The notes: generated by a model not told the origin, from the letters alone. A DNA stretch of 64,000 nucleotides from Malacoraja senta (GCA_038087875.1 CM075987.1:23748001-23812000); one strand, 5' to 3'; shown: positions 1-64,000, numbered from the stretch's first letter. Made by a program: numbers and translations.

Positions 1-213
1 AATGTCTATAATTGATATGAGCAGAATTAGGCCACTCGACCCCTCAAGCCCACGCCGCCATTCAATCATGGCGGATCTATCTTTCCCTCTCAACCCCATT
101 CTCCTGCCTTCTCAGATTTAAAATACCCAATGACTTGGCCTCCGCAGCCATCTGTGGCAATGAATTCCACAGATTCGCCACAACTCTGGCTAAAGAAATT
201 CCTAAAGAAAATC

Positions 214-310
214 CAGTCTGAAGAAGGGTCTCGACCCGAAACGTCACCCATCCCTTTTCACCAGAGATACCGCCTGTCCCGCTGAGTTACTCCAGCTTTT
301 TGTGTCTTAT
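214..310 (+). mobile_element. Short Penelope-terminal module with hammerhead core, representative of dozens of copies on both strands (e.g. 3190-3645, 7200-7410, 12090-12190, 13755-13850, 22380-22720, 22905-23145, 26780-27100, 29580-29890, 43085-43280, 49615-49815, 55305-55535)
   Basis: CTGAAGAAGGGTCTCGACCCGAAACGTC followed by ccagagatgctgcctg..cgctgagttactccagc. Same sequence family as the tail of the Penelope at 39544-39635. Confidence 0.8.
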
Positions 311-759
311 CTCGAGAAATTCCTCCTCGTCTCCTTTCTAAAGAAATGTCCCGTGTGGGTGAAAGGCCCGGAAGGTGTGGAGCTCGGAGTGAGTGCTGGT
401 CCCTGTACAGAGATCTTGATGGGATTCGCGTGAGAACCTCATCACTTGCTCGCGGTCTGACTCATCAGTGAAACGCCAAACAACCGTCTCCAGGTGAAGT
501 CTCCAGGGGATCTCGACTACTCGCTGAGATCAGCTTCCCCGCAGCTAATCTTAACAGAACTGGAACGGAAATTGTACAAGGCCTTTACTGTAATAAGTAT
601 TTTCGGGCCCTGTTGTCTCTGGGGAGAGGAACTGTCGTTTGCTGCTGTTGTTGTGAGGAAGGGGCTGGGGGAAGATGCGAGTTTCAGAATCACTTGCCAT
701 CTGGCGCACATTGAGTAGAAAATAATTAAGAATGATTTAACTCAGCCAATTGCGAAAAT

Positions 760-1230
760 GATCCCAGGAATGATTGGATTAACCTATGATGAGCATTTGA
801 CGCCACTGGGCCTCCACTTGCTGGAGTTTTAAAGGATGAGGGGGCACCTCATTGAAACGTACCGAATAGTGAAAGGCCTGGATAGAGCCTGGATAGGCCT
901 GGATGCGGAGGATGCTTCCACTAGTGGGAGAGTGTAGAATCAGAGACTATAGCCTTAGAATAAAAGGGCATACCTTTATAAAGTAGATGAGGAGGAATTT
1001 CTTTAGTCAGCGGGTGGTGAATCTGTAGAATGCACTGCCCCTGACAGCTGTGGAAGCCAAGCCAATGGATATTTTTAAGACTGAGATTGATAGATTATTG
1101 ATTAGTACAGGTGTCAGGGGTTGTGGGGAGAAGGCAGGAGAATGGGGTTGAGAGGGAAAGATAGGTCAGCCATGAATGAATGGTGGAGTAGACTTGATGG
1201 GCCGAATGGCCTAATTCGGCTCCTAGAACC
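760..1230 (+). mobile_element. CR1/HER1 LINE 3' fragment; similar fragments at 1594-2690 -, 9727-10140 -, 10620-11020 +, 18110-19160 +, 20840-21280 +, 24040-24400 -, 27616-27960 +, 44210-44480 -, 46565-46830 -, 50745-51170 -, 51675-52070 +, 52660-53000 -, 63740-63985 -
   Basis: Recurrent KGLDRVDVERMFPLVGESRTRGHSLRI..QRVVNLWNSLP coding remnant and a shared 3' UTR. Confidence 0.88.
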
Positions 1231-1820
1231 TACGAGTCATGTTGCATCGCTGGAGAAAATGGATAGGTGGTTGCCTATCAATTATCTCTAGAGATGCTGC
1301 CTGGCCCGCTAAGTTACTTCTGCATTTTGTGTCGATCCTCAGTATAAAGCAGCATCTGCAGCTCATTTTTATTACATTAAGAGTGATTTAACTTCTTCAA
1401 ACTAAATGGATCAATGTACACCTGGTTCCCCTCAGATTGCGATGCTGTGTGGAGTGACCAATGTTGACTGGTTCGTGTTCACTCATGCAGCTTGCAGCTT
1501 CACATGCGAGGGTGCATTTACCATCCACCCTGGTTGCTCTGAGGAAATGTAATTTGCCTTTGAAATAAGTTTTGGGTTTGCTGTGTGACTTCATAGAGTG
1601 ATACAGCGTGGAACCAGGCCCTTCGGCCTAACTTGTCCTCACCGGCCAACATGTCCCAGCTACACATGTCCCACCTGCCTGTGTTTGGCCCATATCCCTT
1701 CAAACCTGTCCTGTCCATGTACCTGTCTAACTGTTTCTTAAACCTTTGGATATTCCCAGCCTCAATTATCTCCTCTGGCAGCTTGTTCCATACACCCACC
1801 ACCCTTTGTGTGAAAAAGTT

Positions 1821-2345
1821 CGTAATGGTACCATTTGGCGTCGCCGTTTCGCCGCCTCCGTTTTGAAGGCGCCGAACTTTTGCTAATTCATCTAATTCAT
1901 CTTGGAAAGCTGTTATATACTTATCACCTAGTTCTTCTTAATTCGTTGTTTAGACAACAGTATTCAGTTAATTTATCTTAATAATGGCTGAAAATATTGC
2001 TTGGTTGCCAGGCATGCACCTAAACAAAACCTCCCTTAAATACAAGAGAGCTGATGAGCGCATTTTAAATATTGTACAACAGTTTGGTACAAGGGATCGA
2101 CTAGAATACTTGCGTGGTTTATCCCATAACTATGAGATACATTAAGTTATTGAATTTATTTTATACTAACTTTTTTTAACCAATTTTTAATTCACCTATT
2201 CTTTATTTAATAAAGGCTCCCAAAACAATTGAAAACTATAGGAATTAACATGAACTAAGTGATAAGCATTAACTATGGGCGGCGCCAAAACGGAGGCGCC
2301 AAAACGGAGGCGCCGAAACAGCAGCACCAAAAAGTACCCAACCCG
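1821..2345 (+). mobile_element. Internally deleted Mutator-like (MULE) DNA transposon inserted in a CR1 fragment
   Basis: Imperfect TIRs with repeated GGCGCCAAAACGG(A) units. 8-9 bp TSD (g)aaaaagtt/(g)aaaatgtt. The internal ORF 1984-2145 ends KYKRADERILNIVQQFGTRDRLEYLRGLSHNYEIH, resembling animal MULE transposase C-termini. Confidence 0.7.
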
Positions 2346-5300
2346 AAAATGTTACCCCTCAGATTCCTGTTAAATCTTCTCCCCTTCACCTTATACCTAT
2401 GTCCTCTGGTTCCTCGATTCACCTACTCTGAGCAAGATGCTCTGTGCGTCCACCCGATCTTTTCCACTCATGATTTTATACACCTCTATAAGATAGCACC
2501 TCATCCTCCTGCGCTCCAAGGAATAGAGACCCAGCCTACTCAACCTCTCCCTATAGCTCACACCCTCTAGTCCTGGCAACATCCTCGTAAATCTTCTCTC
2601 TACCCGTTACAGCTTGACAACATCTCTCCTGTAATATGGTGCCCAGAACTAAACACAATACTCTAAATGTGGCCTCACCAACGTCTTATATCACTTCAGT
2701 TGGGAGTCACTTTGGGATTTGAATCGCAGACACCCAGAGCTGCATGCTTCCTTCATGAAAGTACATCAGTGACAAACGTTTTTTTTACACACAAGAATAA
2801 GATTGTTTTACTTTTAAATTTGGGTTCAAAATGGTAGACTGCAGTTATAGAATTAATCGCTGGATGAACAGATGAGGGAATCAACTACACCCTTGTGGCA
2901 CAGTTTCAAAGCACACTCTCCAGCGTCGGCAGATAATGATCAGGGGCAGCGATTCATATTCCTAATCCTGTCCCTCTGACAGAAGTATCTTCTGTCAACC
3001 TCCTTCCACAGCTTCCTTCTACTCCCCCATTCAATCATGGCTGCTCTATCTTTCCCTCTCAACCCGATTCCCCTGCCCTTGTCCCCGTAACCCCTGACAC
3101 ACATGCCAATCAAGAATCCGTCGATCGCCGCCCTTCTATTCACCCTTCCATGTTCTACAGGGGTGAAGGAGTCGTATATGCAGTGTGGTGTAGGAAGGAA
3201 CTGCAGATGCTGGTTTAAACCAAAGATAGACACAAAAAGCTGGAGTAACTCAGCGGGACAGGCAGCATCTCTGGAGGGAAGGGATGGGTGACGTTTCGGG
3301 TCGAGACCCTTCTTCAGACTAGTCAGGGGAGATATAGACGATGATTTAGAGGGGATGTTGCAGAACTCTCATCAGAGAGAGGATGAGAACTTCTTCAAAG
3401 TAGACAGACCTTGGGGAGATTTCGCCTTCCTTCACATTTTGTCTGCTCCACTGCGAAATCTTCTCAAGGTATGTCTACTTTGAAGCTCTCCTCCTTTCTC
3501 CGCCGAGAGTTCTGCAACATCTCTCTACATCATTGTCTCTATCTCTCGTTGACTAGTCTGAAGAAGGGTCTCGACCCGAAGTGTCACCCATTCCTTCTCT
3601 CCAGAGATGCTGCCTGCCCCGCTGAGTTACTCCAGTTTTTTAGTGTTTATATGCAAGCTGCGACCTATTTGTGAAACACTTTGGCACACACTATCCATTG
3701 AAGCACCTTTAGAAATGCAAGTTGCTTCTAAACTATTGCCATCCCCCCCCTCCATTCACCCAACAATTTAGGCTGCTAGCATCAGCGCATTAGCATTCTT
3801 GAAGGTAGACAAAAAAGCTGGAGTAACTCAGCGGGTGAGGCAGCATCTATGGAGCGAAGGAATAGGCGATGTCGCCTATTCCATCGTTCCATAGATGCTG
3901 CCTCACCCGCTGAGTTTCTCCAGCTTTTTTGTCTACCTTTGATTTTTCAAACATCTGCAGTTCTTTCTTAAACATTATCATCTTGAAGTACCTTTTTAGG
4001 TTCTTATTTTTATCCTGCTTTGTAGTCAAGCCCAAGTGATGCCCTGGATTTGTGATATTTAAATCCACCAGTATTTTTAGTTTTTTTGTTGTTTAGTTTA
4101 GAGATACAGCGCGGGAACAGGCACTTTGTCCCACCATGTCCGCGCCGACCAGTGATCCCCACACACTAACACATTGGAGTGCGGGAATACTTCATTGGAG
4201 TGCGGGAGGAAACCGAAGATCTCGGAGAAAACCCACGCAGGTCACGGGGAGTACGTGCAAACTCCGTACAGACAGCACCCATAGTCAGGATCGAACCCGG
4301 GTCTCTGGCGCTGCAAGGCAATAGCTCTACCACTGCGCCACCATGCTGCCCTAATTCTATTGCTTCTGTGCTTACGTTGAGCTGGCTTCAAGCTGTTTTG
4401 TGTCGGGACAATTGATGAGGATGAGAGGGAACAGCGATTCTCTGGAGATTCAATGCCATGAGGAAAAATGACTGACTGTAAGGTGGTCTTCAACACATTA
4501 GGTACACCATTGTACTCTCAGAGGTCACCTTTAAACTGGGTAGCATGTGTCCTTGATATGCATTCTCCAGGGTTTAGCTAATGTCAAGCTTATCAGCGTA
4601 GACTGATCTTCCATGAGATAGTTACTTTCAATGTCAACGTTGTTAATCGGTTTGCTGTGTATTGAACAAAGTGCATTTAGTTGAAGACCCATTCAGCACA
4701 TTAAAGGCCCTGCTTACTGTAGATTTCCGCATTGGGTGCGTTTCACAGTATTGACCTTCCCATCGGATTCATGTAGGAAGGAGGTAGGAATCGCCATGTG
4801 GATTTTCACGTTATTCCCTTCATCATGTGTCTGTACACTGCGGATGGCACGATAGTAAACATGTATTACATGGTGACACAGCGGTAGAGCACTGCCTCAC
4901 GCAGCGCAAGAGACCCGGGTTCGATCCTGACTACAGGTGCTTATCTGTGCGGAGTTTGTATGTATGTTTTCCCCCCGTGACTTGCGTGGGTTTTCTCCGA
5001 GATCTTCGGTTTCCTCCCCCACCCCGAAGACGTACAGGCTTGTAGGTTAATTGGCTTGGTATAATTGTATAATATGTAAAATTGTCCACAGTGTGTACAG
5101 GATCACTGGTCGGGGCGGACTGGGTGGGCCGAAGGGCCTGTTTCCGCACTGTATCTCTAAACTAATCTAAACTATTGTCTTTCCACTGACTAAGTAGCAC
5201 GCAACTAAAGCTTCGTTACAAGTGACAATATGCAGAACTCAACGCGAGTCGATGAAAAATGTTTTGCATATCTTGACGATTTGGGCTGTGTGGACAGAAG

Positions 5301-6341
5301 GATTTTACCTGATTGTTGAGGCACAACGTATGCCCTTCACAAACCCTCCGAGACCCAAGGGATGGAGAGATTTCCGTTTCCACATAATTGCCCCCCTATG
5401 ACTGAAATAATGGGACCGAAGCTGGGTTATCAGAGCTGCACGGCGTCACCTCAACATCGAATGTGGAGGGAGGAACTGCAGATGCTGGTTTAAATCGAAG
5501 AGAGACACAAGACGCCGGAGTGACTCAGCGGGGACAGGCGGCATCTCTGGAGAGAAGGAATGGGTGACGTTTCGGACCCGAAACGTCACCCATTCCTTCT
5601 CTCCAGAGATGCCGCCTGTCCCGCTGAGTTACCCCAGCGTCTTGTGTCTAACTGCCCAGGCGTCTCTCACCGTCCGCACTGCCAACTGGAAATCCTCTGA
5701 AACACTGCGAAGCTTCTGTCAGCCCAGTATCAGTCCATGCGTCGCTCGATCCCATTTTATATTTGTGCCGCAGTAACTCTGCATAATTGTTCGAATTCGT
5801 CAGCTTTGCTCTTGTGATATTGCGATATTATTCAGTCACATTCCAGGCTAATGATATTCCTCTGCCGATCTGAATTACTGTCCGACATTACAACCACGAC
5901 ATTTCTATTACAAATCCTGTTACAGTACAGTAGCACTCTGATTCCTGCCCATCTTATTCATTTCCTAACTGCATCCTCCTGCCCGTGTCTGCTCTACTCA
6001 TGTGATTCCTATTCATAAGCCTTTGTTTGAGTTCGTTATCATGTGAAGGGTTTGAGTTGCAACTGTTTAAAAGATAATCTTCTACAATTCTGATCTCGGA
6101 AACACAATAGCAATTTGTAACAAGATTAAATTGATTATTGGAAGTAGAAAAATCTAATGTATTACTGTGTGTGTGCACTAATATCAGCATTGAAAGTACA
6201 AGGTGAGGGGGATTTTGGACATGGCCATCCTATCTTTTGCTTCTCGGGTTCCGTATGTTGGTGCAACGGTGGACGGAGAGGCTCCCCCAGCATTCCCCAC
6301 TAGTTGAGGCAGAAGTTGAGTTGAGTTTGAAGAAACACTAA

Positions 6342-6670
6342 TGGCCCTGTCCCACGGGACGAGTTGATTCCAAGAGCTCTCCCGTGTTTGCCCTGATTCG
6401 AACTCGGAGATTTACGGTAATGGCCGCTCGTCGGTACTCGGGATCTCGTGGACAATTTTCAACATGTTGAAAAATCTTCACGAGTCTTCCCGAGCTTGCC
6501 TGCCGTTAGCGAGTCTTCCCGAGTACCTGCCGTTAGCGTTACGAGCCGCTAAGAGACATCCCCGAGCTCTGACGTACCCGCTACGTTCATTCTCCGTGCT
6601 TACCACGAGTTTGATTTTTTTAAAACTCGGGAGAGCTCTTGGAATGAACTCGTACCGTGGGACAGGGCCA
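6342..6670. mobile_element. PIF/Harbinger-like MITE (GGCCCTGTCCCAC TIR family)
   Basis: TIRs of about 40 bp, flanked by TAA/TTA. Interrupts a CR1 3' fragment. Confidence 0.75.
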
Positions 6671-8029
6671 TTAGACAGGTACATGGATAGGACAGGTTTG
6701 GAGGGATATGGGCCAAACGCGGGCATGTGGGATGACTGTAGATGGGACATGTTGGGCAAGTTGGGCCGAAGGGCCTGTTTCCATGCTGTCTCACTCCCTG
6801 ACGCTAATGTTTGAGAACTGCAGATAGTTGTCTCGGCTGTGAACTTGTATTCCCAATAAAGAAAGTAAAGGGGATTAGGTCAGATAATATTTGCATGTCA
6901 TCTAGGAAATGTGTGAAGAACCGGTCTTTTCACATTCTGCTCTATTATTCCACTAACAAGTCACCATTAAAGGCTGACCTGAACTGTTGCAGGTTGCATT
7001 GGGTTTATTCTCTCATGCATGCTGCATTAATATGGTATTCCCACTGTCTCTATCCTGATCAATATCTTGGTCCTCTGCTGACGTTTGATCATTTCCTCAG
7101 ACTTGATGATCTTTTTTGGGCAGTGCTTTAAAACCTTTGAACTTGTACAGTTTTAAAATTTCCCATATTAATCACAACTGGACCACTTGTCCCGACGATA
7201 CACACAAAAAGCTGGAGTAACTCTAGCGGGACAGGCAGCATCTCCGGAGGAAAGGAATAGGTGACCGTTCTTCAGACTGAAGAAGCCTGAAGAAGGGTCT
7301 CAGCCAGAAACGTCACCTATTCCTTTTCTCAGAGATGCTGCCTGCCCCATTGAGTTACTCCACCTTTTTGTGTCTATTTTCAATTTAAACCAGCATCTGC
7401 AGTTCCTTCTACGTTGGACCACTTATCTTGTTGGTTTTGTCAAATAAAATTGAATCTGGTTAATTCCTATTTTCTTCCAAACGCTAGGCCACAGCCTTCC
7501 CATTTTCACACATCCTGCTCACATTTTCCCCGCCGAGGCGATACACATCTTCCCGTCGCATTTCCACCTGTATTTCCGAAGTTATTAATCATTGAAATTT
7601 AAAAAACAGCCGAAAACGCCTCTCACAGGCAGCTTCCAAGCCTTCTCACAGTGATGATGTCACAATGCCTCTCACTGTGCACCAATCTCAATGGGCTCTC
7701 AAGCTGGCTGCCGACTGCCACAATGACATCACAATGGACGATGCCAATGGTAACGAGGTTGCTGCCCCTCTACCAATATCTGAAGGGATTGCTCATCAAG
7801 TTCTGGTTGCATTTTTGTCCCGTGATCCTGGTGTTTGGGCACAAGGCAGGGAGTGGGGAGGGCTGATCGGGGGGGGGGGGGGGGGGGGAACTCTCATCGC
7901 CCACCCCCCCAAACTCCCCATCTTCCCCCCTCGGGTGAACAACGACACCCTCCCCCCCCCCATGTCGGGAGACGTGGCCCAACGGGTCCCACTTGGTCTA
8001 GTTAATTCTTACAATTTTGGCCAACACTC

Positions 8030-8375
8030 ATTTAGTGTTAATTTTTAAAATGGAGGTTTCCAATCCACTCAGCCCCGCCTCAGCTCATAGCTTTGCAGTT
8101 TGCGTTCTTTAAATTTAAGACCCTGTTTCAAATTGAACTAAATTGTCTCTAGTCTTTGTATAAAATTCTGTCATATTATGATCACTCTTCCATGACAGCC
8201 CTTTAACTCCAAGGTTATTAATGAACATTTTTGCATTGAGCAATATGAGATTTAAATTGTCCTGTTTCATAGTTAGTTGCGTAACAAATGGATCTTGAGA
8301 ATCCATCTTCAACACTATCATTCTTAATATGGTTTGCCCAATTTATGTATAAATTTATATCTCCCTTGATTATTT
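8030..8375 (-). mobile_element. Old, degenerate CR1 APE-endonuclease fragment
   Basis: Minus-strand translations IIKGDINLYINWANH and LGVKGLSWKSDHNMTEF resemble the GDFN and SDH motifs of CR1 endonuclease. Confidence 0.55.
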
Positions 8376-9181
8376 TCTTAGATTTGCTGCATGTGCTCCA
8401 TATAATGCTTTGTATTATCATTATTGTTCTGGTTATTGGTGTTGGAGTCAATTCATTCAGTGAAGCAACTTGCAGTGAGTTAGGCAGGGGTTTAAATTAC
8501 TCTCCAAACCCACGGGATCTCGGCCATAAACATCGCCTATTGCTTTTTTTTGCAGAGATAGTGTCTGAACTGCTGAGTTCATATATCTGGTTCATATATC
8601 AGTGCATTACCGCGGGAGGGATTTGTAGTTGTGAATGAATGTTATACCAATGCAGGTGTGATTCTAAGGGAGTGCAGCACAGTTGGAGGGGATGGTATTG
8701 AGGCGTGCTACACTGATGTGGTGCAACTCTGAAGGAGTGGACCATTGATAAGAGTTGGCGGTACTGGGTATGTCTGTGCTCTGTGAGGGGTGGTACAATA
8801 CATTCAATACCGTTTATTGTCATTTGAACCTCAAATGAAGTTCAAACGAAATTTGGTTTCTGCAGTCATACAACAAGAAAAGAACCAAGACACAACACAA
8901 TTTACACAAACATCCATCACAGTGAATCTCCTCCTCGCTGTGATGGAAGGCAAAGTCTTGTCTTGTCTCTCCCCTGCACTCCATTCTTCTCCCGATGCCA
9001 TGAGTACTGATTGAGTACAGGAATGTCGTGCGGCAGCTTTGAGGAACCATTAGGTAGGGTGGCACAGTGGTGGAGCTGCACCAGAGACCCGGGTTGCATG
9101 CTCTCCCCTTGACCTGCGTGGGTTTTCTCCAGGATCTCTGGTTTCCTCCCGCACTCTAAAGCCGCACAGATTTGTAGGTTA

Positions 9182-9463
9182 AGGCCTTGTCCCACGATGC
9201 GAGTTTACCCAAGAGCTCTCCCGAGTTTAAAAAAAAATCAAACTCGTGGTTAGTACGTAGAATGTACGTAGCGGGTACGCTGGAGCTCAGGGATGTCTCG
9301 TAGCGGCTCGTAACGCTAACGGCAGGTACTCGGGAAACGCGGAAACTCGTGACGTTTTTTCAACAGTGTGAAAAATTTCCAAGAGTAAAAAAATACTCGT
9401 GATGAGTTACCACGAGTTTGATTTTTTTTAAAACTCGGGAGAGCTCTTGGGTGAACAGGCCCT
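9182..9463. mobile_element. PIF/Harbinger-like MITE inserted in a V-SINE
   Basis: Same internal sequence as 6342-6670 in the opposite orientation. TTA TSD inside the SINE motif gtaggttaattgg. Confidence 0.75.
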
Positions 9464-12400
9464 TTAATTGGCTTGGTATAATTGTAAATTGTCCCTGGTG
9501 TGTGTAGGATAGTGCTGGTGTCCGGGGATCGCTGGTTGGTGTGGGCTTGTTGGGCCGAAGGACTGTTTCTGTGCTGTATCTCTAAACTAAACTAAACAAA
9601 AGGATGCCGTTTTAAAATGAGGCCATTGGACGTTCGGTGGACTATAAAGAGTGAATAGCTCACAGTGTTGGACAATTTCCTTAATTGATTGTGATTTTGG
9701 ATTAAAAAACAGCAGTTTATTGATAGACAATAGACAATAGGTGCAGGTTTTAGGCCATTCGGCCCTTCGAGCCTCCACCGCCATTCAATATGATCATGGC
9801 TGATCATCCACAATCAGTACCCCGTTCCTGCCTTCTCCCCATATCCCCCCGACTCCGCTATCTTTAAGAGCCCTATCTAGCTCTCTCTTGAAAGTATCCA
9901 GAGAACCTGCCTCCACTGCACTCCGAGGCAGAGAATTCCACAGACTCACAACTCTCTGTGTGAAAAAGTGTTTCCTCATCTCCGTTCTAAATGGCTTACT
10001 CCTTATTCTTAAATTGTGTGGCCCTGGTTCTGGACTCTCCCAACATCGGGAACATGTTTCTGCCTCTGGCGTGTCCAAACCCTTAATAATCTTATATGTT
10101 CCAATAAGACACCCTCTCATCCTTCTAAATTCCAGAGTATTAGAGGATTAGATCACATGAGGTAAATGTATCAGGAGATCTGGAAAAAAAGTATCGGGAG
10201 ATCTGAATGTTTTGCTGAACACTTATGCTTAGTCCATCCTTGGCCTTTGCGATCTCCGGTTGGCAAACATTTTAACCTCCCCTTCCCATTCTCAGACTGA
10301 CCTTTCCGTCCTGGGACTCCTCCACGACACGCAAATTGGGGAACAGCAACTCATATTTCACTTGGGGCAGCTTACAAACCAGTGGTATGAACATTGATTT
10401 CTCCAAGTAACCCTGGTATCCCCTCTCCTCTCTGTCCCTCCCCCCCCCCCCTAATAGGCCCACTAGTTGCGCCATCGTCCTGCTTAGTTTCATTGTTGGC
10501 GACACGTAAGTTGAGGAGCAGCATCTCATATTTTGCTAGAGCAGCTTACAACCGAGCGATATGAACGTTGATTTCTCTAAATTCAAGTAACTCTTGCACT
10601 CCCCCCTCCCTTTCTCCCCTGAGAGGGGATCTCATTGAAGCATATAAGATTGTTAAGGGTTTGACACGCCGGAGGCAGGAAACATGTTCCCGATGTTGGG
10701 GGAGACCAGAACCAGGGGCCACAGTTTAAGAATAATGAGTAAGCCATTTAGAATGGAGACGAGGAAACACTTATTCCTCACAGAGAGTGGTGAGTCTGTG
10801 GAATTCTCTGCCTCAGAGGGTGGTGGAGGCAGGTTCTCTGGATGCTTTCAAGAGAGAGCTAGATAGGGTTCTTAAAAATAGCGGAGTCAGGGGATATGGG
10901 GAGAAGGCCAGGAACGGGTACTGATTGGGGATGATCAGCCACGATCACATTGAATGGCGGTGCCTGGCTCAAAGGACCGAATGGCCTACTCCTGCACCTA
11001 TTGTCTACTGTCTATTGTCTTCCCTCCCCCGACCCTAATCGTCCTAACAGTCCCACTGTTCACATCCTAGTATCCCTCTCGTCAGCACTTCTTCCCCAGC
11101 AAACAATGGGCCGTTATGGACCCGACCCTTCCTGAGCCCGACCCATCTGTTGGCAGCCCTGTTTGTTCTGGCCTTTTCGCCTCCGTTTCCCCCTTCCCCG
11201 CCACCTCCATCTTTCAGTCTGAAGAAGGAGTCCGACCCGAAAAGTCTCCTTTTCATCAGAGATGCTGCCTGACCTGCTGAGTCACTCCAGCACTTTGTGT
11301 CTATATCTGAAACAAAGTTTGTGTTGGGGGGGGGGGGGGGTAATTGCTCGTTGATTGTTTGAGAAACTTGTGTGAGGTGCGTTTGTTTGACTCAGGTGTC
11401 TCCCTTGATACTTGTTTCCCTTCACCCGATGTCGTACGATGGGACCACGAACCAGAGTAATATCCCACGACAGACACTGGCTTGAGGATCGGAAAGTGGA
11501 GATTTTGTGCTTGACAGGGAGGTTGGTATAAAACTGGGAATTGTCAACCCAATCAACAGAATTGTCAGGAGGAGATTCAGAATTTGGAAAGGGTTTGAAT
11601 GGTGACAAAGAGTATTTTGTTGCCAGTATGAAAAGCAAATGAATAAATACGCTGATGGAAGTTTCCATTTCCTGTGGCACAGTTGGAGAGGACGATACCG
11701 CATTCATATTTCATTTTCTGAGCCAATTTGCAGGTTTCCAATGCTGAAAACTATAGTTAGCACTCTGATATTTTTCTCTTCCCTCTACTTTGTTATCCCA
11801 GCTTACCACCACCCAGCAGAATGAACATTGATTTTTCTAACTTCGAGTAACCCTTGCATTCCCTCTCTCTCTCTCCGTTCCACCCCCACTCTAGTCGGCC
11901 TACTAGTTTCTGCTGTCTTCCTGCCTAGTTTCACTGTTTGTATCCACTCATTATCACCTTCTCCACAGCCAACAATGGACCATTGTGGGCTCCATCTTTT
12001 CTTGATTATCTGGTTGGCTTTGATGTATTCTATGCACACCTTTCATTCATTTCTTCTTTGTAACTTTTCATACCTCTAGTTTCCCCCTCCCCTGACTCAG
12101 TCTGAAGAAGTGTTTTGACCCGAAACGTCACCTATTCCTTTTCTCCAGAGATGCTGCCTGACCCTTTGAGTTACTCCAGCATTTTGTGTCTAACTTTGTT
12201 TTCCTTGTTTGGTTTGATTGTGTTCATATATAGTATTTGATTGAATAGCACACAAACAAGCTTTTCACGGTACCTTGGTACAAGTGACAATAAGCTAAAC
12301 CAATGCCAAATACCAGTTGCAGAAACAAGAGGAACTGCAGATGCTGGTTAGTGCACAAAAGGACACAAAGTGCTGGAGTAACTCAGCAGCCCAGGCAGCA

Positions 12401-15400
12401 TCTCTGGAAATAGACACAAATGCTGGAGTAACTCAGCGGGACAGGCAACTTCTCTGGAGAGAAGGAATAGGTGGCTTTCGGGTCGAGACCCTTCTTCAGA
12501 CTAAGAGTCCAGGGGAGAGGGAATCTAGAGATATGGAAGGGTACACAGAGCATGTAAGGTGTGAAAAGGACAGGATCAAAGCAAACTACGATCAGGAAGA
12601 CAGTGAAACAAGTCAGAGAACTAGGGTGGGGGAGGGACAGAGAGAGAGGGAAAGCAAGGGTTACTTGAAGTTAGAGAAATCAATGTTGAAACCGCTGGGG
12701 AACATGGATAGGCGATGTTTCGGGTCGAGACCCTTCTTCCTCATTCTTCTTGGATTGGATGCATTGCAAAACGAAAGGTTTATACATGTGAAATATATGT
12801 TTGTGAGAAGCAGGAGAAACTCTCTGGCCAATGCAAAAACTGAAATGTGACCTCTTTGCCAAGTTGTCAAACGACCAAGACCTTTTGTAACAAGACCTTT
12901 TGTGCGGTAAGAATAAGTTTCCTGAATATCCTAGTAATTCCCCGAATACCTGCTGTGCCTGTCATACCTGTTCACCACATAAGAGTATTGTGTGCTGTGA
13001 GAAAGGTATTCAAATAAGAATGAGAATTAAACAAATGGGAAATCAGAAATGTGATCTATGCAGCCGAGTGATAAGGGGAAATGATTTTGAATGCTGAGCA
13101 GGCTGAAGTATTCAATTTCATGAAGAATTTTAGTTGAAGTATTCACTCTCTGCTCGCCCTTCCCCCCTCCATTGTAAAAGGCACCCGGGGTGGTGTATTT
13201 TTTTCATCACCGGGAAGAAGTGAGTCAGGTGTAGAATGTGGAGGGGGATTTTATGAAGAATTTTATTTGAATTGAGAAATGAACAAAAGGGACTAAAAGT
13301 GGTTTTATTCATTTAAGGGCTAGAGTGTAAGTGAGTTTTGCATGAGAGCGGATGAAAGATTGTAACCAAAAGCTGAAGTATGAAAGACTTAGATCGATGC
13401 ACGGATACAGACACTGCGAACAAAATCGCAGCCCTGGGCTTCCGAGTGAGTCATTCTGTGACACATTTGGAGAAATTGCAGAGATTTGACAGAAACCCCA
13501 TATAAATGCAAATCCTTTATTCTTTTCTCTGAAGAAGCGTGTTACCAGAAAGAGGATGAGTTGCAGGCATCACCGTCAAGCAGATCTAAATGGCTAAATG
13601 CTATTTGCAACCGAGCCAAAATAAATAACCATTTGTTAGGCCCCGACTCTTGTGAAAACACATACGAAAGGACATAGCTCGAGGATTGGCTTGTTAGTAG
13701 GAGAATGCTTCAGTGCAATTGCTAACCAGGTCGTCCGATATAGAAAGGCAAGGGAAGACACAAAATGCTGGAGTAACTCAGCGGGACAGGCAGCATCTTT
13801 GGAGAGAAGGAATGGGTGACGTTTTGGGTCGAGACACTCCTTAAAACTGAGAATCAGGGGAGAGGGTGGCTAAAGGTACGGAAAGGTAAGGTGTGAAAGC
13901 GACAGATCAAAGCAGACGATGATAAGGAAATGTGGAATGGTTCATTGTTGGCTGAGGGGAAGGTGAGAAGGAGGCATACAGTCAGTAAAATGAATCAGAA
14001 GGACAGTGTGAAACAAGTCAGAGAGCTAACAAATGGAAGCAGGCAGAGATATCTGGGCCTTTGTCTCTGCTCCTTCTCTCACCAAGATCATGGGTAATCT
14101 TTGAAATGAATATTGTCACGCGACAAGTCACAGTGAAATTCTTTGCTTGCATACCTGAGTTATGCAAATAGTCGCCCATAAAGGGGGCTTACAAAGTTAC
14201 AAATTCCCCCCCTCCCCCCCGTGCCAGGTTCCCCTTTGTTCTCCCCCCCTCCTCACGCCCCCCCCCCCCCCGAGGCCAGGTCCTCCATTGTCTATTGTTC
14301 TTCGTCTTGGGAGTGTGGGAGGAAACCGAAGATGTCGGAGAAAACCCACGCAGAACATGGGGAGAACGTACAAACTCCGTACAGGCAAGCACCCGCAGTG
14401 GGGATCGAACCCTCCCGGGTAAGGCAGCAATTCTACCGCTGCGCCACCGTAACGCCCAATGACTCAATGCCACATTTAACAGCGTAAGAAAACTGGGTGT
14501 TTAAAGATCACAACCTTCCATTTGTGCTGTGATGTTTATGCACCAGAAAAGGAATGGAGGAGGGAAGAGAAATGAAGACTTAGATCACTGAACTGCCATT
14601 TTGAATTGTCCTTGGCATGTAGGTGAGTGGTGGAATCTGGAGGGAGTTAATGGGAATGTGGGGAGAATAAAAAAATAATAGGATGATTGTGGGATTGGTA
14701 GAAATTAGTTTAGTTTAGTTGAGAGATCAAGCGTGGAAACAGGCACTTCGGCCCACCAGGTCCACACTGACCAGCGATCCCCGCAAATTAACATCATCCT
14801 ACACTAGGGACAATTTTTATAATTATACCAAGCCAATTAACCTACAAGCCTGTACGTCTTTGGAGTGTGGGAGGAAACCGAAGTTCTCGGAGAAAACCCA
14901 CGCAGGTCACGGGGAGAACGTACAGACAAGCACCCGTAGCCAGGATCGAACCCGGGTCTCTGGCGCTGTCAGGGGTGCAAGGCAGCAACTCTACCGCTGT
15001 GCCACCGTGCCGCCCAAAGTGGGCGCTTCATGGTCAGCGTTGACCTGTTCCTGTGCTGCATCTCTGACTCCACGCATTGGATCGTTAACAAATGTTAAAA
15101 CTGTTTTTGTTGATCTTGAAGTGTGAAATCCTGAAATAGTTAAATAAAACTGTGAAATCAAGTGATTTGTGCTCATTCAACACAGAGACACTTAATACAA
15201 GAAATGGAAATCTGCAGCTTCCACACATGGCGTACCGCCTCCCAGGGGAACATTAATGCAGCATTAATATGGATCAATGAGGATTAATTATTTATATTAA
15301 TAAAACATAATATGCAAAAAAAACCTTGTTAGTTCTTGAAATTGGATTGTGTGATTCTCATTTTTGATTAGTGTGAATAAATCAGGCAGGACTAGTCTGT

Positions 15401-15505
15401 GCTGGAGAGAGACACAACATGCTGGAGCAACTTAGCAGGTCAGGCAGCATCTCTGGAGAAAAGGAATAGGCGACGTTTCGGGTCGAGACCCTTCTTCAGA
15501 CTGTC

Positions 15506-15815
15506 AGGGCCTGTCCCCACTGTATGAGGTAATTCAAGAGCTCTCCTGAGTAAAAAAAAAAAATCAAACTCGTGGTAAGAACGTAGAATGTACGTAGCGG
15601 CTACGTCGGAGCTCGTGGATGTCTCGTAGAGGCTCGTAACGCTAACGGCAGGTACTCGGGAAACGCGGCGAGCTCGTGAAGTTTTTTCAGCACTGTGAAA
15701 AATGTCCACGAGATCCCCGAGTACCTACGAGCGGGTATTACCGTAATTCTACGAGTTCGAATCAGGGGAAACTCGGGGGAATTCTTGAATTAGCTCGTAC
15801 AGTGGGACAGGCCCT
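15506..15815. mobile_element. PIF/Harbinger-like MITE
   Basis: AGGGCCTGTCCC..GGGACAGGCCCT TIRs. Internal sequence shared with the 6342 and 9182 copies. Confidence 0.75.
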
Positions 15816-15847
15816 TTAGAGTCAGGGGAAAGGGAAACTAGAGGTAT

Positions 15848-16073
15848 TGTACTGAGACCAGGCAGGTTGAGCGAAATGTTCTTTATTAACGATAACAAAT
15901 GCTCAAAGTACCGCATACCTAGTCAAGAATTAACGATTAAAGCTCCTGTCCATGCGAGGAGCACTAACTACTTATTACTCTCAACAGTCCGCGACCGAAC
16001 CCCCGGTCATGTGATAGTCCCGACCAATGACGAGGATTCTGAATGCCCAGCTTCACCACTAGGTGCCGCTACA
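15848..16073 (-). mobile_element. Solo LTR (226 bp) inserted in a Penelope fragment
   Basis: TGT...ACA termini, 4-bp TSD GTAT (15844-15847, 16074-16077), AATAAA on the minus strand. Confidence 0.7.
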
Positions 16074-16222
16074 GTATGATGAGGATCAGAACAGATCCGA
16101 GCCGGCACCGATGACCAAAGAAAGGTGGAGCCCACAATGGTCCATTGTTGGCTGTGGAAAAAGTGACAACGAAGGGATACAGATAGTGAAACTAGCAGGC
16201 CGACTAGGGTGGGGGAAGGATG

Positions 16223-16259
<37 letters not shown>

Positions 16260-18761
16260 CAAGGGTTACTTGAAATTAGAGAAATCAAAATTCTTACCGC
16301 TGGGTTGTAAAACCCCTCTGTCTATGCTGGACATGGTTCTGGAGGCAATGGATAGGAGACCCCAGGCAGTCTGTATGTTTGGTTCAGTGGTTCAACATGG
16401 AAACCGACCCTTCGGCCCACTGAGTCCACGCTGACCATCGATCGCCCATTCGCACTTGTTCTGTGTCATCCCACTTTCTCATCCACTCCCAGCACACGAG
16501 CGACAATGTTTCAGCAGCTAATTAACCTGCAAACCCGCACGACTTTGGGACATGGGAGGAAATTGGCGCACCCGGTGGAAACCCACGGGGTCACATGGAG
16601 AACGGGCAAACTCCACATGTACAGCACCCAAGGGAAGGATTGAACCCGGGTCTCTGGTGCTGTGAGGCAGCTGTGAGACTGTGAGCAGAAGGCAGGCATA
16701 AAGGCTGGAATTCTCTCGACTTCCTCCACAGAAGTGGCAATGAGAGAGAATTAATTCTCATCTCCCCTCCCCCGTCTCCAACCTGCTCCCTCCTGTGGAC
16801 GCCCGTATTTCTCACCCCTCCCCTATCTCCCCACCCATCCCTCTCCTGTTGCCTGTCCCACCTCTCTGTCCCTGCCTCCTGCTTCCGAAAGCAACGTTTC
16901 CTCACAAATTGAACGGACCCAGCCCAAAATGTTTTCTTTTCCCTTCAATGTAGTTGGGAACGAGAGCTCTCAGCTGTAAAAACAAATGTTTCTTCAGTGA
17001 TTGGATGCCCGCTGGGCAGGGCTGGGTGTGAGGGGAACAGAGCGGAGGGAGAAGAGTTTGAAGGGAGAGATTACTACATGGGCTGAGCACACACCAACAG
17101 CTCCACAGACCAACAATGTGGGAGAGGCTGGGTTATGATGGATGAGGTGGGGTGGGAGTGTAGGAATTAAGCTTAGTCTACAGTTGTTTTGCACTCTGGA
17201 GTTATTTTCCTCCAGATTCCACCCATCTCCGCCCTTTTTCATAGCTTCTTGATGAGTACGGGTGTCAGGAGTCATGGGGAGAGGGCAGGAGAATGGGGTT
17301 GAGAGGGAAAGATAGATCAGCCATGATTGAATGGCGGAGTAGACTCGATGGGCCGAACGGCCCAATTCTGCTCCCTTCACTGAGAATGGAGCTTTCTCCA
17401 TTCTCTCTTCAATGTGGGTTGGGACTCCAGAATCCAGTTTCATTTTAAACATTTTAAACATTTTAAACAGGTCAAACAAAAGCTTTCATAGCACTTTTGC
17501 ACTTTACTGCTGAATCTGAGTTAGGCACAACCTGCACGTTTTGTGTGATGTAGGATGTGGAGTGCAGGGATTGTGGTCACAATGTCCCTGTTCTTGCACT
17601 CGTATCGAGTCCCTTTAATTTATTTTGCTCTTCTCGTTAATCTTAAAGAACAAAAGACAGGGCATTTCTATACTAATTTACTCAATCTCAGGACAGACAC
17701 AAAAAAGCTGGAGTTAACTCAGCGGGTCTGGCAGCATCACTGGAGAAAAGGAATAGGTGACGTTTCAGGTCGAGACCCTTCTTCACGAGAGAGGGTATTG
17801 AAGAAGGGTCTCGTCCCACAGTGCTGAGTTTATAGAGAGTAGAGCAGGGGGGTGGAGCGTGCACTTGTGTTGTTGGGCAAAGGGGATCGTGTCGTGAACC
17901 ATCCGCACTGATTGAGGTTCGCTGACGTGGAAGTCAAGTGGTGAGTTATGGAGGGGAAAAAAAACAACCCAAAGTGCTGGAGGAACTCAGCGGGTCAGGC
18001 AGCATCTGTGGTGGGAATGGACAGGCGACATTTCGGGCCAGTATCCTTCTGAATTACTTTGTAATGATGGATGTAAATGCTACTGAATGGTCCTCGTTGC
18101 AGCAGATCACAAGGCTTGGATAGAGTGGATGTGGAGAGGATGTTTCCACTCATGGGAGAGTCTAGGACCAGAGGCCAAAGCCTCAGAATAATAGGACGTA
18201 CCTTTAGAAAGGAGATGAGGAGGAATATCTTTAGTTCCACATCTTTATCTTTATCTTTATCTTCCAGATTGTATATTGCAGTCAAAATTATTAAACTAGC
18301 TTATTTTTTCTCTATTTTCCCAAATGTTTAATCTAGTGGGTCCCTCAGATTTTTACTTTTCTGATCATTTTCAGGATTTATGTTATAATTTCAATTTGGG
18401 GAATTGTTCCCTCTCTGCAAGTCGTGTTGATCACCAACTGATTACACTGCAAACTGGTGTGAATGGTAAACATGATTAAGATACCATTCACGTTAGTTCT
18501 ATGTTATCCCACTTATGCATCTCACAGCCTCAGAATAAAAGGACGTTCCTTTAGAAAGGAGATGAGGGGGAATATCTTTAGTCAGAGGGTGGTGAATCAG
18601 TGGAATTCTTTGTCATAGACGGCTGTGGAGGCCAAGTCAATGGATATTTTGAAGATGGAGATTGATCGGTACTTGATTCGTACGGGTGTTATGGGGAGAA
18701 GGCAGGAGAATGGGGTTAGGAGGGAAAGATCGATCAGCCGTGATTGAATGGCGGAGTCGAC

Positions 18762-19104
18762 TTTTTTAAATTTTTTAATTTTTTAATTTATTAGAAGTAC
18801 ATTACATTACAACCAATTACATTAGTACTCATCACATATATCTTATTACAATTAATGTACTCCGTTTATTTTTTACACTAGTAAAGGGAAAGGATGAGAT
18901 TGAGAGAAAGAAGAAAGTGAAGGAAAAAAAGTGAAAGTGTAAAAAACGTGACAACAAAAAACAAAAAACAAAAAACAAAAAACAAAGACCCTGTAAGAAA
19001 GAAAGAGTTAAGAAATAGACCCTAAAAAAGAAGAAAAAAGAGAAAGTGGGAAAAGAGAAAAACAAATACTTTGTTGTAAGCATCATGCAAATGGGACATA
19101 CCAA
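18762..19104 (-). mobile_element. L1-like 3' UTR/poly-A fragment inserted in a CR1 tail
   Basis: A-rich tail, flanked by the approximate TSD ggcggagt(c/a)gac. Confidence 0.65.
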
Positions 19105-21540
19105 CGGCGGAGTAGACTTGATGGGCCGTATGACATAATTCTGCTATCACGACAACTTATGAACTCGGGATAGATGATCTCTTGAAACAACTGGAACCTC
19201 AGATGGCAGAGCAAGAGGCTGAAGATGCCCGTGACTATTCGAGCAAGATGTTTTAGCATTCCGCTAGATACGCTGTCTGAGTCAGTCGTTCTGCACCAAT
19301 GTGGTGGTTTTCAATGTAAAAAACACTCCAAGCTTTTTTCAAGAATCAGAAAGTTGAGACTGCTCATAAAAAAGGCATTAAATCTATGATAGACAAAAAT
19401 GCTGGAGAAACTCAGCGGGTGAGGCAGCATCTATGGAGCGAAGGAAATAGGCAACGTTTCGGGCCGGAACCCCGAAGGTCAAAGAGTTTGACCATCCCTG
19501 CAGAAATGCTGTTGGTGATTTGAGCTACTTCCATGTAAAGTTTAGCTTAGAGATACAGCGTTGAAAAAGACACCGAGTCCACGCTGACCAGCGATCACCC
19601 ACACACTAGGGACAATTTACAATTTTACAGAAGCCAATTAACCTACAAACCTGCACGTCTTTGGGATGTGGGAGGAAACCGGAACTCCTGGAAAAAACCC
19701 ATGTGGTCCCAGGGAGAACGTACAAACTCCACACAGACAGTAACGTGCATCCTGTTGTAACCGACTTGATTTTAATCACGCGCAGGCTTTTTGCTGACTG
19801 GATAGCAGGCACCAAAAAAAGTTTTTCACTGTACCTCGGTAGACGTGACAATAATAACCTGAATTAAAATAAACAAAACGAAACTAAACCCCTAGTCAGG
19901 ATCAGACCCGGGTCAGGATCAACTCTACCGCTGCGCCATCGTGCCACCCCAATCTGAGCAGTAAAGGCTGAATGTCAAAATTATCTTTCAATACATGTCC
20001 TGGCCATTAAATAATTGAGTGTGGAGTGACTTTGAGATGAGTTTGCTTTTCCCTTGAATCACGGCCTTCGTTACAGTCAGTAAACAACACAAGGCCACTA
20101 CTGCCAGAGCATGCAATAATTACCAGACTTCATCAGCCTGTATCAGCACCAGAATATAATCACCTCCTGAAGGCAGCTCATTATCATCACGTCTTCACAA
20201 GCAGGTTGCTGCTGATGTTTCCCGAAGATAATTGCTACCCAGAGACCTCCTGCAAGCCGACAGAGTTAAAATCATTTCCTTTTATGATTATTGAGTTCTG
20301 CGGTGATGCAGGGAGGCTGGGAGTAAAACAGCCGACTTTATCACAGCTGAAATGATGAAAAGCACTTGGAAAGGCTACAAACCGACTAGCTTTCATATTG
20401 ATCCTCTTGTAGATGGGCCCCCCCACACACACACTGGCCCTCACTGGGGTACAGCTCCCACACACACACACGGACCGTCACTGGGGTATGTGTGTGTGTG
20501 ACCCGTACCCCAGTGAGGGTCAGTGTGTGTGTGTGGGACCCCTACCTCAAGTCAAGTCAAGTCAAGTCAAGTGAGTTTATTGTCATGTGTCCCTGGTAGG
20601 ACAATGAAATTCTTGCTTTGCTTGAGCACAACAGAACATAGTAGGCATTTACTACAAGGGATTCTATAAATATATACACAATGGTCAATATACCTCCTGA
20701 CTTTGCTGCTGGATCAGGTAGATTCCTTTTGTACCAATAGATTTGTTGGTCTGAATCCTGAATGTACTCAACAACTTTGCGTTCACAGTTTTGAGGGAGA
20801 AGTTTCCAAAAATGTGCAGCTCTCGTGATGACGTGTGATGATCATTTGACGGCACTGGGCCTGTACTCGCTGGAGTTTAGAAGGATGAGTGGGGGACCTC
20901 ATTGAAACGTACCGAATAGTGAAAGGCCTGGATAGAGTGGATGCAGAGAGGATGTTTCCACCAGTGGGAGAGTCTAGCGCCAGAGGCCACATCCTCAAAA
21001 TAAAAGGATGGACATTTGGAAAGAAGATGAGGGGGTATTTATTTTATCAGACGGTGGTGAATCTATACAATTCATTGCGACAGACGGCTGTGGAGGCCAA
21101 GATATTGGGTATTTTTATGGCAGAGATTGACAGATTCCAGATTAGTCAGGGTGTCAAGGGTTATGGGGAGAAGGCAGGAGAATGGGGTTGAGAGGGAAAG
21201 ATAGATCAGCCATGATTGAATGGTGGAGTAGACTTGATGGGCTGAATGGCCTACTTCTGCTCCTATCACTTATGAACTTATTAGTCTTCTAACCTGAAAA
21301 TGGCCCGTTTCCTGGAGAGACAAGGAACTGCAGATGCTAGAATCTTCAGCAATATTTGGTGGAGTAGACGATGGCCCGAATGGCCTAATTCTGCTCCTAT
21401 GACATGAACTTAGAATACATTTTTACTTGGTACTGCAGGTGATTCCCCGTTATCTTGGGGCCACTGTCTTTGTTCTGGATGGTCCACTCCAAGCTAATGG
21501 CCGTGCAGAATCTCCCCTGCTAATCCTCGCTCACAACCAG

Positions 21541-21862
21541 GGGCGGCACAGTGGCGCAGCGGTAGAGTTGCTGCCTTACAGCGAATGCAGCGCCGGAGAC
21601 CCGGGTTCGATCCCCACTACGGGTGCTGTCTGTACGGAGTTTGTACGTTCTCCCCGTGAGCTGCGTGGGTTTTCTCAGAGATCTTCAGTTTCCTCCCACA
21701 CTCCGAAGACGTACAGGTTTGTAGGTTAATTGACTTGGCAAATGTAAAAAATTTCCCCTAGTGGGTATAGGATAGTGTTAGTGTGCGGGGATCGCTGGTC
21801 AGCACGGACCCGGTGGGCCGAAAGGGCCTGTTTCCGCGCTGTATCTCTAAACTAAACTAAAC
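21541..21862 (+). mobile_element. Full-length tRNA-derived V-SINE (HE1-like); more than 20 further copies or fragments occur (e.g. 4090-4350 -, 4870-5175 +, 14705-15014 -, 25115-25410 -, 25935-26212 -, 41675-41990 +, 44820-45090 -, 52072-52352 -, 58320-58615 +, 59093-59373 +, 60480-60705 -, 62668-62957 +)
   Basis: Pol III A box TGGCGCAGCGG and B box GGTTCGATCCC. V-domain (gtttgtacgttctccccgtg..ggtttcctcccacactccaaagac). CR1-like tail gggccgaagggcctgtttcc and (CTAAA)n end. Confidence 0.9.
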
Positions 21863-23236
21863 ACTGTGTGCTTCATTGAGATCACTTTCCATTCTTGGGC
21901 ACTCCAGCGAGCACAGGTCACTCCAGGAATGACTTCACGGAATAAATCGGGTGAACGCATTGTGCATTGCCTCTGAAGCAACCATGCTGTTTATTAGTAC
22001 AGAGACCAAAGCAGCAAACAGTACTCTCTGTGGTCTCACCCCAAAGCCCTTTGCAATTGTGGCTGGGATTTTTCTCTCGTGTGCTCCAGCACGGGCAATA
22101 AAAGACATTTATCAGATAATTACTTGCCTGATAACTTAAAACATGTGGGGAAGCAGCACACCAAGATCCCTCTGTACACCAGAAGATCCTTATCATTTGA
22201 AAAATGTTCTGTTTTCTATTCTTGCAAAATATTTTTCTCATGAATTCTCCAACGTTCTCTCTTCCCTCCTCATTTAACCTATACTTACCCCTCCATTTTT
22301 TTAAAACTCATTGTGCGATCTTCACAGCCTACTTTCTCATCTACCCTGGTATTTGTCGTAAACCTGGCTAGGTTACCCTGACTCAGTCTGAAGAAGGGTC
22401 TCGACCTGAAACGTCAACTCTTCCTTTTCTCCAGAGATGCTGCCTAACCCGCTGAGTTACTGCAGCTTTGTCTGTCTATTTTAGCTTACAAGTTGCCATT
22501 TCAAAACCTATGTGTCGGAAGGAACTGCAGATGTTGGTTTAAAACCAAAGACAGACACCAAGTGCCGGAGTAACTCAGCGAGTCAGACAGCATCTCTGGA
22601 GAAAAGGAATAGGCGATGTTTTGGGTCGAGACCCTTCTTCGGACCTGAAACGTCAACTATCCCTTTTCCCCAGAGATGCTGTCTGACCCGCTAAGTAACT
22701 CCAGGATTTTGTGTCTATCTTCACCTTTTCAAATGAGGTTGTTAAGATGGATTATAAATGACCAAAGCTTCGGAATCGATCATTGTGACCACACATTGGC
22801 AATTATTTAAAAAGGAACATGTTATATCTGTAGGGCTGGGGCAGTGATGTGTGAAGGAGAGTACATAGCTTCTTATTAATGCAGAATTCTAAAATATGAA
22901 TAATAAAAACAAGGAACTGCAGATTTTGGTTTCTACCAGAGATAGATAAAAAGTGCTGGAGTAACTCAGCGGGTCAGGCGGCATCTCTGGAGAAAAAGGA
23001 TGGGTGACGTTTTGGGGTGGGACCCTTCTTCAGACGGCTGTAGGATGGTCAGTCTGAAGAAAGGTCCTGACCCGAGGCGTCACCCAACCTTTTTGTCCAG
23101 AGATGCTGCCTGATCCACTGAGTTGCTCCAGCACTTTATGTCTAATATTTGAATGATTGAAGCAGAGCCAGTTTTATGTTTTGTTTTACACTGGAAAGTC
23201 TGTGTGTACATTTGTAGGTTCCCTACCACACAGTGG

Positions 23237-23970
23237 GTATGTATGTGTGTAAGGGTGTGTGTTTTAGCGTGTGTTAGTGTGTGTATGTTGGTGTATGTGT
23301 GTGTTTTAGCGTGTGTTAGTGTGTGTATGTGTGTGTTAGTGTGTGTATGTAGGTGTATGTGTGTGTTTTAGCGTGTGTTAGTGTGTGTATGTGTGTGTTA
23401 GTGTGTGTATGTAGGTGTATGTGTGTGTTTTAGTGTGTGTTAGTGTGTGTATTTGTGTGTTAGTGTGTGTATGTAGGTGTGTGTGTGTTTTAGTGTGTGT
23501 TAGTATGTGTATGTAGGTGTATGTGTGTGTGTTAGTGTGTGTTAGTGTGTGTATGTGTGTTAGTATGTGTATGTAGGTGTATGTGTGTGTTTTAGTGTGT
23601 GTTAGTGTGTGTATGTGTGTGTGTTTTAGTGTGTGTTAATGTGTGTGTAGATGGTTTATGCATGCAACCAATAATATAGCTACCTCAGTACCACTAACCA
23701 CGCCTTAGTTATCAAGTATAAGAACTCTATCTCCCGTGTGCTCCTCCCTTGGTTCCAGCATGATGACAGACTGGGTGCAGTCAGTGCTGGAAAGTGTTTA
23801 ACCTGTCTTATCATTAAACGTTAAGTAAAGCTTCTTTACATGGTGTCAGAAGTGTTTTAGCGTGTGTTGGTGTGTGTATGTGTGTGTTTTAGTGTGTGTT
23901 AGTGTGTGTATGTGTGTGTTTTAGCATGTGTTGGTGTGTGTATGTGTGTGTTTTAGTGTCTGTGTACGTG
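23237..23970. repeat. Compound TG-rich microsatellite/minisatellite (tgtgtgttttagtgtgtgttag units)
   Basis: Tandem imperfect units, interrupted by the LTR at 23646-23854. Confidence 0.92.
23646..23854 (+). mobile_element. LTR (195 bp) plus tRNA-Leu PBS remnant inside a TG-rich microsatellite
   Basis: TGT...ACA (23646-23840) directly followed by TGGTGTCAGAAGTG. TATA-like and ATTAAA signals lie inside. Confidence 0.7.
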
Positions 23971-26900
23971 TGAATTGTTTTCAGAGCTGGGGGTGACAAA
24001 GAGCTGCTTTTCTCTGGCATTTGACTGCTTGTTGTCATAAGGTCATAAGTGATAGGAGCAGAATTAGGCCATTCAGCCCATCTGGTTTAATCTGCCATTC
24101 AATCGTGGCTGATCTATCTCTCCCTCCTAACCCCTTTCTCCTGCCTTCTCCCCATAACCCCGTCACACCCATACTAATCAAGAATCTATCTCTGCCTTAA
24201 TAATATCATTTGACTTGGCCTCCACAGCCTTCTGTGGCAACGAATTCCACAGATTCGCCACCCTCTGACAAAATAAATTCCTCCTCATCTCCTTCCTGGA
24301 GGAACGTCCTTTAATTCTGAGGCTATGCCCTCTGGTCCTGGACTCTCCCACTAGTGGAAACATCCTCTCCACGTCCACTCTATCCAAGCCTTTCACTATT
24401 CTCCAGAGATGCTGCCTGACCCGCTGAGTTACTCCAGCATTTTGCGTCTATCTCCGATGTAAACCAGCCTCCGCGTCAGAAATGCAGGGTCTGGGGGAAC
24501 AAAGAAAGTGAACTCAAATGACACCCGGCAACGGAGGCCACCAGACACGGATGGAGGAGCGGGCTGAGCTGGGAATGAGGGGACGGTTGCATCTTTGTGG
24601 CCAGAAATAGGATAAATGTTGTGCTTTGCCCTGACCTCCGCTTCCCAACACTCGTTTGTCGCGAGGGACTTGGCGCCCGGGGTGCAGCAGCGCGCACGCG
24701 GGTGATTATTCCAGCTCCTGCAGCCAGAGAGATACACAGAAGTAATGCTTTTGACATCTGCTAATTCAATTAGAGCTTGTATTGTGCGCTTGCTTCCAGT
24801 CTGTTTGACCTGTCACCGTTTCTGGCCACTTTGTTGCCCAGAGCCTGGTGCAGGATCCTGGTAACATGAGCTTCAGCACTTTGCTGAGCAAGTGTGAAAT
24901 GTGTGGAGACAGGGCTCTCTGCTAGGATGTACTGGGCTGAGTGAGGAAGTTAGATGTGCAGGGGCCAGGGGGCAGGAGGTGACTTGTGAATGCTGGCGTT
25001 GATATTTTTCAAGGGAGACCACGGACATTGCCAGTTTCGCAGATTTTCATCGAGACAGTCATCTCATTTTCTAAATTAAATGTCTCTCACGCATTGCCTT
25101 TTCCCGAACACCTCGTTTGGTTCAGAGACACAGTGCGGAAACAGGCCCCTTCGGCCCACCGAGTCCGCTCCGACCGGCGATGTCGGCACACCACACACAC
25201 CAGGGGCGATGTATAACTTTCACCGAAGCCGGTTACCTTACAAACCTGCCGTCTTTGGAGTTTGTGGGGAAACCGGAGCACCCGGAGAAAACCCACGCAG
25301 GTCACGGGGAAAACGTACAAACTCCGTACAGACAAGCACCCGTGGTCAGGATCGAACCCGGGTCTCTGGCGCTGCAAGGCAGCAACTCTACTGCTGCGCC
25401 ACCGTGCCGCCCTTTCTATTCTGTCTTCTGTTCATCTCTCCCTTCCTTTGTATCACTCCCTGTTGCTTGCTCATTCATTTCCTTCTCTGTTCTCCTCTTT
25501 GTCTGAATGTCTCTCGCTCACTCTGTCCCTACATTAAAGCTCTCTGCATCATTGCACCATATACTTTGCAGAGCATTTACGACCCAAATTACAGAGACAG
25601 TAATGTTGCCTCTGTATACTGATTCACCTCCAGGCTAGATAACAGTTAGGTGGTCTCCACAGATGCTACTTACCCCGCTGAGTTCTTCCAGCAGTGTACC
25701 CTTTGCCTCAGGTGCAGCAGAGGTTGGATATATCATCAAGCCCCTGTTGTGTCCCAGCAAACACCTGTCGGACAGGTACACCACAGGTCAGACAGGCTGT
25801 GCAATTAGTCAAAACTATGTCAAAACACCAAGTACTTGTGCTATAGAACCAGGATAAGTGCTCAAGTAAGAAAACCAAGCCCACTGCCAAAATAGTATCT
25901 AAACTATCTACACACACTTATGCTATAGGACAATAGTTTAGTTTAGGGATACAGCGCGGAAACAGGCTCTTCGGCCCACCGAGTCCGCGCCGACCAGCGA
26001 TCCCTGCACATTAACACACTAGGGACAATTTACAATTATACCAACCTACAAACCTGCACGTCTTTGGAGTGCGGGAGGAAACCAGAGCACCCGGAGAAAA
26101 CCCACGTGGTCACAGGGAGAATGTACAACGTACAGACAGCACCCATAGTCAGGATGGAACCTGGGTTTCTGGTGCTGGAGGCAGCAACTCCACCGCTGCG
26201 TCACCGTGTCGCCACTAGGCATTGAAGTCTGGTATTTATGTAACCTAGTGGTTCCCTGCGCTGTGCGTACGTGGAAAGCATGAGGTTGCAGCCCCTGTTT
26301 GAACAGTTCAGGTCGTTGAGTCGAGGTGAGAGGGGTTGCTGGTCGTTCCAGTTCTATTTCAACCTTGTGCTTCTGATCTTTGGGCACCCATTGCAGATTA
26401 GTTTAGAGATGCAGCGCGGAAACAGGCCCTTCGGCCCACCGAGTCCGCGCCGTCCAGCGATCCCCGCAAACCAACACTACTCTACACACACAAGGGACAA
26501 TTTACAATTTTACCACAGCAAATGATAAGATTTTAATTCAACTGATTTGCAGTTCATGTTGCAAAGTTATTTTAAAACAAAAACATTCTAAATGCCCCAA
26601 AAATGGATAAAGGTCAAAGAAAACGAGATTAAATAGAATGTAAAGCCCCCTCGACAATGTTTTGTCAAATATATCCAGGATGGACATTTCCTTGGTCATC
26701 GTCTGCTTTGATCAGTCCTTTTCACACCTTACATTCTCTTTGTCCCCTTCCATATCTCTAGTCTCCCTCTCCAGTGACTCTCAGTCTGAAGAAGGGTCTC
26801 GACCCGAAACGTCACCCATTCCCTTCTCTCCAGAGATGCTGCCTGTCCCCGCTAAGTTACTCCAGCTTTTTGTATCCACCTTTGGTTGTAACACATGTGT

Positions 26901-29900
26901 AGGAAGGAACTGCAGACGCTGGTTTAAACCGAAGATAGACACAAAAAGCTGGAGTAACTCAGCGGGGACAGGCAGCATCTCTGGAGAGAAGGAATGGGTG
27001 GCGTTTGGTCTGAAGAAGGGTCTCGACCCGAAACGTCACCCATTCCTTCTCTCCAGAGATGTTGCCTGTCCCCGCTAAGTTACTCCAGCATTTTGTGTCC
27101 ACCTTTAGTTGTAACACAGTAGGATACAGAACTAAGCTCCTCTCTCACTGTGCCGCACACACGCAAACACACACACGCAAACACACACGCAAACACACAC
27201 TGGGCCTGAGACTTCCACTCTGGATGGACAATGGTAATTCCTTGCAATGAGCCTGCTGCCCGACTGTAGAAATGCCCCCTCTGCTGGTTACAGGGTGAAC
27301 AGCAGCAACATGGGAGAAACAGCTGAGAGCTGACTGTATCAATAGTAAACCTGTGCCCCACATTGACTTTCAACTCACGTGAGGAGAGAGAGAGAGATTC
27401 AAAGACAAGAGCAGAGTAACAAGGACAAGGGTAGAATTGGGGGTCCATTGCCTCTCCCATTAGCCCTGTAGGCTTCTCTCCAGTTCTCTTTTTGGGGTTG
27501 TCATTGAGCTCACTTTCTTTGTTCTGTCAGACATTACCGATGCGCAGGAAGGAACCGAAGATAGACACAAAATGCTGGAGTAACTCGGCGGGTCAGGCAG
27601 CATCTCTGGAGAATAGTGAAAGGCTTGGATAGAGTGGATGTGGAGAGGATGTTTCCACTAGTGGGAGAATCTAGGACCAGAGGGCATAGCCTCAGAATTA
27701 AAAGACGTTCCTCTAGGATGAGGAGGAATTTCTTCAGTCAGAGGGTGGTGAATCTGTGGAATCCATTGCCACAGGCGGCTGTGGAGGCCAAGTCAATGGA
27801 TACTTTTTAAGGCAGAGATAGATCGATTCTTCATTAATACGGGTGTCAGGGGGGTCATGGGGAGAAGGCAGGAGAATGGGGTTAGGAGGGAGAGATAGAT
27901 CAGCCATGATTGAATGGCGGAGTGGGCCAAATGGCCTAATTATGTTCCTATCACATCTGACCTTATGAGAAAAAGAATAGGTGACATTTCGGGTCGAGAT
28001 GAAGGGTCTCAACCTGAAACGTCACCTATTCCTTTTCTCCAGAGATGCTGCCTGACCCGCTGAGTTACTCCGGCATTTTGTGTGCATTTTAGATGATGCC
28101 CTCCCAACAACCAAAGAAACCTCATAGCATTGTCAGCCTCGACTCACTCTATAGGTTGTTTCAACAACTTCCTAAAATCTGTGTGCTCTGATTACCAACT
28201 CTAACTGGAAACAAGTCAAGTTTGTCATCTGCACAGGTTCGGTGAAACATCTAGCTTGCTGCACCATCACAAGGACATAGACTCAGACAACACACAAAAC
28301 ATACATTCTTCATAAATCACACAAATTCTACAAGATAATGAAAAGAAAAATGTGTTAAAAATACAAGACATTAGTGCAAAATACAATTGGCAAACATCAG
28401 CCATGATCACAATGAATGGTGGTGCTGGCTCGAAGGGCTGAATGGTCTCCTCCTGCACCTATTTTCTCTGTTTCTAAATCCAATCAGGTGATCTGTAGAA
28501 ACAAGGAACTGCAGATGCTGGTTAATCCACAAAAGGACGCAAAGTGCTGGAGTAACTCAGCAGGTCAGGCAGCAACTCTGGAGAACGTGGATAGATGACG
28601 TTTCGGATTGAGACCCTTCTTTTATCGGAATTGGTCTTGGCCAGAAAATTCGCGTTCTCCAGAGATGCTGCCTGACCTGCTGAGTTACTCCAGCACTTTC
28701 TGTCCAAACAGGTGATCCGTTGCGTTCCTTTGCTGGGGTAGGGTTAGGGATGTGGAGGTTGGTTCAAGAACCAAATGTTTGTCGGAAAGTAGCTGCTCCT
28801 GATGCTGGTGGTGTGTGACATCAGGCTTCTGTACCTCCTGCCTGATGACAGCGGCAAGAAGAGGGCTGGGCCGGATAGTGGGAAACAGTTGACCGGTACG
28901 ATACGATAGAACTTTATTCATCCCTGGAGGTAAATTGGTCAACAACATATTACGGGAGTGGAGGGTGGTGATGCTATGAGGTTACATTTCTCTGGTGATT
29001 CGGAGGGCATCATCTGAAATGCACACCAAAGCTGCAGTAACTCAGCGGCCCAGGCAGCATCTCTGGAGAAAATGAATAGGTGACGTTTTGGGTCGAGACC
29101 CTTCTTCTCGACCTGAATCTCGATCTCGTCACCTATTCCTTTTACTCCAGATGATAGATCCCACCGCCTTGGAGCAGCGGCTCGTATAGATGCGTTTGAA
29201 AGGGCGGTGGTCAAACTGTGTCAACCCGTTGATTGCCTCTGTGTACCCAGAAATATTGACTTTCCTAAAACAGAATTGCTGTATCACGCTGCTGAGATCC
29301 TTGTGATGCTGGTTTGAGGAGAATCATTTTGATGGACTGATGTTTTCCAAAGAAAATGCTCAAATCTTCGCGAAAAACACCACCCAGCTTCCGTTACAGT
29401 AATGGTGAGACACGGAATTAGAGTTCCCATTGTCTGCCCAACGCCACAAATCTTTGCGTTGCCCATTCTCTCACTGAGGAGACGGACATCACACAGCACT
29501 CTCCACACAACATTTACAACCGGCATGGATGAACGTACGTGAGTGGCTGTGGTTTGTTTAACCAAATAAACTGAGCAGCAGACAGAACCAGAATGCTGGA
29601 GTAACTCAGCGGGACCGGCAGCATCTCTGGAGAGAAGGAATGGGTGACGTTGCTGGTCGAGACCTTTCTTCTTCTGAAGGATCTCGACAAGTCACCCATT
29701 CCGTCTCTCCAGAGATGCTGCCTGTCCCGCTCAGTTAAGGGCCTGTCCCACTTGGCCTTCATTTACGTGTCAGGCCGGTAGTGACTGACGAAGGGTCTGA
29801 AGACGGGTCTCGACCCGAAACGTCACCCATTGCTTCTCTCCAGAGATGCTGCCGGTCCGGCTGAGTTACTCCTGCATTTTGTGTCTATCTCCAATCGTCT

Positions 29901-30023
29901 TGGCCCCGCTCCGGGAGTAGGAGTGGGGGCGGATCCGGATCCGCAACGGCCGTGAGCCCCAGGCCGAGCTCGCCGATCGTTTGCCTGCTTCTGCTGCTGT
30001 TGGAGGTGAGACGCCAGGGTCTT

Positions 30024-30196
30024 GGGCCTGTCCCACTTTGGCCGTCAGTTACGCGACAGGCCGGTGGCGCGCGAAGATTTCGTGCAGGACGAAGTCCACA
30101 CTCCTCCACGCCACTCCATGCGCCCGTCCCGCGCTACCCACGCGCTTGCAGGTCGCGTAAATGGCGCGCGAATGACGGCCAAGTGGGACAGGCCCT
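30024..30196. mobile_element. PIF/Harbinger-like MITE, different subfamily; a partial duplicate of its left end lies at ~29738-29785
   Basis: GGGCCTGTCCCACTT(T)GGCCGTCA .. TGACGGCCAAGTGGGACAGGCCC inverted termini. Confidence 0.65.
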
Positions 30197-30884
30197 CCAC
30201 TCCAGCATTTTGTGTCTTATCTGCGGTGTAAACCAGCATCTGCAGTTCCTCCCTACGCATTTAGACTGAGCAGAGTTTGAACCAGGAAGCGATTCTGGTT
30301 CGACACAGACTGCTGGCCAGTTTGATATCATCTCCTGGTGCTGTGGGGGTTGGGGAGGGGACGATCACACTGAAACATTTCAGTGCCCTCCATGATGTAT
30401 GGCCCATCATTAAATTCCACGGTGATCAGTTGCTTGATATGAGGATGAAATATGTGAAGATTAACAGCTTGACTGTTTGAACAATGAAGGCCCTATATTA
30501 CACTCCAGTAGTAATATGAGCCAGGGTTGGAAGGGTTCCAGGCAGGCTGCTTCTATCACCATTGTATATTAAAGGACCTTATATTCCCAATTAACCGGTC
30601 ATTCAATCAATCATAATGTCATCATAAAATATATTCAATGCAAATATTGGATCTAAAATAGTGGTAATCAATAAACCAAAGCTGCAAATTATTGTTGTGC
30701 TTTTGTCTATCACTTTCGCTCTGCCATATCTCTTCAGCCTTTCTCCTTCATCTATCTAGTGACTAATTCTCTGAATGTAATTGTATAACTCTCTCTATTG
30801 TCCCTTACCCTGTCTGTTCTCTGACTATCTCTTTTATCTTTTTTATCTTTCTCACTCTCCAGTCTTTCCTGCTCTTGCTTCTTG

Positions 30885-31421
30885 CTCTCTCCCCCCACCC
30901 CACTCTCCCCCCCCCACTCTCCCCCCCCACTCTCCCCCCCGCACTCTCTCACCCTCTCTCCTCCCCAGTCTCTTCCCCTCTCCTCCCCACACTCTCTCCC
31001 CCAATCTCTGCCCCTCTCCGCCCCACATTCTCTCCCCCTCTCCCCTCTCTCTCCTCTCTCCCCCCCTCCACCTCTCCCCCCTCCCCCCTCTCTCCTCCTC
31101 TCACCCCTCTCTCTCTCCCTCTCTCTCCCCTCTCTCTTTTCCCTCTCCCCCTAGCCTTCCCTTCCCCCCTCTCTTCCCCCTCCCCACTCCGCCTCTCCCC
31201 CACAGCCTCTCTCTCCCCTCTCTTCCCCCTCCCCCTCCCTCCCCCCTCCAGCCCTCTCCCCATCTTCTCTCCCCCACTCCCTCCCCCCTTTTCCCCCTCT
31301 TCCCCCTCCCCCTCCCTCTCCCCCTCTCCCCCTCCCTCTCCCCCTCTTCCCCCTCTTCCCCCTTACCCTCCCTCTCCCCCTCCCTCTCACCCCCTCTCTC
31401 CCCCTCTTCCCCCACTCCCCT
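30885..31421. repeat. Polypyrimidine/polypurine low-complexity tract (C/T-rich on +)
   Basis: Almost exclusively C and T over ~540 bp. Confidence 0.95.
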
Positions 31422-31804
31422 CATATCTTAATAATTGCTGAATACCAAGGTGGATGTGACTCCCTGAGTTATCGCTCACACCCCACCCTCTCCCTCAGCA
31501 TCACAGAGTGATTCAGTCCCACATTGCCTCCAACAGTTCCTGGCTGCTGTAAATTATTACAGTAATAATTCTGCATAAATTTCATGGTGTTTTGTCTCCT
31601 GTTGCCAGCCCGGTTATTGCTGATAGTTCACAGCTGGGGCTGTGTGAGATTTATGTATCAATCCGCCCACTCCTACCACAAATCTGGACGGTGTGTCTCC
31701 GATCCTCTGCCACTTCCTCGAAACGCAGTGTTTTATTGTCCTGCGTCCCAGATAGAACAATGACATTCTTACTTGCAGCAGCACAACACAATACGTCAAC
31801 ATAG

Positions 31805-32027
31805 TATCGAATTATTCTTATAATGAGGCTCGTACAACGACGTAATCGGAGTCTGTCTTTATTTAGCAACTCACTACAGCAGCAGCCTCGTGCTGCATCC
31901 CCGGGCCCTGCTGCTAGGCCTCTCTCCGGTTACGCCCACAGCCCCACCTTCAGGCCGGATGCCGTCACTGCAGCCTGACCACTGGCAGCAGAATAAAGGC
32001 ATTCCTTTATTATTCCATAATACCACA
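31805..32027 (-). repeat. 3' LTR of the Gypsy element
   Basis: Direct repeat of 36167-36389, preceded on the minus strand by the polypurine tract. Confidence 0.95.
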
Positions 32028-32040
32028 TCTCCCTTTCTTT
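32028..32040 (-). promoter_or_regulatory. Polypurine tract of the Gypsy element
   Basis: Minus strand AAAGAAAGGGAGA directly before the 3' LTR. Confidence 0.85.
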
Positions 32041-32138
32041 GAGAACAAAGGGTGGACTACCTTTGTCTCTGCAGGTCTTAAGGGGTTTATTCTGCCCTTT
32101 TGCTGAAAGACCTGTCCCTGATCAAATAAATCAATAAA

Positions 32139-35100
32139 TCACCAATCAAGTCTCTGCGGCTTTCTAACCTCTCTCCCACACCTGGTCCGCACAGGCTCTG
32201 TGGTGGGGCCCTCTCTGCTGGGTGATGTTGTCACTGGTGGAGCTGGCTCTGGTGTAGGTGAATCTTCTCCCACCGGTGGCTCATCAGCATCGACTACCCC
32301 ACTGTTGGTCTGCAGCGGCACCAAGTGATGCCGGTTCCTCCTCAGTGTGCCCTGAGGCACCTGGACGATATAAGAGCGAGGGGTGTTGTGTGTAGATAGC
32401 ACTGTGCCCTAGACTCGTGCATCGGTGATCCACACATCCTCCCCAGGTACGAGTGGCTCCAGGTTTCTCGCTCCGTGCCTCTTGTCGAAGGATCTTGCGT
32501 CGTTCCTCCTCTTCTCCCTTTCTTTGGCCCCCAGCGCGTTGTAGTCAGGCAAAACTGGATTCAGCAGGGTTGGAAGGGCAGGAACTGTAGTGCGGAGGCG
32601 GCGCCCCATCAACAGCTCGGCCGGGCTATAGCCGTTCTGTAGAGGGGTTGCTCTGTAGGCCAGCAATGCAAGATATGGGTCTGATGCCTTTGTTAGCAGG
32701 TTTTTCACGGTTTGTACAGCGCGTTCCGCCTCCCCATTGCTCTGAGGAAACTTGGGGCTGCTCGTGATGTGCACAAAGCCATACTCTGCTGCAAAGGCTT
32801 TAAAGTGGCTACCTGAGAACTGGGGCCCATTGTCACTTTTAAGAAATTCCCCAATTCCATGACGACAAAACATGGATTTCAGGTGCACCACCACATCTGT
32901 GGACCTTGTGTGTGTCAGCAGCGCAACTTCCACATACCTTGAGAAATAATCTACTACTAGTAGATAAGTCTTGTTTTTCAGCGTGAACAGGTCAGCTCCC
33001 AAGGTTTGCCAAGGCCTGTCTGGCATCTCCGTTGGCATCAGCGGCTCTTTGACGTTCCTTCTCTCTTGGATGCAGGTTCTACATTTCAGCACCATGTCAT
33101 TCAGCTGGCTGCTGAGTCCTGGCCACCATACCGTCTGTTTGGCCCGGCCCCTGCACTTTGTCACCCCCAGGTGTCCCTCATGTAGTCTCTGCAGCACATC
33201 ACCTTGTAAGGCTGTTGGGATGACGAGTCTCGTGCCCCGCAGCAGCAGCCCATCGTGCACAGTCAGCACTGCTCTATCAGCCCAGTAATGTCTCAGCACT
33301 CCCTGCAGTTGGCTTTTGTCGGGCCACCCGTCTGTGCAGTACTCCATCAGTGCAGAGCATGTGCTGTCTGCCTTCAGGTGCTCACGTAGGCTGCTCAGAT
33401 AATCTCCACTGACAGGAATGTTGCTGATGACAGAGTCTACATAGATGTTGGTGTCCTCTAATAGGCTTATGTCTGTGTGTGCTCTTGCGGCTCTCAGAGG
33501 AGCACGGGATAAGGTGTCGGCTGTCCACAGGCTTTTGCCAGGGACATGATTGACTGTATAGTTGTACCTCATGAGTCTCATCCTAAATCTTTGGATTCTT
33601 GGTGGGAGGTCATCCAAAGCTTTCCTTCCCAGCAGACTCACCAACGGCTTATGGTCAGTTTCCAGCTCGAATGGTCTTCCAGGATGAAACAGCTGAACCT
33701 TTCACATGCCCACGTTGCAGCCAATGCCTCCTTCTCTACTTGAGCATAGCGCTGCTCTGTTGGCGTCATTGACCTGGACGCATATGCCACAGGTGACCAC
33801 ATGGCATCGCTCTTCTGCAGCAGGACTGCCCCCAGGCCAAAGGAAGAAGCATCAGCAGAGATCTTTAAAGCACTGTTTGGGTTGTATAATGTGAGCACTG
33901 GTGTGGATGACAGCTCTGTTTTTAACTGATCAAAGGCGGCCTGCTGCTCTGTCCCCCAGTACCAGTGGTTCTTCTTGGACAGCAGGTCTCGTAGCACTTT
34001 GTCTTTTTCAGCCAGGTTAGGCAAGAAGCGGCCCAGCTGATTGACCATGCCCAGAAAACTCCTGAGTTCGCTGACATTTTTGGGTGCATCCATCTCTTGT
34101 ACTGCTCTCGTCTTCTCTGGATCTGGCTTCACTCCATCTGCTGAAATCACATGACCCAGGAATCTGACTGTGTGGCGTGTGAGCTCACATTTGTCCATGT
34201 TGAGCGTAATGCCGGCCTTTTGTGCCTTCTTTAGCACCGCATGTAGCCGCACATCATGCTCCTCCTGCGTCTGTCCCCAGACCAGGATGTCGTCCATGTG
34301 ACACAGTACCCCCTCCAGGCCACCGGTCACTTCTGTCACCATCATCCTTTGAAAGTGCTCGGGGGCTGATGCTATGCCAAAGGGTAGACGGTTAAAATAG
34401 TAACGCCCATAAGGCGTGATGAAGGTGGTGTATTTGGCAGACTCTTTTGTCAATGGTACTTGCCAAAAGCCCATGTTGGCATCTAATTTGCTGAAGACTG
34501 TTGCGCCAGCTAGCATGCCAGAGTGTGCTCGACAGAAGGCAGGATAAACTTTTCTCTGCATACTGATTCATTCATCATTGTGAAATCCACACAAATGCGA
34601 ACATCACCTGCTTTTTCGGCACCACCACCATCCCGGCACACCAATCAGTCGGCTCCTCAATCTTGGTGATTACGCCCATCTTCTCCATACGGTCTATCTC
34701 CTCCTTCACTTTTCCCATAAGCGGCAGAGGGACTCTGCGTGGTGTGTGGAGAGAGAAGGGCACAGCCTCTGGCTTTAATTTAATTGAGTATGGCCTCAGA
34801 ACAAGACCCAAGCCGCTACACAGCTTCGGATATTGTTGTTTCATTGATTCCATGGTGATGCTGTCAACCCTGCACACAAGCTGAAGCTGTTCTATGGCAG
34901 GCCTTCCCAACAGTGCAGTGTGCAGGTCTTTTACTACATAAATGTTCTCTATGGCTGTCTTTTTGCCTCTGCGCAGTGTTTCTCTGGCTACACCTAGGAC
35001 AGAGAGTGCATTGCCCCCTGGCCCAAACAACGGGCGTGTCGGCACTGCCAGGCGCTTCACATCATGCCCCCCTGTAATGTCATGGTACACCTCGGCTGGC

Positions 35101-35148
35101 ATGGCGGTGACATCAGCACCAGTGTCTATTTTAAAGCACACTTTTTTT
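32139..35148 (-). pseudogene. Gypsy pol (protease, RT, RNase H, integrase), interrupted in this assembly by single-base frameshifts and one in-frame stop
   Basis: Protease IDTGA. RT FNRLPFG and HMDD. RNase H ADASSFGLGAVL and EKEALA. Integrase HHCC (LHEGH..C..C) with D,D35E (GADLF, SDNGPQF, AERAV). The C-terminal PRSY..LRRNR motif follows the TAG at 32409-32411. Confidence 0.92.
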
Positions 35149-36070
35149 GTCTCACTTGTAGCTGCACCGTCCACGGGTCTTTTCCAGCATCCACGGCTCC
35201 CAGGAAAAAGCTCTCTTCTTCCTCTGTAGTGACAGCATTCAGAGATTTTGCACTGTTTCTGCACACTTTGCCATAATGTCCCTTTTTGCCACAGTTGTGA
35301 CACACAGCATCTTTAGCAGGGCATTCCCATTTTCCATGCGAGGGCATTTTTCCACATCTATAACAGGCCTTTGAACCTGGCTGTGGCCGTATATTAAGTT
35401 TATTTTTGCCTGGTGTTTGTGCTTGTGGCTGAGGCTTTGAGGGAAATTTGGGTTTTCTGTAGCTTTTAGCATGCACAGCATCAACATTTGAGCACTTGCT
35501 AGCACCGCCATTTTCTCCTCTTAAGTCAGACCGCTGTCGTCTAACTTCTTCAGACTGCCTTGTCTTTGTTATCGCAGTTCCAAGGGTTAGGTCTCTGTCT
35601 AGCTGTAGCTTTTCTGACAATGAGACGTTTCTCAGCCCGACCACTAACCTGTCGCGGATCAGCTCGTTCTGTAACTGTCCATAGTTGCAGTGTTCAGCTA
35701 ATCCGTATAGAGCAGTGATGAAGGAATCCACCGTTTCTTCTGGCAGTTGCACACGCTGATTGAACTTGGCTCTTTCGTAGATTACATTCTTTTTAGGCAC
35801 AAAAAATGCATCAAAGCCAGCCTTAACATCCGTGTACACCTTCCTCTCATCTGCAGTTAGCGTTAGCCCCTTTAGCACATCTTCGGCTTCATCACCCATG
35901 CAGTACACTAACGTGTTCACCTGGTTTTCTTCCGACGTGGCGTTTAAGTTGCTTGCAAGCCGAAAGCGGTCGAATCTCCTGATCCAACGCTCCCATTCTT
36001 GAGGCTTGGTAAAATCGAATGGCTCTGGAGGTTGTATTGTGAACGTAGCAGTTGGTGTAGGTTGCGCCAT
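35126..36070 (-). CDS. Gypsy gag (two Cys/His zinc knuckles) plus start of protease
   Basis: 314-aa ORF with a Gypsy capsid-like W..WIRRF motif and the knuckles CYRCGKMPSHGKWEC and CHNCGKKGHYGKVC. Confidence 0.9.
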   Translation of the reverse strand: MAQPTPTATFTIQPPEPFDFTKPQEWERWIRRFDRFRLASNLNATSEENQVNTLVYCMGDEAEDVLKGLTLTADERKVYTDVKAGFDAFFVPKKNVIYERAKFNQRVQLPEETVDSFITALYGLAEHCNYGQLQNELIRDRLVVGLRNVSLSEKLQLDRDLTLGTAITKTRQSEEVRRQRSDLRGENGGASKCSNVDAVHAKSYRKPKFPSKPQPQAQTPGKNKLNIRPQPGSKACYRCGKMPSHGKWECPAKDAVCHNCGKKGHYGKVCRNSAKSLNAVTTEEEESFFLGAVDAGKDPWTVQLQVRQKKCALK

Positions 36071-36148
36071 ATCTGCCAGCTCATCTCACCTTTCTCCGCC
36101 AAAACGATACACTTTCCTCTTCTTCTTTTTTTTTTTTCGCTTACAAGT

Positions 36149-36166
36149 ATCCCACTTCTGACACCA
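36149..36166 (-). promoter_or_regulatory. Primer binding site complementary to the tRNA-Leu 3' end
   Basis: Minus strand TGGTGTCAGAAGTGGGAT immediately after the 5' LTR. The + strand ATCCCACTTCTGACACCA equals a vertebrate tRNA-Leu 3' end plus CCA. Confidence 0.9.
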
Positions 36167-36389
36167 TATCGAATTATTCTTATAATGAGGCTCGTACAAC
36201 GACGTAATCGGAGTCTGTCTTTATTTAGCAACTCACTACAGCAGCTGCCTCGTGCTGCATCCCCGGGCCCTGCTGCTAGGCCTCTCCCCGGTTACGCCCA
36301 CAGCCCCACCTTCAGGCCGGATGCCGTCACTGCAGCCTGACCACTGGCAGCAGAATAAAGGCATTCCTTTATTATTCCATAATACCACA
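36167..36389 (-). repeat. 5' LTR of the Gypsy element
   Basis: Direct repeat of 31805-32027. On the minus strand it begins TGTGG and ends CGATA, and contains AATAAA. Confidence 0.95.
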
Positions 36390-36446
36390 CATAGCACACT
36401 GTGAACAATATGATAAACGAGAAAAAATGCTCATTGTCCTTATACT

Positions 36447-36454
36447 CACACACA

Positions 36455-36525
<71 letters not shown>

Positions 36526-36603
36526 ACACACACGCGCACACACACACGCACACACACACACGCACACACGCACACACACACGCACACAGACACACACACG
36601 CAG

Positions 36604-36647
<44 letters not shown>

Positions 36648-36841
36648 ACACACACACACACTCACACACACACACACACACTCACACACTCACACACACA
36701 CACACACACTCACACACACACACACACACTCACACACACACACGCACACTCACACACTCACACACACTCACACACACACACACACTCACACACACACACG
36801 CAGGCACACACACACACACACTCACACACACACACACGCAG

Positions 36842-36877
<36 letters not shown>

Positions 36878-36958
36878 GCACGCACGCACACACACACACA
36901 CACACACACTCAAACGCACACACACACGCACACACACACACACACGCACGCATGCACG

Positions 36959-37015
<57 letters not shown>

Positions 37016-37023
37016 GCACACCT

Positions 37024-37087
<64 letters not shown>

Positions 37088-37161
37088 GCACGCACACACA
37101 CACACACGCACGCACGCACGCACGCACGCACATACACACACACACACACGCACACATACAC

Positions 37162-37218
<57 letters not shown>
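36447..37218. repeat. Very long interrupted (CA)n microsatellite
   Basis: ~770 bp of CA with CG/CT interruptions. Confidence 0.98.
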
Positions 37219-37219
<1 letters not shown>

Positions 37220-37708
37220 CGTGTCATAAGGTCATAAGTGATAAGAGCAGAATTAGGCCATTCGGCCCATCAAGTCTACTCCGCCATTCTGCCATGGCTA
37301 CTATCTCCCTCCTAACGCCATTCTCCTGCCTTCTCCCTTTAACCCCTGACACCCATACAAATCAATAATATATCTATCTCTGCCTTAGAACTATCCAAAT
37401 ATGAAACCAAACAGGCGATCTCAGTTTTAGTTTTTAAAGACACAGGGCAGAAACAGGCCCTTCGGCCCACCGAGTCCGCACCGCCCAGCGATCTCTTTGC
37501 ACTAACACTATCCTACACACACGGGGGGCAATTTACAATCATACCAAGCAAAATAACCTACAAATCTGAGATAGACACAAAATGCTGGAATAACTCAGCG
37601 GGTCAGGCAGCAACTCTGGAGAAAAGGAATGGGTGATATTTCGGGTTGAGACCCTTCTTCAGACTATCTTCGGTTTAAACCAACATTTGCAGTTCTTTCC
37701 TACTCAAC

Positions 37709-38125
37709 CTTTTTTTTTAATTTTTTAATATTTTTATTTTATTAGAAGTAAGTACAATTGTATACAATCATATTTTCATAATACCTTTTATTTTAAAAAA
37801 AATTTGAAATAAAGAAGAAAAAGGAAAAAGTTAGATAATGAAAATAGAAAAATGTGAGATATATAGTGTGTGAAAAAGAAAAATAAAGAATGAAAAAAAG
37901 AAAGTTGAGACAGAAAATAGAAGAAAGAGAATAAAAGAAGAGAAGAGAAGAAAAGAGAAGAGAAGATCATTTATAATCTTGACCATCCGCAGTCACGGAT
38001 TAGCTTTTTACACCTGTTTTTGCACCATATGTTTCCAAAAGACGACAAATGGAGACCAACTCGTTATGAATTGGTCAAATTTATCTATTAGGAGGAATCG
38101 CATTTCCTCAAGATGTGCGGTATCC
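37709..38125 (-). mobile_element. 5'-truncated L1-clade LINE (ORF2 C-terminus, T-rich 3' UTR, poly-A)
   Basis: Minus strand reads LDTAHLEEMRFLLIDKFDQFITSWSPF, then AATAAA and an A-rich tail. It interrupts a V-SINE. Related tails occur at 18762-19104 and 59675-60045. Confidence 0.7.
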
Positions 38126-38370
38126 AACCTACAAACCTGCACGTCTTTGGAGTGTGGGAGGAAACTGGAGATCCTGGAGAAAACCCACGCAGGTCACAGG
38201 GAGAAGGTACAAACTCCATACAGACAGCACTCGTGGTCAGGATCGAACCCGGGTCTCTGGCGCTGCAAGGCAGCAACTCTAATGCTGCACCACCTCTGCC
38301 CAAACCTCAAGATTATTCTACCAAATGAAAAGGAAGAAAGAGGCTTTACAAAGCTGAATTTCTCCAAACT

Positions 38371-39635
38371 CCGCTACATCGATGATTGTTTTGGTGCCAC
38401 ATCCTGCACCCACACACAACTGACTGACTTCATCCGCTTCACCACCAACTTCCATCCGGCACTCAATACACCTGGACCATTTCCGACACTTCCCCTACCA
38501 TTCCTTGACCTCACTATCTCCATCGAAGGTGATAGACTCCTTACCGACATCCACTACAAACCACCGACTCCCATGGCTATCTGGACTACACTTCTTCCCA
38601 CCCTGCTTCCTGTAAGGACTCATCCCCCACTCCCCAATTCCTCCGTCTACGCCGCATCTGCTCCCAGGATGAGGCGTTCCACACCAGGGCATCTGAAATG
38701 TCCTCATTCTTCAGGGAACGGGGGTTCCCCTCCTCCACCATAGATGAGGCTCGCACCAGGGTCTCTGCCATACCCCGCAACACTGCTCTCTCTCCCCATC
38801 CCCCCACTCACAACAAGGGCAGAGTCCCCCTAGTCCTCACCTTTCACCCACCAGCCGTCACATACAACAAGTGATCCTCCGTCAGTTCGCCATCTCCAAC
38901 GTGACCCCACCACTCGCCACATCTTCCATCTCCCCCCATGTCTGCCTTCCGCAAAGACCGCTCCCTCCGTAACTCCCTTGTCAATTCCCTTCCCTCCCAT
39001 ACCACCCCCTCCCCTGGTACTTTCCCTTGCAACCGCAAGAGATGCACACTTGTCCCTTCACCTCCCCCCTCGACTCCATTCAAGGACCCAAGCAGTCGTT
39101 CCAGGTGCAACAGAGGTTCACCTGCATCTCCTCCAACCTCATCTATTGCATCGCTGCTCTAGATGCCAGCTGATCTACATCGGTGAGACCAAGCGGAGGC
39201 TTGGCGATCGTTCGCCGAACACCTCCGGTTGGTCCGCAATAACCAACCTGACCTCCCGGTGCCTCAGCACTTCAACTCGCCCTCCCATTCCGTATCTGAC
39301 CTCTCTGTCCTGGGTCTCCTCCATGGCCACAGCGAGCAACACCGTAAATTGGAGGAAATGCACCTCATATTCCGCTTGGGCAGTCTACACCCTGGGGGCT
39401 TGAACATTGAATTCTCCCAATTCTGCTAGCCCTTGCTGTCCCCTCCCTTCATCAGCCCTCTGGTTGTCTCCTCCCCTCCCCCAGCCCTCGGGCTCCTCCC
39501 CTCCGCCTTTTTCCTTTTTTCCTTTCTTCCCCCCACCCCCTATCAGTCTGAAGAAGGGTTTCGGCCCGAAACGTTGCCTATTTCCTTCGCTCCATAGATG
39601 CTGCTGCACCCGCTGAGTTTTCCATTTTGTGTACC
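38371..39635 (+). mobile_element. 5'-truncated Penelope-like retroelement (RT C-terminal half, GIY-YIG endonuclease, 3' terminal repeat)
   Basis: RYIDD RT motif, FLDL and DIHYKP. The GIY-YIG region reads LIYCI..C..CQLIYIGETKRRLGDR..EH and HFN..GLN. Frameshifted. Flanked by the 11-bp direct repeat TTCTCCAAACT (38360-38370, 39636-39646). Confidence 0.92.
39544..39580 (+). ncRNA. Minimal hammerhead-ribozyme-like motif in the Penelope 3' terminal repeat
   Basis: CTGAAGA + A + stem II (GGGT-TTCG-GCCC) + GAAA + CGTT. Hammerhead motifs are an established feature of Penelope-like element termini. Confidence 0.7.
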
Positions 39636-42568
39636 TTCTCCAAACTTATGTCTGGTTTAACTCTCTGAAAAGCCAAAGCTAGCTGAAAAATTAACAGACG
39701 GAAGCAGTTTTACTCATTATCGTGCCTACTTAATTCCTCATCTATAAAGTTCCAAGCAAGAATATTTTTCAGATGCTGCAGGGTTCCCACACTGTTTGTG
39801 CAACAACCACAAAGGAAGAAAGCCCGTCGGTCCATAAGGAAGTGTTTCGTGGAATGCATCAAACATAATATTACGTTTTGAAAAAGCAAATGTGTTTTGG
39901 TGCAAAAGGAAATCATTAATTTAGTGTTGGGGGGGAGGGAGATGAAAACAAGTCACAGCCTCTGAAATAGAAAGTTGAGATTATCATCTGAGCCAAGATA
40001 CATCTGTATACCCATGGAGCGAAGGAAATAGGCAACGTTTCGGGTTGAAGAAGGTTTCGGCTCGAAACATTGCCTATTTCCTTCGCTCCATAGATGCTGC
40101 CTCACCCGCTGAGTTTTCTCCAGCGTTTTTGTCTACCTTCGATTTTCCAGCATCTGCAGTTCCTTCCTAAACATCTGTATACCCATCACTGAATGCTGAT
40201 CATTCCTCTGTGTTCACATATTCTGGTGTTCTGCTGCTAGTAAGATTTCATTGTTCTGTCTTGGACATATAAACAATAAAACACTCTTGAATCCCACCTG
40301 TATGTAGGACCCAAAGCTGCAGAGTATTTACAGAGTATTGCCCCATCTTAGATATAGATAAATTAGCCAGTTAAGGTTGCAAAATGAAACTATCTAAAGC
40401 TCCACTCCTTGTGTGGAACTGGCCTGCTCGACTCATTCCATATTGATTATTGATTATTGTGAAAAAGGAGTGGCAGGTTCTTGGCTAAAGGATAGTTATG
40501 TGAGATTACAGTGGTTCATATCCGGTGTGCATGACGACATAATACTCGAGTGTCACTGCGGAATACACGACAAAGAGGTTTCACATTCATCTTTGTCACT
40601 TGGGGATTTCCTGAAGATTTCTTACCAGATACTGCTTCAGAGATAAGCTTGTTTCAGCCTGTAAGGTTCATGAATAGAATAAAATACTTTTCATTTTAGT
40701 TTAGGTTAGAGATACAGCTTGGAAACAGGCCCGTCAGCCCAGTGAGTCCGCACCGACCAGCGATCCCCGCACGCTAACTATCCTACATGCTATAGGGAAA
40801 CCCATTGTGGTCACGGGGGGGGGGGGGGACGTACAAACTCCAGACAGACAGCACCCGTAGTCAGGATCGAACCCGGGTCTCTGACGCTGCTAGGCAGCAA
40901 CTCTACCGCTGCGCCACCGTGACGCATTTTTCTCTTTTCACCTAGCTTCAAACGGGGCAACGGAATGGCTGGTTTGCATGGTTAATGAAAGAAAGTTGTT
41001 CAGGAAGGAACTGTAGACGCTGGAAAGTCCAGTCTGAAGGAAGGGTTTCGGCCGAAACGTTGCCTATTTCCTTCGCTCCATAGCTGCTGCCTCACCCGCT
41101 GAGTTTCTCCAGCACTTTTGTCTACCGTTAATGAAAGAAACTTAGTTGGGATGGTTTCTGGAAGCTGGTGTAAGCTTGGTGCTGCAATTGTGATCTTGCT
41201 GCAGGCTGGAAGTGAATACACAATTGGTGTGCATTCATTCTACAGGGGAACAGCCCCATCAACTCTCACTGGGCAAGTTCAATATTGGCCTCGTGAATGT
41301 TCTTCATCGGCAACATATCTTCAACCTGTGGAGGTCTTGGTTTCCTGGTCCTCCTAAATATTACAAATGGAATTTAAACTGGAGGTGGCGGAGTTGCACG
41401 ATTGAATCATAGTTGGGAATGTCGGTTGCCAATCCTCTGGGATAGGTCTGGATCCTCATGGGATTAAAACGTGATCTCCATCATAAGCCAAGCAATGATT
41501 TGGGCATAATTCACAAGGGCATTAAACAAAGTGTATTATTATTTTTTTTTGGGACATTATAATGTTTTGAATTATAAATGTTGCGGATGAAAAATAGGAT
41601 TGTTCAAACTCATCCTATCAAATTATGATTATGCTAAACATGGAGGGAGGGGTCTATCAGGATGGTCACATCCATGCGGCACTGTGGCGCAGCGGTAGAG
41701 TTGCTGCCTTACAGCACCAGAGACACAGGTTCGATCCTGACTACAGGTGCTGTCTGTGTGGAGTTTACCTGTTCGCCCTGCGACCGCGTGGGTTTTCTCC
41801 GGGTGCTCCGGTTCCTCCCACACTCCAAAGAAGTGCAGGTTTGTCGGTTAATTGGTGCCTGTAAAATTGTCCCTCCTGTGTAGAATGCGAAAGTGGGTTA
41901 ACATAGAACTCGTGTAGAAATGTCTGATAGTTGATGTGAACTTAGTGGGCCAAAGGGGCTGTTTCCGTGCTGTATCTCTATACGCTAAACATCAGGCGTC
42001 CAGTGCTTAGGGTGGGTTGGAACCCTGGGCAGTGAACGCATTCAAGTGATCATGTCAACAAACCTCTTCAGCCAAGAACAAGATCTTTATTACTTCCATA
42101 CTTTGCATGGTTGGTGTTTCTGTGGAGATTTAGTATGTTGATCATGAATATGATGAGCGATACAGCTGTGAAACAGGCCCTTCGGCCCACCGAGGCCACG
42201 CCGACCATCGATCGTCCGTCCACTAGTTGTCTGTTATCCCACTTTTTGCATCCACTCCTCACACACTAGGGGGCAATGAACAGACGCCAGTTACAATCTA
42301 CAAACCTGCACGTCTTTGGGGTTGTGGAGGGAAACCAGAGCACCAGGAGGAAACCCACACGGGACACAGGGAGAACGTGCAAATCCACACATGTGAGGTG
42401 CAGGATCGAACCAGGTCCCTGGCGCTGTGAGGCAGCCACTGTGCGTTTGGGAAAGATGCTCCCGTGCGGATGCCGGGAGCTCGCTGCCTCGCCTCGTGCC
42501 GTCTGGAGCTCGTTGCCGGCTGTTCGCAACTGCTGCACTTTTAACACTTCTGCCTCTTCCCACCGCAG

Positions 42569-42627
42569 GTTATTTCGGCCATCTCCAGAATCTCCCACAA
42601 CAACGTGGTGCAGAGCAAAGGCATCAG
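42569..42627 (+). CDS. VAV2: VAV2 exon (approx. exon 3), end of calponin-homology domain: VISAISRISHNNVVQSKGI(R)
   Basis: Pyrimidine tract + CAG acceptor (cttcccaccgcag) and GTAATA donor. 59 bp. The translation matches human VAV2 [20 protein letters not shown] as recalled. The phase-2 end joins the next exon. Confidence 0.9.
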
Positions 42628-42691
42628 GTAATAGTCGCCACGCACCGGGTTATTCCCGTGAGACTGCTGTGAATGTTTGCAACACCATTTC

Positions 42692-42800
42692 TTGTGTGTG
42701 TGTGTGTGTGTGTGTGTGTGAGTGTGTGTGTGCGTGTGTGTGTGTGTGCGTGTATATGTGTGCGTGCGTGCGTGCGTGCGTGTGTGTGTGTGTGTGTGTG
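42692..42800. repeat. (TG)n/(TGCG)n microsatellite just downstream of the VAV2 exon at 42569-42627
   Basis: Direct observation. Confidence 0.95.
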
Positions 42801-43802
42801 TTCCCCCCCCCCACCCCCCGTCTACCCCCATGTACGTATCTCGAGGCCAGTCAACCTACTAACCTGTAGAGTTCGGGCTGTGGTTGGAAACGTTGCTCCT
42901 GAAGACACAGGGAGAACGTGCAGACTCCACACAGACTGCACCTGGAGCTCAGAGGCAGCAGCTCTACCAGCTGCGACACCATGTCCAGGACAACGTATCA
43001 ATGACCCTTCAACAGAAAAAAACACAAAGTGCTGGAGTAACTCAGCAAGTCTGGCAGCATCTCTGGAAGACATGATGTGCACTCAAGGAACTGCAGGTGC
43101 AAGTTTAAACCGAAGATAGACACAAAAGCTGGAGAAACTCAGCGGGTCAGGCAGCATCTCTGGAGAGAAGATACCAGTGACCCTGAAGAAGGGTCTCGAC
43201 CTGAAACGTCACCTATTCCTTTTCGCCAGAGATGCTGCCTGACCCGCTGAGTTACTCCACCTTTGTGTGTCTATCTCTGGAAGACATGGTTAGTCTCAGG
43301 TATTGGTTTGGGTCATTCTTCAGACTTAAGAAGATAGTCTGGGGAAGGGTTCCTCGCGAAACGTCACATATTCATGTCTTCCAGAGATGTGGCCTGATCC
43401 ACTGAGTTACTCCAAACACTTTGAGCTTTTTTCGGGTCAGCCAGCATCTGCAGTTTCTTGTGTCTAAAAGTATCATTTTGAGATTTTTTTGTCATAGTTC
43501 CGATGAAAAGCCATCAACGTAAAGCTGAATTGAATACATTTTAGTAGCCAAGTGTGTATACATGCAAGGAATTTGCCTTGGTGCTTTGCCCGCAAGGATA
43601 ACAACACGATATACAGTAGACCATTAAAAATAAAACATTATAATTTAAACATGTGAAGAATGAAATAAAATACAGGAGCAAAAGGAGGCTACAGACTTTT
43701 GGCTGTTGAGTAGAGCTACTACTTGTGGGAGAAGCTGTTTTTATGTCTGGCTGTGGCGGCTTTGACATCCAGAGTCGCCTTCCAGAGGGAAGAGTTCCAG
43801 TA

Positions 43803-45806
43803 CGCCATGTACCTTTCCTATGTTTGGCTCGTGCAACTACAACAGTTTAGAGAGGGAGCAAGAGCTTAAGTACTAACTATAAGATTAACGCAAGTGTTTA
43901 AGAAGGAACTGCAGATGCTGGAAAATCAAAGGTAGACAAAAATGCAGGAGAACTCAGCGGGTGCAGCAGCATCTATGGAGCGAAGGAAATAGGCAACGTT
44001 TCGGGCCGAAACCCTTCTTCAGACTGAAGATTAACACAAGCCATTGGTCCTGGTAATAACATTCCCTGGAATATGTAGATTGCTCCGTAAACAGATTATT
44101 GTAGTTCTCAGCTGTTCAGTACTATTTTACAGAACCCATCTACTGTATGAGGTCTGCCTCCTTAAGTAGAAAGAAATGCTAATCCATCCATTTCTTTATC
44201 ACTGCAATAGAGTCAGAGAGTGATACAGCCTGGAAACAGGCCCTTTGGCCCAACTAGCCCACACTGGCCAACATGTCCCATCTACACCATTCCCAGCTGC
44301 CTGCGCTTGGCCCATATCCCAGCAAACCTGTGCTATCCATGTACCTGTCTAACTGTTTCTTAAATGTTGGGATAGTCCCTGCCTCAACTACATCTTCCGG
44401 CAGCTCGTTCCACACACCCACCACCCTTTGTGTGAAAAAGCTACCCCTCAGATTCCTATTAAATATTTTCCTTATCTTGTACATTTGCCGCCTTCTCCAT
44501 GAATACTGCTTAAGCTGCTTAAAACGCCCAGCATTATTTATTTCATGTTCCTAAGTTACAGGAGCAGAATTAGGCCATCGGGCCCATCAAGTCTACTCCG
44601 CCATTCAATCATGGGCGATCCATCTTTCCCTCTCAACCCCATTCTCCTGCCTCCTCCCCATAGCCCCTGACACCTGTACTAATCAAGAGTCTATATTCCC
44701 TTTGCTCCTGGTTCTATTCCATGTAGTCCCCCACACCCGGTGCTGTTAAAACAATGGGTTTTCCTTCACCCTCGTCCTTGGTAAACATGGGTAAAGGTCA
44801 GGTTCAAATGAGCTGTGCTCATTAGAGAAACAGCGCGGAAACTGGCCTTCGGCCCACCGAGTCCGCACCGGACCAGCGATCCCCGCACACTAACAAATCC
44901 TTCACACGCTAGGGGCAATTTGCTGTGCGTTTTTGGAGTGTGGGAGAAAACCAAAGATCTCGGAGATCTCGGAGGAAACCCACGCGGGTCACAGGGAGAA
45001 GGTACAAACTCCGTACCGACAGCACCCGTAGTCAGGATCGAACCGGGGTCCCTGGCGCTGCAAGGCAGCAACTCTACCGCTGCGCCATGGTCACCTGCTG
45101 CTGCCTGAAACATTTAGCACCTCTGCCTCCTAATACATTTACAAATAAAATCAAAATGCCCACATTAGCAGGACAGTCAATAATATCTCTGGAACCGTGA
45201 GCATTGTGGCTGGAATTAGACAGACTGCAGACCTGATCATACAACAGATATGCACCAAAATATTGACCCCCCTTCACTCGCGATGTACGTGTTCTATGTT
45301 TGGTTCGTGCAACTACAACAGGTTAGAGAGGGAGCAAGAGCTTAAGTACTGACTGTAAGATTAACACACGCATTGGTACTGATAACAATATTCCCTGCAA
45401 TAATGCTCCATAAACAGATTAATGTAGTTCTCAGCAGTTCAGTACTATTTAGAGAACTTATCTACAGTATGAGGTCTGCCTCCTTAAGTAGCAAGAAATG
45501 CTAATCCGTCCATTTCTTTCTCAGTGCAATAGAGTCAAAGATTGATACAGCCTGTAAACAGGCCCTTCGGCCCAACTAGCCCACACTGGCCAACATGTCC
45601 CATCTACACTAGTCCCACCTGCCAACGCTTGGTCCATATCCCTCCAAACCTGTCCCATCCGTGTACCTGTCTAACTGTTTCTTAAATGTTGGGATAGTCC
45701 CAGCCTCAACTATCTCCTCCAGCTGCTCGTTCCATACACTCGCCACCCTTTGTGTGAAAAAGTTACCCCTCAGATTCCTATTAAATATTTTCCGTATCTT
45801 GTACAT
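43803..45806 (+). repeat. Local direct duplication of ~530 bp (43803-44485 and 45281-45806)
   Basis: Co-linear unique sequence plus a CR1 fragment in both copies (gtgcaactacaaca..gagggagcaagagcttaagtact..gaggtctgcctccttaagta..atcttgtacat). Confidence 0.9.
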
Positions 45807-46035
45807 ATTCTGTTGTGGTGTTGCGAATAAGATTTTCATTGTTCTATCTGGGACATATGACAGTAAAACACTCTTGACACTTGACTTGACCCTTCACTCC
45901 CTTCACCTGAAACCTATGTTCTCTGGACCTCGATTCACCTACTCTGAGCAAGAGACTGTGCGTCTACCCGATCGATTCTTCTCATGATTTTGTACACCTC
46001 TATAAGATCACCCCTCATCCTCCTGCACTCCAAGG

Positions 46036-46429
46036 CAAAGATCCTATAGCGGAGCAAGATAGACCACTCCTGCTAATGCAATGGGCTGACGTGTAGTACG
46101 CATCGGAGCGGAACGTGGGCCTTTTTTCATCCATTTCCGTAACCCGACCCGACCGACCCGCTCGCAGTGTAATCAACGTTGCGGGGGAACAGTTTGTGTT
46201 AAAAATTATAATTCTGAAAACGAGAAGATTTTTCCCAAATAACTTTTATTTTTACGAGGATGTTTCCGTAACCGGCTTCCGTCTCCGCACTAGTATCCTA
46301 TGGGATCTTTGGTGCGGAGACGGAAGCCGGTTACGGAAATGGGGCCGAAAATTACCCATGAATCTGCCCATGACCGTACTACGTCTTTTTCGTCGAGTGG
46401 ACTATCTTTGCTCCGCTATAGGGTCTTTG
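46036..46429. mobile_element. Non-autonomous DNA transposon (P-element- or hAT-like MITE)
   Basis: ~34-bp TIRs CAAAGATCCTATAGCGGAGCAAGATAG.. / ..CTATCTTTGCTCCGCTATAGGGTCTTTG. Perfect 8-bp TSD CTCCAAGG (46028-46035, 46430-46437). Splits a CR1 fragment. Confidence 0.85.
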
Positions 46430-46974
46430 CTCCAAGGAATAGAATCCCAGCACACCTCTCCCTGCAGCTCAGACCCTCGAGTCCTGGCAACGTCCTCGTA
46501 AATCTTCTCTGTACCCTTTCCAGTTCAGTAGAGTCCCCTCTTCTGTGACCACTTTGAAGACAGTTGCAACATGGCTGATCTATCTCTCCGCCTAATCCCA
46601 TTAGCCCCACAACCCCTGACACCCGCACTAATCAACAATCTATGTGTCTCCGCCTTCAAAATATCCATTGACTTGGCCTCCACAGCCTTCTGTGGCAAAG
46701 AATTCCACAGATTCACCACCCTCTGACTAAAGAAATTCCTCTTCATCTCCTTCCTAAAGGAACGTGGCTTAATTCTGAGGCCATGACCTCTGGTCGTAGA
46801 CTCTCCCACTGGTGGAAACATCCAGCCACATGTTTTCATCTTTTTTCCCTGGGTGTCACCTGGAGGGAAATATGTTCAGGGTGTCATTACCTCTGCTGAG
46901 GGCAGATATCACTCTGTGGATCTTGTGAGGGTGAAAGATCCAACGTTGACTTCTTCTGCGTTTGCTTTTCTCAG

Positions 46975-47043
46975 GCCGTTCCCTTCGGAGGAGACCGCAG
47001 TGGACGATGACGATGTCTATCGCAGCCTGGAGGAGCTGGCCGA
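46975..47043 (+). CDS. VAV2: VAV2 exon (approx. exon 4), acidic region: (R)[22 protein letters not shown](D), containing the first regulatory tyrosine
   Basis: tttgcttttctcag acceptor and GTGAGT donor. 69 bp. Near-identical to VAV2 [24 protein letters not shown]. Confidence 0.95.
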
Positions 47044-48306
47044 GTGAGTCTCACCCACTTCGTAGTCTGCTGGAGGACTGGCGTCACTCGGGCCTCGGAG
47101 ATCGTGGGGGGGCTGGGGACATATTGAAGGCTACGGGGAGTTTACAGTTTAGTTAATTGTCACGTGTGCTGCGGTACAGTGTAACGGTTTTTGTTACGTG
47201 CTATCCCGTCAGCAGAAAGACAATACACGATTACAATCGAGCCATTTACAGTGTACAGATACATGATAAGGGATTAACCACTAGGGCAAGGTAAAGCCAA
47301 CAAAGTCCGATCAAGGATAGTCCGAGGGTCACCAAAGAGGCAGATAGTAGTTCAGGGACTGAGTGGTTCGGTTTAGTTTAGAGATACAGCACGGAACAGG
47401 CCCTTCGCCCCGCCGAGTCCTGCCGACCAGCGATCCCCACACACTAACACTATCCTACACACACTAGGGACAATGTACAGTTCTAGCAGGTCAATTGACT
47501 TACAAACCTGTACATCTTTGGAGTGTGGGAGGAAACCTGAGATCCCAGAGAGAACCCATGCAGGTCATGGGGAGAACGTACAAACTCCTCACGGACAGAA
47601 CGGACTATGGGTGCTCCCTGTACGGAGTTTGTACGTTCTCCCCGTGACTGTGTGCGTTTCCCCTGGGAGCTCCCACATTCCAAAGACGTGCAGGTTTGCA
47701 GGTTAATTGGCTTCTGTAACTTGTAAATTGTCCCTAGTGTGTAGAATAGTGCTAGTGTACGGGGTGGTCGCTGGTTGGCGCGGATCTGGTGGGCTGAAGA
47801 GCTTGTTTCTATGCCCTATCTCTAAAGTCTAAACCTGTCTCAGAATCAGCCTGGCACCGCACGCAACCCATGCTGAAATTTCTTCGGAAGAAGTTGAGTA
47901 TCTGTTGGCATGGATAGAGTTAGTGGGAGTTGGGTTTAGGATGCCACGGTGTGGACTACACCAACAGATTGTACACGATATATCTTGTGTAACACTTACA
48001 GTATTTTGCCTGAGGTGCTCATGTGTTAACTACAGATGGAGGTCCTTCATCAGGATTGCAATCAAATCATTGGGAATTTGCTTCAGAGTCTTCTAAACCT
48101 GAGGCCGTTTGTTCGCAATGTCGTATTTGGGGCAGGAGTCCAACATGGAGGGAGGAAGGAAGGGGTCAGGCGATGAAGCCAAGGAGGAATTTCTTTATGA
48201 AATGCCGATCTGTGGCGGGAACAAAATGTACGACCAGAGATTCTCAAAAACCTCCAGGCTGTAATTGTGTCTTTACGGATTGATCAGAAGGAATGATTCA
48301 TAGGAC

Positions 48307-48506
48307 NNNNNNNNNNNNNNNNNNNNNNNNNNNNNNNNNNNNNNNNNNNNNNNNNNNNNNNNNNNNNNNNNNNNNNNNNNNNNNNNNNNNNNNNNNNNNN
48401 NNNNNNNNNNNNNNNNNNNNNNNNNNNNNNNNNNNNNNNNNNNNNNNNNNNNNNNNNNNNNNNNNNNNNNNNNNNNNNNNNNNNNNNNNNNNNNNNNNNN
48501 NNNNNN
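48307..48506. other. Assembly gap (200 N)
   Basis: Run of N in the sequence. Confidence 1.
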
Positions 48507-48537
48507 GGAAATGGAAGCCATCTTCATTAACCTAGAG
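48507..48537 (+). CDS. VAV2: VAV2 partial exon (3' part of approx. exon 8, DH domain): EMEAIFINLE, 5' part lost in the gap
   Basis: GAA ATG GAA GCC ATC TTC ATT AAC CTA GAG followed by a GTATGT donor. Matches VAV2 DMAAVFINLE. The phase-0 end fits the next exon. Confidence 0.85.
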
Positions 48538-48619
48538 GTATGTGTCTCAACGTCCGAGCCAGCTGTCAGGCAACAACCCTGGAGAAAAGGAACAGGTGAT
48601 GTCTCAGGTCAAGTCAGGT

Positions 48620-49290
48620 GGACAGCAGGCAGTGAAGAAAGCAAATGGCATGTTGGCCTTCACAGCGAGAGAATTTGAGCATAGGAGCAAGGAGGTCCTA
48701 CTACAGTTGTACAGGGCCCTGGTGAGACCACACCTGGAGTATTGTGTGCAGTTTTGGTCTCCGAATTTGAGGAAGGACATTCTTGCTATTGAGGGAGTGC
48801 AGCGTAGGTTCACCAGGTTAATTCCCGGGATGGCGGGATTGACATATGATGAAAGAATGGGTCGACTGGGCTTGTATTCACTGGAATTTAGAAGGATGAG
48901 AGGGAACCTTATACAAACATATAATTTTTTAAAGGGAATGGACAGACTAGATGCAGGAAAAATGTTCCTGATGTTGGAGTCCAGAACCAGGGTCACAGTT
49001 TAAGAATAAGGGGTAGGCCATTCAGGACTGAGATGAGGATTTTTTTTTCACCCAGAGAATTGTGAATCTGTGGAATTCTCTGCCACAGAAGGCAGTGGAG
49101 GTCAATTCACTGGATGTTTTCAAGAGAGTTAGATTTAGCTCTTCGGGTTAACGGAATCAAGGGATATGGGGGAGAAAGCAGGAACGGGGTAATGGTTTTG
49201 GATGATCAGCCTTGATCATATTGAATGGCGGTGCTAGCTCGAAGGGCCGAATGGCCTACTCCTGCACCTATTTTCTATTTTTCTATGTCA
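48620..49290 (+). mobile_element. CR1/HER1 LINE 3' fragment (ORF2 C-terminus and 3' UTR)
   Basis: Encodes [44 protein letters not shown], followed by the CR1 3' tail. Confidence 0.92.
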
Positions 49291-51386
49291 AGGCCCTTCT
49301 TTAGACAGAGACTCAGGGAAGAGGGAAACTAGAGCTATGAAAAGGTACAACGCACCCTCTCTCACTGCACCCCCTTTCATCTGATAACCAGACTTTCCAC
49401 CATTGATTCCATCTACACTTCACAAAGCCTCGGGAAAAGCAGCCAACATAATCAGTCTGGAAAAGGTGTGAAGTAAGGTTCCGTTCCATAACATCACCTG
49501 TCCATGTTCTCCAGAGATGCAGCCTGACCCGCAGAGTTACTCCAGCATTTTGTGTCTCTCATCAGCGTAAAGCAACATCTGCTGTTCCTTCTTACACAAG
49601 AAACCAGGGTCGCAGTTTATGTAGAAACAAGAAACTGTAGATGCCGGTTAATACCCAAAAGGACACAAGGTGCTGGAGTAACTCAGCGAGTCAGGCAGCA
49701 CCTCTGGAGAACATGGATAGGTGACGTTTCGGGTCGAGACCCTGTAGGAGCATCTCGACCCAAAACGTTACCTGTCCATGTTCTCCAGAGATGCTGCCCG
49801 ACCTGCTGAGTTACTTTTGTCCTTTTGTCCCAGTTTAAGTGTTTGCCAGAGAACCTTGGTGAGGGAGAGGGGGTACTAATGTTGCATTTGTGTGGGGGGG
49901 GGGGGGGGGTGTTAAATGAGGATTGGGGTACATGGGCTGGTTTGGTGGAGGATCAGGGGTGTGTGGTGAGGTTTGGGACATATGAGCACTGCTGGCTTGG
50001 TGAGCATTTAAGGAGAGAGTCCATGGTGAGAATTGAGGACGTGTTTTGAGATGGAAGCAGAGAGATCGCGAAGCGGGAGAGAAGTCAAGTCAAGTTGAAT
50101 TATTTTCACATGCTGAAGTACAGTGAAATTCAAGTGTAATAAAAATCTTGCTTGCAGCAGCAGTACAGGCACAGAGACTGAGGAGAATAGAATGGTATCA
50201 GTATAAATGGGTGCTTGATGGCTGACCTAGACTCTGGAAGGGGCCTGTTTCCACATGCGGTTTGACTCCATCACTTTGTAAATGAATTTGAAGAAATATA
50301 ATGGTTGAAGACAACTGAACAATCAACTCCACATGGACCTTTGGGACCAAAGCACTTGCTCCTGTGCTTCAGTGCCCCATGTTGTTTAAGAAGGAACTGC
50401 AGATGCTGGAAAATCGAAGGTAGACAAAAATGCTGGAGAAACTCAGCGGGTGCAGCAGCATCTATGGAGCGAAGGAAATAGGCAACGTTGTGGGCCGAAA
50501 CGTCTGAAGAAGGCTTTCCTTCCCTCCATAGATGCTGTTGCACCCGCTGAGTTTCTCAGCACTTTTGTCTACCTTCAGTGCCCCATGGCAGTTAATCTGC
50601 TGTGTCTCTGTTGGGCCACACATTTAGATCCTCGGTTACATGTTTCTGGATCCTCATTTAATACTCTTCACACTGAGTTGTGCAATGACATTTGACCTCT
50701 TGGATATTACCATGCTGTTGCCAGTGAAAAGATATGCCCATAAGTTACAGGAGCGAATTAGGCCATTCGACCCATCAAGTCTACTCCGCTATACAACCAT
50801 GGCTGATCTACCTTTCCCGCTCAACATTCTCCTGCCTTCTCCAATAACACCTTTACTAATCCAGAATCTGTAATCTGCGCCAGAAAAATACCCATTGACT
50901 TGGCCTCCACAGCTGTCCGCGGCGATGAATTCCACAGATTCACCACCCTCTGACAAAATAAATTCCTCCCCACCTCCTTTCTAAAGGTGCGTCCTTTTAT
51001 TCTGAGGCTCTGGCCTCTGGTCCGAGACTCTCCCACTAGTGGAAACATCGTCTCCACAACCACTCCATCCAAGCCTTTCACTATTCGGTACGTTTCAATG
51101 AGGTTCCCCCTCTTACCCTTCTAAACTCCAGTAAGTACAGGCCCAGTGCCGTCAGGATCACCGCACATTAACCCAATCATTCCTGTTTGAGTGAGAGAGT
51201 ATTGCAAGTCATTGTCTCAGCAACCAATGCCCCCACCTCATGGGACATGGAGATTGTGTGCGCTGGACATTACTCTCTCTGCCTGGCGTCAGTCCCCCTC
51301 GGAGGGTTGTAACTAACTCTATGTTGAACAGACGGTGTCCACAGGGAGTTGCCTTCTTAGCGATATTATTTCTGCCTCTGTTTCAG

Positions 51387-51487
51387 GAATTGATCCGAGT
51401 GCATTACAATTTATTGAGAGCCATTGATCTGGCCGCGATCTCGGGAGGCAACACTCTTTGTAAAGTCTTCCTGGATTTCAAAGAACG
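51387..51487 (+). CDS. VAV2: VAV2 exon (approx. exon 9), DH domain: [33 protein letters not shown](R)
   Basis: ctctgtttcag acceptor and GTAAGA donor. 101 bp. Homologous to VAV2 [34 protein letters not shown]. Confidence 0.95.
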
Positions 51488-53329
51488 GTAAGAAATCCGC
51501 TGCTCCCCTCCGTGATTCCTACTGCCTGAGTCGCTGAGTTACCCCAGCACTTTGTATCCATCTTCGGTAAGATATACAAATCCATAATCATGGATAATCT
51601 CCGTATTTCTCTCTCATTACGTACGTACGCCCATATCTGAGTGCAACTCCGTTATTTAGTTTAGTTGAGTTTAAAGATCTCATAGAAACATATAAAATTA
51701 TAAAAGGACTGGACAAGCTAGATGCAGGAAAATTGTTCCCAATGTGGGGCGAGTCCAGAACCAGGGGCCACAGTCTTAGAATAAAGGGGAGGTCATTTAA
51801 GACTGAGGTGAAAAAAAACGTTTTCACCCAGAGAGTTGTGAATTTATGGAATTCCCTGCCACAGAGGGCAGTGGAGGCCAAATCACTGGATGATTTAAGA
51901 CAGAGTTAGATAGAGCTCTAGGGGCCAGTGGAGTCAAGGGATTTGGGGAGAAGGCAGGCACGGGTTATTGATAGGGGACGATCAGCCATGATCACAATGA
52001 ATGGCGGTGCTGGCTTGAAGGGCCGAATGGCCTCCTCCTGCACCTATTTTCTATGTTTCTTATGTTTCTATGTTTAAAGATACAGCGCGGAAACATGTCC
52101 TTCAGCCCACCGAGTCCGTGCCGACCAGCGATCCCCGTATACAAACACTATCGTACACACACTAGGGACAATTTACAATTATACCAAGCCAATTAACCTA
52201 CAAACCTGTACGTCTTTGGAGTGTGGGAGGGAAACCGGAGATCCTGGAGAAACCCGTGTACAAACTCCGTACAGACAGCACCCGTAGTCAGGATCAAGCC
52301 CGGGTATCTGGCATTGTAAGGCAGCCAGTCTAATGCTGCGCCACCGTGCCACCCCTGGATTTGGATTCTGTGACCATGTACCTCTCACTAACGCTCACTG
52401 TATGAGCGTGAGTTATCACGGGGATTGTGAGCTTCTGTGCTGTTAACGTGACTCTGCCTCTGACACTGAGTGAAAATCTATCACCACACTCTTGCAGCGA
52501 GTGAACTGCTGCCTCACAGATCCAGCAGAGATCCAGGCTCAATTCCGACCTCAGGCGCTGTCTGTGTGGAGTTTGCACGCTCTCCGTGAACATGTGGAAT
52601 TGCCCAGATGCTCTGCTTTCCTCCCGCATCACAAAGACCTGCACATCGATAAGTTCACAAGTTATAGGAGTAGTATTAGGCCATTCACCCCATCAAGTCT
52701 ACTCCGGGCATTCAATCATGGCTGATCTCTGCTTCCTGATCCCATTTTCCTGCCTTCTCCCCATTAACCTTGACTCCCATTCTAATCAAGAATTTGTCTA
52801 TCTCCGCCTTAAAAATATCCACTGACTTGGCCTCCACTGAGTTCTACAGATTAACTACCCTCTGGCTAAAGAAGTTCTTCCTCAACTCCTGTCTAAAAGT
52901 GCGCCCTCTAATTCTGAGGCTATGGCCTCTGGTCCTAGACTCTCCCACCAGTGGAAACATCCGCTCCACATCCACTTTATCTATGCCTTTCATTATTCTG
53001 TGATAGGTATATTGGACACTGTAAACTGCCCCCATTATGCAGGTGAGTGGTAGTATGGGGAGGTGAGGGGGGGGGGGGGGGGGGGGGGGAGGTAGGTGGA
53101 GACCGAAGTTGATTTATTTTAAGTATTAACTTTGGGTATGTATAGATGAACATTTCAGAAGGAACATTTCTGTGTCTTTCTGTGAATCTGTGATATATCA
53201 GTGTGTGCTTTTGTAACTCTCTGTCATTGGGACTCACTCTATTTCTGTTTATGTCACCATGTGTAACTGCACCTTCTTGTCTTTCATATTTCATGGGTTG
53301 CTATGTGTAGGGAGATACAGCGTGGAAAC

Positions 53330-54090
53330 AGGTATCTAAATGGTGGCCGATTAGGAAAAGGGGAGATGCAGCGAGACCTGGGTGTCATGGTACACCAGTC
53401 ATTGAAAGTAGGCATGCAGGTGCAGCAGGCAGTGAAGAAAGCGAATGGTATGTTAGCATTCATAGCCAAAGGATTTGAGTATAGGAGCAGGAGGTTCTAC
53501 TGCAGTTGTACAGGGTCTTGGTGAGACCACACCTGGAGTATTGCGTACAGTTTTGGTCTCCAAATCTGAGGAAGGACATTATAGCCATAGAGGGAGTGCA
53601 GAGAAGGTTCACCAGACTGATTCCTGGGATGTCAGGACTTTCATATGAAGAAAGACTGGATAGACTTGGCTTATACTCGCTAGAATTTAGGAGATTGAGA
53701 GGGATCTTATAGAAACGTACAAAATTCTTATGGGGTTGGACAGGCTAGATGCAGGAAGATTGTTCCGATGTTGGGGAAGTCCAGGACAAGGGGTCACAGC
53801 TTAAGGATAAGGGGGAAATCTTTTAAGACCGAGATGAGGAAAAACTTTTTCACGCAGAGAGTGGTGAATCTCTGGAACTCTCTGCCACAGAGGGTAGTTG
53901 AGGCCAGTTCATTGGCTATATTTAAGAGGGAGTTAGATGTGGCCCTTGTGGCTAAAGGGATCAGGGGGTATGGAGAGAAGGCAGGTACGGGATACTGAGT
54001 TGGATGATCAGCCATGATCATATTGAATGGCGGTGCAGCTCGAAGGGCCGAATGGCCTACTCCTGCACCTATTTTCTATGTTTCTATGTA
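53330..54090 (+). mobile_element. CR1/HER1 LINE 3' fragment
   Basis: Encodes [41 protein letters not shown], with a (TTTCTATG)n tail. Confidence 0.92.
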
Positions 54091-54957
54091 TGCATCTTTG
54101 GCCCACCGAGTCTGCGCCGCCCGCAATCACCCCGCACACTAACACAATCCTACACACTAGGGACAATTTATAATTTAATTTACCAAAGCCAATTAACCTA
54201 CAAACCTGTACGACTTTGGAGTGTGGGAGGAAACAGGAAGAACATACAAACTCCGGTACAGACTATACCCGTTGTCGGGATTGAACCCAGGTCTCTGTGG
54301 CGCTGCAAGGCAGCAACTCTACCACGGCACCACCTCTGTTATTTTGTTTAACTCAGTATCTGCCAGTGTGCGGGTCGATTCTCTGTCGCTCATGCATTTA
54401 ATTTTAGGCTAAATTTAGCATTCTTTAGCATTGTGAGCGTTTGCAAAGTGGACAAGTGAGAAAGGACGAACGTTTTGATGTCTTTCATTAATCATTGCAG
54501 CTCTTTCTGACGCCCGTGAAGACAGTTTCCACATATACTCAGCAGGTTGTTATTTAATATCCTGGGTTTGTTGTCTGTGAGAATCTCACGGCTAATTATC
54601 ACCCTGCAGTCTCACGCTTGCCTGCAATTAGCGAGTGCCAGGTTGGATTTAATTCCAAATGTGTGCGGGAAACCGCTTTGTGTAATTGCTGCCCTTTCTG
54701 GAATATTAATCGTCTGCCATTGTCACTGCCTTTTCAGCAAATGTTGCCAGGGACTTGGCAGTGCAATTAAGGAAGCGTCTTTCCCCTCGCCCATAGATCA
54801 CGCACAGTGATGTGCCAACCTAACTCGGAAGCGCCGATCTTGCACTGTCACCTTGGGAGAGATGTGATCATGCGATTGTCCTGGGAACTTTAATCACTTC
54901 TCTGAGAAGAACTTCACTTTTACCAAAAGCTGTGTGAATTCAGACAAGGCAGACTAA

Positions 54958-55182
54958 AGGGTCTGTCCCACTTTCACGATCTAATTCACAATCTTTTTTA
55001 CTCGTGGAAATTTTTCATCAGGCTAGAAAAACGCCCCGACCTACTTGATGCCACGAGTACCTACGACTAGCATCACGACCTACCTACGACCTACCAACGA
55101 CCTCCTACGACCTTGTGGCGACCATGCTGCGAGTATGAGTCAAGGGCAAACTCGGCAGAGGTCGGAAAGTGGGACGGGCCCT
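54958..55182. mobile_element. PIF/Harbinger-like MITE
   Basis: AGGGTCTGTCCCACTTTC..GAAAGTGGGACGGGCCCT TIRs, perfect TAA TSD, internal (ACCTACG)n repeats. Confidence 0.75.
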
Positions 55183-56089
55183 TAACACCGCCTAACCAAC
55201 TTGACTTTGCCACCCCATGGCCCTGCTTCTCTGCCGTCCTATGCCAACTCCTCACTGCATCCCTTCCTGATGAACGGGAAAAAAAATGACACCAAGGAGG
55301 GATATGTTTAAGAAGGACTGCAGATGCTGGAACAATCGAAGGTAGACAAAAATGCTGGAGAAACTCGGCGGGTGAGGCAGCATCTATGGAGCGAAGGAAT
55401 GGGTGACGTTTCAGGTCGAGACCCTTGTTTAGACTGACCTGAAGAAGTCTGAAGAAGGGTCTCGACCCGAACGTTACCCATTCCTTCACTCCATAGATGC
55501 TGCCTCACCCGCTGAGTTTCTCCAGCTTTTTTGCCTACCAAGGAGGGAAATTAACATTTTTTATACCGAGGCATTGCTCAACTGTTGAGGTCATGAATTT
55601 CTCCCATTGAAGCTGTTTGACTGGAGTGTTTTCCGTATTCCCTTTTTCATTTAGTTTCAGATTTCCAGCATCTGCAGTCATTTGGTCTTTGAGTGAAGGA
55701 ATGGTTGATGAAAAGAGGGTCTCGACCCGAAACGTCACCCATTCCTTCTCTCCAGAGATGCTGCCTGTCCCGCTGAGTTACTCCAGCATTTTGTGTCGAT
55801 CTTCGATGAAAAGGACTTGCAACAAATCATGTCAGACTTGCAGGAAACAGTGCAAGGGAGGTCAGCCAGAAGATTTTTGAATAATTAAGACATGAAGCGG
55901 AAGAAAAAACATGGTTTGAATGTTTTAGCAGCAGCTGATATGACCTAAAATTGCCAAACTAGTTCCAGGCAGTTGCGTGGGAGAGGAATGGAGCTGGTGG
56001 CCAGCAAACGCACCAAAGATGATCATTGCAATCTTAATAATCAGTTCTAGGAAGTCGCTGTTCACCCTGCACTGCATAACGGCCAAACT

Positions 56090-57200
56090 AAAGTCAAATG
56101 CCTCAAGAGTGTTTAAATATCAAATGCAAATGAAAATGGAACCATGAAAATCTAACTTGCAGCAGCATAACAGGCCTGTAAGCCCAGAGCTCAAAGATAA
56201 CATAATAAGCAAAACAAAAGATTAAAAAAAACAAAAACCCCCAATGTTATCGCAAGAAGACTGAAGTCCAAGTGCAACTAAAACAGTTCATGGTTTAGTT
56301 TTTGTGATGTTCAAGAGATGAATCTTGTTGAGAAGAAGCTGTTCTGGAACCTGATGGCCACGGTTTTCAGACTACAATGCCTTCTTCCCGATGGCAAGAG
56401 TGATATGAGAACGTGGCCAGGGTGGTGTGGATCCTTTCTTTTTGTATCAAAAATAATGTATCTAATTACTATCACGATACAAACCAAAACCGTGGTCGCA
56501 CACCCACCACCATAGTACAAAATCACCAAATTACTCAGACACTCAATTTCCAAACAACTAAGTTACAATCCTTACAAAATACCAAATATCTACTGTACAA
56601 CCACGTCTCTCTCTAACACCACCCGGGCACGGGCGGACGTAACCCCGGTAAAGGGGCGAGCATCCGGCTCGGGCAAAGCCCTCTTCCGCCTGGCGCCGTG
56701 ACTCGCGGATGGCCAGCTTGGCCAGGCCTAGGAGCAACCCAACCAGGACATCTTCGGCCCTGCACGCCCCCTACATCCCGTCACTGGTCCTTCGGTCGCT
56801 GACAGCAGAGCTGCCCCTCCCCCTCTGAACCTTAGGTGGAGTGGCGGTGCGTGGTGTGGGTCCTTGATGATGCTGGCTGCTTTTTGGAGTCACCACCTTC
56901 TCCACATCCCGTTGATGGTGGGGAGGTCTGCAGCCGTGATGGACCCTGGGTGTTTGAGTTGCCGAACCAGGCCATGATGCAACCAGTCAATATGCTCTCT
57001 ACAGTACACCCGTAGAAGTCCAAGAGAGTACTCGTCGACACCCCGAATCGCCTCAACCTTCTAAGGAAACAGGGGTGTTTCTAAGGAAACATGGCCTATT
57101 TTTATCATTGCATCAATGTGCTGGTGGACCCAGGACAGATCTTCAGAGATATGCACGGCCAGGAACTCGAAGTTGCGGACTCTCTCCACCGCTGACCTGT
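56090..57200 (-). mobile_element. Rex1/Babar-like LINE fragment interrupted by a Tx1-like LINE fragment (~56435-56830)
   Basis: Rex1 motifs RRLRRFGVS..FYGCTVESILTGCI.AWFGN and DPHHPGH..LLPSGRR..RFQNSFF. The insert reads DVLVGLLLGLAKLAIRESR, typical of the Tx1 ORF2 end. Confidence 0.75.
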
Positions 57201-58723
57201 CGAGTATTCGACCAGCGATCCCCACACACTAGCACTACCCACTAGGGACAAATTCATAATTTTACTGAAGCCAATCAACCTACAAACCTGTACGTCTTTT
57301 AGAGTTTGGGAGGAAACCAGAGCACCTGGAGAAAACCCAAGAGGTTACAGGGAAAATGTACAAATTCCATACAGACAGCACCCGTGGACAGTATCGGACC
57401 CGGGACTCTGGCGCTGTAAGGCAGTAACTCCACCGCTGTGCCACCGTGCCGCCCTCGTTACTCTCCGTGGCACAGCACACAAAGTGCTGATCCGTCGCAA
57501 CTCTCTTGGTTCTGAAGTCTGAACACTTGCTAACTTAAAAAAGCCGTCCACTCATCGCTGCCAGCGACCGTGCTGGGAAGCTGGCACACATCGACGGCAT
57601 CCCCTGCTGGCACTGCTGCAGCAATGGACCGTCCCTGGCTTGGCATGGACGGCAGGATTGGGGTGGGTTGACTCAAAGAGGGCAGCCACTCACCGCTGCG
57701 ACGTGGAGCACCATGAGGGTGGGCATGGCTGCACCTGCTCCACGTTCAGAGATTCGGAGTGGAAACAGGCCCCGATGCCCCAGCGAGTCAAAAACCAAAC
57801 CTTCACGTCTTTTGCATGTGGGAGGAAACCCGAGCACCTGGAGAAAATCCATGCGGACACGGGGAGCACGTGCAAACTCCACATAGACAGCACCCGAGGT
57901 CAGGATTGAACCTGGATCTCTGGCTCTGTGAGGCAGCAGCTGCAACACTGTGCTGATCATGTGTTGCCCGCCTGAATACAATACTCCCTCTCACCACCTC
58001 CTGTTGGTTGTGACGGAAGCCCCTGTCTCCCATGCTCTCTCCATCCCCAAATATTACTGTTTGGTTGCATCCTCAATGGGCATTGACCTTCATTGAACTT
58101 GTTACCATTGAGAAGCAGGTATTATCACAATATTTAAGAAACATTTAGACAGGTACGTGGATAAGATAGGTTTAAAGGATTACGGGCCAAACATCGGCAG
58201 GTGGGACTAGTGTAGATGGGACGTGTTGGTCGGTGCGGGCAAGTTGGGCTGAAGGGCCTGTTTCCGCGCTGTATCACTCTATGACCCGAAGTATCTGGGC
58301 TGAGGTTAGTAGTGCAGCCAAGGAGTGGCGCAGCGGTAGAGTTGCTGTCTTTCAGCGCCAGAGCCCCGGGTTCGATCCTGACTGCGGGTGCTGTCTGCAC
58401 GGAGTTTGTACGTGCTCCCCTGGCCGCGTGGATTATCTCCGGGATCTCCGGTTTCCTCCCACACTCCAAAGACGTACGGGCTTGTTGGTTAATTGACCTC
58501 GAAAAAATTGTAAATTGTTCCCAGTGTGTAGGATAGTGGTAGGTGTGCGGGGATCGCTGCTCGGCGTGGACCCGGTAGGCCGAAGGGCCTGTTTCCGCGC
58601 TGTACCTCTAAACTGAAGCAAACTAACCAAAGGAAGAGAGAGGGGGATATCTCCTCCAGCCCTGCCCCTCTGCCCCGCCACAACCTCCTCTTATCCATCC
58701 ATCATTTTTGTTTCTAATTATAG

Positions 58724-58823
58724 GCTCTTGATCTACGGCAAATACTGCAGCCAGATGGAGACTTCACAAAAGACCCTAGACCAACTGATGGCATCTCGGG
58801 AAGAAATACGGCACAAAATCGAG
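58724..58823 (+). CDS. VAV2: VAV2 exon (approx. exon 10), DH domain: [33 protein letters not shown]
   Basis: tttttgtttctaattatag acceptor and GTAAAT donor. 100 bp. Phase is consistent with the flanking exons. Homologous to [33 protein letters not shown]. Confidence 0.95.
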
Positions 58824-59403
58824 GTAAATAAGCACCCCGATAACAGTTGACAATGTGACTTATACGGAACGTAGGGGCAAAGGTTGCAGCAGGAGGGGCT
58901 GAGCGGTCATGGGTCGAACAATGCAGGATGAGGGGAATCAGTGAGGAGTGAGAGGAGGTGGTTGGTGCGAGGGGGATTGGACGGAAGCTTTGTGAGAAGC
59001 ATCGTGGAAGAATATCAGGAGGGGAAGCTGGAGATGACAGAAGTAGGGCAGGAGGATCCTTTAATGGGATGTATGCCTTGGCATCTTTCACAGGCGGCAT
59101 GGTGGCTCAGCGAGTAGAGTTGCTGCCTTACAGCTCTTGCAGCGCTGGAGACACGGGTTCGATCCCGACCACGGGTGCTGTCCGCACGGACTTTTGTACG
59201 TTCTCCCCGTGACCGCGTGGGTTTTCTCTGAGATCTTCGGTTTCCTCCCACACTCCAAAAACGTAGGTTAATTGGCTTGGTATAAGTATGTGTCGGATGG
59301 TGTTAATGTGCAGGGGATCACTGGTCTGTACGGACTCGGTGGGCCGAAGGGTTTGTTTCCGCGCTGTATCTCTATAATAATCATAATAATCATTGTTCTG
59401 TAA

Positions 59404-60161
59404 AGCCCCTGTCCCACTTAGGAGACCTAAACAGCAACTTCTGGTGACCTTGCCCGCCACCCAAGGTTTCCATGAGGTCACCGGAGGTTTTGGTCACTCT
59501 CCCTAAAGGTCGAAAGTGGTTTCCGCGTGGTCGACGCTTCATCTCGGTTGCTGCTATTTTGTCATCATGTTTAAAACCGGGCCTCAACTAAAAATAGGTT
59601 GCTGTTTTAAAAATCGATAATATTTTAGTCGCAGGTCTAGTCGAAGCTGGTTTTCTTCATAGTCGAGGAAGGTTTAAAAAAATTTAAAATAATTTTTTTA
59701 TTAGAAGCAATTGTACCAAGATAAAACATTCGGCTTTTAAAATTATACAATTATTGCACAGCTTCATTTTTAACCTTATAACCTAAACTATCAAAATGAA
59801 AAAAGAAAAGAAAAAGAAAACAAGAAAGGAAAAACATGAAAAATGAAAAGATAGATCGAAAAAGAACAAAAGAAAGACCCCTAAGCTACCAAAGTAGTGT
59901 GGCCGAAAGATATAGAAATAAGGAAAAGGAAAAAGAAAAAGAAAGGTGGAGATATACCTTGCCCCTCGTCCCCCCCCACCCACCTCACCCAACCTGGCAT
60001 CGGATTTAAATTTGTGTTGCACCAGGCTATTCTTGTGAGAATTCAACATATGCGTGGGAGGTGGTCAGAGGTTGCAGGTCACCTCGACCTTGATTTGTTT
60101 TTGGGTGGCGGGCAAGGTCACCAGAGGTTGCTGTTTAGGTCTCCTAAGTGGGACAGGGGCT
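59404..60161. mobile_element. PIF/Harbinger-like MITE with 61-bp TIRs, carrying an A-rich L1-like 3' fragment (~59675-60045)
   Basis: 59404-59464 is the reverse complement of 60101-60161 with one mismatch. Flanked by TAA/TTA. Confidence 0.8.
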
Positions 60162-60891
60162 TTATTAGGTAGCATTAGATAGATGGTGTGATTAAACCAA
60201 CAAAGTGCTCTCTGTGTCAAAGGCAGATAATGTCCAATTTGACGTTTAATGGGTGACTGACAACATGGGAGCAGGTTATAATGTAGTGTGACTCTTCCAC
60301 AAGCAATCTTGTGATGTTGAAACCATGTATCATGTACAATTCGTTTTTTTTCTGGTCCTCCTTGCCCCATATTCCTTGCAAACCCACCTCTTATGCACCC
60401 TCCACCTCTACCAACCCTCTTCTCTGATACTCACTCGTTCTCTATTGTAGTATCTCTTTTCCAACATACATGCATCTTTAGTTTGGTTTAGTTTAGTTTA
60501 GAGATAACAGCGTGGAAACAGGCACTTCGGCCCACCGAGTCCGCGCCGACCAGCGACCCCCACTCAATAACACTATCCTACCAAGCCAATTAACCTACAT
60601 ACCTGTACGTCTTTGAAGAGTTGGAGGAAACTGAAGATCTCGGAGAAAACCCACGCAGGTCGCGGGGAGAAAGTACAAACTCGGTACAGACAGCACCCGG
60701 GGTCGGACCACCAACAATCCTACAATTGTGGACCACCTACAATCCTGCTCTCTATCGCCATGCATTGGACCACAACTTTCACACCGTCATTGAGCAGTAG
60801 GATCAGCCATGGAACGTGACTCAATCCCACGGACAGTTTTCCTGAACATTACTCACTCTTGTTCCCATCTGTTTTTCTTTCCTTTGGCCAG

Positions 60892-60987
60892 GAGTGTACC
60901 CTAAAAGTCCAGGAGGGAAAGTTTAAACTGCAGGATCTGCTGGTGGTTCCGATGCAGCGCATTTTAAAGTACCATCTCCTGCTGAAG
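60892..60987 (+). CDS. VAV2: VAV2 exon (approx. exon 11), DH domain: [32 protein letters not shown]
   Basis: Long pyrimidine tract + CAG acceptor and GTGAGT donor. 96 bp. Carries the DH signature P.QR..KY.LLL. The [16 protein letters not shown] segment is VAV2-type. Confidence 0.97.
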
Positions 60988-62454
60988 GTGAGTGTCCACT
61001 GTATCGGGTCTGTTCCACGTTGGGCCGGGATTATGAATCAGACACAAAAACCATTATCAAACTCGGTGAGCTAGTACTCTGTCGCAGCTGATAGTCAATA
61101 GTGTTTTATTTGTCAGATGTGAAATTCTTTTTGCATATAACACACATGAGGGCGCCGCCATATTTGGCGCCATTGTTCAAAGTTCAAAGTCTGGTCGGCC
61201 CATCCGGCCATCTTTGTGTCCCTAGGGAGCCTCCTGCAGCCGACCTTGCAGGCGTGGAGGCATTACACTGGTTCACCCTCCTACCAAAGGAATGAATAAA
61301 GGAGGCCCCGGCTGTGGGAGGACTGCAGTGAGGGGAGGGGGAAGGATGGGGGGGGGTGGGGTGATGGGGGGAGTGGGGGAGATACTACTTGTAACTTTGC
61401 AGGCGCCCTTTATGTAGCAACTATTTGCATATCTTGGCAAGCGAAGAATTTCACTGTGACTTGTTACAAGTGACAATAGAGCATTCATTCATTCATTCGT
61501 TCACACCGGCCCTTGTTCCTCACATCCAATACCTCCAGCTCCCGTCTGACGAGCCATTCGGGCGAGTTCCCGGACCCACCGACAGGCGAGCCTTAGAATT
61601 CTCTGTAGCACTGCACACAAACTACTGATCTGTTGCCATTCTCTTGTTTCTGAGGTTTGAACACTTGCAAAACCCACCTCTGCTTTAAAATGCCATCCAC
61701 CCGTCGCTGCCAGCGACTATGCTGGGGAGCTGGCACACGTTGACGCCATCCTTGCGGGCACTCCTGCTACAATGGACCACCCCTGGCTTGGCGTGGAGGG
61801 CAAGAGTAGGGTGGGCTGACCCAAAGAAGGCTGCGATGTGGGTGGACGTTGCTGGGGACAGGCTGCACCTACTCCACGTTCAGAGATTCACCTTTGAGAC
61901 AGGCCCTTTGCCCTAGTGAGTCCATGTTGACCCATTCACACTAGATCTATGTTATCCCACTTTCACATCCACTCCCGAGACACAAAGGGCACTTTTACAG
62001 AGGCCAAGTAAACCTGCAAGCCTTCAATAGACAATAGACAATAGGTGCAGGAGTAGGCCATTTGGCCCTTCGATGTGATCATGGCTGATCATCCCCAATC
62101 AGTATTTAAGAAGGAACTGCAGATGCTGGAAAATCGAAGGTACTCAAAAATGTTGGAGATACTCAGCGGGTGCAGCAGCATCTATGGAGCGAAGGGTTTT
62201 GGCCCGAAACGTTGCCTATTTCCTTCGCTCCATAGATGCTGCTGCACCCGCTGAGTTTCTCCAGTATTTTTGTGTATCCCCAACCAGTACCCCGTTCCTG
62301 CCTTCTCCCCATATCCACTGACTCCGCTATTTTTAAGAGCCCTGTCTAGCTCTCTTTTGAAAGCATCCAGAGAACCTGCCTCCACCGCCCTCTGAGGCAG
62401 AGAATTCCACAGACCTTCACGTCTATGGCAAGTGGGAGGAAACGTGAGCAGCCG

Positions 62455-62551
62455 GAGTGTACTCTAAAAGTTCAGGAAGAGGAAGTTTAAACTGCAGGAT
62501 CTATCGGTGGTCCAGATGTGGCGCATTGTAAAGTATCATCGCTTGCTGAAG
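62455..62551 (+). pseudogene. Degenerate duplicate (pseudo-exon) of the VAV2 exon at 60892-60987
   Basis: Aligns end to end with the exon. It has a +1 insertion giving an in-frame TAA, several missense changes, no acceptor or pyrimidine tract, and a donor changed from GT to GC. The downstream intron bases are also homologous (gcgagtgtagactgcatcgg vs gtgagtgtccactgtatcgg). Confidence 0.9.
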
Positions 62552-63539
62552 GCGAGTGTAGACTGCATCGGCCTGAGCCTCTGTGGGGACAGGCATCCCA
62601 CTCTAGCTGGTCTGAAGTCGGGGTCAGAAGTTGGGTCGTCCCACTCAAGCTGGCCAAGTGGGCGATCATGGTGGCATAGCGGAAGAATTGCTGCCTTACA
62701 GACCCGGGTTCGATCCCGACTACGGGTGCTGTCTGTACGGAGTTCGTACGTTCTCCCCGTGACCTGCGTGGGTTTTCTCCGAGATCTTCGGTTTCCTCCC
62801 ACACTCCAAAGACGTACAGGTTTGTAGGTTAATTGGCTTGGTGTATGTGTGTAAATTGTCTCTAGCGCGTGTAGGATAGTGGGATCGCTGGTCGGCGCGG
62901 ACTGGGTGGGCCGAAGGGCCTGTTTCCACACTGTATCTCTAAACTAATCTAAACTAAAGTCTCCGTTGCAAGGGGTTGGAGATCAATGTGATGCAGTCCT
63001 TGCAACCTCACCGCAATTCAGTAGGTTGGAGGCTGAAAACTAGTGTGAATCACAAGTCAGGTGTCAGTCAGGACTTGTGTCTCAGGCATTGTGTCATTGT
63101 GTCCTGGTTTAGTTCAGAGATACAGGCCCTTCGGCCCACCAGGTCCACGCTGACCAGCGATCCCCCGCAAACTAACACTATCCTACACACGCACTGGGGA
63201 CAATTTACAATGATACCAAGCCGAATAACCTACTTTGGAGTGCGGGTGGAGACCGGCGACCCTGGAGAAAACCCACGCAGGTCATGGGGAGAACTTGCAA
63301 ACTCCGTACAGACAGCAAGCACCCCGTGCACCCCAGCAATGTCTCCTGTCTTCCTGAGCCTCACGGTTGAGGAGGATTTGCACTCACTGGCCTATTTTGC
63401 CCCTTAACCCACGACCAAGTAACCTCTCAACCTTCAGCCCTCCTGCCGATGTTACTGGCACCTAGAGTCAACTTCCTCATCTAATGTGCAACCAAACGCG
63501 GAGTTGCAACTCTGAGCCTGCGATGTGTTTCCTTCCTAG

Positions 63540-63608
63540 GAGCTGCTGAGCCATTCCAACGATCGCCCTGAGAAGCAGCAATTGAAGGAGGCACTGGAGG
63601 CGATGCAG
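63540..63608 (+). CDS. VAV2: VAV2 exon (approx. exon 12), end of DH domain: [23 protein letters not shown]
   Basis: tgtttccttcctag acceptor and GTGAGG donor. 69 bp. Matches [23 protein letters not shown]. Confidence 0.95.
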
Positions 63609-64000
63609 GTGAGGCCTGGAGACCACTGTGCCTGCAGGAAGAATGCATTTAGTTGGAATATGGCAGCTTGTCATTTATGGATTTCTTCCCTTTTCCTTAA
63701 ATCTTCTCCGGTGTCTACTTTCATTCATACAGCAAGTCCATAAGTCATAGGAGAAGAATTAGGCCATTCGGCCCATCAAGTCTACTCCGCCATTCAATCA
63801 TGGCTGATCTGTCATTCCTTCTCAACCCCATTCTCCTGCCTTCTCCCCGTAACCCCTGACACCCGTCCTAATCAAGGATCTATCAATCTCTGCCGTAAAA
63901 ATATCCATTTTGGCCACAAAAGCCTTCAATGGCAATGAATTCCGCAGATTCCCCACCCTCTGACTAAAGAAATTCCTCCTCATCGGCTCGAACGGGGCGA

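What the first reader, a model, noticed from the sequence alone, without database searches (positions are those of the whole stretch)
214..62300. Dense family of short Penelope-derived modules each carrying a hammerhead-ribozyme core (retrozyme-like) inside the VAV2 pre-mRNA
Seen: dozens of 100-250 bp modules contain CTGAAGA-A-[GGGTC TC GACCC]-GAAAC-GTC, or the variant stem GGGT TTCG GCCC with GTT. This is the CUGANGA / stem II / GAAA / UH hammerhead core with an extra A before stem II and a minimal AC-GT stem III. The same motif ends the RT+GIY-YIG Penelope at 38371-39635, linking the modules to their likely mobiliser. The two subfamilies differ in stem II sequence yet both keep a paired stem. 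Established: Penelope-like elements carry minimal hammerheads, and short-stem-III hammerheads often act as dimers. Inference: this is a very high-copy ribozyme-bearing non-autonomous family in a chondrichthyan. Sense copies (e.g. 218, 22388, 26786, 27010, 29798, 39548, 43183, 55450) would be transcribed within VAV2 introns.
Basis: partly seen in the sequence, partly recalled or inferred. Interest (0 to 1): 0.72.

Follow-up and report, generated by a model that had tools for sequence, protein, structure and literature searches.

The report
Penelope retrotransposon ends with decayed hammerheads
The many short repeats in this skate gene's introns are the clipped-off ends of a known kind of jumping gene that carries a minimal self-cutting RNA motif; here they are mostly broken, decaying copies rather than a working ribozyme system.

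Summary
The repeats are real: 64 module hits (33 +, 31 -), 9% of the window, in a + strand VAV2 gene of a skate. They are not retrozymes. They are 5'-truncated pLTR ends of at least two Neptune-like Penelope families. Four copies still run back into a Penelope ORF end. In 20 head-to-head pairs, 19 carry the ~35-nt tail on one arm only and 14 have target-site-like repeats: the published Penelope insertion structure. The motif is the known Penelope minimal hammerhead, but only 12 of 64 hits keep the full core. The core decays like its flanks (7.3% vs 8.3%). Native helix I is 2 bp, against covarying 3-7 bp in most relatives. 54 of 64 hits span the cleavage site, so the templates were uncut. No complete head-to-tail array and no strand bias was seen. 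Activity was not tested. The scan reported the same kind of motif in two other shark genomes. Residual interest: the pairs fit two-site twin priming, and 5' ends pile up at the hammerhead's 5' edge.

The parts
38369..39429 (+). 5'-truncated, frameshifted Penelope-like ORF remnant (RT YIDD motif, thumb, CX4CxxC linker split by a frameshift, GIY-YIG endonuclease); B-type family
39430..39636 (+). Pyrimidine-rich 3' UTR plus B-type pLTR module; full hammerhead core at 39548-39575, helix I 2 bp
11799..12200 (+). A-type Penelope 3' end: ORF C-terminus (..MNIDFSNFE*), ~250-bp UTR, module with core at 12102-12129 (stem II 3/4)
12325..12739 (-). A-type partial tandem: hammerhead fragment, ORF C-terminus (NIDFSNFK*), UTR, module with damaged core, second truncated module with tail
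15398..16310 (-). A-type ORF end, UTR interrupted by two insertions, module with full core at 15499-15472
10260..11314 (+). Older Penelope endonuclease end (duplicated), interrupted, with a degenerate module at 11216-11314
3190..3647 (.). Head-to-head pair with ~100 bp of a third UTR type on each arm; full core on the - arm (3317-3290); 8-bp flanking repeat TATATGCA
215..318 (+). Solo A module, full core at 218-245
7199..7413 (.). Head-to-head pair, tail on + arm, 13-bp flanking repeat; + arm core intact but stem II 3/4 and helix I 0 bp
22385..22717 (.). Sense A module (full core 22388-22415) followed by a head-to-head pair
26783..27114 (.). Sense module (core 26786-26813), then an inverted pair inserted at its 3' end (core 27010-27037; 21-bp flanking repeat). 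The only two same-strand full cores within 1 kb; the antisense arm between them pairs with a sense copy in the predicted fold
29583..30256 (.). Head-to-head pair split by a DNA-transposon-like insertion that contains a further module (full core 29797-29824)
40012..40170 (.). B-type head-to-head pair, tail on + arm, perfect 16-bp flanking repeat ACATCTGTATACCCAT
41000..41124 (.). B-type insertion whose inverted arm is tail only; 17-bp flanking repeat
43019..43464 (.). Nested pairs: a younger pair (43080-43273, 16-bp flanking repeat, full core 43183-43210) inside the junction of an older pair
43893..44025 (-). B module with full core (44022-43995) and tail, antisense to VAV2
50386..50577 (.). 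B-type head-to-head pair, 15-bp flanking repeat
55308..55538 (.). Head-to-head pair; + arm (55449) lacks one A of GAAA; 15-bp flanking repeat
62106..62276 (.). B-type head-to-head pair, 14-bp flanking repeat, no full core
42569..63608 (+). VAV2 coding-exon matches: 42569-42628, 46973-47044, 48508-48537, ~51387-51488, 58722-58823, ~60892-60987, 63540-63608

Best explanation
The modules are the terminal (pLTR) fragments of at least two high-copy Neptune-like Penelope retrotransposon families, written into the genome by the element's own RT/GIY-YIG protein. Likely mechanism: the endonuclease makes staggered nicks (shown only indirectly, by 8-21-bp flanking repeats). Reverse transcription starts inside the RNA at two sites about 35-40 nt apart (two fixed 3' ends seen; internal initiation shown in vitro for an anole Penelope, inferred here). 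One nick primes from each site, the two cDNAs stop at or near the hammerhead and are joined head to head (inferred), giving a ~130-250-bp inverted insertion with the tail on one arm. The hammerhead is the standard Penelope minimal hammerhead carried along uncut. In these skate families helix I has shrunk to 2 bp. After insertion the copies decay neutrally, and in VAV2 pre-mRNA most are broken or tied up in long hairpins, so they are passengers.
For: 3' ends are bimodal: 33 of 68 hits end at model 85-104 and 23 of 68 at >=120. Of 20 hand-curated head-to-head pairs, 19 have the tail on exactly one arm, 0 on both and 1 on neither (p=2e-5); 14 of 20 have a flanking direct repeat scoring >=8, against 2 of 380 mismatched flank pairs. 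Arms of a pair are closer than cross-pair arms (12% vs 21% divergence, 16 pairs, p=1.6e-5). Copies at 12099+, 12502-, 15502- and 39545+ run back through a UTR into a Penelope ORF C-terminus. This layout (inverted pLTR, 8-10-bp TSD, one-sided 30-40-bp tail) is described in PMC3846280 and PMC8557442 (passages); two-site internal initiation and extension from both strands in PMC11167929 (main text parts 1-2). Only 12 of 64 hits hold a full core. Non-CpG core mismatches are 27/369 against 239/2896 downstream (p=0.61), and CpG sites run at 16-26%. Strands are 33+/31- (p=0.90). 54 of 64 hits span the cleavage site. In 6 of 7 protein-selected relatives a similar motif lies 98-123 nt after the ORF.
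Against: 41 of 64 5' ends fall between 5 nt upstream of the module start and model position 17, and only 7 extend more than 20 nt upstream. That is tighter than plain random truncation would suggest and could mean a dedicated short RNA, i.e. a non-autonomous unit. The partner arm was the nearest neighbour in only 5 of 16 pairs. Full cores are 9 sense to 3 antisense (two-sided p about 0.15, hand calculation). No genome was held, so family-wide selection on the master elements could not be measured. Neutral decay of inserted copies says nothing about activity of the source element.
Confidence: 0.82

Rival explanations
1. A separate non-autonomous, SINE-like family: a short RNA starting at the TCAGTC sequence just before the hammerhead core is transcribed from solo modules and copied in trans by the Penelope protein.
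For: 5' ends pile up at the hammerhead's 5' edge. 29 contigs of run X1 have loose, low-agreement sequence before position 39545, the module's first base (table 7). TCAGTCT fits an initiator consensus (recalled). D. virilis Penelope has an internal Inr/DPE promoter (PMC2377424, passages). Non-autonomous pLTR derivatives exist (10.64898/2026.07.22.740005, parts 1-3).
Against: The same pile-up follows if the autonomous element's own transcript starts there. Modules carry no sequence that is absent from ORF-linked copies. ORF-body sequence is itself very abundant in DNA run X19 (summed contig depth 1.0-3.6 million over ORF bins against 22-53 over unique bins; not a copy number).
Confidence: 0.12
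2. Non-LTR retrozyme: hammerhead-flanked monomers are cut from multimeric transcripts, circularised and reinserted.
For: The type I hammerhead core is present; retrozymes derive from Penelope pLTRs and were found in one chondrichthyan genome (10.64898/2026.07.22.740005).
Against: No tandem array with two complete units: Tandem Repeats Finder finds one 50-bp partial tandem without the core, and the only close same-strand full cores (26783, 27008) are separated by an antisense arm. The motif is the minimal type, not the canonical 6-bp helix I type of described retrozymes (PMC7229834, passages; PMC4209133). The dominant arrangement is head to head.
Confidence: 0.04
3. Inverted pairs arise by fold-back self-priming at the palindromic hammerhead (stem II or ACGT), not by twin priming; otherwise as in the best explanation.
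For: Several junctions are centred on stem II or ACGT palindromes (e.g. 3869/3872, 5569/5583). Self-priming was proposed for Penelope inverted junctions in PMC3846280 (passages).
Against: It does not by itself explain why exactly one arm ends at each of two fixed sites (19 of 20). Some pairs have tail-only arms or unrelated spacers at the junction (37665, 41031, 23035/23051).
Confidence: 0.25
4. Some sense copies are active ribozymes that cut VAV2 pre-mRNA (dimer-, protein- or splicing-assisted) and affect its processing.
For: 9 sense copies keep the catalytic core. The anole Penelope hammerhead cleaves when its protein is present (PMC11167929). A 2-bp helix I has a precedent in D. virilis (PMC4209133).
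Against: Predicted helix I pairing probability is <=0.001 in two skate copies against 0.12-0.99 in five relatives (no tertiary or dimer terms). 7 of 9 sense full cores have an antisense copy within 400 nt. There is no core-specific conservation and no sense depletion. Metazoan minimal hammerheads cleave weakly even as dimers, and 8 of 9 Xenopus dimers did not cleave.
Confidence: 0.06

Closest known systems
Minimal hammerheads (min-HHR) in metazoan Penelope pLTRs (Cervera & De la Pena 2014, PMC4209133)
   Same: CUGANGA core, extra nucleotide between 9 and 10.1, G10.1-C11.1 pair, palindromic 15.2-16.2 with no loop 3, place in the pLTR, mostly dispersed single or opposite-strand copies from truncated elements.
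   Different: Helix I is 2 bp with an A-C mismatch at the third pair, instead of 4-5 bp (2 bp was reported only for the D. virilis variant); helix II is 4 bp. I saw no skate example in the parts read; that paper's supplements were not opened.
Neptune-clade EN+ Penelope-like elements (Craig et al. 2021, PMC8557442; Arkhipova et al. 2013, PMC3846280)
   Same: RT then C-terminal GIY-YIG with a CX2-5CxxC linker, heavy 5' truncation, partial tandems, inverted pLTR, one-sided 30-40-bp tail, short TSD.
   Different: Here most insertions hold nothing but the two pLTR tips (~130-250 bp), about 45 events in 64 kb by my rough count. The clade was assigned from the linker motif only; no tree was made.
Poseidon element PAc of Anolis (Frangieh et al. 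2024, PMC11167929)
   Same: Two internal RT start sites bounding the tail; uncleaved RNA as template; both DNA strands nicked and extended.
   Different: A different clade; shown in vitro there, inferred from genomic footprints here.
Metazoan non-LTR retrozymes (PMC7229834; bioRxiv 10.64898/2026.07.22.740005)
   Same: Short, non-coding, type I hammerhead, Penelope-related.
   Different: Retrozymes are head-to-tail repeats of complete units, typically with canonical hammerheads, expressed as circles. These modules are head-to-head, truncated and minimal.

Membership tests
Penelope min-HHR | CUGANGA + GAAA + UH core with an extra nucleotide before helix II and palindromic 15.2/16.2 | tested here: met
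   12 of 64 hits hold it in full
Penelope min-HHR | Paired helix II with G10.1-C11.1 | tested here: met
   4/4 pairs in 10 of 12 full-core copies
Penelope min-HHR | Helix I of about 4-5 bp (2 bp in the D. virilis variant) | tested here: inconclusive
   0-2 bp in 10 of 12; the 3- and 4-bp cases use junction-derived upstream bases. Relatives: 21 of 31 cluster representatives have >=3 bp, with covariation
Penelope min-HHR | Located in the pLTR after the ORF | tested here: met
   39548 lies 119 nt after the ORF stop; three A-type copies are ORF-linked
Penelope min-HHR | Self-cleavage as a dimer or with protein | not testable with these tools
   needs an in vitro assay
EN+ Penelope-like element insertion | RT with C-terminal GIY-YIG endonuclease | tested here: met
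   tblastn and profile matches to relatives that carry RVT_1 and, below Pfam's cut-off, GIY-YIG; the window's own frame fragments gave no Pfam hit
EN+ Penelope-like element insertion | 5' truncation, inverted pLTR, one-sided tail, short TSD | tested here: met
Neptune clade | CX2-5CxxC linker between RT and EN | tested here: met
   CNRKRC then TCP across a frameshift; intact CX4CxxC in relatives
Neptune clade | RT phylogeny places it among Neptune elements | not tested
   no labelled reference set was at hand
Non-LTR retrozyme | At least two consecutive head-to-tail units with complete hammerheads | tested here: not met
   window only; the genome was not available
Non-LTR retrozyme | Canonical type I hammerhead with ~6-bp helix I | tested here: not met
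   helix I 2 bp; no Rfam hammerhead hit
Non-LTR retrozyme | Expressed as circular RNA | not testable with these tools
   only contigs were available

The most novel reading that the evidence does not exclude
In skates the Penelope hammerhead has stopped being a cutter and now works as a structural or promoter element. Transcripts start at an initiator-like TCAGTC three bases before the core, which leaves no room for a long helix I. A dimeric RT primes one cDNA from each of two internal sites on opposite DNA nicks, both run off at that 5' edge, and the result is a mass of ~200-bp inverted insertions. The genome would then hold a very large natural record of a twin-priming mechanism so far only hinted at in vitro.
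Probability: 0.3. Interest if true: 0.55.

Novelty: new member of a known kind. Interest (0 to 1): 0.27.

Why it matters
As a ribozyme finding it adds little: minimal hammerheads in Penelope ends are published for fish, coelacanth, frog and reptiles (PMC4209133). Its use is for two open points about Penelope elements, how they prime and join cDNA and whether their hammerhead needs to cut at all. The strict one-arm tail rule and the loss of helix I in very successful families bear on both. The inverted pairs also form long hairpins in host pre-mRNA.

Tried and rejected
No whole genome was held, so no genome-wide consensus, copy number or orthologue test was possible. Rfam: no hammerhead family; the miRNA-family matches are all below gathering score and several lie on the inverted pairs. 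Exact-motif scans of viral contigs and genome contigs gave 0; the protein scan of viral contigs gave no relative. Sequencing runs: no RNA holder listed, which is no evidence on expression. Only contigs could be laid, so starts, ends and strand are not shown; no joint skipping the UTR appeared among the 15 joints shown, 578 more were not shown. The idea that the polypyrimidine+CAG before the core is a Penelope 3' splice site is therefore untested; joining the ORF-stop region to it would not lengthen helix I (read from sequence). The three hits starting at model 31-32, next to the cleavage site, were inspected: one is a pair junction and two look like alignment overshoot into a neighbouring repeat, so they are not taken as cleaved-template products. 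The covariance model R1 scores skate copies up to 43.8 bits against 43.6-55.5 for the best relatives, but most training rows were fetched with this motif, so it is not independent evidence. Lunse et al. (PMC5785218) is not held; I saw it only as a reference-list entry and as summarised in PMC6765202. Paper searches 'Penelope+skate+shark+ribozyme' and 'Penelope+cartilaginous fish+hammerhead ribozyme' gave 0 papers, and 'Penelope-like+twin priming' gave 3 papers that look unrelated by listing. The library lacks most subscription papers and Repbase/Dfam were not searchable, so absence from print is not shown. No supplements were opened; those of PMC4209133 and the 2026 preprint may list chondrichthyan motifs.
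Full report
Host and gene. The exon at ~60892-60987 matches RhoGEF, and its named relatives are VAV2. Skate, ray and shark VAV2 proteins map seven exon matches on the + strand between 42569 and 63608; six are 95-100% identical to the Amblyraja radiata protein, and the seventh alignment ran into intron. The host is therefore a skate or close relative (inference). Exons for aa 1-107 and 151-230 were not found; a 200-N gap sits at 48307-48506. Everything before 42569 is presumed intron.

Census. The 27-nt motif occurs 21 times at <=3 mismatches and never in 100 shuffles. An iterated nhmmer profile gives 64 hits and none on the reversed window. With the tail included there are 68 hits covering 9.4% of the window. 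Strands are 33+/31-. Two main subfamilies (52 A, 12 B) and at least three upstream UTR types occur.

What the modules are. The remnant at 38369-39429 matches chondrichthyan and invertebrate proteins with RVT_1 and weak GIY-YIG hits. It has a CX4CxxC linker read across a frameshift, the motif that PMC8557442 gives for Neptune (passages). The B motif follows 119 nt after the stop. A-type modules at 12099+, 12502- and 15502- likewise run back through a UTR into a Penelope C-terminus, so both subfamilies are ends of coding elements. 3' ends fall in two groups about 35-40 nt apart (33 and 23 of 68). I curated 20 head-to-head pairs from the automatic pairing, re-pairing two interrupted or nested cases. 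In 19 the tail is on one arm only, and 14 have flanking direct repeats of 8-21 bp, against 2 of 380 control pairings. Arms of a pair tend to share subfamily letters (12% vs 21% divergence; 16 of 18 pairs were long enough to score). This is the Penelope insertion anatomy described in PMC3846280 and PMC8557442 (passages) and PMC8969392 (passages).

The hammerhead. The motif has every sequence feature of the Penelope minimal hammerhead listed in PMC4209133 (parts 1-2 of 4 read). Only 12 of 64 hits keep the whole core, 9 sense and 3 antisense, and 10 of these keep all four stem II pairs. Non-CpG core positions mismatch the subfamily consensus at 27/369, downstream positions at 239/2896 (p=0.61), and CpG positions at 16-26%: ordinary neutral decay. 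Native helix I is two pairs (A-U or G-U, then C-G) followed by an A-C mismatch; one 3' bulge adds a third pair in some copies.

Comparison with relatives. Among 31 cluster representatives, 21 have helix I of 3 bp or more and the third pair forms in 27; total pairing is 95 against a maximum of 60 in 2,000 shuffles. On a 27-row alignment, all five helix I pairs show double-sided changes, with covariation 0.50 against 0.17 +/- 0.03 shuffled and <=0.13 slid. That alignment dropped 5 representatives (two of them with no helix I, which favours pairing) and added L127. So the motif class is a real, covarying structure, and the skate version has lost most of helix I. Predicted helix I pairing is <=0.001 in two skate copies and 0.12-0.99 in five hand-picked relatives (secondary structure only). 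In 6 of the 7 protein-selected loci the motif lies 98-123 nt after the ORF; four of these are near-identical and carry a U4-to-C change, and L122 has a decayed copy there.

How it works. 54 of 64 hits span the would-be cleavage site, and none convincingly starts at it, so the templates were uncut or religated. This agrees with PMC11167929, where uncleaved RNA is the main substrate, RT starts at two internal sites bounding the tail, and both DNA strands are nicked and extended (parts 1-2 of 4 read). The simplest reading is one priming event per nick, one at each site, with the cDNAs joined at their far ends (inferred). Fold-back self-priming is the rival. 41 of 64 5' ends lie at the hammerhead's 5' edge or within it, and 7 extend more than 20 nt upstream (local-alignment ends are uncertain by a few bases). 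An initiator-like TCAGTC at that edge may be the transcript start (consensus recalled; untested).

Effect on VAV2. 7 of 9 sense full cores have an antisense module within 400 nt, and the two regions folded form long duplexes that take in the hammerhead flanks. With no sense depletion and no core conservation, the copies are best read as passengers.

Retrozyme test. The defining head-to-tail repeat of complete units (10.64898/2026.07.22.740005, parts 1-3 of 5 read; PMC7229834, passages) is absent from the window.

Verdict. The feature is real, it is a new member of a known kind, and the retrozyme label is not supported. Two earlier scan notes on other shark genomes reached a similar reading; they are unchecked AI notes and were not used as support.

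Noticed in passing
window 62425-62560 (+): A decayed duplicate of the VAV2 exon at 60892-60987 (78% aa identity over 23 residues, with an indel), 1.5 kb downstream.
   Followed up: partly
window 48307-48506: A 200-N gap directly before a partial VAV2 exon; exons for aa 151-230 are missing from the window, probably in the gap or misassembled.
   Followed up: partly
window ~32140-35310 (-): Ty3/Gypsy-like LTR retrotransposon pol fragments (protease, RT start, RNase H, integrase-like stretches), with a shared flanking repeat near 31650-31930 and 35950-36290; named by eye.
   Followed up: no
window ~15505-15815 and ~29738-30198: Insertions with inverted ends AGGGCCTGTCCCAC... that split Penelope modules; they look like a non-autonomous DNA transposon.
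   Followed up: no
window 39520-39547, 12075-12101, 26760-26785: Polypyrimidine tract, CTGAC-like word and CAG just before the hammerhead core resemble a 3' splice site, as at the D. virilis Penelope intron end; on the sense strand it could be a cryptic acceptor. Several ray and skate gene models (P0125, P0128, P0129) include Penelope ORF sequence.
   Followed up: partly
window 24388-24464 (+) and 27553-27624 (-): Two truncated modules share the same junction to another repeat, suggesting a chimeric subfamily or a local inverted duplication.
   Followed up: no
window ~38130-38300, ~40700-40925 and many others: An abundant SINE-like repeat and LINE 3' fragments (e.g. the RT-like frame at 53485-53709) fill much of the rest of the introns; family names not checked.
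   Followed up: no
L121-L127: Animal-type Penelope elements with hammerheads sit in contigs of assemblies labelled as bacterial MAGs, most likely host contamination.
   Followed up: partly
L006, L035, L045, L079, L088, L098, L102, L107, L116, L117: Opposite-strand pairs of the same hammerhead 50-340 nt apart also occur in the metagenome loci, so paired insertions of this kind are not limited to skates.
   Followed up: no
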